Assembly: GCA_965217585.1 (NCBI GenBank)
Contig: OZ244561.1
Span: forward strand, 3,776,001 to 3,840,000
DNA from: Candidatus Latescibacterota bacterium
Lineage (GTDB): Bacteria; Latescibacterota; UBA2968; UBA8231
Reading direction: 5' to 3'
Length of the DNA stretch: 64,000 bases
In this document: positions 1 to 64,000 of the stretch, piece by piece
Layout: every line of letters starts with the position of its first letter
How positions within the stretch are numbered: position 1 is the stretch's first letter
Notes under the pieces: model-generated
What the model was told of the DNA's origin: nothing
What the model saw: the letters and a program-made list of their open reading frames with translations, nothing else
Database searches by the model: none
Made by a program: the position numbers and the translations under genes

Positions 1-263
1 CCGCTCATATCAGCGCGGCCCACGCGTACATGCAAATGAACCGGCCCGGGACGGCCCTCGAGCACTATGCGAAAGCCGTCGAGCTGGTACCCGAGGCACC
101 AGTGATCTGGTACCAGCTCGCTAGGTGTCAGGTGGCCTTGAAGCAGTTGCAGGCGGCTGAAACTTCACTGGAGACAGGGCTGCAAAAGGCGACTTCCAAC
201 GAGGGCTTACGTCTGAAGCTGGAGGCCCTGCTCGCAAAGGTGCGCAAAAGAGAAGGACTCTAA
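1..263 (+). CDS. C-terminal part of a TPR-repeat protein (5' end outside window)
   Basis: ORF reads ALEHYAKAVELVPEAPVIWYQLARCQ, a typical TPR helix pair; stop at 263. Confidence 0.7.
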   Translation, partial: AHISAAHAYMQMNRPGTALEHYAKAVELVPEAPVIWYQLARCQVALKQLQAAETSLETGLQKATSNEGLRLKLEALLAKVRKREGL

Positions 264-278
264 ACCGAGGGGGCTATC

Positions 279-1451
279 ATGAAAAAGCGCAAAATTGGCG
301 TCGGTGTGATCGGCATGGGCTGGATGGGTGTGGTCCACAGCCGCGCCTACAGGATGCTTCCAGACCGCTTTCCGGACTGCCCGGTCGAGCCGGAGTTGCT
401 CGTCTGTGCCGATGCCGTGGAAGAGCGGGCACATCGCGCCCAACAACAATGCGGATTCGCTCGCTGCACTACGGACTGGCGAGAAATACTGGAGGATGGG
501 GATGTAGAGGTGGTCAATATCGCCACGCCCAACCACCTGCACCTCGAGATAGCCACGGCCGCAGCCGCGGCGGGCAAGCACATCCTCTGCGAGAAGCCGG
601 TCGGCCGCAGCCCTCAGGAGACTGCGGCGATCGAGCGGGTGGCGCGGGACGAGGGGGTGCTCACCTTCGTGGGATTCAACTATCGCTGGGCCCCGGCCGT
701 ACAGCGCATCCGGGCCTTGATCCGCGAAGGGAAGCTGGGCGAGTTGACGCACTACAGGGGGCGGTTGTTCGTCGGGTACGCCAGCAACCCGCACAGTGTG
801 CTCTCGTGGCGTCTGCAGGCCGAACTAGCGGGCATGGGCGCGCTGGGCGATCTTATGTCGCATGCGCTGGACACGGCCGGGATGTTGGCAGGACCCATCA
901 GCCGGGTCGTGGGGCAGCGGCAGATCTTTATCAAGGAGCGCCCTCTGAGTACACCCGGTCAGGGGGACCACTACTCCTTGAAAAGCGGCGGTCCGCTTGG
1001 CGCGGTTACCAACGAGGACTACGTTGGCGCCCTGGTACAGTTCGAAAACGGGGTGTACGGCAACCTGGAGGTCTGCCGTGTCATCCAGGGGCCCCGGTCG
1101 GAAATCGGCTTTGATGTGCACGGAACCAGGGGGGCGGTGCGCTGGGACTTCGAGCGCATGAATGAATTCGAACTCTACCTCGTCGACGACGGGGATGACC
1201 GCGGGTACCGGCGGGTACTGGCTGGCCCCGAGCATCCCTTTCACGCCAATTTTTCGCCCGGTGCGGGCATCGGCCTGGGCTACGACGACCTGAAGGTCAT
1301 CGAAGCGCATCAGTTTTTGCAGTCGGTTGCCCGACAAGAACAGGGCGAGCCTGGGTTCGCCGAAGCCCTGGCCGTAGCCCAGGTCCAGGCCGCGATTCTG
1401 CGCTCTTGGGAAACGGAACGATGGGAGGAGGTCGAAAAGATTGCCCATTAG
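279..1451 (+). CDS. Gfo/Idh/MocA family oxidoreductase
   Basis: GVIGMGWMG Rossmann motif, [25 protein letters not shown]; RBS GAGGGG. Confidence 0.93.
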
Positions 1452-1480
1452 GGAGAAAACACAAGACAAAGCAGGAGAAA

Positions 1481-1969
1481 ATGAAGGGAAAGCTGATCGA
1501 TCTCACCTTGCCGTTGTTCAGCGGCGCGCCCATCTGGTCCCCCGAGCCCAAGACGATTATCACCGACTACTTTACCCTCGGACGCGCTTACGGGGCCGAA
1601 TAAGGCATGAACATGAAGGTCCTCTACATGAGCGGCCACGCCGGGACCCACTGCGACGCGCCCGTGCATCTGCGCTCGGGCAGGCCCTCCCTGGACGAGA
1701 TACCACTGGAACGCTACGTGGGTCGGGCCAGCGTCGCCCATCTGCCCGACAAGGGGTTCGACGATCCGTGGATCGCGATTGCCGATCTGGAACACCTAAG
1801 CGATAAGCTAGGCGAGGGCAGCCGCCTGCTGGTCCACACCGGCTGGGATCGCTTCTGGGAGACGGATAACCAGACCTACTTCGACCAGCAGAAAGCCCCC
1901 AAATTGCACCTGGAAACCTTGGCCTGGCTGCGGTCGCGCCCAACCTTGTTGCCGAAGCAGGCTTCGTAA
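1481..1969 (+). pseudogene. Cyclase family (kynurenine formamidase-like) protein, in-frame stop and 3' truncated
   Basis: MKGKLIDLTLPL start after AGGAG; in-frame TAA at 1601-1603; same frame resumes with the HAGTHCDAP metal motif and LLVHTGW; C-terminal third missing. Confidence 0.85.
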
Positions 1970-2125
1970 GCCAGCGCGTTCACTAGCCACGGCTGGCCCT
2001 GGGTCAACTCCCAGACATGCCGACTGGCCGACCTCGACATCAAGTCGCGCCAAGAGCTGAACGTGATAGTGAATCTCCGCCTTGATGGGGCCGGCAGTGT
2101 TGAAGAAACGCATGGCTGTCGTCAT
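1925..2125 (-). pseudogene. Internally deleted remnant of an AAA-like ATPase of the 'MRFFNTAGP' type
   Basis: N-terminus MRFFNTAGPIKAEIHY joined out of frame to HVWELTQGQPWLVNALAYEACFGNK, which resembles an internal segment of the same family; no Walker motifs left. Confidence 0.7.
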
Positions 2126-2147
2126 TTGTCGCGACTCCTCACTGGAC

Positions 2148-5100
2148 TCAATTGAGTTTCAGCTTGTCGGACACTTCAGCGAGCAGCTCATTGATCTTTT
2201 CCACCGCCTCTGGGTCGGGTGTGGTTTCTCCACCAAACTCGATGCGGATGTTGAACTTGAGGGTATTGCCGACGGCGGCCTTGGTAATGTCTGGAATCTG
2301 ATCGGCCAAATCTTGGATGCCATTGGCTTCAAGGACATCTTCGGCCATGAGGAGTCCCCGTGGTTTGGGCTCAGAGGGTTCCTCGCGTGCTGTGGAAGGT
2401 ACCTGGAAGATCACCTGTTGAGCACCGGCCAAGTCGCACGGCCATGCGGCGCTCTCACTGCTCAACTCGATCCAGCGCGCACGGATACCATCTTCTATCG
2501 CCGACTTCACCGTAGGCCACGGCAAATTGACGCCCCGCTTGGTCGAAAGTGCAGTGGCAATGGCGAGGGCGTTGGCCTTGCTGTCTTTCCAAGCATCGGG
2601 GATCGACTTGGCCATCAGTTCGTCCACGTCAATCCGCTCGGGTGGCGGCCTTAATATCGCGGCGGCACTGAGCACTCCAGCAGGGACTGGCTCTTCTATG
2701 ATTGAGGCTGGTCCGCTGGTCAACCACACCACTCCCTGCTCGACGGCTTGTGAGATCGCGGTCTCGACATCCGCTGGTTCGCACTTCGGGATGCTGAGCA
2801 TCTCTTCGTAGCCCTCTCTGGGTACGCTCACGGTGTGGCTGCCGAAAAAATAGTCGTACACGTCTTGAACACTGATCTCCGCAGCCGACCAAAGCCCCGG
2901 GATTTTTTGATATTCGAGCAGATCGGGCACGAGGTCGCTTAGAGTGGCTGCTTCGGGCAGCAGTACCTCAAGCCCTGAATCCTTGAGGGCTGGCTCGTCG
3001 ATAGCCGTGCGCCAGAATGTCCTAGCGGTACGGTCTGGGCGCACGACTCGCGCTACCCAGATTCCTTGCTGAACCCCTTGCACGACGGTATCCAGAATTT
3101 CCTTCTGGCGCAGCATTTTGGGCAGCTTGGGGAACTGGGCGAAGGCACCGACCAGATCCTTGACCCGGCGAGAATCCTCTCCTTCGCGCCACAAGTCATA
3201 GGGACCGCCTGGCATCATTGCCTCTGAGCTGATGGCGGTTTCCTGGATGCGCGCTCGCGGATCGGCCTTGATGGTGGTGAACAAGGGTGCGTCGGTCACC
3301 ACGACTTTGAAGGCGTGGATGTCGTTGTTCTCGTTGACAGTGACAACCAAGGAGTACGCTTGCCTGATAGCCCCAGGGATGTGCTTTCTCGCCGCCTCTG
3401 TTTCGTTGATGAGCATCTGCTCGCGGATTGGGTCAATAGGCTGATTCTTGAGTTGGTCGCGGACCTCCTCCCAACCGAGATACTCCCGCGCCCGCCTGCG
3501 CGCCGCGTCGAGACCTTCCCGGGAAGGAACGGCGAGAACGATGGCGTTGCGATGGACTCGGGGGCGGTCAGGCGCAGTCGTCTCGTCGATAAATCGCTTG
3601 GCTTCGGCGCTTGGTTTGCCAGACTCCGAGGCCGCTTGCGGGCCAAGGACTGCGTAGTGGAACTCGCCGTCGTCCGCGATGTCGCGCGGTCTTTCTGGCA
3701 GGTTGTGGACCTTTGCGCCGGCCGCGGATGCGCCAGTGGTGAGTACCTTCAGTTTTTCGATGGCATTGATGATCTGTGATTCCACGAGGGGGGGCGATAC
3801 GCGGGAGGTGCAGGCATCGTGGTGCATCTGTCGTAGGTTGGGGCGATTGCCCAGCCGCCACGCCTTGGGCAATCCCTCGTCTTCTGATCCTGTGGAGACC
3901 TCCACCTCGTCGAGAAACCAAGAGAGTTCCGTCCAGCGACGCAGGGCCTTTTCCAATTCTATTTTATCCGGCTTGGCCGCTCCGATCAGCACCATCAGTT
4001 CCTGAGTCAGCGCCTTGTGGCCAATGGGTTGGGAACTCAGAAACACCGCAACAGCCGCCTTTTCCATCTCCCGGTGGCCCAAGCCGGTCGTCTCGGACTG
4101 AATGGTGCGCGCCTTGGCTAGCTCACCTTCGAGAATTGGCCGCCATTCTTGGTGCTTGCCGGTATCTGTGTCAACGCTGGCAAAGGAAGCAAGTTCACTT
4201 GCGGCTTCGGCCAAGTCGTTCTTGTCCGGCTCGTTCAAAAACACATTCGGCCCAACCAGTGGGCTCGTGTCCCACTTCTCGGCATCGCGCAGGGCAATGG
4301 CAAATGTCCGCAGGATGCCACGGGTGCGCTGGAAGCCGTCGAGTTGGGTCCAGCGGGTGTAGAAGACGTCGGAGAGATCTGGGTGGAAGGGATAGCTGCT
4401 TAGATAGCGATCCTCCGCGCTTCCCCGCTCTTTCTGGGTCTGTTCGTCGAGCGCGGCGATGCTGCTTACTACCGAAGTGACGTGTGGGCGGAAAGCGCCT
4501 GGATCGCTAATCGACTCAGGTTTGAAAAAGCGCCGCCGCAGCACTTCCGCCACATCCTCCTTGCTCACGGGGCTGGCGTCTTCTTCCATCTGGCGGCCAA
4601 AGACTTCGGACACGTCTCGCAGCAGTTCGCTGCCAAAGGCATCGTGCTTCCTCGGATCGGAGGCGAGCAGCGAGGCTACCATGGCGCAGCGGTCCACTTT
4701 TACGACTGCTTGCGTGAGGTACTGGAAAAAGCTGATCAGGCGTCCGCGCGAATCTGAGGCGGCTTCGACCTGAGCGCGGATATACATCAATACCTCGTCG
4801 AGCAGCACCAGCGTCGAGAGATCGTCTTGTTGCGGTTTCGACAGCAGGTCTACCACGAGCGGTTCCGCCGGGGGGGTGTCGCGCTCGGCGTCTTTGCCGT
4901 CGGCGTGAATGAGTTTAAGGCCGTCTGCTCCCGCCAGTTGAAAGGCGAGGATGCTCCACGGATGCTTGAGCATCCTGATCGTGCCGTCGGGACTTGGCGT
5001 CTCGACGCCTTTCTCTAGGTCAATCTTGTCGAAGCACAGCGCCGCGATCCGCGCCTTGGGCGCTTTGGAGCCGATGGACGCCTCGAACTCCTCTACCGCC

Positions 5101-5441
5101 GGCAGGTCGGGCAGGGTGGCTGGATCGTGGACTAGGTGCCTAAGTGTGATGAGCGTATGGGTTTTGCCGCCGCCGTAGTTGACCGAGAGCTTTCGGTACG
5201 CCTTGTCGCTTTTGCCGGCCAAGCGCAGGGCCACGTCTTTGACTAGTTCCCGCAGATTGTAGGTGGGATAGGTGAGAGCGAAGAACTCGGCGGGATGTTC
5301 GTACACTGGCCGCTGGCCTTTCTGCATGACCACGTCGTATAGGTCGGCGGCGAATACGGCCAGCGACAGTTCGCCGGTCTTTAGGTCGTCGCGCAGTTGC
5401 ACGACCTCGTGCCAGGGTTTATAGGAAGGCTTTGTTGTCAT
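2148..5441 (-). CDS. DUF499 family AAA+ ATPase (1097 aa), defence-associated
   Basis: PWHEVVQLRDDL..GEL..FAADL N-terminus, Walker A YGGGKTH, Walker B LLDEV, SYPFHP, FQRTRGILR. Confidence 0.88.
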   Translation of the reverse strand: MTTKPSYKPWHEVVQLRDDLKTGELSLAVFAADLYDVVMQKGQRPVYEHPAEFFALTYPTYNLRELVKDVALRLAGKSDKAYRKLSVNYGGGKTHTLITLRHLVHDPATLPDLPAVEEFEASIGSKAPKARIAALCFDKIDLEKGVETPSPDGTIRMLKHPWSILAFQLAGADGLKLIHADGKDAERDTPPAEPLVVDLLSKPQQDDLSTLVLLDEVLMYIRAQVEAASDSRGRLISFFQYLTQAVVKVDRCAMVASLLASDPRKHDAFGSELLRDVSEVFGRQMEEDASPVSKEDVAEVLRRRFFKPESISDPGAFRPHVTSVVSSIAALDEQTQKERGSAEDRYLSSYPFHPDLSDVFYTRWTQLDGFQRTRGILRTFAIALRDAEKWDTSPLVGPNVFLNEPDKNDLAEAASELASFASVDTDTGKHQEWRPILEGELAKARTIQSETTGLGHREMEKAAVAVFLSSQPIGHKALTQELMVLIGAAKPDKIELEKALRRWTELSWFLDEVEVSTGSEDEGLPKAWRLGNRPNLRQMHHDACTSRVSPPLVESQIINAIEKLKVLTTGASAAGAKVHNLPERPRDIADDGEFHYAVLGPQAASESGKPSAEAKRFIDETTAPDRPRVHRNAIVLAVPSREGLDAARRRAREYLGWEEVRDQLKNQPIDPIREQMLINETEAARKHIPGAIRQAYSLVVTVNENNDIHAFKVVVTDAPLFTTIKADPRARIQETAISSEAMMPGGPYDLWREGEDSRRVKDLVGAFAQFPKLPKMLRQKEILDTVVQGVQQGIWVARVVRPDRTARTFWRTAIDEPALKDSGLEVLLPEAATLSDLVPDLLEYQKIPGLWSAAEISVQDVYDYFFGSHTVSVPREGYEEMLSIPKCEPADVETAISQAVEQGVVWLTSGPASIIEEPVPAGVLSAAAILRPPPERIDVDELMAKSIPDAWKDSKANALAIATALSTKRGVNLPWPTVKSAIEDGIRARWIELSSESAAWPCDLAGAQQVIFQVPSTAREEPSEPKPRGLLMAEDVLEANGIQDLADQIPDITKAAVGNTLKFNIRIEFGGETTPDPEAVEKINELLAEVSDKLKLN

Positions 5442-5453
5442 ATCAAACCTCGT

Positions 5454-6026
5454 TCAGGTATTTTGTATCGTGGCTTCGAGACGCTGGGCAAGGGCGTCAA
5501 AGTCCTCGGGACATTTCTGCCGAATCGCGCCAATCCGGCGGGACGCCTCTTCTCCCAGATGCTTTCGACCACCGCCCAGTGCGTCCGATAATCCGCGCTG
5601 GGCAGCGAGCGGCTCAAAATAAGTTTCCTTGACTTGTACTTCCGCTCGAACGGTGCTCCAATTCCAATCTGTGGGCAAGTTCAAGCCCGCGAGGATCCAG
5701 GTTTCAATCTCTTCCCAGGCGTTCTCGGCCAGGAAGGTTTGTCCGTTGTCGAACTTCTTTTGGAGCTGGTCGAGTCTCTGATGTCGCCCTTTCTTGCCGT
5801 CCCGATCTATGCACAGGATGAAGATATCCGTCATTCCTCCATGTTTTCTGACGACCTCTGTAATGCGCCCTGATTTCAGCGCTTCTTCGACGCCGCCAAG
5901 CAGCGGATCACGGCAAACGTCAACATGTACACGCCGCCTAACAATGGACTGAAAGAGACGCGAGAAAAGAGGTTTCAGAATGTACTGATCGTTGCGGAAG
6001 TCCTCGGGAATGATGAGAACATTCAT
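5454..6026 (-). CDS. TOPRIM-like (DUF4276/RloB-like) partner of upstream ABC ATPase
   Basis: N-terminal IIPED, IDRD, EEIETWILA; ATGA overlap with ATPase stop. Confidence 0.6.
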   Translation of the reverse strand: MNVLIIPEDFRNDQYILKPLFSRLFQSIVRRRVHVDVCRDPLLGGVEEALKSGRITEVVRKHGGMTDIFILCIDRDGKKGRHQRLDQLQKKFDNGQTFLAENAWEEIETWILAGLNLPTDWNWSTVRAEVQVKETYFEPLAAQRGLSDALGGGRKHLGEEASRRIGAIRQKCPEDFDALAQRLEATIQNT

Positions 6027-7261
6027 TCTCCATCTCCCTCGGCTTCGTCGTGGTTTTCAGTGAAGGCGAGTGCGGTTTCCATCCAGCCTTCGGTAAGCAG
6101 CCCTCCCAATCCTCTCCCGGACTTGCGCAATTTCTTGGCGTCGGGCAGTTCGGCAACCGGGCGGATGATGGCGTCGTGCGAGTCTTCCAGCCGGCAAACG
6201 ACGGACATATTCTCAAACGTGCTGTCGTTGACAAAAGTCAACAGGTCCGGTGCATGGGTGGTGGTCATTATCTGAATGTTGTTCTTAGCGGCCTGCTTTT
6301 CGATCAGTTCGAGCAAGAGCCATTGCCGCGCCGGGTGGATGCCGGTATCGATCTCCTCGAAGAAATACAGGCCCTTGGGGTTTTCTCCGAGCAGTACAGA
6401 CAGCATGGCGAGAAAACGTAGCGTGCCGTCTGACGCGCTATAGGCCGATACCTTTCTCCCATTTGTCTCACAGAGCATAAGATGGACCCGACCGCTAGGA
6501 TCAAGCTGAAATTCGAAATCCTTTATGTCCATGGGCGTTAGTTCGTGTACCCAACTTGCCAAAATCTCTCGACGCTTGGGGTCATCGCAGATCTCCTTTA
6601 GTACCGTCGATAAATTCTCGCCGGAGTCTCCCAATATGTTCGCGCCGGGGAAACCAGGTTCCCGCATTTGGTCTGGCGACGGTTCTAGAAAACGCATGTT
6701 GACAAAGATCGAGTGGAGTTCCTCAATATCTTGGTCGCCGGGAAAGCGAAAATTTACCTTTTGGCTAAGCGGTGATAGATGCGTTAGGGCTAGTTGGTCT
6801 GGAGGTATAGGGATATTAGGCTCTTCAGACGTTCCGATTTCGATTATTATGCCACTATGGCGATGGAAAACAGATGTCGCACCAGATATAAGTTGTTCCC
6901 TTGACACCCAGAAGTGATCGATCCTTTGAGGGTTGTATCTGTCCGAAATCGATGAGATCTCCATCGAGTAGTGTAGTTCAATGCCGTTCAGATCGACTCC
7001 GACGTCCAGAGAAAACTCGGCCTGCCCGAACCGGACAATCTCATTCACCGCACCACGAATAGGCTTCCAGGCCGCTCCGTATTTGCCACCGAAAATCTCG
7101 GCTAGCGTGTAGCCCCGGCCGATACCGTGCAGAAAGCGGAAGGCGTCGCGGATATTGCTCTTGCCGCTGGCGTTCGCGCCTACGATTATGGTGAACGGGC
7201 CGACGCGCAAGGTTTCGTCGGCGAAGTTCTTGAAATTTACGAGGCGAATCGACGTAATCAT
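6023..7261 (-). CDS. AAA_21/OLD-like ABC ATPase
   Basis: GANASGKS Walker A, SDGT signature, FFEEIDTGIHP Walker B, TTH switch. Confidence 0.9.
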   Translation of the reverse strand: MITSIRLVNFKNFADETLRVGPFTIIVGANASGKSNIRDAFRFLHGIGRGYTLAEIFGGKYGAAWKPIRGAVNEIVRFGQAEFSLDVGVDLNGIELHYSMEISSISDRYNPQRIDHFWVSREQLISGATSVFHRHSGIIIEIGTSEEPNIPIPPDQLALTHLSPLSQKVNFRFPGDQDIEELHSIFVNMRFLEPSPDQMREPGFPGANILGDSGENLSTVLKEICDDPKRREILASWVHELTPMDIKDFEFQLDPSGRVHLMLCETNGRKVSAYSASDGTLRFLAMLSVLLGENPKGLYFFEEIDTGIHPARQWLLLELIEKQAAKNNIQIMTTTHAPDLLTFVNDSTFENMSVVCRLEDSHDAIIRPVAELPDAKKLRKSGRGLGGLLTEGWMETALAFTENHDEAEGDGE

Positions 7262-7689
7262 CAGCCTTCCTCCGGTTGACTATTACCAAGCTCTGGGGAC
7301 AGCCGGTCCGCCGCCCACTGAATTACGGCTTCGGCGATCCCTATCGCATCTCTGTAGTCCTGTTCGGACACAGGCTGTTCGACGCTTGGATAGCGCGTGT
7401 CCACGGCATAGGGAGTGAGTCTCGTAGCGCGACGAACCTCATCCGGGACATTCTCCCCATCTTCTTCGAGTATCGACAGCAAAAGGGCCAAGTCGTGTAC
7501 ATAGGGGAAGTCAATATTGCGAGATATCATCACGGCTTTGATCGCTTTCTCGGCAGCCTGCTGCGTCCCGAAGCACAGGTCTTCCAAGTAGGCATCGGGA
7601 ACGCGATTCCTCGCCATCGCGAGACTGCTTTTGGCGCGGTTCAGCCATTCGCGGGGATCATCCGGCGGAAAGCGTTCAGGCGGCTTCAT
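7261..7689 (-). CDS. HEPN domain protein (MNT-HEPN toxin-antitoxin type)
   Basis: QQAAEKAIKA, HDLALL, TRYP; overlaps the upstream nucleotidyltransferase. Confidence 0.88.
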   Translation of the reverse strand: MKPPERFPPDDPREWLNRAKSSLAMARNRVPDAYLEDLCFGTQQAAEKAIKAVMISRNIDFPYVHDLALLLSILEEDGENVPDEVRRATRLTPYAVDTRYPSVEQPVSEQDYRDAIGIAEAVIQWAADRLSPELGNSQPEEG

Positions 7690-7999
7690 ACACCACTTTT
7701 CCCTCTTGTAGTGCCGGTTTGATGACCAACGCATGGCTATCCTTGTAGCGTTCTACATCTGTCGGCGAGACTAGAATCGCGTCAACCGCGACGCGCACGC
7801 CGTACATCTTCTCGTAAATCTGAGCCCTGAGATTTGCGTCGCCGCCCTCCTTGATGATTAGGAGATCTACATCGCTGTTCCGCGTCATGCCGCCTCGGGC
7901 GGCGGAGCCGAAGAGTATAATCCGCTCCGGCTGCGCGACCTCTACGACACGCCGGATGATGTCATCTAGGGTCTTCTGATCAAGCACTTGTTTTTTCAC
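7676..7999 (-). CDS. Minimal nucleotidyltransferase (MNT)
   Basis: LFGSAARG...SDVDLLII motif; GTG start overlaps the upstream TGA. Confidence 0.9.
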   Translation of the reverse strand: MKKQVLDQKTLDDIIRRVVEVAQPERIILFGSAARGGMTRNSDVDLLIIKEGGDANLRAQIYEKMYGVRVAVDAILVSPTDVERYKDSHALVIKPALQEGKVVYEAA

Positions 8000-8622
8000 T
8001 GATCTTCTTTCTCGGGCGGAAACCAATTGCTCAGAATACCTTTGAGTTCTATGAACGCTGTATCCGTACATCGACGCAGGGAGACTCTTTCTGCAATCTG
8101 CTGATATAAGGAGGCACTGCGCGGTTTCCGTGCTTCCCGTAAGGCTGCTTCGAAAGCCTCTTTGGGCCGAGCCGGCTTGACCTCACCCGTTTGCAAATAG
8201 TCTTGTTCGATCAACCAAGGTCGAAGCCTAGGATTGCGGTTTTTCCATCCTACTACCTCGTCGATGTGCGGAGAGTCGCTCCAAATCCACACTTCCAGTT
8301 CCGGTACCAGCACGATTGCCCTTGCCCGATTGCCCCATGCCGAACTGGCGAATTCCTCATTGAGACTTTTTTGCAACTCTTGGGGCGCAATCGCCTCCTT
8401 TCCACTTCCTTCATGATCGAATATGAGCAAACCATAACGATACTGTCCCGAGAGATTATCTAGGAAATCAATGCCGCGCAGTGCGCATGCAGGGTCGTGC
8501 TCTGGGTGGACGAAAATATCCTCCTCGACGGTGCGCATGCCCAACGCCTCCGGCCTTGAGAGCATACCTCTCAGCGCGAATTCCAAGTCTTTGTCGGCGG
8601 CGAGAATGACCAGATCCTTCAT
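7996..8622 (-). CDS. ATPase-partner protein, MAD4-like/TOPRIM-like putative nuclease
   Basis: MKDLVILAADKD, HDP, FDHEG, PELEVWIW; ATGA overlap with the ATPase; MAD4 resemblance recalled, not searched. Confidence 0.55.
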   Translation of the reverse strand: MKDLVILAADKDLEFALRGMLSRPEALGMRTVEEDIFVHPEHDPACALRGIDFLDNLSGQYRYGLLIFDHEGSGKEAIAPQELQKSLNEEFASSAWGNRARAIVLVPELEVWIWSDSPHIDEVVGWKNRNPRLRPWLIEQDYLQTGEVKPARPKEAFEAALREARKPRSASLYQQIAERVSLRRCTDTAFIELKGILSNWFPPEKEDQ

Positions 8623-9878
8623 CCCAAAATCCCCGAGGCGAGGAGCGTGCCGAGATTGGCTTCTCCACGCCACTGCTGCAGTTTGGGATGCTCGGAACCG
8701 AGTACGATGTCCGTCGATCCTGTGCTATCCTTGGCAAAGCACAACAATTCTCCCATCTCGGCGGCGTTCAATACTACTGGCGAATGAGTCGCCAGCAGGA
8801 CCTGGCCATCATACACCGAGGAAAGGGAATCATATACGGCAGCAACGGCGCTAGGATGAATCCCATTCTCCGGCTCTTCAATCAAATAGATCCCTTGGAG
8901 CTCGTCGAGATACGCCGGCAAGGTCAGTGCCGTCAGTCGAAGCGTGCCATCGGATACAAGCCAGGAAGGGACTTGCAGCCCACTCTCGTACTCGTAAACC
9001 ATGTAGCAATGTCTGTCCTCCGGGCGTTCAACGGTAGCGATGTCAACGAGATCGGGGAGCGCCGTCCGCAGGTGGGCAATCCAGTCGCGGTACCGCTCCC
9101 CTTCTTCCTGGCGCAGACGACCGACGACCCAGGGCAGATTTGATCCATCGGGTAAAAAACCTGAAACTCGGGTCGGCGGACTGGGTTGTCTGATCGCGAG
9201 GCTGTTAAGAACAAACTGCTGGACGCCGGTGCTCAAATATCCTCGAAACCAAGTAGCCACAGGAAAGGACTTTGTGTCCGCTGGAAGATTACCGAGAGCA
9301 CAGTTTTTGGAGCCAAGTGAGAACCAGGGAGTTAATTCCCTTTTCTCCTCATAAACGATCTCGGTGAGATAGACGTCATCCTCTCCCGACATCTTTTCGA
9401 CTACAACCATTACTTCGTGTCCGCGGCCAGGAGTCAGCAGTGAATTTGACGCGCTAAAAGGCATCGGGAATGACGAGCGCTGTGCCGAATCCACTTCATT
9501 GGTCTTCTTCAGTAGAAACTTCTCCGCCTTGAACTCAAACTGGCGCTCTGTTTCGTCGAAACCGAGAGCCACTTCGTAGCGCGCGGTGTCCAGCTCTGGT
9601 CTCGCCGTACGCCTGCGCAGCTCATCGGGTATACTGGCCTCGATGGCCAATTCCAACGTATCACCTTGACGCTGAAAGAGAAGTTCTTGCGGGTTGTTGG
9701 TTCGGCGCGACAGCGCCTCATCCAACCCCTCGGATACTAGATCCCGTAGAAAGCCGACGACATCGAGAAAGGTCGATTTACCGGACGCATTCGGTCCGAC
9801 GAGGACGTGAAACGGCCCGAGGGGTCTCGACACGTAGCGTAAGCATCGATAATTCAAGGCTTCAATCAGTGTGACCAT
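8619..9878 (-). CDS. AAA_21/OLD-like ABC ATPase, MAD3-like
   Basis: GPNASGKST, SDGTLR, LIEEPENGIHP, ATHSP. Confidence 0.85.
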   Translation of the reverse strand: MVTLIEALNYRCLRYVSRPLGPFHVLVGPNASGKSTFLDVVGFLRDLVSEGLDEALSRRTNNPQELLFQRQGDTLELAIEASIPDELRRRTARPELDTARYEVALGFDETERQFEFKAEKFLLKKTNEVDSAQRSSFPMPFSASNSLLTPGRGHEVMVVVEKMSGEDDVYLTEIVYEEKRELTPWFSLGSKNCALGNLPADTKSFPVATWFRGYLSTGVQQFVLNSLAIRQPSPPTRVSGFLPDGSNLPWVVGRLRQEEGERYRDWIAHLRTALPDLVDIATVERPEDRHCYMVYEYESGLQVPSWLVSDGTLRLTALTLPAYLDELQGIYLIEEPENGIHPSAVAAVYDSLSSVYDGQVLLATHSPVVLNAAEMGELLCFAKDSTGSTDIVLGSEHPKLQQWRGEANLGTLLASGILG

Positions 9879-9930
9879 CTATCTGCCCTCTCATTTCGAG
9901 AAGTTTTTGAAATTCGCGGACCGGGGCCTT

Positions 9931-10155
9931 TTACGCGAACTCGTACAAAGGCACTGTACTCACTGGTTGGTGCTTATCTTGAAGCAGGGCCTCGATTTTG
10001 CGAACCGTGTCCGGTCTCAGCAGCACATCTCCGCATACGGAACAAATGTCAGCCGGAACGTGGTCAATGACCATTACTTGACCATGGTGCCGTACGGTGT
10101 GCATGACTTTTCCCGCTTCGTATTCTCCTAGACATCCATCAATGCTGCATTTCAT
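9931..10155 (-). CDS. YgiT-type (MqsA N-terminal-like) zinc finger protein
   Basis: MKCSIDGC...VPADICSVCGD; RBS GAGGAG. Confidence 0.85.
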   Translation of the reverse strand: MKCSIDGCLGEYEAGKVMHTVRHHGQVMVIDHVPADICSVCGDVLLRPDTVRKIEALLQDKHQPVSTVPLYEFA

Positions 10156-10211
10156 GGCGATTGTCTCCTCTGAGTCGGAGTAATCCATTTGGGCGATTTG
10201 GGTTCGTAAAC
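10152..10211 (-). pseudogene. 3' remnant of a DUF4258-like toxin truncated by the IS
   Basis: Reads VYEPKSPKWITPTQRRQSP*, with ATGA overlap onto the YgiT gene; abuts the IS end. Confidence 0.6.
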
Positions 10212-10263
10212 GGCTTTGTTGCATGAAACCAGGTCGGCTGTGTTGGCCTCTTGGTTTTTTGGT

Positions 10264-11265
10264 TTACGCTTTTTTTGTGATCGGATAGGACTCGGGTTTG
10301 GCCAACGCGAGCAGTCGGTTAAGTACCGCACAACCCAACCGTGTTTCGGTCTGTTGGTGGGGTAAGGTTCGGGCGCGTAAGGTATCGCCGAGTATCTGTT
10401 TATAGCGGCCTATCTGCGTTTCGGCGATCGAGCGGCGATGATAGCCGCTGTCGTTTTTCCAGGTTCGACGGCCCCGTTGGCGGATCGCTCGAATCGTCTC
10501 ATCGCGGGGTAACGGCTCGGCGTGAGTGTTGCCATGTTGCTCGATTTTGGCGTCCTTGCGCGGCGGAATGATCGGGCGAATAGGCCGGCCTTGATCGGGC
10601 GCGGCCAACGCGTCGAAGACCTTGCGCTTATCATAGGCTCCATCGCCACCCAACGCGACCACGGACGCTTCGACTTGCTGCAGCAACGGCTCCACCTGCG
10701 AGGCATCATCTCGGCGGTTGGTGGTCAAGGTCTGTGCGACGATTTCGCCGGTAGCCTCGTTGACCCCTAGGTGCAATTTGCGCCATGCGCGCCGCTTCGT
10801 CCAACCGTGCTGACGCACCTTCCACTCGCCTTCCCCATACACTTTCAGCCCCGTCGAGTCAACCACCAAGTGCAGGGGTTGGTCGGTACGCTGGGGCGGT
10901 AGATCCACCGCCAAATCCGCCTGACGGCGAGACCAGGTCGTGTGATCGGGCCCCTGTAGATCCAGTCCCATCAAGGCCAAGATGGAGCTGACAAAGCCCT
11001 CGGTTTGGCGCAGCGGCAAATGATAGAGCATCCGTAGCGTCAACGCCGTTTGGATGGCTCCATCCGAAAAGGTGTATTGCGCTCCCCGCTGGGAGGGCCC
11101 TTGATAATACCAAGCTTGAACCGCTTGGGGGCTAAACCACACCGTCAGACTCCCCCGCTGTTTAAGGCCGGCCTCGTAGGCAGACCCATTACGCACCCGG
11201 TATACGACCTTCGGGCGACCGCGAGCAAACTTGACCGGGGAGGAAGAAGACGATACCTTGGGCAT
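10264..11265 (-). CDS. IS5/IS903-group DDE transposase
   Basis: DSTGLKVYGEGEW, WRKLHLGV, GDGAYD, GYHRRSIAET. Confidence 0.95.
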   Translation of the reverse strand: MPKVSSSSSPVKFARGRPKVVYRVRNGSAYEAGLKQRGSLTVWFSPQAVQAWYYQGPSQRGAQYTFSDGAIQTALTLRMLYHLPLRQTEGFVSSILALMGLDLQGPDHTTWSRRQADLAVDLPPQRTDQPLHLVVDSTGLKVYGEGEWKVRQHGWTKRRAWRKLHLGVNEATGEIVAQTLTTNRRDDASQVEPLLQQVEASVVALGGDGAYDKRKVFDALAAPDQGRPIRPIIPPRKDAKIEQHGNTHAEPLPRDETIRAIRQRGRRTWKNDSGYHRRSIAETQIGRYKQILGDTLRARTLPHQQTETRLGCAVLNRLLALAKPESYPITKKA

Positions 11266-11338
11266 GACAGGTTCCTTGGACGAGAAAGCATGGATTTTTT
11301 GCCAAAAAGGTCCTGCCCAAACTACTAAGGAACCTGTC
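11266..11338 (-). promoter_or_regulatory. Inverted repeat able to sequester the transposase RBS
   Basis: Perfect 12-bp IR GACAGGTTCCTT (11266-11277) / AAGGAACCTGTC (11327-11338) immediately 5' of the ATG. Confidence 0.6.
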
Positions 11339-11389
11339 TTTATTCAACCAATGAACACAAGAAAAACCGACGATTCATGCACCAAAGCC

Positions 11390-11964
11390 GTCTTGTATTA
11401 TCCGAGGCAATCGTGTCATACCCGGCCTTAATGCGTGGCAGTTTGATCCAGCGCGGATACCCGGCCCCGTCTTTGGGGTTGATCATGCGCACATGTAGCT
11501 GGAATTTGCCCTTCGTCACTCCCTCGGCTCGCTTCTTGGGATCCAAGGACATCGAATCATAAATACGCCCGCACACTGCCGAATACCTCCGGCAGCGTAT
11601 CGCGATTGGTCATCCGATTGCCCACCGTAACCGTGTCACCCACAAGAGCCAAATTTCGCAGGCTGTCGTAGCCACCGTTGAACAGCCGCTCAAAGTCGCG
11701 CCGCGTGTACCGATCTCTCACATCCTGCCCCGGATTGGTGCCGTAGGGTAGGTCGTGTTCGTGATAGTCGTAAGCGGTCTCAGACGCTTGCGTCGTCGCA
11801 TCGTCAAAGGTGACCAGCACCACATCCAGCGTACAGGCCTCGGCCTGTGCGGCCGGGTCGGGGTTGTTGGCGTGTGGCCACGTCGAAAGCGAACCGCGCC
11901 CATAGGCTCCACTTTCCCACAGTACGGAGATTAACAGGATTAAAAGAAACGCTGGTGCCCTCAT
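11390..11964 (-). pseudogene. Secreted M6 (immune inhibitor A)-like metalloprotease N-terminus, copy 2; frameshifted and cut by the IS
   Basis: Signal peptide, LDVVLVTF; GSVRAY continues after a 1-nt frameshift (~11562) as YDSMS..GKFQL..RWIKLP..Y. Confidence 0.6.
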
Positions 11965-12764
11965 TGGTCTCTCCTTTCTCCCGCCAACAACGACTGCTTG
12001 ATCTGACCCCAAGAAGAGGACGACGTACTCGTGGAAATTAAGACGGCGTCCAAATACTCTACCTGAGTACCTCCGATAACTGCACGGAGAGCCTTTACAC
12101 GGTTGCCGAAGACGCGGTGATCTTCCCCGAAAATCGACCAAGCGCATATGCTGCAACCGTAACCCGCACGAAAGCTACACGACCTACTCCCTTCACCGTT
12201 GCCCAAAAATCGGAACGAATACGACGGTGCATACAACGGTGAATCTAGGTATGCTTCCACCTTCACTTGGTTGTCCCCTTCTTCAGTTGGGATCGCGTAT
12301 TTCGTCTCATATAGATTCATCTCTCCATAGGCTGGGTCCGAAAGGGGGGTATAGTCCTCGGAGGTACCGTCGAAGCGAAAGATGGCTTGCTCGCCATCGG
12401 CAGTGCGCTCCATGAGGCGAGTGCCTTGCCAGCGCAGCTTCTTGCTGGCAATAAAATGCGGTGGTGCTGGTGGCCAGTTGGCCGGCATGTCGCTGAGTAC
12501 GTAATACGTCTTGCCGTCTATGACCTCCGTCCGATTCACCGTAATCGTGAATTGAGGAAATTCTTGGTCCATATACGCCGACCATTGAATTTTATCTCCA
12601 TAACGCCCGTCAATGTCGTAGAGTACATGTCTGTACGTCCACGAGTTACCCACGGCCAGCGGCAGATAGTCCGACGCTTGGTAGTCCGTGGCTGCGGCCG
12701 GCAGCACCCCGCTCAGGCTGAGTAGCGCCGCCAAGATCAAGCGAATCCTCTTCTTCGTTTCCAT
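11961..12764 (-). CDS. Secreted hypothetical protein 'METKK', copy 2, with SWGQIK tail
   Basis: RBS AAGGAG, signal peptide, YLPLAVGNSWTY, C-terminal STSSSSWGQIKQS. Confidence 0.8.
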   Translation of the reverse strand: METKKRIRLILAALLSLSGVLPAAATDYQASDYLPLAVGNSWTYRHVLYDIDGRYGDKIQWSAYMDQEFPQFTITVNRTEVIDGKTYYVLSDMPANWPPAPPHFIASKKLRWQGTRLMERTADGEQAIFRFDGTSEDYTPLSDPAYGEMNLYETKYAIPTEEGDNQVKVEAYLDSPLYAPSYSFRFLGNGEGSRSCSFRAGYGCSICAWSIFGEDHRVFGNRVKALRAVIGGTQVEYLDAVLISTSTSSSSWGQIKQSLLAGERRDQ

Positions 12765-12841
12765 GATACGTCTCCTTCTTGAGAGATGAGATATCCGTTC
12801 CAGCGGCCAGACGCCGACCAGATACGGAATGTGAATGGTAC

Positions 12842-13165
12842 TTACGCCCGCAGGCTACCGTAGCCGCCGCTGAACAGCCGCTCGAACTCGCGCAGGGTGT
12901 AACTGGAATCAGGATCAGGATACGTCCCGTCGTCATTGGAGCCGTGGGGCCGATCGTGGTTGTGATAGTCGTAAGCGGTCCCGGACTCTGGCGTCGTCGC
13001 ATTGAGAAAGGTAACCAGCACCACATCCAGCGTACAGGCCTCGGCCTGTGCGGCTCGGTTGGGGTGGTTGGTGTGTGGCCACGTCGAAAGCGAACCGCGC
13101 CCATAGGCTCCACTCTCCCACAGTACGGAGATTAACAGGAGCAAAAGAAACGCCGGTATCCTCAT
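12842..13165 (-). pseudogene. M6-like protease N-terminus, copy 1, deleted
   Basis: Paralogous to 11557-11964 (shared ISVLWESGAYGRGSLSTWPH); ends GGYGSLRA*. Confidence 0.6.
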
Positions 13166-13908
13166 TGGCCTCTCCCTTCTCCCGCCAACCACGACTGCTT
13201 CATTTCGCCCCAAGACGAGGACGACGTACTCGTGGGGGTTAAGGCATCCGAAAACTCTACCGAACGACCTCCGATAACTGCACGGAGGGCCTTTACATCG
13301 TTTTCAAAGAGGGGGTGATCGGTTCCGAAAATTGTCCGCAGACACCATTGGATGCCATAGCCGGCAACGAATCGAATCCCTCCGCCCCCTTCTTCAAATC
13401 CGCGGAAATCGAAGGCATACTTGGGCACAGGTTCGAAAATTACTTTCACCGCGAACTGATTGGCTCCCTCGTCGGTCGAGACCGCGTAGCCGGCTTCGTT
13501 GGCCCCGTCGAAGCGATATATGGCCTCCTCACCATTGGCGGTGCGTTCCATCAGATGCGTACCCTCCCAGCGCAGCTTCTTGCCGGCGATAAAATGCGGC
13601 GGGGCCGGCGGCCAATTGGTAGGCATGTCGCTGAGCACGTAATACGTCTTGCCGTCAATGACCTCCGTCCGCTCCACCGTGATGGTGAATCGGCGTGGGT
13701 CATGGACTTGAGCCATGTACGTGGACCATTGACTTTTATCGCCATAACGCCTTTCGATGTCATAAAACTCATGCTTGTACGTCCACGAATTACCCACGGC
13801 CAGCGGCAGATAGTCCGATGCCTCATAATCCGTGGCGGCGACCGGCAGCACCCAACTCAGGCTGAGCAGCGCCGCCAAGATCAAGCGAATCCTCTTCTTC
13901 GTTTCCAT
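13162..13908 (-). CDS. Secreted hypothetical protein 'METKK', copy 1, with SWGEMK tail
   Basis: Paralog of 11961-12764 with the same RBS, signal peptide and YLPLAVGNSWTY. Confidence 0.8.
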   Translation of the reverse strand: METKKRIRLILAALLSLSWVLPVAATDYEASDYLPLAVGNSWTYKHEFYDIERRYGDKSQWSTYMAQVHDPRRFTITVERTEVIDGKTYYVLSDMPTNWPPAPPHFIAGKKLRWEGTHLMERTANGEEAIYRFDGANEAGYAVSTDEGANQFAVKVIFEPVPKYAFDFRGFEEGGGGIRFVAGYGIQWCLRTIFGTDHPLFENDVKALRAVIGGRSVEFSDALTPTSTSSSSWGEMKQSWLAGEGRGQ

Positions 13909-14093
13909 GATACGTCTCCTTCTTGAGAGATGAGATATCCGTTCCAGCGGCCAGACGCCGACCCGATACGGAATGTGAATGTTGCTCAACGACCAATATG
14001 CCCAGTGCGGCCTCCTATGCCGCAGCAATCGCCCCGTCCATAGGATGCCCACCAACCGCAGGATCGGCATCAGAGAAATCAGGGTCATACCAA

Positions 14094-15317
14094 TCATGGT
14101 TGTCTCCTTATTGAATGGGGCTCATCCGGCCTGGACGCGGATTCAAGGGCCGTAGGCAGCTCAGACCGAGGCCACCGGTACAGCCCCTCGTATGAGGGAA
14201 TCCACAGATCACCCCGGCTATCGACGACCGGCGCACCAATGGCCCTGAACTCCTCATACGGGAACCCAATCCAAACGGCCCCCTCCAGTACGCCCAAAGA
14301 GCTATCTTCTACCCCTACATCCTCCGCCACCCCACAAAACTCATCCCAGCCTGCCTCGTCGCCGGTGCCAACCCGGTCGTAGCGCCTCCACGTCGAGCAG
14401 TCCGTCCACAGCCTTGTGGACGCACCCTCCTGGACATACAACCCTTCCCCACAATCCACCCACACCCGCCCCTCCCGATCCGCCAAGAGCATCCGGACGG
14501 CGAGCCGATACCACGTCCACTGCGTCCCATCAAAGGTCAGCAGCCGCGTCCAGGTCTTTTCTAGACCTCCCACCTCATCGAGGACTTGCCAAAAAGTAGC
14601 CATCGCCCACAGCGTGCCGGAGCGATCCACCGCGATCTCGGCAATGTGGAGGTTGTCGAAGCGATCTTCGCTCGCATCCGTCCCTATATCGTCGAGGTCG
14701 TAGGTCCACCAATCCTGCCCGTCAAAGCGCGCCAACAGGTCCCCGCCACCGCTGCCGGTACACCACACCTCCCCGTTGGGCGCGACGGCGTGGTGGTACC
14801 CCCGCTCTGCAAACTGGTAGCGAGTCCAGCGCTGGCCATCAAAGCGGCTCAGACCCGCCTCCGTCGCCACCCACACGTTGCCCGACCTGTCGGCTGCCAA
14901 GTCCCAAATCTTGCCGGCATAGCTCGTCGCCGCGTGCCCACCAGCCCCGGCACGAACCTCCGCCTCCACCTCCGGCAGCCAAAGGCCCATGCCCGTGCCG
15001 GTCACCGTCGAGACCGGGGCCTCCACCCGCCTAGGCCGCCCCACCTCCACCACCATCGGCGTCTCGAGCGTGCGCTGCTGCCGGCCGTCCAGCGTGTACA
15101 GGGTCACCGACCGGGGTCCTCGCCCGGCCAACCCCGCAGGCAACGGCAACACCATCACCGGCCAGCCCCTAGGCAGCCGGACGAGCTTGGGGGGCAACCG
15201 GACCGGATCGGCGGCGTTGCGTTCACCGATCAGGCGATCGGCGTCCAATTGTTGCTCCATGAGTAATGTCATCTCGTGCGGCCTCCTTGTCCGCATCGGT
15301 TTCAACTGCGCTGGCAT
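14094..15317 (-). CDS. Probably chimeric or decayed beta-propeller (two-component regulator propeller-like) protein
   Basis: DRSGNVWVAT..GLSRFDG, DRSGTLW, DREGRVW and DSRGDLW repeats; N-terminal ~130 aa atypical; start uncertain. Confidence 0.5.
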   Translation of the reverse strand: MPAQLKPMRTRRPHEMTLLMEQQLDADRLIGERNAADPVRLPPKLVRLPRGWPVMVLPLPAGLAGRGPRSVTLYTLDGRQQRTLETPMVVEVGRPRRVEAPVSTVTGTGMGLWLPEVEAEVRAGAGGHAATSYAGKIWDLAADRSGNVWVATEAGLSRFDGQRWTRYQFAERGYHHAVAPNGEVWCTGSGGGDLLARFDGQDWWTYDLDDIGTDASEDRFDNLHIAEIAVDRSGTLWAMATFWQVLDEVGGLEKTWTRLLTFDGTQWTWYRLAVRMLLADREGRVWVDCGEGLYVQEGASTRLWTDCSTWRRYDRVGTGDEAGWDEFCGVAEDVGVEDSSLGVLEGAVWIGFPYEEFRAIGAPVVDSRGDLWIPSYEGLYRWPRSELPTALESASRPDEPHSIRRQP

Positions 15318-15428
15318 GATCTATATGCACATTCCGTGCCAACGAGCAGACCGCGCACAAAAAAATCCTTCAGGAAGGCCCTAAAGGATTGAAAAACATG
15401 GACTTTAAAATTGTAGGAGGGGCTTTTT

Positions 15429-16075
15429 CTACGCTTCGCCGCTCAGCCCTTGTTGTCCGGCGGGCAGACCACCGCAATTGACGGGGATGAAGGCTTGCTC
15501 GCGGCGCAGGCTCATCTTGTGGAGAGTCTGGGCGAGCAAGCCCTTGCCCACGCCGGTCTCGCCCAACACCAGCACCCTCGTATCCGTCTCGGCTACTTGC
15601 TCCACCTGTTTCAGGAGCCGGGCCATGACCGGATTTTGGCTGAGTATATTCGGAGTCCGTCGCTTGTCTGGGTCGTCGGCGACCACCCGCACCTCCAAGC
15701 TGAGGACCCCTCGGCGCAGCGTCGCCAGCCACGTCGTCCCCGCCGCGTCAGTCGCCATGTCGTACACCGGCCCTATAGGCTGCCCTCCAATGGCCGTCGT
15801 GGACTCTACGCACCGATCCCCAACAAACCTGCCAACCCCCTTGCCGGTCAGGACCCGCATCGTGCCATCCGGCTGCTGTTGCAAGCCCAAGATGTCGTTG
15901 GAGGGCAGGCCGTCCTCGATGGTATATACCCGAAAACTCTGTCCGTCGTAGGCGGCCAGCCCACCGCCGAGCGTCCCAAAGAGCAACCGCCCATCCGCGG
16001 ATGCCCTAGCACATGGTCAAAGGATTTTATTTGCCTTGGGGTTTGTGCGACTTCGATCATCTCGTCCATCCCCAC
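15429..16075 (-). pseudogene. Fragmented propeller + sigma54-interacting activator gene
   Basis: FGTLGGGLAAYDG..YTIEDGLPSN propeller fused directly to VLVLGETGVGKG...FIPVNCGGLP, ending before GAFTGA and the HTH. Confidence 0.75.
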
Positions 16076-16235
16076 CCAGTTCTAAGTTTGATGCACTGGC
16101 ATTACGCAGTGGCTATATATCTTGGCGTTCAAGCTCCCTCTCCTTTTGACCGCGCCTAAACACGATTGCACTCGATGATGGAAATATATGACTTTAATTT
16201 CTCTCGCTGTCAAAGTGCCCAGCGCCGATCAGCTA

Positions 16236-16865
16236 CTACACCCGCTCGGCCTGGGGTTCGGCCCGACCATGAGTATGGTCCCACAAATGCCCCCGCCGCT
16301 TCTGGCCTTCTAGGGTCGTTTCAAAGTACACCCCCCGCAGCGGCTCATGCACCAACGGCATATCGTGATGGTGCCCCATGCCCGTGGCAAGGCAGTCTCC
16401 CGGCTTCATTTCGTACGGCTTGCCCTCGGAAACGGCGCGGGCCTGACCCTCGAGGATGACCCAATACTCGTCGCAGTCGTGAAAGTGGCAATCGAAATTG
16501 GTCCATTTCTCGTACGGGACCGGGTCGCCCTTATCCTCGGGCTGAGGGCTATTGTCCATGTTAAAGATGCCCGAGCCGCCCGTCTCCGCTCCCCAGCATC
16601 CGCAAAAGCGCACCAGCGTGGCCGCCTCTTCTACCTCCAGTACCTCAAAAGAACCCGCACCGACCAAATCCAGATTGGCACCCGTGGCGGCTTCGACCTC
16701 TTCGGCACCCACCCGCAGTCGACAGCGCCCAGCTCCCACGATCAGCTTCTCCACCTTGCCACGGCGCGCAAAGCCGTGTTCATCGCCTGCGTTGAGCCGC
16801 ACGATCTCAAAGTGTTCCAACTCGCACCAATCGGGGTACTGGTCTTCACTTCTGAACATCGGCAT
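16236..16865 (-). CDS. Cupin domain protein
   Basis: HFHDCDEYW...MGHHH metal-binding cupin motif. Confidence 0.8.
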   Translation of the reverse strand: MPMFRSEDQYPDWCELEHFEIVRLNAGDEHGFARRGKVEKLIVGAGRCRLRVGAEEVEAATGANLDLVGAGSFEVLEVEEAATLVRFCGCWGAETGGSGIFNMDNSPQPEDKGDPVPYEKWTNFDCHFHDCDEYWVILEGQARAVSEGKPYEMKPGDCLATGMGHHHDMPLVHEPLRGVYFETTLEGQKRRGHLWDHTHGRAEPQAERV

Positions 16866-16969
16866 AACATTTCTCCCTTCTCTCAGTTTTTAAAAGGTTT
16901 TAGAATATTAGGTGTCTGACGTTACCTAGCAGATTCGCATAAATCAACTGACACTGGGATGCACAAACC

Positions 16970-17770
16970 ATGACCGTTGAAGAAACCCTTTTTCATCTAA
17001 AGCTACACGGATGGTGCCTCGTCGAAAACGTCATCCCCGAATCAGCAGTCAATGGAGTACGGCAAAGTATCGAAGCCACCGCAGCCGAGTACGCCCGTCC
17101 AGATGCCGACAGCATCAACATTCCCGACGTCCTCAATGTCAACCAGTCTTTTGCCCCATACCTAGCCCACGAGGCGATCCTAAAACCGCTACAGGCCTTA
17201 TGGGGGCCCTACGTGCGCATGCGCACCGCCAAAGGGTTTGTCTCCAAGCCGGGCTGCCAAGGAGGCAGCCTACACGCGGATGGTCCCTACATCCAATCGG
17301 CTCCCATGCGAATGAACGCGCCGTATCAGGACTTCATCGCCAAGGTCACCGCAGTCTGGATGTTGTCGCCGTTTACCAAAGAGAACGGCGGCACCTTGCT
17401 GGTGCCTGGAAGCCATCGCGCGGACAACAATCGCACCGGCGGACTCGACCTGCCCGTTCCCCACCCCGGCCAAATACAAGCTACTGGACCAGCCGGCAGC
17501 GTAGTGCTGTTCGACGCCCGCACTTGGCACGGCAGCGGCAGCAACAACAGCGACGAGGACCGAGTGGGCTTGGTTATGGCGTATTTCCCCTGGTGGCTCG
17601 CCCAAGACCCATCCATGCCGCCGGACACGCCCGAGCGCCAGCGTCTCACTGAGGAAACGGGCTTGAGCGATGAAGAACTCGGGGCGGGCACCCCCCTGTT
17701 GCCCACAGAGGTCTATCGAGCATTGCCCGAAGAGGTGAAGCCGCTATTACGGCATTGGGTGCGGCCCTAA
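16970..17770 (+). CDS. Phytanoyl-CoA dioxygenase (PhyH) family protein
   Basis: LHAD (HxD), NGGTLLVPGSH, WHG, DRVG. Confidence 0.92.
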   Translation: MTVEETLFHLKLHGWCLVENVIPESAVNGVRQSIEATAAEYARPDADSINIPDVLNVNQSFAPYLAHEAILKPLQALWGPYVRMRTAKGFVSKPGCQGGSLHADGPYIQSAPMRMNAPYQDFIAKVTAVWMLSPFTKENGGTLLVPGSHRADNNRTGGLDLPVPHPGQIQATGPAGSVVLFDARTWHGSGSNNSDEDRVGLVMAYFPWWLAQDPSMPPDTPERQRLTEETGLSDEELGAGTPLLPTEVYRALPEEVKPLLRHWVRP

Positions 17771-17777
17771 CCCTGTA

Positions 17778-19697
17778 TTACATGTTCGTCAGCCAGCGCC
17801 CTTTTTCCGCGGTCAGCGCATAGATCGCGCCCCACACCCCCGAGACCGAAACCTCGCCCAAAATCAACCCCAAAAAGAACGGCTTGGCATTCTGGAACAG
17901 GCGCACGCCACCAAAGCGGACGATGACCAACTTCAAAAGCCACGCGATCAGCGCCGAAAACCAGATCTGACTCGTCAGCCAGCCCACGGCAATGGCAAAG
18001 CCGACCGGGTGCAAAGGCCACCAAAACCACCGGTGCTGCGCCCACATTAGAAAGCCCTCCACAGCCGCGCCGATCCCCTTGAAGAGCCAGCCACGCATGT
18101 TGGCCTCGGGCATGTTGAGAATGGTCGGGCCGAGGTAGGGCCAGCCGTGGGCACCGGCCCAATTGATCAGCGACAGATTAATCGCTCCGTGGGTGTAGGC
18201 CAGTTTCAAGGTCATGTAGGCCGCGGCCAAAAGGCTGCACACCAGCGCCAGCATCAGGCCCCAAAACAGCCGCGTCTTGGGGCCGGGGACCAGCTCGGCG
18301 AGTTTGAGGCCGTTGGCGCAGGCGACCATCGGCGAAGTGCGCGATTCGCCCTGCCAAATAAAGGTGAAGTTGAGGGCGACCAAGCCCTTGGCCCCGAGGA
18401 CCGAGGTGCCCAAGCCCGAAATAATGAAGAACGCCGGGACAATGGGGCTGCGGGCGGTGGCCACGCCGCCGGTGGCCACCACGCGCGCGACCAAGATGAA
18501 GAACAGCAAGCTGACGACGAGCAAGACCGGGAGCACCGCAATGGGCACTCCCGAACGCCAGAGCCAGACGGCGACAAAGAGCAGGCTGCCCAAAAAGCCG
18601 ACCAAGGCCGTGCGATAGCTGAGTAATTCCTCGCTGTCATCGACGCCACCGTGCGGATCCCAGAGTTTGCTCCACACCTCTTTGAGATGGGGACGGGCGG
18701 TCCACAGTCCAAAGAGTACCAACACAATGACCGCGCCGGTGGCTTGGTGAGTCAGGTCAGCCGGCTGCGAGTACTCGTACGCGCTCAGGCGCTCGGTGCT
18801 GGCAATGCCGAGGGTCTTGAAGACCCCTTCCTCCACCTTGGAGAAGACGTAAAAGAACCAGATGCTGAACGTGATCTCGAGATTGACCAAGTAGAAGAAG
18901 CCGACCCAAGCCAAGTTGAGCGCAATCGGCAGGTGCAAGGTATGGTTGAAGAAGGAAAAACGGCCACTGGGGCGGTATTCGGGCACGATGGGGAAGTAGT
19001 GGTTGAGGGCGTTGAGGCTGAGCAAGATGAAGGGCACGGCAAACCCCAGCCACATCCGCTGGTCCTTGAAAAAGGGGGCTAGACGTACGGCAGCGTCCTT
19101 CTCAATCATGTTCTGCGGTAGCTGAACCATCGGATAGGTCAGCCGCTCGTGCTCCGACCATTGGCGGTGGAGGATGGCGCTCATGCAGATCAACATGAAG
19201 CTCATGGCCACGATCAACGCCAACCAGTAAGCCATCGGCTCCACCCAAACGCTCCACGGAATAGACTCACCTTGCGGCAGGCCCTCGTAGTAATTCTTGA
19301 TGGCCTCAAAGTCCTGCGGCGCGATCCACGCGGGGATAAAGTCGTAGAACAGCTCGACGTAGTTGTTTTCTGGGGTGGCGTAGTAGAAGGGATAGACGAT
19401 GGTGCCAATGAGGAAGAACATCAGGCCCCAAGTCGGCACGGTGACCGCCATCATCAACATGCAGTAAATCAGCACCAGGTCGGCTTTGGACAGGGCGAAA
19501 TGGCGGCCGATCAGGGCCACGAACCCATTGACGGCAAAGGTCAGGACAAAAAAGAGAAAGAGGGCACCCGGCGACGAGGGATTGAAGCCGACCCAATAGT
19601 AATTGAACACGACCCCATACGGCGCGAGCAGACCGACCGCTAGGGAGAGAGCTACGCCGGTTAGCAGTCCCTTGATGCTGAAAGGCGAATTGGGCAT
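17778..19697 (-). CDS. DUF6785/DUF6784-type multi-pass membrane protein, putative transporter
   Basis: Many TM segments; QWSEHERLTYP, WWPLHPVG, PFFLGLILGE. Confidence 0.75.
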   Translation of the reverse strand: MPNSPFSIKGLLTGVALSLAVGLLAPYGVVFNYYWVGFNPSSPGALFLFFVLTFAVNGFVALIGRHFALSKADLVLIYCMLMMAVTVPTWGLMFFLIGTIVYPFYYATPENNYVELFYDFIPAWIAPQDFEAIKNYYEGLPQGESIPWSVWVEPMAYWLALIVAMSFMLICMSAILHRQWSEHERLTYPMVQLPQNMIEKDAAVRLAPFFKDQRMWLGFAVPFILLSLNALNHYFPIVPEYRPSGRFSFFNHTLHLPIALNLAWVGFFYLVNLEITFSIWFFYVFSKVEEGVFKTLGIASTERLSAYEYSQPADLTHQATGAVIVLVLFGLWTARPHLKEVWSKLWDPHGGVDDSEELLSYRTALVGFLGSLLFVAVWLWRSGVPIAVLPVLLVVSLLFFILVARVVATGGVATARSPIVPAFFIISGLGTSVLGAKGLVALNFTFIWQGESRTSPMVACANGLKLAELVPGPKTRLFWGLMLALVCSLLAAAYMTLKLAYTHGAINLSLINWAGAHGWPYLGPTILNMPEANMRGWLFKGIGAAVEGFLMWAQHRWFWWPLHPVGFAIAVGWLTSQIWFSALIAWLLKLVIVRFGGVRLFQNAKPFFLGLILGEVSVSGVWGAIYALTAEKGRWLTNM

Positions 19698-19720
19698 GCC
19701 GGCGAGCGCAGTCGAGTACC

Positions 19721-20506
19721 CTACTCGGCGGCCGAGGCGGCCAAAAGTCCCCCATCCACCGGCAGGGACGCCCCGGTGATACAGCCGGCAGCCGACGAGC
19801 AGAGGAAGACCACCGCCCGACCAATATCTTCGGGAGTTCCCGGACGACGCAGAGGAACTATCTCACGGTGCTGCTCGCCAAGGATGCCCAACGCCGGAGG
19901 CGGTTCGTTAAAGACGTGATCGGTGTCCATGTATCCGGGCATGATGGCGTTGCAGCGGATTCCGTATTCGCCCAAGTCAACGGCCATGCTTTCGGTCAGG
20001 CGCAAGACGCCGGCCTTGGCAGCCCCGTACGCAGTGTCATTCTTCCACGCCCGACGCCCGTGCACCGAGGAGGTGCTGACGATGGCTCCTCCGTCGCCCT
20101 GCGCCACCATAGCGCGCGCCGCTTGCTGCGAGCACAAGAAAAAACCCTTGAGGCCCACGTCGAGATTTTGGTCCCAATTCTCCTCGCTGAGTTCGAGAAA
20201 GTGCTCGCCCGTGCCGCCGTAGGGGTTATTTACCAAGATGTCAATGCGGCCAAACCGTTCGAAAAAGGCCGCGAACATCGCCTCAACTTGGTCGCTAGCG
20301 GAAATATCGCCGGCGAAAAACTCGGCCTCGCGGCCCATGGCGCGGACCAAGCCCAAGGTTTTGCCGACATCCTCGTCGTCGTGCAGATCGTTGATCCCCA
20401 CGTCGCAGCCGGCTTCGGCCAAGGCTAGGGTGATGCCGCGACCAATGCGGCGCTTGCCGCCAGTGACGAAGGCTTTTTTTCCATGTAGCGAATATGGATC
20501 GGACAT
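19721..20506 (-). CDS. SDR family oxidoreductase
   Basis: TGGKRRIG, ILVNN, YGAAK, VDGG. Confidence 0.93.
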   Translation of the reverse strand: MSDPYSLHGKKAFVTGGKRRIGRGITLALAEAGCDVGINDLHDDEDVGKTLGLVRAMGREAEFFAGDISASDQVEAMFAAFFERFGRIDILVNNPYGGTGEHFLELSEENWDQNLDVGLKGFFLCSQQAARAMVAQGDGGAIVSTSSVHGRRAWKNDTAYGAAKAGVLRLTESMAVDLGEYGIRCNAIMPGYMDTDHVFNEPPPALGILGEQHREIVPLRRPGTPEDIGRAVVFLCSSAAGCITGASLPVDGGLLAASAAE

Positions 20507-20574
20507 ATTGTGCTCCTTATTGGGCTAAGAGACCGTCTTAACATTCCAACGGTACCCCAAAAACATCATCTCCC

Positions 20575-20602
20575 ATCTGCGCTCATCTGCGTTCATCTGC
20601 GG
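20575..20602. repeat. Short intergenic 10-nt-period repeat (CATCTGCG)x3
   Basis: CATCTGCGCTCATCTGCGTTCATCTGCG; second copy near 26496. Confidence 0.7.
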
Positions 20603-20605
20603 ATT

Positions 20606-21340
20606 CTAAACAATCTCGGGATGTTCGTGTATCGAGGGGGTGGCCATGATGCGCTTTTGGCGTTCGGTCAGCTCGCCGTACTCTTCGAGGTTGTAAAACT
20701 CCTTGGCCCACGTCGAGTAGCCGGGGCTGTACTTATAGAGCAAGGTGCGGCGCTGATGCTCGGAGCGCCACGGCATGGTCCCGTGGATGAGGGCCTCGGT
20801 AAAGAACAGCGCATCCCCGGCCTTAGCTGTCGGTTGGACCACGTAATGCGCGTCGCGCTCAAAGACTCTGACATCTTGGGGCAGGTTGCGGGGGTAGTTG
20901 GTCTTGTGGCTGCCCGGCACGCAGGCAAAGCCGCCGTCGCCCTCATTGGCATCGGCGAGAAAAAAGGTCACCACGCTCAGGCCATTGCGCATTTGGCCGT
21001 CGCGGTAACTGAACCAGTGGTCGGAATCTTGGCTAGGGCCGCCGTGCAGACCACCCCGGGCGTCGCCGCGATTCATGATAATGGCATAGTCGTGGTCAAT
21101 GCGGACCTTGGAGCCGATGAGCTCGACTAAGTAGGGCAGGATTTTGGGGTGATCAATCAGGTTTTTGGTGGCTTGGCCCCAGCTACTGACCTTGTTCAGG
21201 TCGTTGCGGGGATGGTTGTCCCAGCCGGCGATGTACCGGTCCACCAACGCGTTGAGATCGTCCAACTCCTGCGGGCTGAGGACGTCTTTGATGACTAGAT
21301 AGCCCTCCAAGTCAAAGACGAATTTTTCTTCTTCGTTCAT
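20606..21340 (-). CDS. PhyH family dioxygenase
   Basis: FDLEGYLVI, LHGG, GFACVPGSHK, EALIHGT. Confidence 0.9.
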   Translation of the reverse strand: MNEEEKFVFDLEGYLVIKDVLSPQELDDLNALVDRYIAGWDNHPRNDLNKVSSWGQATKNLIDHPKILPYLVELIGSKVRIDHDYAIIMNRGDARGGLHGGPSQDSDHWFSYRDGQMRNGLSVVTFFLADANEGDGGFACVPGSHKTNYPRNLPQDVRVFERDAHYVVQPTAKAGDALFFTEALIHGTMPWRSEHQRRTLLYKYSPGYSTWAKEFYNLEEYGELTERQKRIMATPSIHEHPEIV

Positions 21341-21351
21341 GGCTTGCTCCT

Positions 21352-22908
21352 TTACGCGTAAATATCCTGCATCTGATAGGCGTCGAGCGAGAGCAACTCG
21401 GCACTCTGGCCCTGTGCCCGCAGCGAGACCCCGACGCTGTCGGCGCGGTCGGGATAAACCCGCGCGGCCACGCATTGTTGATCGTTGGCAAAGACTTCAA
21501 CGACGCTCTTATCGACGAAGACCCGCAGCTTGAGCGTCTCGCCTGGGGCGAGGACAACCGGCGCGGTCTCTGGGGCGCGGGAGAGGACGTCGGGCGCGAC
21601 AGAAGAATACGAGGTGTCGAGCGAGATCAAACTCTGGTGGTGGTCGCTGCCAAAGACGCGATTGCTGAAGCCTCGGTTTTTGAAGAAGGCGATGCGCGTG
21701 TACTCCTCCCTGCCGGCAGCGCGTAGGACGTTGAGTTCGACCATGGGCGCGTCTTGGGGATCGATTTCGGCGACGATTTCCATGGCGTTGCCGCGGACCG
21801 CATCGAGGACGAGCTCTTCATTGGCGGGGAGGGTGGTTTTGCCAACGCGCTGGTGGTCCCGCCTGAGCGACGCTAGGTCGCCGGCCGGCTCCATAGCCAA
21901 CTCGTCGCCAACGACGGTCAGCCGACGGGGCAAGGTCATAATCTGGTTCCAGCCCTTGGTCGGTTTGCCGGGGTTCATGTTGAAGATGGTCAAGACGCCG
22001 CCTTGGCCATCGGGGGTCGCCGAAGGAGCGTGGACGCCCGAGGGCGCGGCCGCGCCAAAGTTGAACTTGGCACCGTAGGTCACGACGAACTTGTCGCGCT
22101 CAGTGTCGTAGTCGCCGAGCAGGTACTGACCGCCGCTTCTATGGCTGAAGAAGAGGAGAATGTGGCGGTCGCCAATGGGCCAAAAATAAGGGCAGGCTCC
22201 GTCGTCGCCGACTAGCGTGTACCCGTCGTCCTCGACGAAAGGGTGGAGATACTCCCAGTGTTCGAGATCTCTCGACTTGAAGAGGAAGTTAGCGCGGACG
22301 GGTTTGCCAGCCGGGCCTTCGGGTTTGGTGCCCGCCGACAGCGAGTAGTACGCATCGCCCTGCTTCCAGATGCAGGGGTCGAAGACTCGGTAGGGCAGGG
22401 CGGAACCGTCGGCCGAGCGGATGGGGATCACAGCCTTGTTGGCGACCTTTTCCCAGTTGAGCAATAGCGGGTCCGAAGAAGTGGCGACCATGTTGCCGAC
22501 CTCGGTGCCGTGGTACATGGCAATGACGCGATCTTCCTCGACTAGCGCGGCCCCTGAATAACAGCAACGCTCTGGGTTCGGATAAATGCAGTAGGGCAGG
22601 TCGCGCCAGTGGACGAGGTCGTCGCTTATGGCGTGGCCCCAGTGCTGACGGGTATCCTCCGGTGGGTAGGCTTGGTAGAAGAGATGGTAGCGGCCCTGCC
22701 AGAAGCAAAGCCCGTTGGGGTCGTTGAGATTGGCTTCGGGGTTGATATAATGGTAGATGGGTCGGTGTGGGTCGCCGGCGTACGAGCGGCGCGCTTCGAG
22801 CAGACGCTGCATCAGCGGGTTGGTCGCCAGCGCCTCCTCCTGTCCGGCCAAGGTGTCGGGGAAGGTGTAATAGGGGACCTTTGAAGTGTAGTCGGGCGCG
22901 GCAGTCAT
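21352..22908 (-). CDS. Glycoside hydrolase family 32 protein
   Basis: NDPNG, WGHAISDDLVHW, YSG, FDP, DKSVVEVF; no signal peptide. Confidence 0.92.
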   Translation of the reverse strand: MTAAPDYTSKVPYYTFPDTLAGQEEALATNPLMQRLLEARRSYAGDPHRPIYHYINPEANLNDPNGLCFWQGRYHLFYQAYPPEDTRQHWGHAISDDLVHWRDLPYCIYPNPERCCYSGAALVEEDRVIAMYHGTEVGNMVATSSDPLLLNWEKVANKAVIPIRSADGSALPYRVFDPCIWKQGDAYYSLSAGTKPEGPAGKPVRANFLFKSRDLEHWEYLHPFVEDDGYTLVGDDGACPYFWPIGDRHILLFFSHRSGGQYLLGDYDTERDKFVVTYGAKFNFGAAAPSGVHAPSATPDGQGGVLTIFNMNPGKPTKGWNQIMTLPRRLTVVGDELAMEPAGDLASLRRDHQRVGKTTLPANEELVLDAVRGNAMEIVAEIDPQDAPMVELNVLRAAGREEYTRIAFFKNRGFSNRVFGSDHHQSLISLDTSYSSVAPDVLSRAPETAPVVLAPGETLKLRVFVDKSVVEVFANDQQCVAARVYPDRADSVGVSLRAQGQSAELLSLDAYQMQDIYA

Positions 22909-23077
22909 GGGATCCTCCGGTTTGGTGAGTGGTCGTTAGGGCGGCGAGAAAGTATAGGTCTTGCGCGGGCGTCAATCCAGTCTTGGTCAGAAGACAACGC
23001 GCCGCTGCCCATGCAGTCGGATTGACAACCGCCGTGCGAATACGCTCTATTCCCTTTAATTGCATCCCAACAAGCCC

Positions 23078-24055
23078 ATGCGCATAGACTGCCAGACCCA
23101 TATTTTCCCCGTCGAATACGCGGAAGTTTTGGCCCAAAATCCCGAGTGGCCACAAACCTTGGTGGAAGCCGACCAATTCGTTCTCACCTATAAAGACGCT
23201 CAGACGTTTGTCATGGGGCGGGAGGCTTATGGCGTCAAGCGCAAGCTGAATGCCATGGACGCGGCCGGTATCGACATCAGCGCACTGAGCGTGAATATGC
23301 CCGGGCCGGAAAACCTCGCACCGGAGCTAGCGGTCCCCGCCGCCCGCGCTGGCAACGACGCCTTGGCCGAAGCCGTGGCACAGCACCCAGACCGCTTCGT
23401 CGGCTTGGCCTGCTTGCCTTGGCAGAGCACCGAAGATGCGCTGGCGGAGTTGGAACGCGCCGTCGTCACCCTCGGCCACCGAGGAGTGATGCTCTATTCG
23501 CACATTGTGGGCGTCGAGGTGGACGACGTGGCGTTGGATCCGCTGTATCGGCGCATCGCCGAACTAGGCGTTCCGGTCGTCCTGCATCCGAGCGTGCCGC
23601 CTTGGGGCGAGGCCATCAAGCACCACTCCATGATCCCCATGGCGGGTTTGATGGTACATCAGAGTTTTGCCACCTTGCAGTTGATTTTGGGCGGCGTCCT
23701 CGAACGCCATCCTCAACTCAAGGTCGTGCAGCCGCACTGCGGCGGTGTGCTGCCGTATCTGTGGGGGCGCGTCGAACACCAGACCGAGACCTTGTGCCGG
23801 GGCCGGGCGCAGATCAGTCAACCTGTCGGCAGCTACTATGAACGAGTTTATTTAGACGTGGTCTCCCCTTGGCCGCCAGCACTGAGGCTCGCCTATGAGT
23901 TTGCCGGCAGCGACCGGCTGCTCTTTGCCAGCGATCATCCGTGGGTGGAGATCGACGTGTTGAGTCGGCTGGTGGAGGACATGGACATTCCCGCCGAAGA
24001 CAAAGACGACATTTTCGGCCGCAACGCCTGCGCGCTGTTTGGAATCAGCGGCTAA
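23078..24055 (+). CDS. Amidohydrolase_2 family (ACMSD-like decarboxylase/hydrolase)
   Basis: IDCQTH, VLHP, PHCGG, LFASDHP, IFGRNA. Confidence 0.9.
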   Translation: MRIDCQTHIFPVEYAEVLAQNPEWPQTLVEADQFVLTYKDAQTFVMGREAYGVKRKLNAMDAAGIDISALSVNMPGPENLAPELAVPAARAGNDALAEAVAQHPDRFVGLACLPWQSTEDALAELERAVVTLGHRGVMLYSHIVGVEVDDVALDPLYRRIAELGVPVVLHPSVPPWGEAIKHHSMIPMAGLMVHQSFATLQLILGGVLERHPQLKVVQPHCGGVLPYLWGRVEHQTETLCRGRAQISQPVGSYYERVYLDVVSPWPPALRLAYEFAGSDRLLFASDHPWVEIDVLSRLVEDMDIPAEDKDDIFGRNACALFGISG

Positions 24056-24086
24056 CCGCGCCATTGCAAAAAGGAGCAAATCTTCC

Positions 24087-24749
24087 ATGGTCAAACCTGA
24101 AGTACTAGACGCCTTTAAGGAATTCGACTCGCCGACGATTTTCAACGCCATCGTGTTAAAGTGCGGCCTGCCCAACGAAGAGTACACCGACCACCGGATC
24201 CGCTATCTGCTACCGGAATTGGGGCCGATCATCGGCTATGCGGTGACCGCGGAAGTAACGACCAACGATCCAGATTCCGTAGTAGCACCTTGGGAGGAGT
24301 ATTACGAGTCGATTGACTCTATGGAGGGACCCGTGGTCGCGGTGATGAAGGATGTGGACTCGCGCCCTGGACGCGGGGCCAGTTTTGGCGACGGCATGGC
24401 GCGGCTGCACCAGCGGCTAGGTGCGGTGGGGGCCATTGTCGATGGAACGGTGCGCGACTTGGAGGGGATCCGCCGGGTCGGGCTGCCGATCTTCGCCTGG
24501 GGGATGGTGCCAGGGCACGGAGTATTCAACGCGACGCGGGTCAACGCGCCGGTTACCGTAGGGTCGGTGCGGATTCGGCCGGGGGACCTGATCTTTGGCG
24601 ATGGCGACGGATGCGTGCGCATTCCGCTGGAGCACGCAGAGGAGGTGTTGGAACTGGCAGCAGAGGTGCGGGCCAAAGAAGCGGAGATCTTCGCGTTGTA
24701 CGATTCGGACGACTTTTCCCTCGCCAAGTGGCGAGAATCGCGCCAATAG
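24087..24749 (+). CDS. RraA-like/HMG aldolase family protein
   Basis: GYAVT, FGDGM, VDGTVRD, PGDLIFGDGDG. Confidence 0.9.
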   Translation: MVKPEVLDAFKEFDSPTIFNAIVLKCGLPNEEYTDHRIRYLLPELGPIIGYAVTAEVTTNDPDSVVAPWEEYYESIDSMEGPVVAVMKDVDSRPGRGASFGDGMARLHQRLGAVGAIVDGTVRDLEGIRRVGLPIFAWGMVPGHGVFNATRVNAPVTVGSVRIRPGDLIFGDGDGCVRIPLEHAEEVLELAAEVRAKEAEIFALYDSDDFSLAKWRESRQ

Positions 24750-24784
24750 GGGCGTGCCCTCATCGCCGCCCAAAGGAGGACATC

Positions 24785-25660
24785 ATGGAGGCCACCACGG
24801 TAAAAATTGATCCCAAAGAAGAAATCGGCTTTATGACGGTCGATGAGACTGATTTTGCCGCTTTCTCCCTGAGCCAGCAGATCCGCCATCTCGAAATGGA
24901 GGGCTACGTGCTCCTGCCGGATGTGCTCGACGCCGAGCACATTGCGGCGCTAAAGGCCGAGCTGAAAAACCTGCCGATGGGGCACAAGGACTACAGCGAG
25001 GCCCAAACCTTCCACCACGAACCCCAATGTACAAACCGAGCGGTGGCCGAGCTGATCGGCTATCCGCCGATCGCGGAATTCCTCAAAGCGCTCATGGGGC
25101 CGGACATCGTCTTTACGCACGGGCTTTTTACTCGCACGCTCTCCGGCTCGCCGGGCATTTCAATGCACACCGACGGCCAGCCATTCGGCTCGTCGATTTT
25201 TGGCTTCGAGGGCTCTTCGCCGCGCCTTTTGCGGGTGCTCTACTACCTCGATGACCTGCCGCCCGAGCGCGCACCCTTCCGGCTCATTCCGCGCTCCCAT
25301 CTCTCGTTTCACGCCCAAGCCAACCCGTACGTGCGCTATGTCTCGCACCCACAGGAGATTACCCTCTGTGCCAAGGCCGGTTCGGTCGTCATGATACCCG
25401 CTCTCCTCTTCCACGGCACCCATCCCAACAAGGACTTGGCCCCTCGGGAACTGATCCAGTTCGGCTACCGGCCGGCTTGGGCGGGGCCGGTTCAGCCGAT
25501 GGAGGAGTGGGACTCGGAATGGGTGGAGAACGCGCCGGCAGCGGCCAAACCTTTTCTCCAAAGCCGCAACACTTCCGGCAAGGAGTGGAAACAGGTACAC
25601 AAACCCCAGGGCATGCAGCGCGCCGCACCCGGCATCAATCCAGACCGCTGGGGGAACTAA
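24785..25660 (+). CDS. PhyH family dioxygenase
   Basis: EGYVLLPDVL, MHTD, IPRSH, FHGTHPN. Confidence 0.9.
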   Translation: MEATTVKIDPKEEIGFMTVDETDFAAFSLSQQIRHLEMEGYVLLPDVLDAEHIAALKAELKNLPMGHKDYSEAQTFHHEPQCTNRAVAELIGYPPIAEFLKALMGPDIVFTHGLFTRTLSGSPGISMHTDGQPFGSSIFGFEGSSPRLLRVLYYLDDLPPERAPFRLIPRSHLSFHAQANPYVRYVSHPQEITLCAKAGSVVMIPALLFHGTHPNKDLAPRELIQFGYRPAWAGPVQPMEEWDSEWVENAPAAAKPFLQSRNTSGKEWKQVHKPQGMQRAAPGINPDRWGN

Positions 25661-25673
25661 GGAGGAGCACATC

Positions 25674-26411
25674 GTGAAACTAGCTGAACTCACTTGGCCC
25701 GACTTGGAGCAGGTGTCCAGAGACGACACGGTAGTAGTATATCCCATCGCGGCGTTTGAGCAGCACGGGCCGCATCTGCCGTTTATAACGGACACCGCTG
25801 AGGTCGCCGCCATCGTCGATCGCCTCGACGCGGAGATTCCCGATCAGGTCCTCTGTCTCCCTGCGCAGTGGCTGGGCTATTCCCCGCACCATCTGCGGTT
25901 TAAGGGCACGATAACTGCCCAATCAGAGACTCACATCAACATGATCGTCGATACCGTAAGCAGCATGGTCCACGCCGACTTCGACAAGATCGCCATAGTC
26001 AACGGCCACGGCGGGAATGTCCCCAATATGAACGTCGCCCTCCAGCGCCTGATGGAGCAGTGCCCAGACGCGAGAATCTATGGGACCTCCTGGTTCGCCT
26101 ACGACGAGCTAGGCCAGATCAGGGAGGCGGGGCCCCACGGTTGGGGGCACGCGGGCGAGATGGAAACTTCGGTGATGATGGCCCTGCATCCCGAATGGGT
26201 CAAAGCAGACCGCCTGCAAAAGGACGGCCATCCGCCGCAATCTGAGCGCGCCGCCCAAGTCGCTCGCTACCGGTGGATCCACCAATCGACCGACCAAGGC
26301 ACCTACGGCGACCCCACCTTCGGGTCCGCCGAAAAGGGGGAGCGCTTCATCCGCGCCGCGGTCGAGATACTGGTCCGCATTGTCGAGGATATAAGAAAGG
26401 GGCACTTGTAG
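25674..26411 (+). CDS. Creatininase family amidohydrolase
   Basis: EQHGPHLP..D, NGHGGN, HAGEMETS. Confidence 0.93.
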   Translation: MKLAELTWPDLEQVSRDDTVVVYPIAAFEQHGPHLPFITDTAEVAAIVDRLDAEIPDQVLCLPAQWLGYSPHHLRFKGTITAQSETHINMIVDTVSSMVHADFDKIAIVNGHGGNVPNMNVALQRLMEQCPDARIYGTSWFAYDELGQIREAGPHGWGHAGEMETSVMMALHPEWVKADRLQKDGHPPQSERAAQVARYRWIHQSTDQGTYGDPTFGSAEKGERFIRAAVEILVRIVEDIRKGHL

Positions 26412-26495
26412 CGCGGACCCGACTTTTTTAATGATGGATATAGCAACCCTGAATGACTTGAACGATTCGAGCTGCGGATCGTCTTGTTTCTACTA

Positions 26496-26523
26496 TTCTG
26501 CGTCCATCTGCGTCCATCTGCGG
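26496..26523. repeat. Second copy of the (CATCTGCG)n intergenic repeat
   Basis: TTCTGCGTCCATCTGCGTCCATCTGCGG. Confidence 0.7.
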
Positions 26524-26542
26524 ATTTAGAGGAGAATATGCC

Positions 26543-27556
26543 ATGGAAATAACAAAGAACCAGCGCAAAATAAACTGGTATCGGTGTCCCTTGCCGCGCG
26601 AGACGCTCAATGCGCTCAACCAGCGCAGCGACTTTTGGGGCCTGCTACAAACGCTGGGGCATTTGGGCCTGCTGGCGGCGACGGGCGCGGGGGCTTGGTA
26701 CGCGGCGGAGCACTTGGCTCTGCCGTGGTTGCTGTTGATCCTCTTTTTTCACGGGACGTTCTACGCCTTTTTGCTGAACGGCTTCCACGAATTGTGTCAC
26801 TCCACGGTCTTCAAAAGCAAATTCCTCAACTACTTCTTCCTGCGCCTGTTCAGCTTTCTGGGCGGGTACAACCACATCCATTTCTGGACCAGTCACGCCG
26901 AGCACCACAAGTACACCCTGCACCCGCCCGACGATCTCGAAGTGGTGCTGCCGGCCCAATTGCGATTCGTGGATTTTCTCAAGAGTGCCATTGTAAATCC
27001 GTGGGGCTTGCACGGCCGCTACAAGACGACTGCGCGGCGGGCATTCGGGAAACTAGAAGGCGAATGGGAGCTGGCGCTCTTCCCCGAGTCGGACCCAGAC
27101 AAGCGGCGACGGCTCATTCGCTGGGATCGCTTCTTGCTAGTGGGACACGCCCTAATTGTGGCGGTATCCTTGTACTTCGGCCTGTGGCTGGTACCAGTGC
27201 TCATTACGCTGGCCCCGTTCTACGGGGGCTGGTTGCTGTTTTTGTGCAACAACACCCAGCACATCGGCTTGCAGGACGACGTGCCAGACTTTCGGCTCTG
27301 CACCCGCACGGTCATCTTGAATCCGTTCTTCCGCTTCCTCTACTGGCACATGAATTACCACATCGAACACCACATGTACGCGGCCGTGCCGTGCTACCGG
27401 CTCGGCAAGCTACACGCGGCCATCAAAAGCGATCTGCCGCACTGTCCGCGGGGGCTGTACGAGGCGTGGACGGAGATCGCTGCCATCCTCGAGCGGCAAA
27501 AGGCCGAGCCAGGCTACGAATACGTGCCGGAATTGCCCACGCCCGTCGCAGCTTGA
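26543..27556 (+). CDS. Fatty-acid-desaturase-fold membrane di-iron oxygenase
   Basis: His boxes HELCH, HAEHH, HIEHH. Confidence 0.9.
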   Translation: MEITKNQRKINWYRCPLPRETLNALNQRSDFWGLLQTLGHLGLLAATGAGAWYAAEHLALPWLLLILFFHGTFYAFLLNGFHELCHSTVFKSKFLNYFFLRLFSFLGGYNHIHFWTSHAEHHKYTLHPPDDLEVVLPAQLRFVDFLKSAIVNPWGLHGRYKTTARRAFGKLEGEWELALFPESDPDKRRRLIRWDRFLLVGHALIVAVSLYFGLWLVPVLITLAPFYGGWLLFLCNNTQHIGLQDDVPDFRLCTRTVILNPFFRFLYWHMNYHIEHHMYAAVPCYRLGKLHAAIKSDLPHCPRGLYEAWTEIAAILERQKAEPGYEYVPELPTPVAA

Positions 27557-27870
27557 GGCGATGCCTTTTGTATGGAAGAAACCCTAACTCCTGACCATGC
27601 GCTCGCGCTCACGCAGGCCGTACCTTTCCTGCTCGATTTTCCCGCCTCGCGTTTTTGGGTGGATTACGACCAAGAGGCTGACGTGCTCTACATCAGCTTC
27701 GCACGTCCGCAGCAGGCTACGGATACAACCCTGACCGATGAGGGCCTCCTGTTGCGCTATCGGGATAGCCAGCTAGTAGGTGTTACAGTGTTGGATGCCT
27801 CTACTCGCGTACCAACGTAAGTGATTTCCATGTCTCTTAAATTACCCACGCCCGTCGCGGTTTGAGACGA
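27531..27870. repeat. 31-bp imperfect direct repeats flanking the DUF2283 gene
   Basis: AATTGCCCACGCCCGTCGCAGCTTGAGGCGA (27531-27561) vs AATTACCCACGCCCGTCGCGGTTTGAGACGA (27840-27870), 27/31 identical. Confidence 0.8.
27572..27820 (+). CDS. DUF2283 domain protein (TA-associated)
   Basis: YDQEADVLYISF...LVGVTVLDAS. Confidence 0.85.
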   Translation: MEETLTPDHALALTQAVPFLLDFPASRFWVDYDQEADVLYISFARPQQATDTTLTDEGLLLRYRDSQLVGVTVLDASTRVPT

Positions 27871-27990
27871 CAGAGAGCCTCCGGCATCTGCCTTCTTCTG
27901 GCCGCTCGCCGACGATTGATTCTTGTGGCGTGAGATATTTACATGCCGCACAAGGCGTCGAGGTTGTTCATGTGAAAGCCAGTGCTGGGA

Positions 27991-28521
27991 TTAAAGTTGA
28001 GGGTCATAGCACCTTCTTTTTTTAGCGATTGCCTTCTCTTCTTTATCGACGCTTTCTCTGATTTTATCTCCAACTATCTGTGTAAGATCGCACACTTTAT
28101 CTATCCAGTCTTCTGTCCATGTGCCAAGCGGTTCATGTCTTGTTGGTATTGGCGGAAGCACTCCACCTATTGTATAAGACAGACCACTCGCGGCTATGTC
28201 AGAATGGGCATGGGCTGTATCCCTATCATCTATGAGTCGCTTATGCAGACCTCTATATTCTTCATCCTTGGGCACATATTCGTCAGAGAGACGCCCCTCC
28301 TCCCTTTTCCCATCTCTGTCATTATTACCAGTAAATGGGCGTGCATAAGCAACAGTCAGCGCTTCAACCAAGGCCTGAAAGATTACCCTGTCTTTCCTCC
28401 TGTTCTCCCTTACACTGTTGTAATTAAGCCCTCTGCGCTTTAGTTCCTCGGCATATATTTGCGCTTCAAGAATATCCCTTTGGGACATAACAAGTCTGTC
28501 CATCTTTTTATTGTTGCTCAT
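27991..28521 (-). CDS. Low-GC hypothetical protein with HEPN-like RxxxxxH motif
   Basis: VAYARPF...RDTAHAHSD; RBS AGGAG; AT-rich relative to flanks. Confidence 0.5.
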   Translation of the reverse strand: MSNNKKMDRLVMSQRDILEAQIYAEELKRRGLNYNSVRENRRKDRVIFQALVEALTVAYARPFTGNNDRDGKREEGRLSDEYVPKDEEYRGLHKRLIDDRDTAHAHSDIAASGLSYTIGGVLPPIPTRHEPLGTWTEDWIDKVCDLTQIVGDKIRESVDKEEKAIAKKRRCYDPQL

Positions 28522-28578
28522 TTTTCTCCTTTTTTTAGGCTTTGCCCACATCGCTTTCTCGCTGACGCGGTTGGGACA

Positions 28579-29760
28579 TTAAAAGACCTCGCCCTCGTAC
28601 AGTCGGCGCAAAAACTCCTCCAGCGGCCACACGTCTAGGCCGTCGTAGTGATAGACTCGCTCTCCAGTATAGACGCCGATCATGCGCTCTACCTCAATGC
28701 CCTCTGTCTCGTGCAAGGAGCGCATAGATCGCTCCCAACTCCGGTTCCATTTTTCTGCCAACTTGATTTCCAAACAGACGACGTGCGGCAGCGAGGAAGC
28801 CGTGCGCTTGCGCGTTTCAATGACAAAGTCGATTTCCGCGCCAGCGGGAGTGCGGTAAAAGGCGATGGGACGGTGTTTGTTGTACACGTGATTATAGACG
28901 CGCAATTCGTGATAGACCAAGGTCTCTAGGGCCGCGCCCAGCCACAGGCGATCAGGCGGATCATAGGCAAGGCCGGCGGCGGCCCGGGCCACCCCAGCAT
29001 CGAACCAGTAGAATTTAGGACGGGCCTTTTCGCGCACTTTGAGCTGAGGGCGGTAGGCAGGCAAGAAGTGGCCGAGCAAGGTGTCCTGGAGAATGGAGAA
29101 ATACCCATCGACGCTACTGCGCGGGATGGCGGCATCGCGGGCGATGTTCTGGCCGTTTACTACTTGGCCGTTGAGCAGACCAGCGACTTCGAGAAAGCGG
29201 AGAAAAGGAGGTAGCCGACGCACCAAGCCCTCTTCGCTGATTTCTTCCTTGATATACGTGTGGACGTACGCATACAGCAGATCGGCGGCGTACCGTCGGT
29301 CTAATTGCACGAGGGGCAAAAGGCCCCATTGCAGGGAAAACTCGGCGTCGAAGTCGGCACCCAATTCCTGCTGGGAAAACGGTGCCATAAAGCGAGTCAG
29401 CGCGCGTCCACCGAGCAGATTGACGCCGCCGCGCCGCAACGTGCGTGCCGATGAGCCGCAGAGGGCAAAACGCCAACGCCGCGTTTCTAGCAGGCGATGC
29501 ACCTCGTCTAAGAGAGCGGGTACTTTCTGGATTTCGTCGAGCACAATCCACGAATCAGTCGCCCTATCGCCGACTAGTGCCTCTAGGTCATGGGGGTTAT
29601 GGGATAGCTGTAGATAGAGGGCCGCGTCTAGCAGGTCGAAGAAGGCGGCATTGGGCAAGGCTTGGCGCAGCCAAGTGCTTTTGCCCACCCCACGCGGACC
29701 GAAGAGGAAAAAGGAGCGCTCGGGCAATTCGAGCAGGCGCTGTATTGAGGAATCTTGCAC
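28579..29760 (-). CDS. AAA_14 + DUF4143 ATPase with C-terminal PD-(D/E)xK-like domain
   Basis: GPRGVGKS, LDEIQK, GSS, LLGGRA, KFYWFDAG, EIDFV..LEIK. Confidence 0.92.
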   Translation of the reverse strand: MQDSSIQRLLELPERSFFLFGPRGVGKSTWLRQALPNAAFFDLLDAALYLQLSHNPHDLEALVGDRATDSWIVLDEIQKVPALLDEVHRLLETRRWRFALCGSSARTLRRGGVNLLGGRALTRFMAPFSQQELGADFDAEFSLQWGLLPLVQLDRRYAADLLYAYVHTYIKEEISEEGLVRRLPPFLRFLEVAGLLNGQVVNGQNIARDAAIPRSSVDGYFSILQDTLLGHFLPAYRPQLKVREKARPKFYWFDAGVARAAAGLAYDPPDRLWLGAALETLVYHELRVYNHVYNKHRPIAFYRTPAGAEIDFVIETRKRTASSLPHVVCLEIKLAEKWNRSWERSMRSLHETEGIEVERMIGVYTGERVYHYDGLDVWPLEEFLRRLYEGEVF

Positions 29761-29762
29761 AT

Positions 29763-29844
29763 TGCAAATTTACGGGACAACCGTAAAAAAACAATGCAAA
29801 CTTACGGGACAACTGTAAAAAAACAATGTAATCTTACAGACCAA
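29763..29844. repeat. 2.5 tandem copies of a 32-bp unit containing the palindrome TTTACGG-N5-CCGTAAA
   Basis: Units start at 29763, 29795 and 29827, directly upstream of the DUF4143 ATPase start. Confidence 0.85.
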
Positions 29845-29876
29845 GCGGCGATGGATCGTTGTATCAGTGTGTATTC

Positions 29877-29905
29877 TTGACGTTATTAATGCGTCGCGTT
29901 ATTAT
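29877..29905 (+). promoter_or_regulatory. Sigma70 promoter of higBA with an operator-like palindrome in the spacer
   Basis: TTGACG (29877-29882), 17 bp, TATTAT (29900-29905); near-palindrome TAATGCG-T-CGCGTTA. Confidence 0.75.
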
Positions 29906-29913
29906 GAATTGCG

Positions 29914-30192
29914 ATGAATCGATTCAGGGACCATAACACTGAACGGATATTTTATGGACAAACGGTCCGTCGCCTGCCTGTTGACATCCAACGCCGAGCA
30001 CGAATGAGGTTACAGCGAGTGGTTGCGGCGACTGTACTGGCCGACCTTCGGGTGCCGCCCTCCCATCGCCTTAAATCGCTGCGTGGGGACCGGACCGGCC
30101 AGTATAGCATTCGCATTAATGACCAGTGGCGCGTGTGCTTTAAATGGACAGACCAAGGTGCTATGGATATCGAAATCACCGACTATCACTGA
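29914..30192 (+). CDS. higB: HigB (RelE/ParE superfamily) toxin
   Basis: DLRVPPSHRLKSLRGDR.GQYSIRINDQWRVCFKW...EITDYH. Confidence 0.93.
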   Translation: MNRFRDHNTERIFYGQTVRRLPVDIQRRARMRLQRVVAATVLADLRVPPSHRLKSLRGDRTGQYSIRINDQWRVCFKWTDQGAMDIEITDYH

Positions 30193-30204
30193 GGAGAGAA
30201 TCCA

Positions 30205-30501
30205 ATGACTGCAACGACCTCGATTCATCCAGGAGAACATCTGGCAGAGATTTTGGACGAGCTCGGCATCAGCCAGTACCGTCTGGCTAAGACTATCGGG
30301 GTGCCCCCGATACGCATCAACGAAATCGTCCACTGCCGTAGATCAATCACAGCGGACACGGCTCTGCGGATCGGACAGGCCCTGGGGATGACCCCAGAGT
30401 TCTGGCTGAACCTCCAACGAATGTACGACCTCGACCTCGCCCGTGCCTCGACCGACATCAGCACCATTGAGCCGCTCGTCGAGGCATCCGCTCATCCTTG
30501 A
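30205..30501 (+). CDS. higA: HigA antitoxin
   Basis: IHPGEHL, HTH, ITADTALR, PEFWLNLQ..YD. Confidence 0.95.
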   Translation: MTATTSIHPGEHLAEILDELGISQYRLAKTIGVPPIRINEIVHCRRSITADTALRIGQALGMTPEFWLNLQRMYDLDLARASTDISTIEPLVEASAHP

Positions 30502-30511
30502 ACGAATTTCC

Positions 30512-31195
30512 TCACCACTGCTGTCCCAGCGGCGTCAGCACCAGTTCATCGACATTGACTCCGCGCGGCTGCGCCAGCACAAAGCACGCGGCGTCGGCGA
30601 CCTCGTCGCGGCTCAGGCGACAACGCCGGCCGCCCTCGTTCAACGGCACCGGATCGGGGCTAGCCACCGCGCCTAGGGTGATTAAGCCAACGTGGACTCC
30701 CTGCTCTGCTGCTTCCCAGCGCAAACTCTCGCACAACCCGCGCACCGCTGACTCGACCGCCGCATAGAGCACCGGCGGCCGAGCGCGGATCAATCCCTGC
30801 AATCCGTTGATATGCAGTATCCGTCCGCCGCTTTGCATCAACACCGGCAAGGCGGCGCGCGTGATCTGCAACGCGCCGCTTACATCCGTATCGACAAAGG
30901 CGCGCAGGTCCTCGTAGCTGACTTCGGCAAGCGGCTCCTCCACCCAAGTGCCCGCCGCATTGACCAGCGCGTCGAGACCACCAAACGCTTCCACCGTCTC
31001 CCGCACCGCAGCTTCGCAATCCGCAACAATCCCCACATCGCCCGGCACCGCTACCGCGCCGTCCAACTCAGCGGCGATAGCCTGCACCCGCTCCGCGCGC
31101 CGCGCCATCAGCGCAACTCGGTGCCCGGCCGCCGCCAGCCGCCGCGCGATAGTCTCGCCAATGCCAGAACTAGCACCCGTAATCAGCGCGTTCAT
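30512..31195 (-). CDS. SDR family oxidoreductase (atypical active site)
   Basis: ITGASSGIG, LVNAAG; YAAVE in place of YxxxK. Confidence 0.85.
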   Translation of the reverse strand: MNALITGASSGIGETIARRLAAAGHRVALMARRAERVQAIAAELDGAVAVPGDVGIVADCEAAVRETVEAFGGLDALVNAAGTWVEEPLAEVSYEDLRAFVDTDVSGALQITRAALPVLMQSGGRILHINGLQGLIRARPPVLYAAVESAVRGLCESLRWEAAEQGVHVGLITLGAVASPDPVPLNEGGRRCRLSRDEVADAACFVLAQPRGVNVDELVLTPLGQQW

Positions 31196-31214
31196 TGCGA
31201 GTATCTCCTGACGT

Positions 31215-32204
31215 TTAGATAAACCTAGACGTGATTTGCCCCACGAGCGCCTCGCCCCGCGCGTAGCGATCGAGGTTGTCCGCGGCCAGACGCGCCCGCT
31301 TGCGCGAGGTGCCGTCGGTCGAACCGGCGGTGTGGGGCATGGCAAACACATTGGGCAATTGGAAAACGGGGGCCGTAGCGTCGGGTGGCTCCTGAGCGAA
31401 CACATCGAGCCCGGCCCCGCCTAAGCGACCGTCCAAAAGCGCCCGGTAGAGGGCGTCCTCATCGACGAGCGCCCCTCGGGCCACGTTGATCAAGCAAGCG
31501 GTTTTCTTCATCAGGCCGATGCGCCGTGCGTCAATAGTGTGCCGGGTTTCCGGCGTCAGGTGCAGGTGCAGCGATAGGTAGTCGCTCTCAGCCACCACGC
31601 GGTCAACATCTTCGGGGCCGCCGAGAAATTCGGGTTGGATCTCGGCGAGGATTTCCTCTTCAATGGGGCGGATGTCGATGGCCAAGATCCGCAGACCAAA
31701 GGGCTTAGCCCGGCGCGCCAAATCTTGGGCGCTCGCGCCAAAACCGATCAGGCCGAGCGTCAGGCCCTCTAGTTCGACACCCGTAGGCGCGTACAGCCTG
31801 CCAGCGTCGAAGTTCATACGTGCCTCCGCATAGCGGTGGGCGTGCATGAGGACGAACATCATTGCACTCTGGCCCAACGCCACGCTGCTAAGCTGCCCGG
31901 GGCAATGGGCGAGTAGCAGCCCAGCACTGAGAATCCCTTCGACATCGACGTGGTCGAGGCCAGTGGTCTGGACCTGGAGGAATTTGACGCCAGCATCGGC
32001 CGCAGCGGCCAGCAGGTCTGGGCTGATATTGCCCCCTAAATCGACGATGGCTTCAATGCCCGCCAGTTGAGGTGCGGCCGGCTGGGCGCGGTCGAAAATG
32101 CGGAGATTGTGATGGGCACGTACGGCCTCGATCACGTCGGTCGTCCAAGGTGTGGCGATCGCGGCGACCGGGTGGGGCAGGAAGAGGACCTCAAGCCGAC
32201 GCAT
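31215..32204 (-). CDS. D-2-hydroxyacid dehydrogenase family protein
   Basis: GLIGFG, LINVARG, GAGLDVF..EP, PHTAG. Confidence 0.93.
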   Translation of the reverse strand: MRRLEVLFLPHPVAAIATPWTTDVIEAVRAHHNLRIFDRAQPAAPQLAGIEAIVDLGGNISPDLLAAAADAGVKFLQVQTTGLDHVDVEGILSAGLLLAHCPGQLSSVALGQSAMMFVLMHAHRYAEARMNFDAGRLYAPTGVELEGLTLGLIGFGASAQDLARRAKPFGLRILAIDIRPIEEEILAEIQPEFLGGPEDVDRVVAESDYLSLHLHLTPETRHTIDARRIGLMKKTACLINVARGALVDEDALYRALLDGRLGGAGLDVFAQEPPDATAPVFQLPNVFAMPHTAGSTDGTSRKRARLAADNLDRYARGEALVGQITSRFI

Positions 32205-32207
32205 ACG

Positions 32208-32984
32208 CTAGTACCCCAAATCGGCGCGGACGCGCGCCATCTGTTGGCAGCCAGCCGCGAGAAACGGCTCGTCGCCGCCAGCGAGAATCAGCGAGAAGCC
32301 GTCGTCCATGGCGCGTTGGATTGCTTGCGGGTCGCTGGCCGGGCGATAGACCCCGATGCCGGCGGGCTTGCCCGCGCGGCGAGCGGCTGCGGCGAGCTGG
32401 GCCTGGGCGTCTTGGAAAACAGACCCCTCGTAGTCAAAGGGCACCCCCAGCGAAATGGACAGATCCACCGGGCCGATGACGAACGTATCGACACCATCGA
32501 CAGCGAGAATCTCGTCGATATTGGCGACCGCCTCGGCCGTTTCGATCAGAGCGATGAATACCACTAAGTCGTTTATCTCCGCGAAGTACTCGTCGGTGCG
32601 CAATCCGTACTGAGCGGCCCGATGCGGTCCAAAACCGCGAATGCCAACTGGAGGATAGCGGCAGGCGCGAGCGCCTTCTGCGGCTTGGGCGGCGGTGTTT
32701 ACGAACGGGGCGAGGATGCCCAGCGCACCCATGTCGAGGTAGAGGCGGATCTGCTCCTCGTCGATGCGCGGCAGGCGGACGATGGGCGTGGCCGGGGTAT
32801 TGCCGATGGCCTGCAATTGCGCCTGGATACCGGTGGGGGTTTGCGGCGCGTGTTCCGAATCGATGACGAGAAAATCAAAGCCCGAGTGGCCGAACAGTTC
32901 GGCAATGGCCGGAGAGCCAAAGCGGAGCTGGGCACCGAAAGCGGGTTTGCCCGCGGCGAGTTGGTCCTTGATGCGGTTGTGCAT
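32208..32984 (-). CDS. HpcH/HpaI aldolase family protein
   Basis: IDSEHAP, YPPVGIRG, LIET, IGPVDLS. Confidence 0.93.
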   Translation of the reverse strand: MHNRIKDQLAAGKPAFGAQLRFGSPAIAELFGHSGFDFLVIDSEHAPQTPTGIQAQLQAIGNTPATPIVRLPRIDEEQIRLYLDMGALGILAPFVNTAAQAAEGARACRYPPVGIRGFGPHRAAQYGLRTDEYFAEINDLVVFIALIETAEAVANIDEILAVDGVDTFVIGPVDLSISLGVPFDYEGSVFQDAQAQLAAAARRAGKPAGIGVYRPASDPQAIQRAMDDGFSLILAGGDEPFLAAGCQQMARVRADLGY

Positions 32985-32992
32985 GTAGTCTC

Positions 32993-34891
32993 CTAACTCC
33001 ACGGCAGGGCGTACGAGGGTTTATTGACGAAACGCTCCATTCCCAAGTCGAGCCGAATCGCCGTGCCGGCTTGGAGACAGACGGTGAAATAGCGGTCCTG
33101 TACGGCGACCGTTTTGTCCTCCAGCTGCCCCTGCACGGTCTGCTGATATAGGGTGGCGTGTGTGTGCCCAACGCCGGCTTCTTCAGCCGAGATGGGCCGA
33201 CGCTGCTGGTAGGCAACGCGGGTGAAGCTGTGCTCGCCAAAAGCACCGGCCTGTAGCAAGACCTCGCGCTCTTGCGTCGGGTGCAGGTTGACCAAGTGTA
33301 GGACGGCCCGCTCGTCTGCGAGCGATTCCACCAAGGCGGCTACGTCTAGCGGCAAGCCCGACCGGCGGCGTTGCGGATCGAAGTAGCGCAGGCGGGCCAT
33401 GAGCAGGCCCCCGTTGTACATGAAGAGCGGGGCACCCATCGTCAGTTGCACCAAGCCCTCGGCGGTGATGGGGTTGCGCACCTGCAGGTACGCGTCGCTG
33501 TAGGTGGCAGGATCTTGCTGGTCGTCGCGCATGAAGGCCAAGCGCTGATATACCTGCGCGTGGTTGTGCCGCAGGATGTCCACCGGGTACTCTGGGTATC
33601 CGCCTTCGAGATACGCGGTCCAAGCGGCTTCGTGGCCGCCGCCGTGCTTGGAAAAGTGCGACCCTACCTGCCGCCAGTTATCGCTGTCGTGGTTGCGCTG
33701 CTGTTTGAGCCGCGCCATGTCCTCTTGCTGCATGCTCATGCACCAGAGGTGGGTCGTGGGATGGGCCTGCATGGGGCTGTAGCCATCCCAGCCTTTGTCG
33801 TGGTAGAAGTGCGGCGCGTGCAGCGTTTGTCCCCTCATTTCCCCCTGCTGCATCAGCACGTCGATTTGCGAGCGCGGAAAGTCCATGTAGTGCAAGTCGC
33901 CGGAGAGCAAGGCTGCGTTTTCCGCGGCCGCAATGCAGGCGTCGCTCAGGTGGTGCCAGCCGTGCGGCCAAGTCCAGCCGTAGTAGCCGCCGTACCACTT
34001 GCCGTCGATGTATTCGCCGATCTGCCCTGAAAGGCCGATGTTGTCGGGCAGGATGCCGTTGTTCTGCCGGGTGCGCTCGATCCAAGCGTTGGTGTATTCC
34101 TCGACCCAAGCTCGGTACTTGTCGTCGCCGCTGCACAGATAGGCGTTGGTCACCATGCTGGTCACCGCGAGGTTGCAGGCCACATCGCCGCGACTCATCC
34201 GCTCGACTAGGGCTTGGCCCATCTTCTCTTCCATGCCCGGCTTTTGCAAATCCTCGACCGTCTCAATGCCGGGAACGTCGTGAAAGGGCAAGGGCCAAGG
34301 TTTCCACCCGGCGTACTTATAGGCCGTGTAGTGCTTTTCAAAGTTGCGGTGCGCCGGCCCCATACTGCCGTTGTGGGCGCAGCGGATGAGCTTTTTCTCC
34401 GCGTCGTAATTGGGGGCCTCTGGGTCTTCGTTGAGATAGAAGCCCGCATAGCGCTTGGCGCGCTCGACATTCTTTTCGTGCGTTGGATCGGCGAGGCACA
34501 GCAAATAGAAAAATAAGTACCCCTCGCCTTGGTGCATCCAGTCGTAGCCTTGCTCGTATTCTTTGACGATCATGGGGTGGCCGTGGCCGCTGTCGTAGCG
34601 AGTGAACTGCCGGGTAATGCCCTCCCAAGTGCGGTGGGAATATTCGAGCATGTGATCGCCGCCGCCCATCAAGTAAAAGAGCGGCCAATTGTGGAAGCTC
34701 TCGTACGCGTCGTCCAGACCGTCGATGCTGCTAAAGTCATCTGTGGTCGGCCACAGCACCGAGCCATCTGGGCGCACGTAGCGCTCCATGAGCGGATGGA
34801 CGGAGGCGTCCATCAGGTCGATTAGGCTGCGCTCGAGAACGGCCCATTGGGGCGGCTCGACAAACGGTACGTTGCCTTCGATTCTTACCAT
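32993..34891 (-). CDS. Conserved hypothetical cytoplasmic protein, possibly alpha/alpha-barrel hydrolase or lyase
   Basis: 632 aa, Trp/Tyr-rich; DGLDDAYESF.NWP, YDWMHQGEG, WYGGYYGWTWPHG; no signal peptide. Confidence 0.55.
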   Translation of the reverse strand: MVRIEGNVPFVEPPQWAVLERSLIDLMDASVHPLMERYVRPDGSVLWPTTDDFSSIDGLDDAYESFHNWPLFYLMGGGDHMLEYSHRTWEGITRQFTRYDSGHGHPMIVKEYEQGYDWMHQGEGYLFFYLLCLADPTHEKNVERAKRYAGFYLNEDPEAPNYDAEKKLIRCAHNGSMGPAHRNFEKHYTAYKYAGWKPWPLPFHDVPGIETVEDLQKPGMEEKMGQALVERMSRGDVACNLAVTSMVTNAYLCSGDDKYRAWVEEYTNAWIERTRQNNGILPDNIGLSGQIGEYIDGKWYGGYYGWTWPHGWHHLSDACIAAAENAALLSGDLHYMDFPRSQIDVLMQQGEMRGQTLHAPHFYHDKGWDGYSPMQAHPTTHLWCMSMQQEDMARLKQQRNHDSDNWRQVGSHFSKHGGGHEAAWTAYLEGGYPEYPVDILRHNHAQVYQRLAFMRDDQQDPATYSDAYLQVRNPITAEGLVQLTMGAPLFMYNGGLLMARLRYFDPQRRRSGLPLDVAALVESLADERAVLHLVNLHPTQEREVLLQAGAFGEHSFTRVAYQQRRPISAEEAGVGHTHATLYQQTVQGQLEDKTVAVQDRYFTVCLQAGTAIRLDLGMERFVNKPSYALPWS

Positions 34892-34901
34892 TTTAGCCTC
34901 C

Positions 34902-36581
34902 TCATGTGTTGCGCACGAGGGCCTCCACCTGCTCGCGGAAGACCTCAATTTGCGCTGCGTATTGGTGGCGCAATTGGATAATGAATTGCCCAAAGAGCCG
35001 CTCCTGCTTTTGGCGGCGCACCAGCGCCCGCGCTCGGCGCTCGGCCTGCGCGAAGGGCCTCGGTGCGGCGTTGATCGTCGAATCGAGCAACCGGAAAATG
35101 GCGTAGTACGGGCCGCTGACCGGCTCAGAGCTTAGCACCTCGGCGGCGGTGACCTCCACGGCGATGGGGCCGATGAGTGTGCCGATTTTTTGCCCTTGTG
35201 CCGCCTCAAAGAGTGGGACGAACTGTTGCTTTTCCCAAGGATGCAGATGGAACTCGCCCTGCTGGGCTTTGCCGCGCCGGCGCAGGGTGTGCTCGGCAGC
35301 CAGCGCGCCTAAGTCGCCGCCGCGCTCCACCTCCTCGCGCAGCGCGAGCGCCTCCTCCTCGGTGCGGAGCAAAATTTCCTGCACACCGATCGATTCGAGG
35401 GGGCGGAAAAGGTCTAAGTGGCGGTCGTAGAACGCGCGAGCTTCTTCGCGGCTGGCGAAGACGCCATCGACCACGTCCCGGCGCATGGCCACCAGTAGCT
35501 TTGATAGCTGCCGCTTTTGGAACCAAGCGACCACGCCCTCTTCGCGGTCAACGCCCGCCGTATACGCGCCAGCCAAGAGCAGGGCTCGCGGCTCGACGAT
35601 GTCCTCGACGAACCAATCGAACCGCTCGGGCGCGTCCTCTGGGAAGCCGACGCCTAGCTCGCGGGCAAAATCGAGCAGATTGCCGATGGTAAAGACGCCG
35701 CTCTCGTGCTCGTAGATAGGCTGCTCAAGCTCCTCCGCAGAAAACGCCTTGGCACCCTGCCCGATGCGCCCGCGTACGCGCTCCAAAGCTTGGGCGTGAA
35801 CCACAAAGTCGAGTTCCTGCCGCAAGCGGGCCGACAGCGCCTGCACGGCCGGCGGCAGCTTCTCCGCGAGCAGTTCGGCCTCGATTACCAACTGTACGAC
35901 CGAGAGCGCGACCGGCACTTCGGCTGTTACCTCGTACACGCCGAACTGGTCGTTGAAGAGCACTGGCTCCGAAAACTGGCCCGGTGCCAGCGGAAAGACC
36001 TCTTCCTGCAAGATGGATGGGTACAGCTCGTCCTTGAGCAGGTAGCGGCCTCCCTCTAGCTGAGTCGCGTTGAGCAGGTTGCGGCTGGCCCATGTATCGA
36101 AGTAGTCGCCGCCTTCCAAGGCCGCCTTGACTTCTCGCGCCTCTTGTATTGTGGCAACTACGATGCGCCGCACCTGCACGGCGCGGTCGCGGCCCGTCTC
36201 TCGTTGATGGGCCAGCAGTTCTTCTTGCGTGTGGACGATCTTGTCGTACACCTCTAGCTGCAAAAAGCGGCGCAAGACGCGGTCGCTATACAATTTGTCC
36301 ATCTTGCGGCGGAAGTCGGCGCGCTGGTCGAGGCCCCGCTTTTTGGCTTCTAGGACCATGAGCTCCTTGTCGATCATAGTTTGCAAGTAGTCGAAATAGG
36401 CGTCAGCACCCGTCTTTTTGCTCCGCAGATCGGGGTGTAGCCTTTCTTCAAATTCCAGCAATTGGGGGGCGTCGATTTCCACCTCGCCGACTCGGGCCAC
36501 CACCAAGTCCTCGGTTGGGGTGCCGCAGCCCCAGAAAACGAGGAGCCACAACCAATATACCGCGTATTTCGATCTAATCAC
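34902..36581 (-). CDS. PpiC/SurA/PrsA-like peptidyl-prolyl isomerase lipoprotein
   Basis: Lipobox LLVFWGC, VVARVG, MIDKELMVLEAKKRGLD, two parvulin-like domains. Confidence 0.82.
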   Translation of the reverse strand: MIRSKYAVYWLWLLVFWGCGTPTEDLVVARVGEVEIDAPQLLEFEERLHPDLRSKKTGADAYFDYLQTMIDKELMVLEAKKRGLDQRADFRRKMDKLYSDRVLRRFLQLEVYDKIVHTQEELLAHQRETGRDRAVQVRRIVVATIQEAREVKAALEGGDYFDTWASRNLLNATQLEGGRYLLKDELYPSILQEEVFPLAPGQFSEPVLFNDQFGVYEVTAEVPVALSVVQLVIEAELLAEKLPPAVQALSARLRQELDFVVHAQALERVRGRIGQGAKAFSAEELEQPIYEHESGVFTIGNLLDFARELGVGFPEDAPERFDWFVEDIVEPRALLLAGAYTAGVDREEGVVAWFQKRQLSKLLVAMRRDVVDGVFASREEARAFYDRHLDLFRPLESIGVQEILLRTEEEALALREEVERGGDLGALAAEHTLRRRGKAQQGEFHLHPWEKQQFVPLFEAAQGQKIGTLIGPIAVEVTAAEVLSSEPVSGPYYAIFRLLDSTINAAPRPFAQAERRARALVRRQKQERLFGQFIIQLRHQYAAQIEVFREQVEALVRNT

Positions 36582-39432
36582 TAAGCCCTGCTTGTACTGT
36601 GACGAAAGTCAATCCACTGGTTTCGGTGCGGGCCTGCTGCGCCGCGCGCTCTATCTGCCGCTTGTCAATGCGCAGCCCCACTTGGGACATGAGCTTATAG
36701 CCCAAGTACGATGTCGTATTGGACAATTGCACGGCAAAGGACGTCTCGTCGTAGTCCCCAGTGGAGTCGCCCGGGTTGACGGTGGTTTCGTCCACGACCA
36801 TGTCGCGGAAGCGCAAGTGCTCCACGCCGAGTTGTACGACCGAGCGTTTCATAAAGGGCACCTTTACCAATACCGAGGCCATCGTGCTCCAGTCGCGGCG
36901 CTCGGCTGTGGGGGTGCCCAGCTGCCGCTCGATATTGAACGGGGTATCGTCCATGAACAGCTCTTGCTTGAGGCGCGGTAGCGCGGTTATGCGGCCCAAA
37001 TGCACCGGGTACTCGGCCTTGTTGATCAGCCCCAAGCGCCGCGCATTGCGTTGCAAGGGGCGGCCATCGCGGTCAACGGCATCTTCTCGCCGCTGCTGAA
37101 TGAATTCATACAGCAGCTTGTTCTCGCTTTGGAAGCCATCGCGGCCGCGGCGCTCAGCGCCTATCCACAGCTTGTTGACCAAGGCGTCGCCCATACCCAG
37201 CGGATCGCGGATGGCGGTCATGCTGCCCGGGGAGTTGCTCGGGCGACCGAGCACGGGGCGCAGTTGAATCCACTGCACCAAGTCTTCGGCGATCGCGTCG
37301 GCGACCCACTTGAACGAATTATACGCCGTCAGCGTGCCCAATCCGGCAAAGCTCTGTTCGTACGCGAGCAGGGCATAATACGTGCGGTTGCGTGCACCCG
37401 TCGTCGGCTTGCGCTCCCACACCTGTCCAGTCGTCAGCTTGAGCTCGGGCCGGAGCTCCGCGCTTAGATAGGCGTTGTACCCGCGCCGGTCGCGCTTGTA
37501 GGGGTAGTCGGGCTCTTCGTCGTTTTCAAAGCGGTCGCCCCAGCCGTTGTTGTTCAAGTCGAGAGCGAAGAGATATTCCGGCCGATCGACATTGTAGCGG
37601 AGAAAAGGCTCTTCGTAGTCGGGCAAGAAATTGGGACGCTGGCGCAGGTCGTTTTGATTGAAATCGGAAATAAAGTCGTTGTTCTCGTCGAGGCCCGGGA
37701 AGACCGCGTCGTCGGCAAAGCCCTCAAAGGTGCGCGCGCGGACGCCGCGCTGGTCGCCGGTGCGGCCGTCGTCAAAGCGGCGCTTCTGGTCGTTGATGCG
37801 GTCGTTGTCGTCATTGTCATCGACAAAGTCGTACACGTGCCGCGCCCGCGCTTCGTCGTCGTTTGACCAATCAACCCGGCCGCTGCTATCGACAAAGCGG
37901 GGGCTCGTGTCGTATTCGGCGTCTAGGCCAAATGCCTCGCCAAAAAAGAAAAACGGTGCGAAGCGGCGCGATACATTGAACATCCAGCCGAGGGCCGCGC
38001 GATCCCCGCCAATGCCCGAGGACGCTTTGTGCGTATCCCGCGTCCGCGTCGGGTACTGGGTGAATTGGTGATTGACGTTGAATTCGCCGTACGCGCGGAA
38101 GCCAGCCCAATCGTCGGCCTGTAGCGTCAGCCCGGCTACCTGCGTCGCCGTCGGCAGCCCGTAGTCGAAGACCACCGTCCGCTGGTTGGAGTTGTCCCAG
38201 ACGTTGCCCTCGGCCCGGGCGACCGTGCGAAACTGCGGCTGCTCGCCGCTGAAGTTGTTGTCGGTCTGGCGGTTGGACGTGACCTCTACCTTGTAGTCGT
38301 TGCCCAACGCCAAGTGGAAGCGCACCCGGCTGATTTGGTTGACCAAGTCCGCGCTCGGCACTACGGCCTCTAGGTCCGAGACCGCCGGATCGTCGTCGGA
38401 AAACACGTATTCGAGCAAGATCTGGCTCGCCTCGCCCCGGCCCTCGGCCGTCAGAAAACCACCCCGCTCGATCCCACCGATGATGCGCGGCGCGAAGCCA
38501 ATCTGACTGCCAATTAGCAGGGTATCCCGCTCGCCGATCCGCGTCTCAATCTCAATGTCGCTGCTAAAAAGCACGGCCCCGCCGCCCTCGTCTTCGGGCG
38601 AATCGTCGGTCAGCCGCACCACGATGCGGTCGATGCGTCCGTCTAGCTGGCCGCTCGTCAGCTTACCCTTGAGCGGGTGTCCCTCAAAGCGGTCGGAAGC
38701 CGTGCGGCCGTTGTGCGCGTTGAGAAAGGTGCCGCCGATCCGCGTCGTAGCACCCAGGTCCCAGACCACGCGCCCGCCGATGAGGTTGGTGAAATTGTCC
38801 TCTGTCACGGGAAAGGGGTCCGTGCGGAAAAGCGGCAGGTTGATCCGCGACATGAGCACGGTGGCCGTCAGGCGATCAGCCGCGTAGTTGAACATAACCC
38901 CATTGTACGCGGTCTTGCGAAAGGTCATGGGCGTCAGCATGGCGAAGATTTCGTCGCCGATGAGCACCGAGAAATAGTGCTGGCCCTTGGTGTCGCCGGC
39001 AAGGACCAAGTTGTTGAACCACGAGCCGTATTGGCCGGCCTGCAAAATGCCCGAGCCGCCCGAGCCGGTTGGCTGTATCTGACGCCAGTCGTAGATCAAC
39101 CAGCCCTTGTTCAAGAAGCGCCCGTAGAGGTCGTAGAAGTACCCGCCCTCCAAGGCGGGATTGAGGTAGCGCCGGTATGGGTCCCGCGCGTAGTTGGTGT
39201 AGGTCCACTGCCGGCGGTACTCGCCGGCGATTTCCTGCGGCAGATACCACTTCTGCAACGAGGGATAGACGGCCTCCATGCGCAGCCCCGTGCCGGACGA
39301 ATAGTAGATCGGCTGGCCCGCTTCGATGCGGCCCAAGCGGCTACCGTAATCCTCGCGCTGGGCCTTGAGCGGCGCGGCCCCAAGCAGCGCGACCCAGCAG
39401 AGAGCGCCGACGCGGCGCAAGCAGGCATTCAT
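36574..39432 (-). CDS. Large secreted hypothetical protein, predicted outer-membrane beta-barrel (paralog B)
   Basis: Signal peptide; alternating beta pattern in the C-terminal third; acidic loops DDNDDND, DENND, DLNNNG. Confidence 0.6.
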   Translation of the reverse strand: MNACLRRVGALCWVALLGAAPLKAQREDYGSRLGRIEAGQPIYYSSGTGLRMEAVYPSLQKWYLPQEIAGEYRRQWTYTNYARDPYRRYLNPALEGGYFYDLYGRFLNKGWLIYDWRQIQPTGSGGSGILQAGQYGSWFNNLVLAGDTKGQHYFSVLIGDEIFAMLTPMTFRKTAYNGVMFNYAADRLTATVLMSRINLPLFRTDPFPVTEDNFTNLIGGRVVWDLGATTRIGGTFLNAHNGRTASDRFEGHPLKGKLTSGQLDGRIDRIVVRLTDDSPEDEGGGAVLFSSDIEIETRIGERDTLLIGSQIGFAPRIIGGIERGGFLTAEGRGEASQILLEYVFSDDDPAVSDLEAVVPSADLVNQISRVRFHLALGNDYKVEVTSNRQTDNNFSGEQPQFRTVARAEGNVWDNSNQRTVVFDYGLPTATQVAGLTLQADDWAGFRAYGEFNVNHQFTQYPTRTRDTHKASSGIGGDRAALGWMFNVSRRFAPFFFFGEAFGLDAEYDTSPRFVDSSGRVDWSNDDEARARHVYDFVDDNDDNDRINDQKRRFDDGRTGDQRGVRARTFEGFADDAVFPGLDENNDFISDFNQNDLRQRPNFLPDYEEPFLRYNVDRPEYLFALDLNNNGWGDRFENDEEPDYPYKRDRRGYNAYLSAELRPELKLTTGQVWERKPTTGARNRTYYALLAYEQSFAGLGTLTAYNSFKWVADAIAEDLVQWIQLRPVLGRPSNSPGSMTAIRDPLGMGDALVNKLWIGAERRGRDGFQSENKLLYEFIQQRREDAVDRDGRPLQRNARRLGLINKAEYPVHLGRITALPRLKQELFMDDTPFNIERQLGTPTAERRDWSTMASVLVKVPFMKRSVVQLGVEHLRFRDMVVDETTVNPGDSTGDYDETSFAVQLSNTTSYLGYKLMSQVGLRIDKRQIERAAQQARTETSGLTFVTVQAGLSD

Positions 39433-39436
39433 GCCG

Positions 39437-42193
39437 CTACTCCAGCCCCGCGTACACGGTTATGAAGCTGGTGCTAAAGGCGCTGATTTCATTCACCTGC
39501 TCCAAGCCTTCGCTGCCGATAATCACCCGCTCCTCCCACAGGCGCGTATAACTAAAGCCAAACTGCGTCGTGAGCTGGTAGCCCAAGTAGGAGCCGGCGC
39601 TGGACCATTGCAGGGCCAGCACCAAGTTGCGGAAGTCGCCCGTAGGCCCGGCCGGGCCGTTGGTGAGCTGCTCGTCCTCGTCGAGAGCCAAGTCCCGGAA
39701 CAGGGAAAACTCGACGCCCCCTTCCACCAGCGACTGGCTCAACAGCGGGTGGCTCAGCAGCACGATGCCCGTGCCGACCCATTCCTCGCGGTCCTCGGCG
39801 CGCGCTTCGAGCGCGGTCTGGTTGAGATACTCGCTCTTGACCTTGGGCTGCAACCGGAAGCCAGCCAAGCCGAAGGTGTAATCCGCTTTGTTGATCAACC
39901 CAATCAAGTGGCTGCCTTGGTTGAGCACCGGGCCTTTGACGCGGCTTTTGAACGCGCTACCCTGCTGCCAAAAGCGCTCGTACTTGAACTTGTTGCTCGC
40001 GTTTAGATTGTCGAGCGGTTGGTAATCGAGCTGTAAATAGGTCGTGTTGATCCACGTGTCCCGCGCCGGCAGAATGTCGCGCACCAGCGCGAGCGAGTTG
40101 ACTTCGAGGTGCGGCGTCATCTCGCGCCGGTCATCGGCGATATCGTCTTCGACGCGCCGCAGCATCTCAAAGGCCCGCAGCCGGCCCCAAGTAAAGTCGC
40201 GGTCGTAGGTCAGCAGGCCGTACGCAGCGCGGTTGCGCCCGTCGGAGGCCATGCTCTCTTCGCTCAGCCTTCCCAACGTCAGCCGGGTGTGCGGGTCGAG
40301 GAAGACGCCGGCGTACAGGTTGTAGCCTCGGCGATCGACCTTGTAGGGATAGTCGGGCAAGTCGTCGTTTTCAAAGCGGTCGATCCAACCATTGTTGTTT
40401 AGGTCGATGCCAAACAAAAACTCCGGGCGATCGGCCGCATAGCGGAAGAAAGGCTCTTCGTAATCCGGGATGCGGTTGTTGAGAATGCGATTGTCGTTTT
40501 GGTTGAAGTCGGAGACAAAGTCGTTGTTTTCGTCCCACCCCGGGAAGACGGCCACATCGCCGCCGCCCTGCGAGAAGCGGAACCAATCGGCCGAGCGGTC
40601 TTGATCGTCGTTGTCGTCAACCAACTCGTACAGGGACGTGCGCGGATTGTCGTAGGTAATGTCCCCGTTGTCGTCCACGATAAACGAACTCGTCGAGTAA
40701 TCCGGGTCCATGCTGTACGCCTCGCCAAAAAAGTAAAACGGGGCGGCCACTTTTGCGGCGTTGACCATCCAAGCCTCGGCGTCGCGGGCGTGCGTGGCTA
40801 GCGAGCGATCGGCCGCTTGGTGCGCCGGGTTGGGGTACTGGCTGTACGCGCGGCTGACATCGAATTCCGCGTACAGGTCCACGCCCTTGATATCCGTGGC
40901 GTCCAAGGTGAAGCCGTAGATAAAGCGGGACGACGGCAATCCGTAGTCGAAGACGACCCGCTGCTGGTTGGAATTGTCCTGCACATTGCCCTCGGCGCTG
41001 AGGATGTCGAACAACGCCGGAGACTGATCCTCAATGTCTTGGCCCGTCAGCGGCAATACCGGCAGAGCGCGGCTGCCCGTTTGCCGGTCGGACCAAACCT
41101 GCACCTTGTAGTCGTTGGCCAAGACTAAGTCGAACTGCACGGCGACGATCTCCGAGGACCGCGGGCCGGTATAGGCGATATCCGCGAAGTCGTAGTTGAT
41201 GACGATCTTCTCGTCGCCGTCGGCCGCTAAGGCCCCTTCCTTGGGTGCCCCGCCCGAGACCACGGGCCACCGCGCCGGATCGGAGACCACGTCGCGGAGC
41301 CTAAATTGCTCGCGCTCCCCCGTATCTGGATCCTCGCTCGTCAAGAGGATGTCGTGCGAAAACAGGGTGGCCCCGCCCCGACCATCCTCGGGCGAGTCGT
41401 CGCTGAGGATCAGGGCAATGCCCGAGACCGGCAGGCTGCCCTGATTGGCAGCGAGGGTGCCGACGAAGGGGTTGCGCTCAAACGCATCGGCCACTGTGGT
41501 GGAGTTGCGCGCATTGACTAAATTGGCCCCCACGGCCACGAAATCGCCGATCTGCACCACGGCGCGGCCCGCCATCAGGTTGGTGGCATTGGAGACGCCA
41601 CTGGGGGCGCTGGGCGTGCTGCCGATGACCGGGCGGCTCACCCGCGAAAAGAGGAGGGTGCCCTCGTACTTGTCCGCGGCAAAGTCCATCTGCACGCCGC
41701 TGAAGGCCGGCTTGGAAAAGGTGAGCGGGGTCAGGGTCGTGCGGATTCGATCGCCCACCGTGATGGCATAGTAGAACTGGCCTTGCGAGTCCGAGCTAAT
41801 GGTAACCGCGTTGAACCAGTTGTTAAAGCGCCGATCCTTGAAGATGGACGAACCAAATTGCACGGGCTGGTTCTGGCTCCAGTCGTAGATGAGCCAGCCG
41901 CGCGTCAAGTAGTTGCCGTACAGGTCGTAAAACGGAGAGCCTTCAATCGTGGTGCTGACGTAGCGCTCGTACGCGTCGCGCGCGTAGTTGGTGTACTGCC
42001 ACTGCTGCCAGCCGTAGTCGGCAAACAGCTCCTGCGGCACGTACCAGCGCTTGACCGTTGGATCCAAGGCGTCGAAGAGCACGCCCGGCCCCCGCGGTTC
42101 ATAGGTGATTTCCGCGCCCCAGCGCCGGCCTTGGGCATGGGCACTTATCGCCGCGACGAGCAAGGCGGCGAGTACCCACCGTAGGTCTCTCAT
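39437..42193 (-). CDS. Large secreted hypothetical protein, predicted outer-membrane beta-barrel (paralog A)
   Basis: Shares YTNYARD, FYDLYG..L..GWLIYDW, DDSPED, DNSNQ..VVFDYGLP and PDYEEPF with 36574-39432. Confidence 0.6.
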   Translation of the reverse strand: MRDLRWVLAALLVAAISAHAQGRRWGAEITYEPRGPGVLFDALDPTVKRWYVPQELFADYGWQQWQYTNYARDAYERYVSTTIEGSPFYDLYGNYLTRGWLIYDWSQNQPVQFGSSIFKDRRFNNWFNAVTISSDSQGQFYYAITVGDRIRTTLTPLTFSKPAFSGVQMDFAADKYEGTLLFSRVSRPVIGSTPSAPSGVSNATNLMAGRAVVQIGDFVAVGANLVNARNSTTVADAFERNPFVGTLAANQGSLPVSGIALILSDDSPEDGRGGATLFSHDILLTSEDPDTGEREQFRLRDVVSDPARWPVVSGGAPKEGALAADGDEKIVINYDFADIAYTGPRSSEIVAVQFDLVLANDYKVQVWSDRQTGSRALPVLPLTGQDIEDQSPALFDILSAEGNVQDNSNQQRVVFDYGLPSSRFIYGFTLDATDIKGVDLYAEFDVSRAYSQYPNPAHQAADRSLATHARDAEAWMVNAAKVAAPFYFFGEAYSMDPDYSTSSFIVDDNGDITYDNPRTSLYELVDDNDDQDRSADWFRFSQGGGDVAVFPGWDENNDFVSDFNQNDNRILNNRIPDYEEPFFRYAADRPEFLFGIDLNNNGWIDRFENDDLPDYPYKVDRRGYNLYAGVFLDPHTRLTLGRLSEESMASDGRNRAAYGLLTYDRDFTWGRLRAFEMLRRVEDDIADDRREMTPHLEVNSLALVRDILPARDTWINTTYLQLDYQPLDNLNASNKFKYERFWQQGSAFKSRVKGPVLNQGSHLIGLINKADYTFGLAGFRLQPKVKSEYLNQTALEARAEDREEWVGTGIVLLSHPLLSQSLVEGGVEFSLFRDLALDEDEQLTNGPAGPTGDFRNLVLALQWSSAGSYLGYQLTTQFGFSYTRLWEERVIIGSEGLEQVNEISAFSTSFITVYAGLE

Positions 42194-42206
42194 TAGACTC
42201 TCCTAA

Positions 42207-44366
42207 TCAGTACACCAATTCGACAACTCTAACCGCTCTTTCGCCGCCCGCATCGCTGGCCAGCGTTACGCGCACTAAGTAAATGCCCGGCGGCAGCGCG
42301 GCCCCGCTCCCATCCGCGCCGTCCCAAGGCATGGCGTATGAACCGCCGCCCTGGAAGCCGGAGAACAGCCGGCGCACCCGGCGTCCGGCCAAATCGACGA
42401 TTTCCACATCGACCGGTGCCGGGCTGACCAAACGGCTCAGATCGTAGTACACCTGCGTCGCATCGTTGATTCCATCGCCGTTGGGGCTGAAGGGCCGAGG
42501 GTCGGCGCGCACGTTGATCAGCAGGGCGCTGCCGCCAGCTAGCGGCACATCCACTGAAAGGCCCCGGTTCGTCTCCGTGCCAACAGCCACAATATCGTCG
42601 TCGCCGGGAGCCAACGCGGCCACGTTGCCGGCGACGACCTCCTGCCCCACATCCCCCCTATTGAAGGCAAAACCGGCGAACTTGGTGCCGTAGCGCAACA
42701 CGCGGCTGCGAAAGCGAATTTTGAGCTGGGCCGTCCGCCCGCTCGCCAGCTCGCTTTCGGCAATGAGGGGAAAGCGCACGCGAAAGCGGCGCGCATCGAC
42801 CGACTCAATGGCAAAGCGTCCGGTCTCGTCGGTAGCCGGCAGCGCGGAAAGATCGGCCGTTGAAAAGTCCGCTACCTCAACCTGCCCATCGGCATCGACG
42901 ACTTCAATGGACTCAATGACCTCTACTCGCACCGGCGTGGCGATTTCAAAACCGTCAAAGCCCGTATCTACGCCTATCCGAATGGAAGTCGGCATCACCG
43001 CATAGACGAAATCCACCGGCTTGCCCAAATCGACCTGACGCGGAAAGATCTCTCCGAGAATCTGCGCAGCCGGCGGCGGCGTAGCCACGGTAAAGGCCAG
43101 CGGGCCGATGCCTGTGGCCGCCTCCAAGTCCTCGCTGAGAAAGTCGATGCGGAACTGGATGTACCGCCTCGGCCCGGGCGAGACAATCGGCACGCCCAAT
43201 TGGCTATCCTCGATCTCTGCCTCAGTCAACAGGGTCCCTAATTCGTAGGGCGAGGACCACGGGCTCCAAGCGTCTAGGTCGGCCACCACATTGCCCCGCT
43301 CGGCACCCAAGCCCTTGTAATCGTCCAGCGACAGCGAGATGGCGTTGCGCTCCTCCAGCGGCAGCGCGCCAAAGAGTGCGCGCGCCCTCTCCAGATCGAC
43401 TTGGTCGAGATTGACCTCGCCGCCCTCGGTCTCAAGCGTGGCATTCTTTTTCCACGGCACCTCGACTTGGACCCCCTCAAAGAAGAAGCGCCGAGTATAA
43501 ACTAAAGGGGTGTCGTCCAAGCCGGTGCGGGTGCGCACGCGCGCGTTGGCGAAACCAGCCGGACCGACGCTTTCCTCCACCCAGCGAATGGTCCCCCACA
43601 AGCCCAAATCTGGGCTGAGATCGAATATGTTGGATACGTATTCGGCCGTGGGCACGAAGCCGGTGCCAAAGACGCGGAACTCGGCGATCTCAAAACCGTT
43701 GCTGGTGCGCGACTGCAAGCGGATGAAGCGCACAAATTGCGGGGGAATGCTCAGATCGACCAGCGCGTCCTGGTTGGCAGCATTCAACCGAAACGAGCGC
43801 CATTCCGGGCCGCCCGCGCCTTGCGTCTCCTCGCTGCCGTCGTTGAAAAACAGCTCGTAGCCGCGGATGAAGTCCTCTTGGAAAGGCGCGGCGGGAAAAT
43901 CCGGGTGGCCATTGCGCGGGAAGAACTGGACGCGATTGACTCCAAAGCGAGCGCCTAGGTCGAAGTCCATGGCCATGCCGCGAATGACGGCCACGTTCTT
44001 GCGCTCCAATGCCGTTTTGCCGTCGCCGTCGATCATCGTCTCTAGCTGCGACTCAATGCCCGCTTCGAGGACCGTCGGCGAGATAACCGAGCCGCCGCGC
44101 CCAAGTATGCCGAGCGCTAGATTGGTGCCCTCGACGACGTTCTGCGGAAAAATCCACCCCACCCGACCCTCGGGATCGAAATCGATCACACCGCCCGGGG
44201 TGTTGCCGCTCTCAACAGCTCTGGCCCCGGTCGGGAAAATCGCCTGTATCTGGCCCCCGCCGTCTTGCCAAGACGATCCGCTCGCGCCGCCGATGGCAAT
44301 GCTCCGCGTCTCGGCGGTGCCTTGCAATGCCGCTAGCAACAGCAGCGCGATCGGCAACCAGTACAT
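42207..44366 (-). CDS. Secreted protein with discoidin-like domain and PNGDGIND/FlgD-Ig C-terminal domain (paralog 3)
   Basis: Signal peptide; FDLG, RTRTG, WSPWSSPY, FSPNGDGIND, DLAGRRVR, WDG.D..G..LPPGIY. Confidence 0.78.
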   Translation of the reverse strand: MYWLPIALLLLAALQGTAETRSIAIGGASGSSWQDGGGQIQAIFPTGARAVESGNTPGGVIDFDPEGRVGWIFPQNVVEGTNLALGILGRGGSVISPTVLEAGIESQLETMIDGDGKTALERKNVAVIRGMAMDFDLGARFGVNRVQFFPRNGHPDFPAAPFQEDFIRGYELFFNDGSEETQGAGGPEWRSFRLNAANQDALVDLSIPPQFVRFIRLQSRTSNGFEIAEFRVFGTGFVPTAEYVSNIFDLSPDLGLWGTIRWVEESVGPAGFANARVRTRTGLDDTPLVYTRRFFFEGVQVEVPWKKNATLETEGGEVNLDQVDLERARALFGALPLEERNAISLSLDDYKGLGAERGNVVADLDAWSPWSSPYELGTLLTEAEIEDSQLGVPIVSPGPRRYIQFRIDFLSEDLEAATGIGPLAFTVATPPPAAQILGEIFPRQVDLGKPVDFVYAVMPTSIRIGVDTGFDGFEIATPVRVEVIESIEVVDADGQVEVADFSTADLSALPATDETGRFAIESVDARRFRVRFPLIAESELASGRTAQLKIRFRSRVLRYGTKFAGFAFNRGDVGQEVVAGNVAALAPGDDDIVAVGTETNRGLSVDVPLAGGSALLINVRADPRPFSPNGDGINDATQVYYDLSRLVSPAPVDVEIVDLAGRRVRRLFSGFQGGGSYAMPWDGADGSGAALPPGIYLVRVTLASDAGGERAVRVVELVY

Positions 44367-44377
44367 CGCAACCTCCC

Positions 44378-46870
44378 TCAATACACCACGTGAACGAGGT
44401 GGTGCCGCGCGGTGCGCTCCACGCGCGAGTCGTCGTTGGGCACCACTTCTACCTCTAGCAGATATAGTCCAGGGAGGACCAGTGCGCCGGATTGATCTTC
44501 GCACGACCAGCGCAGGGCGTACTCGCCGCTGACCAAGGGCCGCGTCTCCTGCCAGTGCCGCACCAGCCGGCCGGCTAGGTCGTAAATCCGCACGTGGAGC
44601 GGCTGGGTGCCGGTCAGCTTAGTGACCGCGAATGAGAACGCCAACTCGTCGTTGATCCCATCCCCATTCGGCGTCGCGACCCCACTGCCAATGTTCAGGT
44701 CGCCCAGCACGTGGCGGCCGCCTTCTGGACCTACCAACAGCATCCCCTGCCCGGTCGCCAACTCCGTTGCATCCGCTGGATCAACCCGCTGCCAGGAGTT
44801 CTCAAGGGCCGAATGCCCCAACGACGCCTTGAACACAGCACCGGGCAAGTAGAGGGCGGTGGCGAATTGTACCTCAATCAGATCGGCTGCGGACGGGGCG
44901 ACGACCTCGCTTAACCGCACCCACAAAGAGTCTGGGGCGGTCGCCACCACTTCTGCTGAGGCCGCTAGTTCCGCGCTGTCCCATTGGGCCTCGCGCCCCA
45001 GCCGCAGTCCGCGGAACTCCAGTACCATGTTGTCCGGTGCCCTTATCTGCACCTCGTCAAACCCCGCGCTCTGGGAAGCAAAGCTCGGTTTGATGAAAAG
45101 CGAAAGCTCCTGCTCCTTGCCCAACGCGCCCACGACGCTGGGTTCGATCTCGCCCAAAAGCTGGCTGGCCAACGGCTCGACGAAGTTGAGCCGAATGGAG
45201 CGCAGTTCGGCCGCGCGGTGCGGGTCGTCCGAGAGCAAGCGGGCCTTGAGCTCCAGAAATTGGCGCGGGCTTGGCGAAGTGATCGCCGCGCCCGAGGCCT
45301 CGTAGGGCAAGCTCCACGCGCTCCAGTCGGCTCCAGGGGCTTCCGTCGTGTCGATCCGCCCCTTGCTGAAAAAGCCCAAGCCGGCGTATGCCTCGGCCGA
45401 AACTTCGGCACCGCCGCTGTTGAAGTAGCTATACTCTTCGACCAACTCGCTGCCCGTGCGCGTCTGAATTTCGACAAAGGTCCCCAAATCGGCGTCTCCA
45501 TCCCATTCAATCGAGACCAAGTTTTTCGAGCCGCCCAAGCGGATGAGCGGCGAAACCAACTCGACCTCCGGCTGGAAACCCTCTCCGTAGAACTGCACCT
45601 CGCGCGGCTTGAACTGACCGCCTCCCCAGAACAAAATTCGCGCAAAGCGCGTTCGCGCCGGCGCGAACGTATCCACGTCGTACACATCTTCGGTCGTGTG
45701 GGCGGAAGTGGCGCGATTGCGATGCGAGGCCTGCGTCGTCCACACCAGCGAGCCGTCCGCAGCCAGCGAGCCGTCTGAAGTCTGCAAGTCGTAATTGGGA
45801 AAGCGGCTGCGCTGGCGGTCGTAGTAAATCTGGTGCCGGTCGATCCAGAAGAAAGAGCCTAAGTCGAAGAATAATTCCCGTATCTCGTCGGTGCTGGTAA
45901 AGGCCAAGGACGTCTCAAAGATGCCGTCGAAGAAGGCCGTCGCGGGCGCGTTGTCCAAGAAAGTGAGCAACGCGACGCCTCTGCGCTCCACCAAGCCCAG
46001 CGAGATGTTTTCCCCGAGCGTCTGGACCTCCAGCTCGGCCAGCCGCGGCCGCTCGCGGCGGTAGCGGCGGATCTCACCGCGCAACGCGGAGTCAACCACC
46101 TCGTACGTGGCCTCGCTCACCTGCACTTGGCCCGCACCGGCCTTTTTGTAAAAATCCACCGCGCCCCGATCCGCAGCCGCTAGCTGGTCGTATTGTTCAG
46201 CCGACACCTCGGCGGCTCGCGTGCTATCCGTGTCGGTGATCGTCATGCGCACGAAGCGGATGTAGTCGCTCGCCATGCGCCCGTCTATGTCAAAGCGCGT
46301 GGGGCCCAGCTCGATTGCAAATTCTCGTTGATCCTTGTTCGACTGCAAAGTGCGGAAGACTTGGTTGAATTTGCGCTGGCCTTTCGTCACCTCGTCTCCG
46401 TCCGAGGTCAAGACCACGAATTGCAGGAAGGGATCGCCTAGCTCCCCGCCGACGAATTTGAGCCGGATGTGGGTGGCCGCCACCAGCCGCCCCAAATCGA
46501 CCTCGAACCACCATTGGCGCAGCGGGCTTGCCGGATCGGGTTCCCAATAGGTGCTCAAGTCTCCGTCGAAAAGGTGAACCAGATCTGCGGCCCGAGTGCC
46601 CGCGTTGAGGGCGTCGCGCAGGGTCGCGTCCTCCGAGTCCTTGCCGCGCTTGATAAACGCCGCGATGTCTGACGTTGCCAGTATGTTCTTGGGCACGAAG
46701 TGAGGACGCACGGCCCCGGTTTCGTCGATGTCGAGCGTGCCGGCGGGAAAAGTCCACTGCTGCCAGTGCGTCTGCCGATCGACGACGACCTTATTCCCGG
46801 CGATGGTATGGCCCTGTCCCCAGGCGGCGACAACGCCCAATATGCTCAGCAGCAACGCAGCATTCAACAT
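44378..46870 (-). CDS. Secreted protein with discoidin-like domains and PNGDGIND/FlgD-Ig C-terminal domain (paralog 2)
   Basis: LFDGDLSTYW, WFEVDLG, QTRTG, WSAWSLPY, TPNGDGIND, YDLAGRLVR. Confidence 0.78.
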   Translation of the reverse strand: MLNAALLLSILGVVAAWGQGHTIAGNKVVVDRQTHWQQWTFPAGTLDIDETGAVRPHFVPKNILATSDIAAFIKRGKDSEDATLRDALNAGTRAADLVHLFDGDLSTYWEPDPASPLRQWWFEVDLGRLVAATHIRLKFVGGELGDPFLQFVVLTSDGDEVTKGQRKFNQVFRTLQSNKDQREFAIELGPTRFDIDGRMASDYIRFVRMTITDTDSTRAAEVSAEQYDQLAAADRGAVDFYKKAGAGQVQVSEATYEVVDSALRGEIRRYRRERPRLAELEVQTLGENISLGLVERRGVALLTFLDNAPATAFFDGIFETSLAFTSTDEIRELFFDLGSFFWIDRHQIYYDRQRSRFPNYDLQTSDGSLAADGSLVWTTQASHRNRATSAHTTEDVYDVDTFAPARTRFARILFWGGGQFKPREVQFYGEGFQPEVELVSPLIRLGGSKNLVSIEWDGDADLGTFVEIQTRTGSELVEEYSYFNSGGAEVSAEAYAGLGFFSKGRIDTTEAPGADWSAWSLPYEASGAAITSPSPRQFLELKARLLSDDPHRAAELRSIRLNFVEPLASQLLGEIEPSVVGALGKEQELSLFIKPSFASQSAGFDEVQIRAPDNMVLEFRGLRLGREAQWDSAELAASAEVVATAPDSLWVRLSEVVAPSAADLIEVQFATALYLPGAVFKASLGHSALENSWQRVDPADATELATGQGMLLVGPEGGRHVLGDLNIGSGVATPNGDGINDELAFSFAVTKLTGTQPLHVRIYDLAGRLVRHWQETRPLVSGEYALRWSCEDQSGALVLPGLYLLEVEVVPNDDSRVERTARHHLVHVVY

Positions 46871-46882
46871 GGCCCCTGCTCC

Positions 46883-48829
46883 TCAATAGGCGACGGCAAT
46901 GGGCCGCATTTGCACTTGGCGCTCCCCACCGCTCTCGACCTCGACTTGGCAGATGTACAGACCGGGGGCGACCTGCTGGCCGGCCTCGTCGCGCCCGTCC
47001 CATTGACGCGGATGTCGTCCCGCGCCATCGACGTCTGAGTACACGCGCCGCACCAAGCGGCCGCTCAAATCCCGCACCAGCACCTCCACCGGCACCGGCT
47101 CGGTCACTTTGAGCAGCTCGTAGGCAATCTCCACTTGGTCGTTGATCTGGTCGCCGTTGGGCGTAAACGCCTCGGTGCTCAGCGACACGGCCCCTAAGAC
47201 CTTATCGTCTAGGGTCATCGCCTGCACCAAAAGTTGATTGCCGTCCACTAGCTCGCTGGCCTCGCCGGCGGCCACGAGCTGCCCGATCTCCCCCGGCGCT
47301 GTGCTGTCGATCACCCGACCTTCAAAAATTGCGCCAAAGCGGAAAATTTCGGCGCGCACATCCACTTCGAGCAGCTCGCCGCTGCGCGCGACATCCAGCC
47401 GCGGGAAACCCAACATTACGCCGGCCACCTCGGCCACGGCACTGAAATCCGCCACGGGTGCGCCGCTGAGGCGCACGGCCTCCACGCCGACGATCCGGCC
47501 ACCGACCAAGCTCAGGTCCAACCCGTCAAATCCTTGGTCGCCGGGTTCAATCGTCGGGCGCAATGCATAGGTGAACGTGCGTTCCTCAGCCACTGCCGCT
47601 TGCCAAGGATCGACCTCGCCGACTAAGGCGGTCACCAAGCGCGGGGAAACGGCGAATTCGAGATAGTCGAGCTGGCCGCCAGCTTGGCCGAAGGATTTGA
47701 ATGCTATCCCAAACTGCACGTAGCGGTGGGAGCGCGTCGCCCGCAGGGCTACGCCCGCGCTGTCGGCGAATTCGTACGGCGACGACCACAGCTCCCATTG
47801 GGCGGTGTCGTCGGTGATGGCCCCGCGCACGATCGGCCCCAAGCGGCTATAGCTTTTGCGGGTCAGCAGCTTGCCGTCCTCGCCAAAGGGTACCTGCTCG
47901 TCGCCGCGGAAGGTCTTGCGCCAGTACACGAGCGGTGTCTCGTCACCACCGGCGCGAGAGCGGATCTCCACTTGCGCCCCTTCGTCCCGCCGCCCTCCCC
48001 AGCGCACCCAGCCCAAATTGGCGAATTCGCCTAGGTCGAGAACGTTGGACTGGTGCGAGGCCGAGCCTTGGAAACCGCCGCCGTACACCTCCAGCTCAGC
48101 CAAGTCCCATATCTCATTTTGGGGCATCACGTGAATCATCAAATAGCGGATGGGCGTCCCGTCTAGCTCAATGTCGAGCTGCGGATCTTTGTTTTCCAGG
48201 ATTTCCGCGACCACCTTTAGCTCAATGCCCTTTTGTTGCTTGGGATCCAGCGACCTACCGAGCGCACTCGTTCCGACGAATTCAATCTCATCAACGCCAC
48301 CCCCGGCCTCGGTCTGCGCGGCGACGATGACGTGGGCGACCGAGCGCTCGCTGCCTGCCTGCGGGATAAAGCGGACCAACCGCGTCGCAAAGTCGCCGCC
48401 GAGGTCAAAGAACAAAGCCGTGCCGTGGAAGTTATGAGCGTGTTCCCTAGGACGAGTCTCTAAGAAAAACGTCGTCGGGTCCCCGTCGATCACCAACCGC
48501 AACTCGTCGCCGACATCTTCAAAACCATTGTACGCGCCGTGCTGAAAATTGCCGCTGACCCCGCTCAAGGTCGTCGCCATATTATCGCCCTCGTTGTAGA
48601 AAAACGGCGTGATCTGCTCACTGAGCGCGAGCCCAAAGCTCTGGCCGCCGAGATTCTTGTCTAAGTCGGCCCAGCTCAACTGGCGAAACTCAGCACCGGC
48701 CTCCACCTCGGCCGGAGGCGGCAGGCCCTCGCCGCCGATGCGATAGACGACCAAGGCCGCGCTTGGCTGGACGCCGATCAAAGCCAACAGGGCCGCGATG
48801 AGCCACGTCGTGCGCTGCAATTCTTTCAC
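46883..48829 (-). CDS. Secreted protein with discoidin-like domain and PNGDQIND/FlgD-Ig C-terminal domain (paralog 1)
   Basis: IDGDPTTF, FFDLG, RSRAG, WELWSSPY, FTPNGDQIND, WDGRDEAG..VAPGLY. Confidence 0.78.
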   Translation of the reverse strand: MKELQRTTWLIAALLALIGVQPSAALVVYRIGGEGLPPPAEVEAGAEFRQLSWADLDKNLGGQSFGLALSEQITPFFYNEGDNMATTLSGVSGNFQHGAYNGFEDVGDELRLVIDGDPTTFFLETRPREHAHNFHGTALFFDLGGDFATRLVRFIPQAGSERSVAHVIVAAQTEAGGGVDEIEFVGTSALGRSLDPKQQKGIELKVVAEILENKDPQLDIELDGTPIRYLMIHVMPQNEIWDLAELEVYGGGFQGSASHQSNVLDLGEFANLGWVRWGGRRDEGAQVEIRSRAGGDETPLVYWRKTFRGDEQVPFGEDGKLLTRKSYSRLGPIVRGAITDDTAQWELWSSPYEFADSAGVALRATRSHRYVQFGIAFKSFGQAGGQLDYLEFAVSPRLVTALVGEVDPWQAAVAEERTFTYALRPTIEPGDQGFDGLDLSLVGGRIVGVEAVRLSGAPVADFSAVAEVAGVMLGFPRLDVARSGELLEVDVRAEIFRFGAIFEGRVIDSTAPGEIGQLVAAGEASELVDGNQLLVQAMTLDDKVLGAVSLSTEAFTPNGDQINDQVEIAYELLKVTEPVPVEVLVRDLSGRLVRRVYSDVDGAGRHPRQWDGRDEAGQQVAPGLYICQVEVESGGERQVQMRPIAVAY

Positions 48830-48847
48830 AATGGCACCTCCAAGAAG

Positions 48848-48878
48848 AAGGGGGGATGGAACTAGCCCATCCCCCCTT
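48848..48878 (-). terminator. Strong intergenic hairpin (partial terminator or mRNA stabiliser)
   Basis: AAGGGGGGATGG-7 nt-CCATCCCCCCTT, followed on the minus strand by CTTCTT. Confidence 0.7.
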
Positions 48879-48904
48879 GTCCTTCCATCCTAGACACTGC
48901 CCGC

Positions 48905-49855
48905 TTACTGGACGTAGGCAGACTTGATGCGACCCCAGCTATTCTCCTCGACCGCGCTCTCGATCGCGCTGAAATCGACGCGCGGATCAACGGGTGCCAG
49001 CAGGAAATCCGTAGCCGAAGCCGTGGTTTTCCACACGTCGCTGGCTCCCGAAAGGGACCACTGGCCAGAGTGCTCGGTATCTTGGCCAACGCCGCCATCG
49101 GCACCGGCTACATCGCTGTCGAAGACCGCCCAGCCCAAGCCGGTGATCTCGCCTTCGTTGTAGTCGTGGATGACGCTGCCGTCTGGGTCGTTGAAGAGAA
49201 AGTCATCCCAGGATTGGCGCCGCACCTCGATAAAGGCCGTGGCCTCGCCACCGCCAATTTGGCCGTCCAAGCGGAAGCCGTGGTCGGCGTAGGGCAGCTC
49301 GTCGTGCCACTGCGCTTGGGTCATCCAAAACCACGACCAACTCTCTTGGCCATCGGGACCGAGGTTCGGGAAGCGGGTGTGGTAGGACTGCGCCCAGCGG
49401 CCTTGGGCCAAGGTGCGCTCTTCCTCGTCTTCTATGTCGCCGGTGCCGAAGCGCATCTGCTCGCCTCCGTGGTCGCCATCGACGTGCATTTCCCAGCTAT
49501 CGTCGCCGCCGGCCACGCCGCCTTGGGCGTCGCGATCGTAGAAGTCGTCAAAGCGCTCCATCATGAGGTAGATGCTATTGGTCGACTCGCTCCAGCCAAC
49601 GATGGTGCGGAAGTTCAAGTCGCCGAAATCGGCCGGCTTTTCGCCGTTGAACTCGGTGTGCTCGGCAAAGGCAATCGAGTAGTCCTCGGGCACGATCGAC
49701 CATTCGGACAGATCGCCGTCCAGCGTTGGCTCAAGGCCCGCCGGCCACTGGAAAGCCGTGCGCACAGCGCCCTCGGGCACGTGCGCCGTAGCCGGAGCAA
49801 CGACGCCCACGCACAGGGCCAGTGCGAGCAAAACAGTGATTTTTTTCAAAATCAT
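48905..49855 (-). CDS. Secreted CBM9/DOMON-like sugar-binding protein with SWGRIK tail
   Basis: Signal peptide, PTLDGDLSEW, GWSE..IYL....DD, GDDSWE..VDGDH, SAVEENSWGRIK. Confidence 0.72.
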   Translation of the reverse strand: MILKKITVLLALALCVGVVAPATAHVPEGAVRTAFQWPAGLEPTLDGDLSEWSIVPEDYSIAFAEHTEFNGEKPADFGDLNFRTIVGWSESTNSIYLMMERFDDFYDRDAQGGVAGGDDSWEMHVDGDHGGEQMRFGTGDIEDEEERTLAQGRWAQSYHTRFPNLGPDGQESWSWFWMTQAQWHDELPYADHGFRLDGQIGGGEATAFIEVRRQSWDDFLFNDPDGSVIHDYNEGEITGLGWAVFDSDVAGADGGVGQDTEHSGQWSLSGASDVWKTTASATDFLLAPVDPRVDFSAIESAVEENSWGRIKSAYVQ

Positions 49856-49900
49856 CCTCCTTGGTTTTAGTTAAAACGCCCGCTACAGTGGGGCATAGTA

Positions 49901-49920
49901 TTATAATGAAAATGCTTTCG
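49901..49920 (-). promoter_or_regulatory. Candidate -10 box with adjacent LacI-like palindrome upstream of the large operon
   Basis: TATAAT near 49901-49906; TGAAAATGCTTTCG (49907-49920) is an imperfect palindrome. Confidence 0.35.
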
Positions 49921-49972
49921 TTGCACTGCACTTACTTTGGTAACGACCTCCTTTCTCTTGTGAGGTTGTAAT

Positions 49973-51496
49973 CTACTGAAGTGTTCGCAAATGCTCAATG
50001 CGGCTCTGAGCTGCCGCCAGTACCTTCTCGTCGCCGCGCCAGTGCCGGACAAAGGCCCCGTAAGCGAGGCGCGCCGCCGCGGCTTCACCCTGTTGCTCGT
50101 AGGCTTGGCCCAGCGCGTAGTGGGAGCGCGCATGAGTGGAATCGCGCCGCACTACCTCCTCGAACTGGGCAATGGCCTCCGCCAAGGACTCGCGCCGGGC
50201 CAAGGCCATGCCCAATCCGTAGTACGCGTCGCGCAGCTCGGCGTCGCAGGCGAGGGCGGCCCGATAGGCGCTGATAGCTTTTTCCAAATCGCCCTGCAGG
50301 GCATACACATTGCCCAAGGCATTGTGTGCCTTGGCGTAGCAGGCGTCGATGTCCAAGGCGCGGGAAAACGCGGCCTCGGCCTCGGCCCAACGCTGCTTTT
50401 GCGCGTGGGCAAAGCCCATGGTAAAGTGCGCTTCAGGCGCGCGCCGACCACGCGGCTCGTGCGCCGCGATTTTGCCGGCCAAGTGCGCGGCGCGCTCGAC
50501 ATCGCCCTGCCGCAGGTGGATTTGGACCACCGCAGCCAGCGCGTCAACGTGCTCGGGCTCGCGGCTGAGCACCTCCTTGTACGTGCTCAGCGCGTCTGCG
50601 TATTGCCCCAAGCGCGTCTGCGCTCGGCCCAGCGCCAAGCGCGCCTCCACATTGTCGGGCTCTCTCTCTAGCACCTTTTCCAAGGTCTCTTCCCGATCCG
50701 CCAAGTCGAGTAGCCCCTCTAGGCGTGCGAGCATGGCTTCGGCTTCGTCGTAGCGGCCCTGGGCCGAATACAAATTCGCCAAATCGTGGTACGCCTCGCC
50801 GTAGTTGGCGTCGAGCGCCACGGCCCGGTTGAGCGCCTGCGCTGCTTCGTCGTACCGCTTCTCGTTCAGGTAGAGCCGTCCTATGTCTCGCCAGATTTCT
50901 TTGCGCTCCGGTGCCAACTCGGCCGCTTCCACCAAAACCTCTTCCGCGCGCTCATTGCGGCCCTGCTGGCTGTAGAGCAAGGCTAGGGCCTGCCGCGCTT
51001 CTACGTCTTTTGGGGCGATGTAAAGCGCTTTCAGCAGGGCCTCTTCGGCGCGCTCGTATTGCCCCTGCTCTTTGTGCAAGAAGGCCAACAAGCGATACGA
51101 GCTAGGCGATTGAGGATCGAAGCGCAGCGCGGTTTCCGCCGCCTCTACGGCCTGTGGGTAGCGGCCTGCTTCGAGGTGGGCGATGGCCAAGTTGTGATAG
51201 GAGGGAATGTACGTCGAATCCAGCGCAATGGCCCGTGCAAAGTGCGCGGCCGCAGCCGTGCTCTTGCGCTGCAAATGCGCCAAGCCTAAGTAAAAGTGCG
51301 CGTCACGGGACAGCGAATCACGGCGGACGGCCTCTTGGTACACGGCCGCGGCTTGGTCGTACTGGCCCTGATCCAAATAGGCCCTCCCCACCGCGAGCAG
51401 TGGGTCGCCCGTGGGCGAATCTTGCCGCACTTCGCCGCATCCTCCGATTGAGAGGAGGGCGAGTAGGGCGATGCGATCCACGGGCGAGAAGGGCAT
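49973..51496 (-). CDS. TPR-repeat lipoprotein
   Basis: Lipobox LLSIGGC followed by roughly a dozen TPR units. Confidence 0.9.
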   Translation of the reverse strand: MPFSPVDRIALLALLSIGGCGEVRQDSPTGDPLLAVGRAYLDQGQYDQAAAVYQEAVRRDSLSRDAHFYLGLAHLQRKSTAAAAHFARAIALDSTYIPSYHNLAIAHLEAGRYPQAVEAAETALRFDPQSPSSYRLLAFLHKEQGQYERAEEALLKALYIAPKDVEARQALALLYSQQGRNERAEEVLVEAAELAPERKEIWRDIGRLYLNEKRYDEAAQALNRAVALDANYGEAYHDLANLYSAQGRYDEAEAMLARLEGLLDLADREETLEKVLEREPDNVEARLALGRAQTRLGQYADALSTYKEVLSREPEHVDALAAVVQIHLRQGDVERAAHLAGKIAAHEPRGRRAPEAHFTMGFAHAQKQRWAEAEAAFSRALDIDACYAKAHNALGNVYALQGDLEKAISAYRAALACDAELRDAYYGLGMALARRESLAEAIAQFEEVVRRDSTHARSHYALGQAYEQQGEAAAARLAYGAFVRHWRGDEKVLAAAQSRIEHLRTLQ

Positions 51497-51613
51497 GTCG
51501 CAGATTCTCTCCGGAACCAGAGTGGCGATTATAAACGTTGCAAGTGCTTGTCGTACAAGTAGTATATATGTACATAGCCAAAAACTAAGTCAAGAAAGAA
51601 AGAGCCTAGCAAT

Positions 51614-52777
51614 TTGGCGTTTTTCGACCGGGCGGCGGCCTGTTTTTTCGCGCTCTGCCTCCTCTCCGCAGGCTGCGATCCTCCGCCCTCGCAACCCCAA
51701 GCGGACGCCGCGTATCACGTCTATCCAGGCGACGACATCCAAGCGGCCCTTGAAGCGGCAGCCCGCGACCCAACCCACAAGACCGTCAAGGTTCACGCGG
51801 GGACCTATCGGCCGCAGCGAGCCGGCCAAGCGATGCTCTTCTTCGCGGCCCGCCACGATGGCATCGTGCTCGAAGCGGTGGGGCGCGTGGTGCTGACGGC
51901 CGCCCATGCCGAGCGAGCCGACCCCAACGCGGAAAGTTACCCAGCCATCGTCAACCACGTGGTCTTTTTTGGCGATGGCATCTCCCGGCGCACCGTCTTG
52001 CGCGGTTTCACCATCACCGGCGCCAACAACTTTGCCAGCCGCAGCGAAGGCCCTGAACCAATTCAGCCGGACTCCTCCAATGGCGTGCGCTGGGAAAAGG
52101 GGTTGTTCTTTTACGCCGACGGCGGCGGCATCAAGGTATTTGGCCGTTCTTATCCAACCCTCGAAGGACTAGTGATCCACGACAACTACGCCAGCCCCTG
52201 CGGCGGCGGCGTCTCCATCGAGCATCGGGGGTTCGACGCCGAGGCCGTGCTGATCAAAAACTCCATCTTCCGCAACAATAGCTGCCAAATCACTGGCGCG
52301 GCCGTCGATGTGCTGCCCGGCAGCGCGACCGTACTCGACAACTGCCTCTTCGTCGGCAATGTCGCCAATCTCGGCCCCGACTACGTGGGTCGCCGCGGCG
52401 GCGTCGAATACAACAAGGCGCACGGCTCGGGTGCCTTGACGGTCTTTCCCGGAGCGCGCGTCGAGGTACGCGACTGCACCTTTACGGACAACTGGAACGG
52501 CGTTGACGACAAGGGCCGTGGCAGCGCGTACAGCAATACTATTTTCTGGATGAACGTACGCGATGGTGGCATCGCCCCCGGCAGCCGCTACGAGGTCGAT
52601 CTGCTCGACAGCCGCCGCTTTAGCGGCTGCTATATCCGCGGTCAGATCGACGACCTGCGCGGCACCTTGGACCCGAGGCGCAATATGCTCCAAGCACCGG
52701 ACCCGCAATTCGACGAGCACTACCGGCCCCAAGCTCCTACTTACGCCGGAGCGGGCTACCGGCCGGCGGTGGAATAG
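51614..52777 (+). CDS. Right-handed parallel beta-helix lipoprotein (pectin-lyase-like fold)
   Basis: LLSAGC, IQAALEAA..VHAGTY, GFTITG, GGGI, NxxFxxN repeats. Confidence 0.75.
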   Translation: MAFFDRAAACFFALCLLSAGCDPPPSQPQADAAYHVYPGDDIQAALEAAARDPTHKTVKVHAGTYRPQRAGQAMLFFAARHDGIVLEAVGRVVLTAAHAERADPNAESYPAIVNHVVFFGDGISRRTVLRGFTITGANNFASRSEGPEPIQPDSSNGVRWEKGLFFYADGGGIKVFGRSYPTLEGLVIHDNYASPCGGGVSIEHRGFDAEAVLIKNSIFRNNSCQITGAAVDVLPGSATVLDNCLFVGNVANLGPDYVGRRGGVEYNKAHGSGALTVFPGARVEVRDCTFTDNWNGVDDKGRGSAYSNTIFWMNVRDGGIAPGSRYEVDLLDSRRFSGCYIRGQIDDLRGTLDPRRNMLQAPDPQFDEHYRPQAPTYAGAGYRPAVE

Positions 52778-52900
52778 ACCCATGGCTGCTTGGACTCGGG
52801 CGACAAGCGCTCGCTTTGAAAAAAAACCGGCGATGCCTATACTGTCTGCCTATCCGGTGTCGGCCTTTCTTCACCATATCCTCCATGATCGTTCCACATT

Positions 52901-55108
52901 ATGCTGAAACTGCTCTCGACACTCGCCGTCTTTTCTCTGGCGGCACCGCACCACACCGGGGCACAGGGTGCCGCTGCTATCCGTCAACAGCGGCTCGAAC
53001 TGGACCGCACGGTCTGGTCCGACGAGCGTCGCGCCCAGCAGTACGAGGCTGTCTTCGTCGCCTTATGGGATCGACTGCGCACTGCCCAAGAGGCGCGGCC
53101 GGTGCTGGCCGCCTTCCCCTTTGACCAACTGCTGCTCGGCACCCGGCAGGATAGCGTTGGGCACGACTGGGACATCGTCGAAACGCACTATGGCAACCCG
53201 CCGCGCACGCTCGACCAAGGGCAGTGGTCGGCCCTGCTCGAACAATGGGAAGATGAGGGCCTCGTTCTCGAACAATCCGAATGGCACCACAAGCAGTTCA
53301 CCCCGGCCAAGGACGGACCGGCCCGCTCTTTAATTGACCTGAAACTGCACGTCAAAAACCGCGCTAGGCGTCTAATCGTCAGCGGCGACCTATCCGTCAC
53401 CTGGAGCGAGCGGCAAGACGAGGCCGGGCACTATATCCCCGCCACCATCGACGCCTCGAATCTGACGCTGACCGAACGCCGTGGCGCACCCGCTTTTGCC
53501 TCTTCAGCCGTCTTGGCGGACGATGCCGCGATCTCGCCCCTCATCGCCGCCGATCTCGACGGCGACGGTCTCGACGACTTGCTCGCGCTGGGTGCCAACT
53601 TGCTCTACCGCAACCAAGGTGGACGCTTTGCGCCTGAGCCGCTTTTGGCGTATCCGCCTCCGGGCGGTCGCATCGAAGTGGCACTCTTGGCCGATTTTAC
53701 CGGCGATGGCGTGCCCGATCTAATCGTCGGCGGCCCCGGTCAGTTGCTGGGTCTCTACGAGGGCGGCAAGAGCTTCGACCAACCCGGCTTGGCCATTGCG
53801 ACTCGTCCCCTGCAATACCCCGAAGCCATGAGCGCGGGCGACATAGACGGCGACGGCGACCTCGACCTGTGGGTTGGCCAGTACCGGCCGCCCTATCGCA
53901 AGGGGCAGATGCCCACGCCCTACTACGACGCCAACGACGGCTATCCCGCGTACCTGCTGAGCAACAACGGGCGCGGGCGCTTCACCGACATCACGAGCCG
54001 CGCGGGCCTCGAAACCAAGCGCAAGCGGCGCACGTATAGCGGCTCCTTGGCCGATCTCGACGGCGACGACGACCTCGACCTGCTGGTCGTCAGCGACTTC
54101 GCCGGCATTGACCTGTACTACAATGACGGCACCGGCACCTTTGCCGATGTCACCCCCCAAGCTGTCAGCGAGGCATCGACCTTTGGCATGTCCCACGTCT
54201 TTGGCGACTACAATGCCGACGGCCGCCTCGACATGTACGTAGTGGGCATGAGTTCGACCACGGCGCGCCGCCTCGACTACCTCGGTCTCGGACGCGAGGA
54301 GTACCCCGAGCATCACCAGCAGCGCCGGGCCATGGGCTTTGGCAATCGACTTTACCTCGGGCGCGAGGACGCCCGGTTTAGCATCGCCCCAGGAACGGAG
54401 CAAGTGGCGCGCACCGGGTGGTCTTGGGGCGTGGCCTCCGCGGACTTCGACAACGACGGCGACGACGAAATCTACGTGGCCAACGGCCACCTCAGCGGTG
54501 AGACCGCCCAAGACTACTGCACCACCTTCTGGACGCACGACATCTACACCGGCGGCTCCGAACCCGACCCGCAGATAGCCGAATTTTTCAACGAGATGAT
54601 TGCGGACTGGAACAGCGCGGGTATCTCGTGGAACGGCTTTGAGCACAACAAGCTCTACCTGAGCGGAGGGGGCCGTTCCTTTGTCGAGATCGGCTATCTG
54701 ATGGGCGTGGCTTTTGAATTCGATGCGCGCACCGTGCTCGACATGGACATCGATGCCGACGGCCGCGTGGACCTATTGGTCAGCGAGTGGTCCGGCACTC
54801 CGCGCCGCGAGCGGGTCCACGTCTTGCGCAATGTCTGGCCCGGCGACAACAACTGGCTCGGCGTGCGCCTCCAAGGCGCGGCCGGCATCTCTCCCATCGG
54901 CGCGAATATCACCCTGCGTTCGTCCCAAGGCACCAAGACGCAGTGGGTTTATACCGGCGAATCCTTTGACGCCCAGCGCTCACCCACCCGCCATTTCGGC
55001 TTGGGCCGCGGCGAGCAGGTCGAAGCGGTCGAAGTGCGGTGGCCTGGTGGGAAGGTCACCACTCTATCCAATCCACAGATCAACCGCTATCACGAACTGA
55101 CGCCCTAG
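52901..55108 (+). CDS. CRTAC1/ASPIC-UnbV FG-GAP repeat protein
   Basis: Repeated DxDGDGDxD loops, GWSWG, C-terminal HFGLG...VEVRWP. Confidence 0.92.
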   Translation: MLKLLSTLAVFSLAAPHHTGAQGAAAIRQQRLELDRTVWSDERRAQQYEAVFVALWDRLRTAQEARPVLAAFPFDQLLLGTRQDSVGHDWDIVETHYGNPPRTLDQGQWSALLEQWEDEGLVLEQSEWHHKQFTPAKDGPARSLIDLKLHVKNRARRLIVSGDLSVTWSERQDEAGHYIPATIDASNLTLTERRGAPAFASSAVLADDAAISPLIAADLDGDGLDDLLALGANLLYRNQGGRFAPEPLLAYPPPGGRIEVALLADFTGDGVPDLIVGGPGQLLGLYEGGKSFDQPGLAIATRPLQYPEAMSAGDIDGDGDLDLWVGQYRPPYRKGQMPTPYYDANDGYPAYLLSNNGRGRFTDITSRAGLETKRKRRTYSGSLADLDGDDDLDLLVVSDFAGIDLYYNDGTGTFADVTPQAVSEASTFGMSHVFGDYNADGRLDMYVVGMSSTTARRLDYLGLGREEYPEHHQQRRAMGFGNRLYLGREDARFSIAPGTEQVARTGWSWGVASADFDNDGDDEIYVANGHLSGETAQDYCTTFWTHDIYTGGSEPDPQIAEFFNEMIADWNSAGISWNGFEHNKLYLSGGGRSFVEIGYLMGVAFEFDARTVLDMDIDADGRVDLLVSEWSGTPRRERVHVLRNVWPGDNNWLGVRLQGAAGISPIGANITLRSSQGTKTQWVYTGESFDAQRSPTRHFGLGRGEQVEAVEVRWPGGKVTTLSNPQINRYHELTP

Positions 55109-56118
55109 CAAAGGGTAGAGGATGATCGTACACAACAGTGCCTTGCTCTTTATCAAGACACGGCTCACCGCCTAGGCGATAGTCGCCTGTAGTGAGGCCC
55201 TATCGAGTGCGACCTATGTGTGTAGCCTCATCAGCGACTAACTACACATTATGCTATTGGATGTTCTGGAGAGGAGAGGATCTCCCACTAAGCTGGTTCA
55301 TATGTTCCGCTAAATCTGAGATATGACCGTGCAATGTGCGTAATTCATCGACCGAGCCGACCATAGATTCAAACTCAGAACCATCGCTGTACGTAACCTG
55401 ATACAAATAACTTTCTGTGGGATCATCCATCGAAAAATCAGGATTCTCTAGAAACTCCGTCGCCGCCATAATTACCTCAAAAACGACAGGTGCGGAGTCC
55501 TGTCTCAAAACGAGGCAGATTTGCTGAGGAAGGGCACTGAGTTTAGAGCGGACTCGATCTATATATGAATCCACAGTCGCTCTGCCTAGTAATCCAACGA
55601 GAGAGCGAGCTATATCGCCCTTTTTCTTTTCTGAAAAGTTTGCTTCAACTTCGAGAACTATTTGCTCTTTATGCCTTTCTTCTATTTGGTCTGGATAGTC
55701 GATGTCCAGCCCATTTTCAGCAAAGGCAGAAACGACTTTGTCTTTAGGCACATAGAACAAGTCTATTCCCTGACTCAAGACTAGTTCTCTCGCCGGTTGT
55801 GTAAAATCCCCTGCCGCTAAGATGCCTAAAAAACGCGCCGTGGGATATGTAGCGCGCATTGGCCTCAGTTTTCCACTGTCGTCGCGGGCTTTGTCTTTGG
55901 AGTGTCGCGCACCGCGCCGCCAGAAACATTCGACAAAAGCCACGGGAACCCCCCGCTTTTCATCACTCCCACCTAATTCGAGGACAAAATCATAATCTAC
56001 CGTGTTGCCGTCTATGTCTTGCCAGATGATTTTTTCCTTACCACGCAGAGGGCGTGATACGAACCGGTTGTCTAAGTACTTGAATTCGACAGGTAGGTTG
56101 ATATTTAGGCTCGAACAG

Positions 56119-56192
56119 GCATCGGAGTCTCCCTATTTTGGGATAGCTTGATTCACCGCCATGGATCATCTACCCCAGGGAAACTCCGATGC
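56119..56192 (+). promoter_or_regulatory. Inverted repeat covering the transposase RBS and ATG
   Basis: GCATCGGAGTCTCCCT (56119-56134) / AGGGAAACTCCGATGC (56177-56192), 15/16 complementary. Confidence 0.6.
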
Positions 56193-57355
56193 TGAACCTG
56201 ACTCGCTTGCCTGTGAACCTTCGTTATTTTTTGCGTGGGACTCAACATTTTTTTCGTCATCGCCATCATCTGGTGTTCTGTTGGAGTATGACGCTGTTGT
56301 TAATCTATCAAGATAAAGCGACGCTGTGTGGTTTAGCCCGCTTGGGGCCTAACCATATAGCGGAATGGCACTTACGTCGCTTGCTGAGTGCGACCTACTG
56401 GAGTTGGCGGTTGCTGTTGGGGTACTTGGTTGATGCGGTGATCGCCGGGCTGCCACCGGCGGAAGACGGTCGGGTGTTGGTGATCGTCGACGGGACCTAC
56501 AAAGCCAAGGTGGCCAAGAAACATCCGTTGGTGCGCAAAGCCCGCGCCGATGGCTATAGTCCCTTTCTGTGGGGGTTTGAAGTGATCCTGGTCATGCTGC
56601 AGTGGGGCAATTATCGAATCCCTATCGATTTCGAGTTGGTTCGGCGTAAAGAAGACCCGGCCTATCAGAAGCCCAATGTGTTGTTTCGTCAGATGCTGAC
56701 CGCCTTGGTACCACCGGCTTGGGCCCAGCAAGTGATCGTGGTCGCCGATGCCGGGTTTCCCGCTAAAGAAACGCTGCACTTGATCCAGCAACGAGGCTTC
56801 TTTTTCGTCATGAGTCTGCCCCGCACCTGGAAGTTTGAAGACGGCCATACGCTCAAAGATTGGGTCCATCATACGCGCCATACCTGTTATCGAAAAATCT
56901 GGTTTCGTCCGCACGGCTCCCGTCGGCGGGTCTATTGGGTCTACCGCGGTCGTAAACGCCTGCGACACATCGGAGATGTCACGTTGGTCTTGAGCAAGAA
57001 ACGGCGCAACGATTCGCCGAAACAAACCAAAATCCTGGTGACCAATCTACCGGACGTGACCGCAGGCCAACTCGTCGTGTTGTATACCCGCCGCTGGCAC
57101 GTGGAACTGCTCATCAAAGAATTGAAAGGGGCCACCGGATTAGGACAAGCCCAGGTGACCAAGCAGACCCAACGAGTCGAACGCTCCGTCGCGTTGTCCG
57201 TTATGGCCTACTTGGTTTTGATCCATTTTCGGCAGCGGGATATTCCCCACCAAGGACCGTGGAGTGCGTTTACCCTCAAGCGAAATTTTGCTTGGGAGTG
57301 TGCGCGAAAACAGATTGAACATAACCAAAAACGAACCTACACAAAGGCCGCCTAA
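56189..57355 (+). CDS. DDE transposase (IS4/IS701-like)
   Basis: IVDGT, VADAGF, YTRRWHVELLIKELK (YREK motif). Confidence 0.92.
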   Translation: MLNLTRLPVNLRYFLRGTQHFFRHRHHLVFCWSMTLLLIYQDKATLCGLARLGPNHIAEWHLRRLLSATYWSWRLLLGYLVDAVIAGLPPAEDGRVLVIVDGTYKAKVAKKHPLVRKARADGYSPFLWGFEVILVMLQWGNYRIPIDFELVRRKEDPAYQKPNVLFRQMLTALVPPAWAQQVIVVADAGFPAKETLHLIQQRGFFFVMSLPRTWKFEDGHTLKDWVHHTRHTCYRKIWFRPHGSRRRVYWVYRGRKRLRHIGDVTLVLSKKRRNDSPKQTKILVTNLPDVTAGQLVVLYTRRWHVELLIKELKGATGLGQAQVTKQTQRVERSVALSVMAYLVLIHFRQRDIPHQGPWSAFTLKRNFAWECARKQIEHNQKRTYTKAA

Positions 57356-57507
57356 GACAACTACCTGTCGAATTCAACTAAGTAGAGTTCCAGCGCATCC
57401 GCTACTTGGCTAAGTAGAGGCAACGAGAAATACTGTTCGAACCAGTCTCCGACCAACTGACCGAGTTTGTGTCCGGATGAAGCTAGTCCCGCCATAGTTT
57501 ACTCCAC

Positions 57508-58797
57508 TCACCCACCCACCCACAGTCGCCCTTCGTGCAAGGGCACTCTATGCTTTCTGTTTTTCCATTTCACATTTCGATCCCGCAACTTTTCAAAGTG
57601 GAAGTATTTGAAACCGACTGCGACCGCCAGTCGACCAAGCCATTGATCAATGGGCACATATACTCCGTATGGTGCCGAATCTCCGATGACAAAACACGCC
57701 GTTGCCCCTTCTCGACAAATCCGCCTCAACTCGCGCCAAACCTTGGCCATATCGACAAAATAGGCGGCTATCATAGTATGATAGTGTTTTTTCCCACCGT
57801 GCAGCAGGCGCTCTTCTGACAATTTGTTGCACACTTTCGCCAACTCGGTGCCAATAGGCGCGATAACTTCTTCGCTCAATAAATCACTCAGTTCCAGCTT
57901 TTCTTTTGACGCGTGCTGGGAAGACGACCTTATCAGGTACTTCCTCACTGACTCATGAAGGTCTCCCCAAGAAGAAATTTCCTCCCAAAAAGACATTTCA
58001 AATCGAGTCGCATCCGCGTAGTCGTAATTGTTGGCATAAGGAGGCGAGGTGATGACCAAGTCCACACTCCTGTCTTGCACCTGGGGAAAATCCCTCGCGT
58101 CTCCGCGTAGCAAGTTAGCTTGGGAACAGTCTGCCTTTCGCTGATATTCCTCCATATCGGCACTCATAAGGGCGATTTGGTTTGCGAAAGCGACAAAGGG
58201 TTCGGTAGTGGCTTTTTTTGTTTTATTGGGAAGGATATACTGCCATTGCGCCGTACCAGCCGAAGAAGATGGACGCAGGATTGCCGTAAGAGCCAACCAA
58301 ACCAGTTTAGCAGCGGAACTTCCATCGTCGATAGCTTGCCAACTGCTCTTCAATTTGTCTAAACTATTGAGCGTATTTTCGTCGAAGCACTTATAAATTA
58401 GCTGCGGATATTTGGTCGAAGACTTCTTCCCTTTGCGTGCTCTCTCCATCATTTCGTTACCTTTGTCGCGTAGTTGGGTGGCGGAAGTATGCCATAGCAA
58501 TTTGCCAGCGGCGATCCGTGCGACAAAAGGATGAGCTTCCACTCCCCAACTAGGTATCCCCATGCCATCAGCTACCAATAAAGTAGTACCTGAGCCGGCA
58601 AAAGGATCACATATAGTCACTTCGCCCTTCTCAGCTATGTGGTCAGTTAGTACACTTTCTACCCACTGCGCGGAAAAACCGGCTGAATACTTGAACCAGC
58701 GGTGGATGGGCAGTTTCATATTATCTACAAACGTGCCAGATCGTTCGTTTTTTTTTGCGGTAGACCGCAAATCGGGAAAAAGGGGTAGTGTAGTCAT
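57508..58797 (-). CDS. Amino-DNA methyltransferase, likely N4-cytosine, alpha motif order
   Basis: IHRWFKY, DPFAGSGTT (motif I) precedes ITSPPY (motif IV); low GC. Confidence 0.9.
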   Translation of the reverse strand: MTTLPLFPDLRSTAKKNERSGTFVDNMKLPIHRWFKYSAGFSAQWVESVLTDHIAEKGEVTICDPFAGSGTTLLVADGMGIPSWGVEAHPFVARIAAGKLLWHTSATQLRDKGNEMMERARKGKKSSTKYPQLIYKCFDENTLNSLDKLKSSWQAIDDGSSAAKLVWLALTAILRPSSSAGTAQWQYILPNKTKKATTEPFVAFANQIALMSADMEEYQRKADCSQANLLRGDARDFPQVQDRSVDLVITSPPYANNYDYADATRFEMSFWEEISSWGDLHESVRKYLIRSSSQHASKEKLELSDLLSEEVIAPIGTELAKVCNKLSEERLLHGGKKHYHTMIAAYFVDMAKVWRELRRICREGATACFVIGDSAPYGVYVPIDQWLGRLAVAVGFKYFHFEKLRDRNVKWKNRKHRVPLHEGRLWVGG

Positions 58798-59111
58798 TTA
58801 TTCTTATTCTATGTGGAAGCAAATTTTATGCCCACACACCACTGCCGAGTGGTCTAGCTTGAGGTATGAATGGTATTTATGCTATCGCTTCTAAAAGTTG
58901 GGATGTTACCTATACTACACAGGAGTACTTCCCAGAGAGTAACTCGCAAACAAAGCCTAGTCGCGCAGTACTTGCAAGTAGGCTACATTAAACGAAAGTA
59001 GGCGCTATCGCTTTGCAAATCAAGAACACGACACCTCAACCTGCCCTCCACCTCGGCTAACTAGGCTAGGCTTCTGGCAATTGCTGAAAGAAATGCGAGA
59101 TAGAGACCTCT

Positions 59112-61007
59112 ATGCGCTACGCTACCCGCTTCAACGGCATCCCCTTGTCCGTCACTCTCGCGGCGGACCCGGCGTTGGAGGATCGGCTCCTCGACGCCCC
59201 CGGCACCTATGCGGATGACCGCTACGAGTACTCCTGCATCGAAACGCCCCTTGGTCCCAAAAGTCTGCTGCTGACATGGCGATTGCGCCGGGTGGATGGC
59301 AGCCCATTTAAGATCGCCTCATTCAAAGCGGAAGCCGCAGTACCTGGCCTAGACCTGCACCGCGTCTTCGTGCCCGTGCTACACGAGGCCATCGGCAAGC
59401 GCGACCTGATCAGCCTGCCCTGGGGCGTTGAGGAGCGCACCTTCACCTCTTGGTCCTTCCCCTTCGTCGCCGCGCTAAACCGCTTTGACCAGAACCGCTT
59501 CTGCATGGGCTTTATGGACCACGTCCATGCGGCGGAGACCCGTCATAGCTGCTACGACGAAGACGCCAACATGTCCTTGCAGCGCCTCTTCGATCCCGCT
59601 CCCCGCGAGACTAGCGTCTGGGAAGAGACGCTCTACCTGTCCTGCGAGGACCACCCCGTCTTCGACGAGGTACGCGCCTTCTCGCGCACCTACGACGAGC
59701 TGCACCAGGTCGCTCTGCCGCCAACGCCGGCCTCGGTGTGGGAACCGGTCTGGTGCTCCTGGTACGGCATCAAAAACGATGTCGATGCCGACTATATCCG
59801 CACTATGACACCCCTGCTCAAAGAATGGGGCATTGGCAATATCATCGTCGATGCGGGCTGGTTCAAAGGCGACGGCTTCGACCCCGACACCGGCCACTAC
59901 ATTCCCGACGTAAGCAAATTTCCCGACCTCAAGGGCCTCGTCGAAGAGGTTCAGTCCCAAGGCTTGACCATCCTGCTGTGGTGCGCGCCGCTGTTCAATA
60001 TCAGCGGTCTGGCCGACGTTCCCTTCATACAAAAGCACCGCTTCCGCGCCGCAGACTCCGACGAAGCGAACAACTTCCTCTGTCCCCGCTGCCCTGCGGT
60101 GCGCCAATACGCCTGGCGCACAGTCAAACACCTGATGCAGACCTACGGCTGCAACGGCCTCAAGATCGACTTCATTGATCCACTGCAAGACCGCGCCAGC
60201 CTGCCCTGCACCACCGACCACGAGCACGATATCGCCGACTACGGTGAGGCCGTGTACGACCTGCTCCAAGGCATCTACCGGGCCGCCACGCAAGTGCGCG
60301 CCGACGCCCTACTCGAATACCGCATGAACTACTCGACCCTCGCCACCCGGCCCTTTGCCACCAGCCACCGCGCCCAAGACGCACCCTTCGATCCCGACCA
60401 CATCCGCCGCATGTGTACTCGGCTCAAAAGCTATATTCTCAACCCGGAAGCTGGCCGCTCAGGCAACGTGGCGGTACACACCGACCCGGCCTACTGGCTA
60501 CCCGAGGAAAGTCCCGCAAACGTCGGCCGCTTTATGGCCAGCCTCGTCGCAAGTGCCGTGCCCATGCTCTCGATGGACCTGCGCGCTTTGCCCGCCGAGC
60601 ACCAGCGCATCACCCGCGCTTGGCTCGCCTTTTATCGCCAGCACCGCGACCTGTTGCTCTTCGGCCACCAACAGCTCCTCAGCGCCGATCCTCACCACTC
60701 GCTCTTTTCCTTGCACCTTGGCGACGAAGTACTCTGGGGAGCCTTCACTCCCACCTTCCCCGGCCTGCTCGCAGTGCCCTCGACGAACATTCGCCGGATG
60801 TGGATCCTCAACGGCGGTGCCCAAGAGCGCCTCTATACTCGTATAGAAGGCGTCGAAGGCGAGTGCCTCCAAGCCCAAGTTTACGACCGGGGGCTAGAAA
60901 AAACCGCGGCCATCAAATTGCTGGTGGAAGACCGTGCCGTTATCCTAGACCTCGCGGTGGAAATCGGCGGGGTCCTCGAACTACAGTCAGGTAGTGAATG
61001 TCTTTAA
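59112..61007 (+). CDS. Glycoside hydrolase family 36 (alpha-galactosidase-like)
   Basis: WCSWY, VDAGWF, KFPD, GLKIDF. Confidence 0.88.
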   Translation: MRYATRFNGIPLSVTLAADPALEDRLLDAPGTYADDRYEYSCIETPLGPKSLLLTWRLRRVDGSPFKIASFKAEAAVPGLDLHRVFVPVLHEAIGKRDLISLPWGVEERTFTSWSFPFVAALNRFDQNRFCMGFMDHVHAAETRHSCYDEDANMSLQRLFDPAPRETSVWEETLYLSCEDHPVFDEVRAFSRTYDELHQVALPPTPASVWEPVWCSWYGIKNDVDADYIRTMTPLLKEWGIGNIIVDAGWFKGDGFDPDTGHYIPDVSKFPDLKGLVEEVQSQGLTILLWCAPLFNISGLADVPFIQKHRFRAADSDEANNFLCPRCPAVRQYAWRTVKHLMQTYGCNGLKIDFIDPLQDRASLPCTTDHEHDIADYGEAVYDLLQGIYRAATQVRADALLEYRMNYSTLATRPFATSHRAQDAPFDPDHIRRMCTRLKSYILNPEAGRSGNVAVHTDPAYWLPEESPANVGRFMASLVASAVPMLSMDLRALPAEHQRITRAWLAFYRQHRDLLLFGHQQLLSADPHHSLFSLHLGDEVLWGAFTPTFPGLLAVPSTNIRRMWILNGGAQERLYTRIEGVEGECLQAQVYDRGLEKTAAIKLLVEDRAVILDLAVEIGGVLELQSGSECL

Positions 61008-62917
61008 CTCTAATTCTCTTGTCTTTGTCGGCGGCGATCCGAGTCGGAGCAGCCGATTCGCCCGTTGCTGTCGGCGTCCCCCCGGAAGTGCTAGATCCCC
61101 CTTGGCTGGAGAGCCGCCGTCAGGCCCAAGTGGCCGCAGCCGCAGGCTATGCGGTCTTCTGTGATTTCAGCTTCACCGACCGCCAGCCCGCAAGCGGCAT
61201 TGCCTTCCACCACCACATCGTCGATGACTCGGGGCGGCACTACCGGCCCAATCACTACGACCACGGCAATGGGATTGCCCTGGCGGACGTCGATGGCGAC
61301 GGGCGCACGGACCTCTACTTCGTCAATCAAGCCGGGCCGAACGGGCTGTGGCGCAACGTGGGCGGCGGCCAATTCGCCGACATCACCGAGCGGGGCGGCG
61401 TGGCGCTCGCCGACCGCATCGGCGTGACCGCTTCCTTCGCCGACCTAGACAACGACGGAGCACCCGACCTGTACGTCACTAACGTGCGCGTGGGCAATGT
61501 TCTCTTTCGCAACCAAGGCGACGGGCGCTTTGCGGATATTTCACAAGAGTCTGGCCTCGATCACCAGGGACATTCTTCGGCGGCCCTCTTCTTCGACTAC
61601 GACCGCGACGGACAGCTCGACCTCTTTTTGACCAATGTTGGGCGGTACACCGAGCGCGGCGATCCGGTCGCGGTTATTGGCTTTGCGCCCGAGGAGCGAC
61701 CGGATCAGTACCACTACTATGTCGGCTTCAAGGACGCCTTTGCCGGGCACCTCAAGCCCGAGCGCACCGAGCCGAGCCTGCTCTTCCGCAATGCAGGCGA
61801 AAACCGCTTTGTCGATGTGACCGAGGATGTTGGGATCAAGGCCGATGGTTGGTCTGGCGACGCGGTGCCGCTAGACGCCAACGAAGACGGCTGGCCAGAC
61901 CTATACGTACTGAACATGCAGGGGCACGACCAATACTACGAAAACGACCAAGGCCAGCGCTTTATCGACAAGAGCCTAGCGATCTTCCCGCGCACGCCGT
62001 GGGGGGCCATGTCGGCCCAGATCCTCGACTTTGACAACGACGGCCACCAAGACCTCTACATCACCGACATGCACTCGGACATGAGCGAGGACATTGGGCC
62101 GGAGCGCGAAAAGCTCAAGTCGCGCATGCAGTGGACCGAGAGCTTTCTCCGCTCGGGCGGGCGCAGCATCTACGGCAACGCCTTTTACCACCGCCAAACC
62201 GACGGCACTTACGCCGAGATTTCCGACTCCGTCGGCGCGGAAAACTACTGGCCTTGGGGGCTGAGCGCGGGCGACCTCAACGCCGACGGGTACGAAGATG
62301 TCTTTATCGCCGCCAGCATGAACTACGCCTTCCGCTACGCGGTCAACTCCTTATTGCTCAACGACCACGGCAAGGGCTTCCTCGATGCTGAATTTGCTCT
62401 TGAGGTCGAGCCGCGACGCGAGGGGCGTACGGCCATGCCGTGGTTTGTCTTAGATTGCAGTGGGGAGTACGCAGCCCATCCCGACTGCGAGGGGCGCAGC
62501 GGCCCCCACGTCTTCTGGGGGGCATTAGGATCGCGCGCGTCGGCCCTCGCCGATCTAGACGACGATGGGGACTTAGACATTGTCACTAACGAGTTCAATG
62601 CACCGCCGCTGCTGTTAATCAGCGATTTGAGCGACCAAAAAGCGGATCTCAACTTTCTCAAGATCCGCCTGATAGGCACCCGCTCCAACCGCGACGGTCT
62701 CGGCGCAGTAGTCAGCGTCCACACCCGTACCCAAACCTACACCCGAGTACACGACGGCAAGTCCGGCTACCTCTCGCAGAGCCTCTTGCCGCTCTACTTC
62801 GGACTCGGGCCGACCAGCACCGTCGAGCGCATCGAGGTGCAGTGGCCCTCTGGCACCGCGCAGACCGTCGCCGGTCCCATCGAGAGCAACCAACTCGTCG
62901 AAATCAGGGAGCCGTAG
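60998..62917 (+). CDS. CRTAC1/ASPIC-UnbV FG-GAP repeat protein
   Basis: DVDGDGRTD, DLDNDGAPD, SNRDGLGA, SGYLSQS..LYFGLG..IEVQWP. Confidence 0.93.
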   Translation: MSLTLILLSLSAAIRVGAADSPVAVGVPPEVLDPPWLESRRQAQVAAAAGYAVFCDFSFTDRQPASGIAFHHHIVDDSGRHYRPNHYDHGNGIALADVDGDGRTDLYFVNQAGPNGLWRNVGGGQFADITERGGVALADRIGVTASFADLDNDGAPDLYVTNVRVGNVLFRNQGDGRFADISQESGLDHQGHSSAALFFDYDRDGQLDLFLTNVGRYTERGDPVAVIGFAPEERPDQYHYYVGFKDAFAGHLKPERTEPSLLFRNAGENRFVDVTEDVGIKADGWSGDAVPLDANEDGWPDLYVLNMQGHDQYYENDQGQRFIDKSLAIFPRTPWGAMSAQILDFDNDGHQDLYITDMHSDMSEDIGPEREKLKSRMQWTESFLRSGGRSIYGNAFYHRQTDGTYAEISDSVGAENYWPWGLSAGDLNADGYEDVFIAASMNYAFRYAVNSLLLNDHGKGFLDAEFALEVEPRREGRTAMPWFVLDCSGEYAAHPDCEGRSGPHVFWGALGSRASALADLDDDGDLDIVTNEFNAPPLLLISDLSDQKADLNFLKIRLIGTRSNRDGLGAVVSVHTRTQTYTRVHDGKSGYLSQSLLPLYFGLGPTSTVERIEVQWPSGTAQTVAGPIESNQLVEIREP

Positions 62918-64000
62918 CACGTCCGCGCAGTTGTTTGAATCCGCGTAGCGCTCCGCGCTCTCCGGGGTCTATTTCCCGCGCCCGCGCAAAGGCCGCCGCC
63001 GCTCGCTCCTCATCTTTTTCTAGCAAGGCAATCGTCCCGAGCACGGTGTGCCGCCGGGCAGCAAAGCGCCGTTCGAGTGCTTCGACCACCTCCGTGGGCG
63101 TGTCTACCGGTAGGTACGGTTGGGGGTTGGTAACTAGGTGTTCGGCCAAGCTCCTAAGTACGGGCAAGCCACCGCTGGTGCCACGGCGACGGCGGTCGGT
63201 AAAGCTGATGTAGGGGCGGTCGTCCGTATTGATCGGCCCGCTGCCCGCGTAGGCCGCTAGCTCCTTTTCGCCCAAGACTAAGGCGCTCAAAAAAGAGGGC
63301 GGATCGCCCAGATCCACCGAGCGCAAATTCGCCCGCACCGCTGGCTGCCCTAGCTTGCGCTCGAGCGCAGCGTAGTCTATGCGCAGTGCGCCCGGCGTGC
63401 CCAGCAGGATCGAGTACTGATGGGTCAGCCACAGCGAAGCGTGCGGATACACGGCCCGGAAGGTCCGCAGGATCATCTTGTAGTCCTCCACCGACAGCCC
63501 GTGCAGCGGTAGCCACTGCGCTACCAGTCCGTCCGGGCCGACGCGGCGGCGGCAGAGCCGGTAGAACTCCTCCGTATAGAGCACCCAGCTATCAGCCGTG
63601 CCCGGATGCGTGGCATCGCAGATGATGGCGTCGTATTGCCGCCGCGTGCGCAGCACATGATTGCGGCCATCTTCGGCGACCAGTTCGAGGGGTGCTTGGT
63701 CGAGGCGGGTGGCGATCTGGCGATTGTGGCGGGCAAAATAGGGCGCAGCTCGCGGGACGCCCGGCACCAGTTCGGCACAGTCGAGGCGCTCTGGCCGGTG
63801 CAACTCGGCTGCGGACAGGGTGATGCCACCGCCAAAAGCAATGACCAGCACCTCGGCTGGGTCGGGGTGCAAAACCAGCGGTAAGTGCCCCAGCAGGCGA
63901 AAGGTCTGCAGCGACGCGTAGTCAGTGGGGACCTCGCCTCCGCCGTTGACCTTGAGGATCCGCACGCCGTCCTGTTTCTGGTGGACCGAGACCGTGGCAC
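62904..64000 (-). CDS. C-terminal part of a spermidine-synthase-like protein with terminal TPR (5' end outside window)
   Basis: VLVIAFGGGIT, EDGRN, YDAIICD, LYTEEFY, QWLPLH, INTDDRP. Confidence 0.85.
   Translation of the reverse strand, partial: ATVSVHQKQDGVRILKVNGGGEVPTDYASLQTFRLLGHLPLVLHPDPAEVLVIAFGGGITLSAAELHRPERLDCAELVPGVPRAAPYFARHNRQIATRLDQAPLELVAEDGRNHVLRTRRQYDAIICDATHPGTADSWVLYTEEFYRLCRRRVGPDGLVAQWLPLHGLSVEDYKMILRTFRAVYPHASLWLTHQYSILLGTPGALRIDYAALERKLGQPAVRANLRSVDLGDPPSFLSALVLGEKELAAYAGSGPINTDDRPYISFTDRRRRGTSGGLPVLRSLAEHLVTNPQPYLPVDTPTEVVEALERRFAARRHTVLGTIALLEKDEERAAAAFARAREIDPGERGALRGFKQLRGRATAP

What the first reader, a model, noticed from the sequence alone, without database searches (positions are those of the whole stretch)
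34902..49855. Candidate undescribed cell-envelope system: CBM9-like protein, three paralogous tailed surface proteins, two paralogous large barrels and a dedicated PPIase
Seen: seven co-oriented genes with gaps of at most 13 bp or overlaps (except 75 bp after the first), all with signal peptides or a lipobox; one paralog triplet and one paralog pair. None shows a TonB box/plug, SusD, secretin or POTRA motif that I can recognise. Known: CBM9/DOMON and discoidin folds bind sugars, and parvulins chaperone outer-membrane and secreted proteins. Inference: a multi-subunit surface capture, import or display machine, functionally PUL-like but built without SusC/SusD, probably lineage-specific.
Basis: partly seen in the sequence, partly recalled or inferred. 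Interest (0 to 1): 0.88.

Follow-up and report, generated by a model that had tools for sequence, protein, structure and literature searches.

The report
Amplified outer-membrane barrel-lectin cassette of Latescibacterota
This is one copy of an undescribed seven-gene cell-surface module, built around a new family of large outer-membrane barrels and sugar-binding-type proteins, which an uncultured bacterial phylum repeats about forty times per genome, much as gut Bacteroides repeat their nutrient-uptake loci.

Summary
The seven genes are real and tightly packed (gaps 75, 12, 11, 13 and 4 bp, then an 8-bp overlap). The paralogies hold.

- **Copy number.** The closed 7.3-Mb Candidatus Latescibacterota genome holds at least 41 such cassettes: 81 barrel ORFs and about 150 tailed proteins, about 9% of the genome.
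- **Synteny.** The order CBM9-like, T2, T3, T4, B5, B6, parvulin recurs in 49 of 76 related loci.
- **Barrels.** The ~930-aa proteins fold (pLDDT 85) as plug-less outer-membrane barrels of about 26 strands. The family has no Pfam or NCBIfam model and matches only generic barrels.
- **Gene 1.** It has a true CBM9 fold.
- **Tails.** They are type-IX-secretion-style Ig-like C-terminal domains. The genome has SprA, PorU and a PorV-like gene.

Best reading: lectin-like proteins exported by the type IX system are held on the barrels. Together they form a surface capture, and probably import, module. It is PUL-like in multiplicity but unrelated to SusC/SusD.

Function is inferred. Catabolic enzyme families are not enriched nearby, whereas a polytopic DUF6785 membrane protein is. 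I found no description in the literature searched.

The parts
49973..51496 (-). g0: TPR protein with a lipobox-like N-terminus, 117 bp upstream of g1. A likely assembly or tethering factor.
   Evidence: Many TPR Pfam families. Generic TPR lipoprotein hits (PilW, Tgl, PorW/SprE), all below their cut-offs. Present upstream in the orthologous loci L009-L024 and in 60%-identity loci. An RNA-library contig spans g1 and the 3' part of g0.
48905..49855 (-). g1 (C9): secreted CBM9-fold protein with a conserved C-terminal tag T-A-V-E-x-x-S-W-G-R-I-K.
   Evidence: No direct Pfam or NCBIfam hit. 9 of 84 homologues carry PF06452. The family profile hits CBM9 1i82 at E 5.5e-6. AF2 pLDDT is 85.9. Foldseek finds 7nwo at E 7.3e-9 and 1i82_A at TMt 0.73. 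Tag.
46883..48829 (-). g2 (T2): secreted protein with a discoidin-like region and an Ig-like C-terminal domain of type-IX-secretion style.
   Evidence: FlgD_ig 39.2 bits (cut-off 27) and CHU_C 23 bits (below 27). Matches the PorU C-terminal region of NF033707. Paralogous to g3 and g4.
44378..46870 (-). g3 (T3): as T2, with an extra N-terminal discoidin (F5/8 type C) domain.
   Evidence: PF22633 29.7 bits (cut-off 27.8), PF00754 27.4 bits (below 28.2), FlgD_ig 21.7 bits (below the cut-off). Paralogy.
42207..44366 (-). g4 (T4): third tailed paralogue. It lies directly upstream of the barrel gene in 75 of 76 related loci.
   Evidence: FlgD_ig 38.7 bits. TIGR04183 21.1 bits (cut-off 23). The profile hits FlgD Ig domains and the PorU C-terminal domain 6za2 at E 0.0079. 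Adjacency.
39437..42193 (-). g5 (B5): outer-membrane beta-barrel of about 26 strands, from a new family. It carries an inserted beta domain (~288-418) and a D/N-rich segment (~500-620), both read as extracellular.
   Evidence: No Pfam or NCBIfam hit. AF2 pLDDT 85.0, pTM 0.83. Only generic barrel matches. Family size. Conservation.
36574..39432 (-). g6 (B6): second barrel, a separate orthology class found in 12 of 41 cassettes of this genome.
   Evidence: 37% identical to g5 over the full length. No Pfam hit. B5 and B6 classes are kept apart in related loci. Counts.
34902..36581 (-). g7: parvulin-type peptidyl-prolyl isomerase with a lipobox-like N-terminus. A cassette-dedicated chaperone or subunit.
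   Evidence: Rotamase_2 51.6 bits and Rotamase 25.3 bits. Weak PrsA and PpiC matches in the PDB. 38 paralogues, present in 29 of 41 barrel runs.
30512..34891 (-). Downstream co-oriented genes, probably the same operon: g8 (32993-34891, 632 aa, no signal peptide seen), an HpcH/HpaI aldolase, a D-2-hydroxyacid dehydrogenase and a short-chain dehydrogenase.
   Evidence: Gaps of 10, -10 and 3 bp. Pfam hits. g8 follows the parvulin in 14 of the 16 orthologous loci L009-L024. g8 has no Pfam, NCBIfam or PDB match. Atlas lead: DUF8034.

Best explanation
The window holds one two-barrel copy of a Latescibacterota-wide envelope cassette that is amplified about forty-fold per genome. I read it as an outer-membrane surface complex for ligand capture and probably uptake.

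**Shown.**
- Two paralogous plug-less barrels of about 26 strands, from a family with no known relatives.
- Three paralogous discoidin-type proteins, each ending in an Ig-like C-terminal domain of the kind that marks type IX secretion cargo.
- A CBM9-fold protein.
- A parvulin and a TPR protein with lipoprotein-like N-termini.
- Conserved order, and separate orthology classes for T2, T3, T4, B5 and B6.

**Inferred.**
- The three tailed proteins cross the outer membrane through the genome's single SprA translocon. They stay at the surface, docked on the barrels' large, highly conserved, probably calcium-binding extracellular cap.
- The tailed proteins and the CBM9-like protein bind a polymer, most likely a glycan.
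- The barrel, or barrel pair, lets fragments through without TonB energy.
- The parvulin and TPR lipoproteins fold, assemble or stay bound to the complex.
- Uptake continues through polytopic inner-membrane proteins (DUF6785/DUF6784) that cluster with the cassettes, and in this window through the cytoplasmic enzymes encoded directly downstream.
- Each cassette would serve a different ligand.
For: **Multiplicity.**
- 81 barrel ORFs in the genome, 62 of them above 200 bits.
- 41 runs contain a strong barrel. Of these, 33 have two or more tailed proteins, 27 a CBM9-like gene, 29 a parvulin, and 22 all of these (lower bounds).
- The seven families cover 659,853 bp, 9.0% of the genome.

**Synteny.**
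- The full order occurs in 49 of 76 related loci, and the T4-B5-B6 core in 74 of 76.
- Median identity in 36 diverged full-order loci: B5 64%, B6 57%, T4 53%, T3 48%, C9 48%, T2 44%, parvulin 37%. The barrel is thus the conserved core and the putative binders vary, as in SusC versus SusD (a comparison I recall, not one tested here).

**Barrel.**
- pLDDT 85, about 25-26 long strands, short turns after even strands and long loops after odd strands.
- No plug, while 25 Plug-domain proteins are found elsewhere in the same genome.
- The D/N-rich segment 522-620 is the most conserved part of the family (0.62 against 0.42 overall).

**Type IX link.**
- FlgD_ig is above its cut-off in g2 and g4.
- The tails match the C-terminal domain of PorU.
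- SprA and PorU are above their cut-offs, and a PorV-like gene sits beside PorU.
- The same tail sits on unrelated secreted families: FG-GAP, CotH, BNR and LVIVD.

**Binding folds.** CBM9 and discoidin.

**Uptake link.**
- DUF6785/6784 proteins, which have 10 or more hydrophobic helices, lie within 7 genes of a strong barrel in 26 of 70 cases, against 4.8 expected.
- The operon runs on into an aldolase and two dehydrogenases.

**Expression hint.** RNA-library contigs from two studies lie on the cassette at 95% identity or more. This is weak evidence, because DNA carry-over is not excluded.
Against: - No binding, transport or localisation has been measured.
- The catabolic families tested are not enriched near the cassettes: sulfatase 4 of 45, GFO/IDH/MocA 7 of 66, enolase-type dehydratase 4 of 68, PhyH 8 of 87.
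- No regulator of the PUL kind was seen among the recurrent neighbours.
- A 26-strand barrel without a plug or an energy source is an odd importer. Solved barrels of this size (LptD, MtrB) sheath a partner protein instead (one search gives the fold matches; their biology is recalled).
- Hits of the tails to the curated type-IX models are below cut-off: TIGR04183 21.1 against 23, CHU_C 23 against 27.
- The same Ig-like domain also ends BlaR1-ExbD membrane fusions, so it is not always a secretion tag.
- The enrichment tests treat paralogues as independent, which overstates them.
- Strand count and topology come from a secondary-structure string, not from coordinates.
Confidence: 0.45

Rival explanations
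1. Surface display only. The barrels are anchors, and the tailed proteins and the CBM9-like protein are adhesins for host matrix, particles or other cells. The many cassettes would give a repertoire of binding specificities, with no solute passing the barrels.
For: - The domains are lectin-type.
- The T9SS-style tails resemble cargo with a cognate anchor barrel.
- Catabolic enzymes are not enriched nearby.
- The binders diverge faster than the barrels.
- Two of the RNA runs that hold near-identical pieces are labelled sponge metagenome, a setting where adhesion could matter.
Against: - Polytopic DUF6785 membrane proteins are enriched beside the cassettes (26 of 70).
- In this window the operon continues into cytoplasmic catabolic genes with gaps of 10 bp or less.
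- About 900 residues and 26 strands is far more than an anchor needs.
Confidence: 0.25
2. A dedicated export and assembly pathway resembling chaperone-usher. The barrels translocate the three tailed subunits, the parvulin lipoprotein is their periplasmic chaperone, and the Ig-like tails mediate subunit-subunit or subunit-barrel strand exchange.
For: - One chaperone-type gene and one or two barrels sit with several paralogous Ig-tailed subunits in each locus.
- The parvulin is the fastest-diverging member (median 37%), as expected of a client-specific chaperone.
- FimD and PapC ushers appear among the fold matches (Foldseek E 2.4e-5, TM 0.21-0.24).
Against: - There is no usher Pfam hit, and the usher matches are no better than those to other barrels.
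- The same tail type sits on 104 proteins outside the T family, most of them far from any barrel.
- The genome has a complete-looking SprA/PorU/PorV set, which points to general type IX export.
Confidence: 0.12
3. A structural outer-membrane lattice or tether, resembling the SlpA-based complex of Deinococcus, rather than a ligand-handling machine.
For: The best structural match of g5 is the SlpA barrel: 8ae1_A at E 4.6e-8 and 7zgx_A at Z 13.1 with 396 residues aligned.
Against: - TM-scores are only 0.20-0.26 and sequence identity 8-10%.
- No SLH or coiled-coil part was found.
- Forty diverged cassettes per genome, each with its own binders, do not fit a single structural layer.
Confidence: 0.05
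4. Divergent SusC-like TonB-dependent transporters whose plug escaped detection.
For: SusC chains appear among the generic barrel matches (8aa4_A Z 11.1, 5t3r_D Z 10.9). The multiplicity is PUL-like.
Against: - No Plug or TonB_dep_Rec hit even at E <= 10, while the same search finds 25 Plug domains elsewhere in this genome.
- The model shows no globular N-terminal domain; residues 22-114 are of low confidence and short.
- There are about 26 strands rather than 22.
- The cassette has no SusD.
Confidence: 0.02

Closest known systems
Type IX secretion type-B cargo with a cognate PorP/SprF-like outer-membrane barrel (SprB-SprF of Flavobacterium johnsoniae; recalled, no paper read here)
   Same: The cargo genes carry an Ig-like C-terminal domain (sub-threshold CHU_C hits) and lie next to a dedicated outer-membrane barrel gene. 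The genome has SprA, PorU and a PorV-like gene. The phylum belongs to the FCB group.
   Different: - The barrels have about 930 residues and about 26 strands. They give no NCBIfam hit at all, so none to PorP/SprF, and the genome gave no PorP match (the control rang nowhere).
- Each barrel or barrel pair has three cargo classes.
- The cassette also has a CBM9-like protein, a parvulin and a TPR protein.
- There are about 40 copies per genome.
SusC/SusD polysaccharide utilisation loci (utilisomes) of Bacteroidota
   Same: - Many diverged copies per genome, each of a barrel plus surface binding proteins.
- The barrel is more conserved than the binders.
- Inner-membrane proteins are linked to the loci, and catabolic genes follow the cassette in this window.
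   Different: - No plug, no TonB box, no SusD.
- The binders are not lipoproteins but carry secretion-type tails.
- Catabolic families are not enriched nearby.
- No hybrid two-component or sigma/anti-sigma regulator was seen among the recurrent neighbours.
Large plug-less barrels that sheath a partner: LptD-LptE, MtrB-MtrA/MtrC
   Same: The size class matches, and these are among the best Foldseek matches (6r2q_B E 2.4e-7, 5iv9_A E 9e-7). A lipoprotein partner is encoded alongside.
   Different: TM-scores are 0.16-0.32 and identity 7%. There are no LptD or Mtr family hits, no cytochromes and no LPS genes.
CBM9 (Thermotoga maritima Xyn10A CBM9-2, PDB 1i82) and the wider DOMON-like fold
   Same: g1 matches by profile (E 5.5e-6) and by fold (TMt 0.67-0.73).
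   Different: g1 is a free-standing 316-aa secreted protein, not a module of an enzyme. It has an added conserved C-terminal tag, and a His as the first residue after the predicted signal-peptide cut in 46 of 47 family members.

Membership tests
TonB-dependent transporter / SusC | N-terminal plug domain (PF07715) and TonB_dep_Rec barrel signature | tested here: not met
   No Pfam hit for g5 or g6 at E <= 10 and none in NCBIfam at E <= 0.1. As a positive control, the same family search finds 25 Plug domains elsewhere in this genome.
TonB-dependent transporter / SusC | 22-strand barrel | tested here: inconclusive
   The secondary-structure string of the model gives about 25-26 long strands, but I could not inspect coordinates.
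SusD / RagB | SusD-like TPR-fold lipoprotein encoded beside the barrel | tested here: not met
   No SusD-family Pfam or NCBIfam hit in any of the seven proteins. The upstream TPR protein hits only generic TPR models.
Type IX secretion cargo (C-terminal sorting domain) | C-terminal ~80-residue Ig-like domain recognised by curated T9SS models | tested here: inconclusive
   - FlgD_ig is over its cut-off in g2 (39.2) and g4 (38.7) and under it in g3 (21.7).
- CHU_C scores 23, 17.9 and 19.1 against a cut-off of 27.
- TIGR04183 scores 21.1 against 23.
- The T4 profile hits the PorU C-terminal domain 6za2 at E 0.0079.
Type IX secretion cargo (C-terminal sorting domain) | A type IX machinery in the same genome | tested here: met
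   SprA 483.5 bits (cut-off 200). PorU 627.5 bits (cut-off 420). A PorV-like gene beside PorU scores 153.8 bits, below the cut-off of 250.
Type IX secretion cargo (C-terminal sorting domain) | Secretion and tail removal depend on the type IX system | not testable with these tools
   This needs genetics or proteomics in an uncultured lineage.
PorP/SprF cognate barrels | Match to TIGR03519 | tested here: not met
   g5 and g6 give no NCBIfam hit. The genome-wide search found none, but its control rang nowhere, so absence from the genome is not shown.
CBM9 (PF06452) | Sequence and fold of the CBM9 beta-sandwich | tested here: met
   g1 itself gives no Pfam hit. However, 9 of 84 homologues carry PF06452, the family profile hits 1i82 at E 5.5e-6, and Foldseek gives 7nwo at E 7.3e-9 and 1i82_A at TMt 0.73.
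CBM9 (PF06452) | Carbohydrate binding by an aromatic clamp | not tested
   W52 and W183 are invariant in the family. Their equivalence to the CBM9 clamp was not checked, because no coordinates were available.
Parvulin PPIase | PPIC-type rotamase domain | tested here: met
   Rotamase_2 51.6 bits (cut-off 27) and Rotamase 25.3 bits (cut-off 21.7) in g7.
Discoidin / F5_F8 type C | Galactose-binding-like domain | tested here: met
   g3 scores 29.7 bits on PF22633 (cut-off 27.8). g2 and g4 have no direct hit but align to the second such region of g3.
Chaperone-usher, Omp85/POTRA, secretin | Usher, POTRA/Bac_surface_Ag or secretin Pfam domains | tested here: not met
   None at E <= 10 in g5 or g6. 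Usher, BamA and TamA chains appear only among the generic barrel matches.

The most novel reading that the evidence does not exclude
Latescibacterota have their own TonB-independent outer-membrane nutrient-capture and import machine. It evolved separately from SusC/SusD. Lectin-like proteins exported by the type IX system dock on a new family of 26-strand barrels with a calcium-binding cap. Each of about 40 cassettes per genome serves a different polymer. A second, previously unnoticed C-terminal tag (T-A-V-E-x-x-S-W-G-R-I-K, on 72 proteins) recruits CBM9-like and other exported proteins to the same complexes.
Probability: 0.3. Interest if true: 0.9.

Novelty: categorically new. Interest (0 to 1): 0.8.

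Why it matters
**Scale.** About 9% of a 7.3-Mb genome goes to one unannotated kind of module. The barrel family was found in all 63 sampled genomes of the organism's family and in 93 of 151 genomes of the phylum.

**Consequences for existing annotation.** Current metabolic reconstructions of this widespread uncultured phylum cannot see its main envelope machinery. The 2015 analysis, of which I read passages, assumed non-specific porins.

**If it is an uptake system.**
- It would be a second, independent solution to the problem that Bacteroidota solve with SusC/SusD.
- It would give a handle for predicting substrates of Latescibacterota from their genomes.

**If it is a display system.** It would be a large adhesin repertoire built on a new anchor.

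**Either way.** The barrel family, the DUF6785/DUF6784 membrane proteins and the C-terminal tag are concrete targets for structure determination and binding assays.

Tried and rejected
- **Complex prediction.** B5 (residues 21-918) with the T4 tail (622-719) gave no answer, score 0.00. This is neither for nor against binding. The barrel pair and the whole proteins exceed the 1000-residue limit.
- **Related-locus scan.** The scan with alignment A1 failed for lack of a conserved stretch. I repeated it with the single protein.
- **Fused forms.** A search for longer forms of the barrel found none. This is weak evidence.
- **Promoters and terminators.** Neither count rose above the shuffled controls, and no operon boundary was defined.
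- **SprA co-occurrence.** SprA is found in 146 of 151 genomes of the phylum, so it cannot discriminate.
- **T4 profile against the PDB.** It recognised only the tail. The body domains beyond the discoidin region remain unassigned.
- **g8.** No Pfam, NCBIfam or PDB match. The only lead is an Atlas feature match to DUF8034 clusters.
There is no OPT hit at E <= 10 in Pfam and no PDB match, so this is unsupported here.
- **Histidine-brace idea for g1.** The near-invariant H129 aligns with a His of ordinary CBM9, so only the N-terminal His is special. The idea is left as a note.
- **Thrombospondin-type repeat.** No such model hits the D/N-rich segment.
- **Stretches without RNA-library contigs** (for example about 42.9-44.1 kb in two runs). 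These say nothing.
- **Literature searches that found no description of the cassette.** Latescibacterota with outer membrane and polysaccharide, with type IX secretion, with polysaccharide utilization loci, with sponge, sulfatase and outer membrane, with T9SS and with barrel; also DUF6785 alone and WGRIK alone. For these I saw listings and abstract openings only, apart from passages of PMC4454575. Subscription journals are not covered.


Full report
**What is in the sequence**

Seven minus-strand ORFs occupy 34902-49855. With the ATG at 44366 for g4, which orthologues share, the gaps are 75, 12, 11, 13 and 4 bp, then an 8-bp overlap. Shine-Dalgarno-like GGAGG sites precede g1 to g5.

- The two large proteins are 37% identical over their full length.
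- The three tailed proteins are mutually related at E 2e-48, 2e-28 and 6e-34.
- All seven start with a hydrophobic segment (read by eye; no predictor was available).
- The Cys-containing N-termini of the parvulin and of the upstream TPR protein look like lipoprotein signals, but they do not fit a strict lipobox pattern.

A TPR gene lies 117 bp upstream. Downstream, a 632-aa protein without a signal peptide, an HpcH/HpaI aldolase, a D-2-hydroxyacid dehydrogenase and a short-chain dehydrogenase follow on the same strand, with gaps of 10, -10 and 3 bp.

**The parts**

*g7 (parvulin).* It scores 51.6 bits on Rotamase_2. In the PDB it gives only weak PrsA and PpiC matches.

*g2-g4 (tailed proteins).*
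- They end in an Ig-like domain. FlgD_ig scores 39.2, 21.7 and 38.7 bits against a cut-off of 27.
- They give sub-threshold hits to both type-IX sorting-domain models and to the C-terminal domain of the PorU sortase.
- g3 has a discoidin domain over its cut-off. g2 and g4 align to g3's second such region.
- Atlas neighbours of g4 are unnamed clusters from Latescibacterota and Gemmatimonadota with the same domains.

*g1 (CBM9-like).*
- It has no direct family hit, but 9 of its 84 homologues carry PF06452.
- A profile of the family hits the CBM9 of Thermotoga xylanase 10A at E 5.5e-6.
- Its model (pLDDT 85.9) matches CBM9 structures at E 7e-9 and TM 0.67-0.73, and more weakly matches DOMON-like haem subunits.

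*g5 and g6 (barrels).*
- They have no Pfam hit even at E <= 10 and no NCBIfam or PDB sequence match.
- The g5 model, built on 67 sequences, has pLDDT 85.0 and pTM 0.83.
- Its secondary structure shows about 25-26 long strands from residue ~115 to 916, with short turns after even strands and long loops after odd ones. The two big insertions therefore read as extracellular: a beta domain at ~288-418 and an irregular D/N-rich segment at ~500-620 (inferred from the string, not from coordinates).
- Foldseek and the wide structural search return only large outer-membrane barrels of many unrelated families. SlpA is the best match (E 4.6e-8, TM 0.26; Z 13.1 over 396 residues), followed by MtrB, LptD, SprA, ushers and SusC. 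Identity is 6-12%.
- There is no plug. The same genome has 25 recognisable Plug domains elsewhere.
- The D/N-rich segment is the most conserved part of the family (0.62 against 0.42 overall) and has about twenty invariant or nearly invariant Asp/Asn/Glu residues.

**How common it is**

The window lies in a single-contig genome of 7,323,734 bp. Related records are titled Candidatus Latescibacterota MAGs, some Gemmatimonadota.

- A six-frame search finds 104 matches to g5 in this genome.
- BLAST against a crude ORF set gives 81 barrel ORFs, about 140 tailed-protein ORFs over 100 bits, 39 g1-like and 41 parvulin hits.
- In a non-overlapping ORF set there are 41 runs with a strong barrel, 29 with one barrel and 12 with two.
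  - 33 of 41 have two or more tailed proteins.
  - 27 have a g1-like gene.
  - 29 have a parvulin.
  - 22 have all of these.
- These are lower bounds, because the greedy ORF choice lost some genes, including g4 of this window.
- The seven families cover 659,853 bp, 9.0% of the genome.
- Eleven further runs hold only divergent barrels. These are often triplets beside a ~1086-aa TPR protein with BamD-like and PorW/SprE-like regions.

Outside the genome:
- At least 1054 proteins match g5 in the clustered collection. None of the 120 listed has a Pfam domain or a name other than 'hypothetical'.
- 718 representatives at 50% identity match among 1.84 billion proteins.
- Within the phylum the family was found in 93 of 151 sampled genomes. 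That includes 63 of 63 genomes of the organism's own family and 0 of 49 in two sister families of the same class.
- No fused longer form was found.

**Synteny**

Among the 76 loci fetched around g5 relatives:
- 49 keep the full order C9-T2-T3-T4-B5-B6-parvulin.
- 74 keep T4-B5-B6.
- 11 show the variant C9(opposite strand)-T4-B5-B6-T2-T3.

T2, T3, T4, B5 and B6 behave as separate orthology classes. In 36 diverged full-order loci the median identities are B5 64%, B6 57%, T4 53%, T3 48%, C9 48%, T2 44% and parvulin 37%. The loci were chosen by likeness to g5 and many come from related genomes, so they are not independent.

**Context that bears on function**

*Type IX secretion.*
- The genome has SprA (483.5 bits), PorU (627.5 bits) and a PorV-like gene beside PorU (153.8 bits, below its cut-off).
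- No PorP/SprF match was found, but that search's control rang nowhere.
- A profile of the T4 tail finds 271 ORFs, and in 205 of them the match lies at the C-terminus. 167 belong to the T family and 104 do not.
- Of the 16 non-T ORFs scanned, most are FG-GAP proteins. One is a CotH-LTD protein, one a BNR protein and one an LVIVD protein. Two are BlaR1-ExbD membrane fusions.
- The tail is therefore a general module in this organism, most simply a type-IX sorting domain, though not in every protein.

*Recurrent neighbours.* The following families lie within seven genes of a strong barrel more often than expected:

| Family | Near a barrel | Expected |
|---|---|---|
| Polytopic DUF6785/DUF6784 membrane protein | 26 of 70 | 4.8 |
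| FG-GAP/ASPIC proteins | 20 of 48 | 3.3 |
| TPR protein with a PMT_2-type glycosyltransferase region | 11 of 14 | 1.0 |
| Unannotated 275-aa protein | 9 of 21 | 1.4 |

Sulfatases (4 of 45), GFO/IDH/MocA oxidoreductases (7 of 66), enolase-type dehydratases (4 of 68) and PhyH dioxygenases (8 of 87) are not enriched. Paralogues in tandem are not independent, so the p-values overstate.

*RNA libraries.* Contigs from RNA libraries of two studies lie on most of the cassette at 95% identity or more and bridge gene junctions. One 2,024-nt piece spans g3/g2 and one 1,396-nt piece spans g1/g0. The tool warns that this does not prove transcription.

**Reading**

The most economical model has these steps:
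1. The three lectin-like proteins are exported by the type IX system and held on the barrels' conserved extracellular cap.
2. Together with the CBM9-like protein they capture a polymer.
3. The barrel, or barrel pair, lets fragments through.
4. The parvulin and TPR lipoproteins assemble the complex or remain part of it.

The number of cassettes, the conservation gradient, the link to polytopic membrane proteins and the catabolic genes fused to this operon favour nutrient capture and import (0.45). A display-only repertoire (0.25) and an usher-like dedicated export route (0.12) are not excluded. A SusC-type TonB-dependent mechanism is very unlikely (0.02).

**Comparison and novelty**

By function the closest things are two:
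- type-IX type-B cargo with cognate PorP/SprF barrels (recalled from memory, not read here);
- SusC/SusD loci.

By membership it fails every test that could be run for TonB-dependent transporters, SusD, PorP/SprF, ushers, Omp85 and secretins. Only the accessory parts (CBM9, discoidin, parvulin, TPR) belong to known families.

Eight literature searches found no description. The 2015 genome analysis of the phylum, of which I read passages, assumed non-specific porins.

Earlier unchecked notes of this scan describe the same kind of cassette at another place in this genome and in other genomes, with a similar reading. They are not independent evidence.

This report adds:
- the census in a closed genome;
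- the two-barrel variant with its orthology classes;
- the fold evidence for g1;
- the neighbour enrichment tests;
- the C-terminal tag.

**The tag**

g1 and its relatives end in T-A-V-E-x-x-S-W-G-R-I-K-[AS]-x-F.
- A six-residue pattern from it hits 75 ORFs of the genome, 72 of them within 15 residues of the C-terminus. Shuffled proteins give 3.
- Positions outside the pattern are conserved too: T in 63, V in 62 and A in 52 of 72.
- 42 of the 72 have a CBM9-like body and 30 do not.
- 43 of the 72 have a tailed (FlgD_ig) ORF within 3 kb, against 7.7% of background genes.
- 41 of the 72 lie within 10 kb of a barrel, against 8.2% of background genes.

It looks like a modular docking or sorting signal whose receptor is unknown.

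Noticed in passing
window 48905-48970 (C-terminus of g1); 72 ORFs of the genome: There is a conserved C-terminal tag, T-A-V-E-x-x-S-W-G-R-I-K-[AS]-x-F. 72 of the 75 pattern hits lie within 15 residues of a C-terminus, against 3 in shuffled proteins. The tag sits on CBM9-like proteins (42) and on unrelated exported proteins (30), including PD40-like and FGE-sulfatase-type ones. It is enriched next to FlgD_ig-tailed genes and barrels. A literature search for the core letters found nothing relevant.
   Followed up: partly
window 49781-49783 (codon of His25 of g1): His is the first residue after the predicted signal-peptide cut (A-x-A|H-x-P) in 46 of 47 aligned family members, and also in a divergent 327-aa relative. 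An N-terminal His is the hallmark of copper histidine-brace proteins. The second candidate, His129, is shared with ordinary CBM9, so the idea is weak and untested.
   Followed up: partly
window 17778-19697 (-): A DUF6785/DUF6784 protein has 10 or more hydrophobic helices and is one of 70 in the genome. It sits here among GH32, PhyH, amidohydrolase, RraA-like aldolase and dehydrogenase genes. The family is enriched near the cassettes and has no PDB or literature match.
   Followed up: partly
window 52901-55108 (+) and 60998-62917 (+): Two FG-GAP/ASPIC (UnbV) proteins lie here. This family is enriched near the cassettes, 20 of 48 against 3.3 expected. A spermine-synthase-like gene lies at 62904-63965, and TPR-fused forms of that family also recur near cassettes.
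   Followed up: partly
genome G000: 3752202-3764002, 4386437-4397201, 7032218-7042853 and others: A second locus type holds three divergent barrels of the same superfamily in a row (about 30% identity to g5). They sit beside a ~1086-aa TPR protein with BamD-like, YbgF-like and sub-threshold PorW/SprE-like regions.
   Followed up: partly
genome G000: about 6794071-6853951, 3642114-3659797, 802694-819412: Arrays of ~700-aa FG-GAP proteins with the same Ig-like tail are interleaved with ~320-aa PD40-like proteins that carry the SWGRIK tag.
   Followed up: partly
L113 and L120 (genome G000 780746-782695 and 776433-778736): Membrane proteins fuse a BlaR1-type M56 peptidase domain, an ExbD/TolR domain and a C-terminal FlgD_ig domain. 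This is an unusual architecture. It also shows that the Ig-like tail is not always a secretion tag.
   Followed up: no
window 2148-9878 (-), 10264-11265 (-), 56189-58797: A likely defence and mobile patch holds a DUF499 protein, two AAA_21 (AbiEii-type) ATPases and a HEPN protein. Two DDE transposases and an N6/N4 DNA methylase lie elsewhere in the window.
   Followed up: no
window 32993-34891 (-): g8 has 13 paralogues in the genome, four of them beside cassettes. It has no Pfam, NCBIfam or PDB match. The Atlas features point to DUF8034 clusters of Actinomycetota and Poribacteria.
   Followed up: partly
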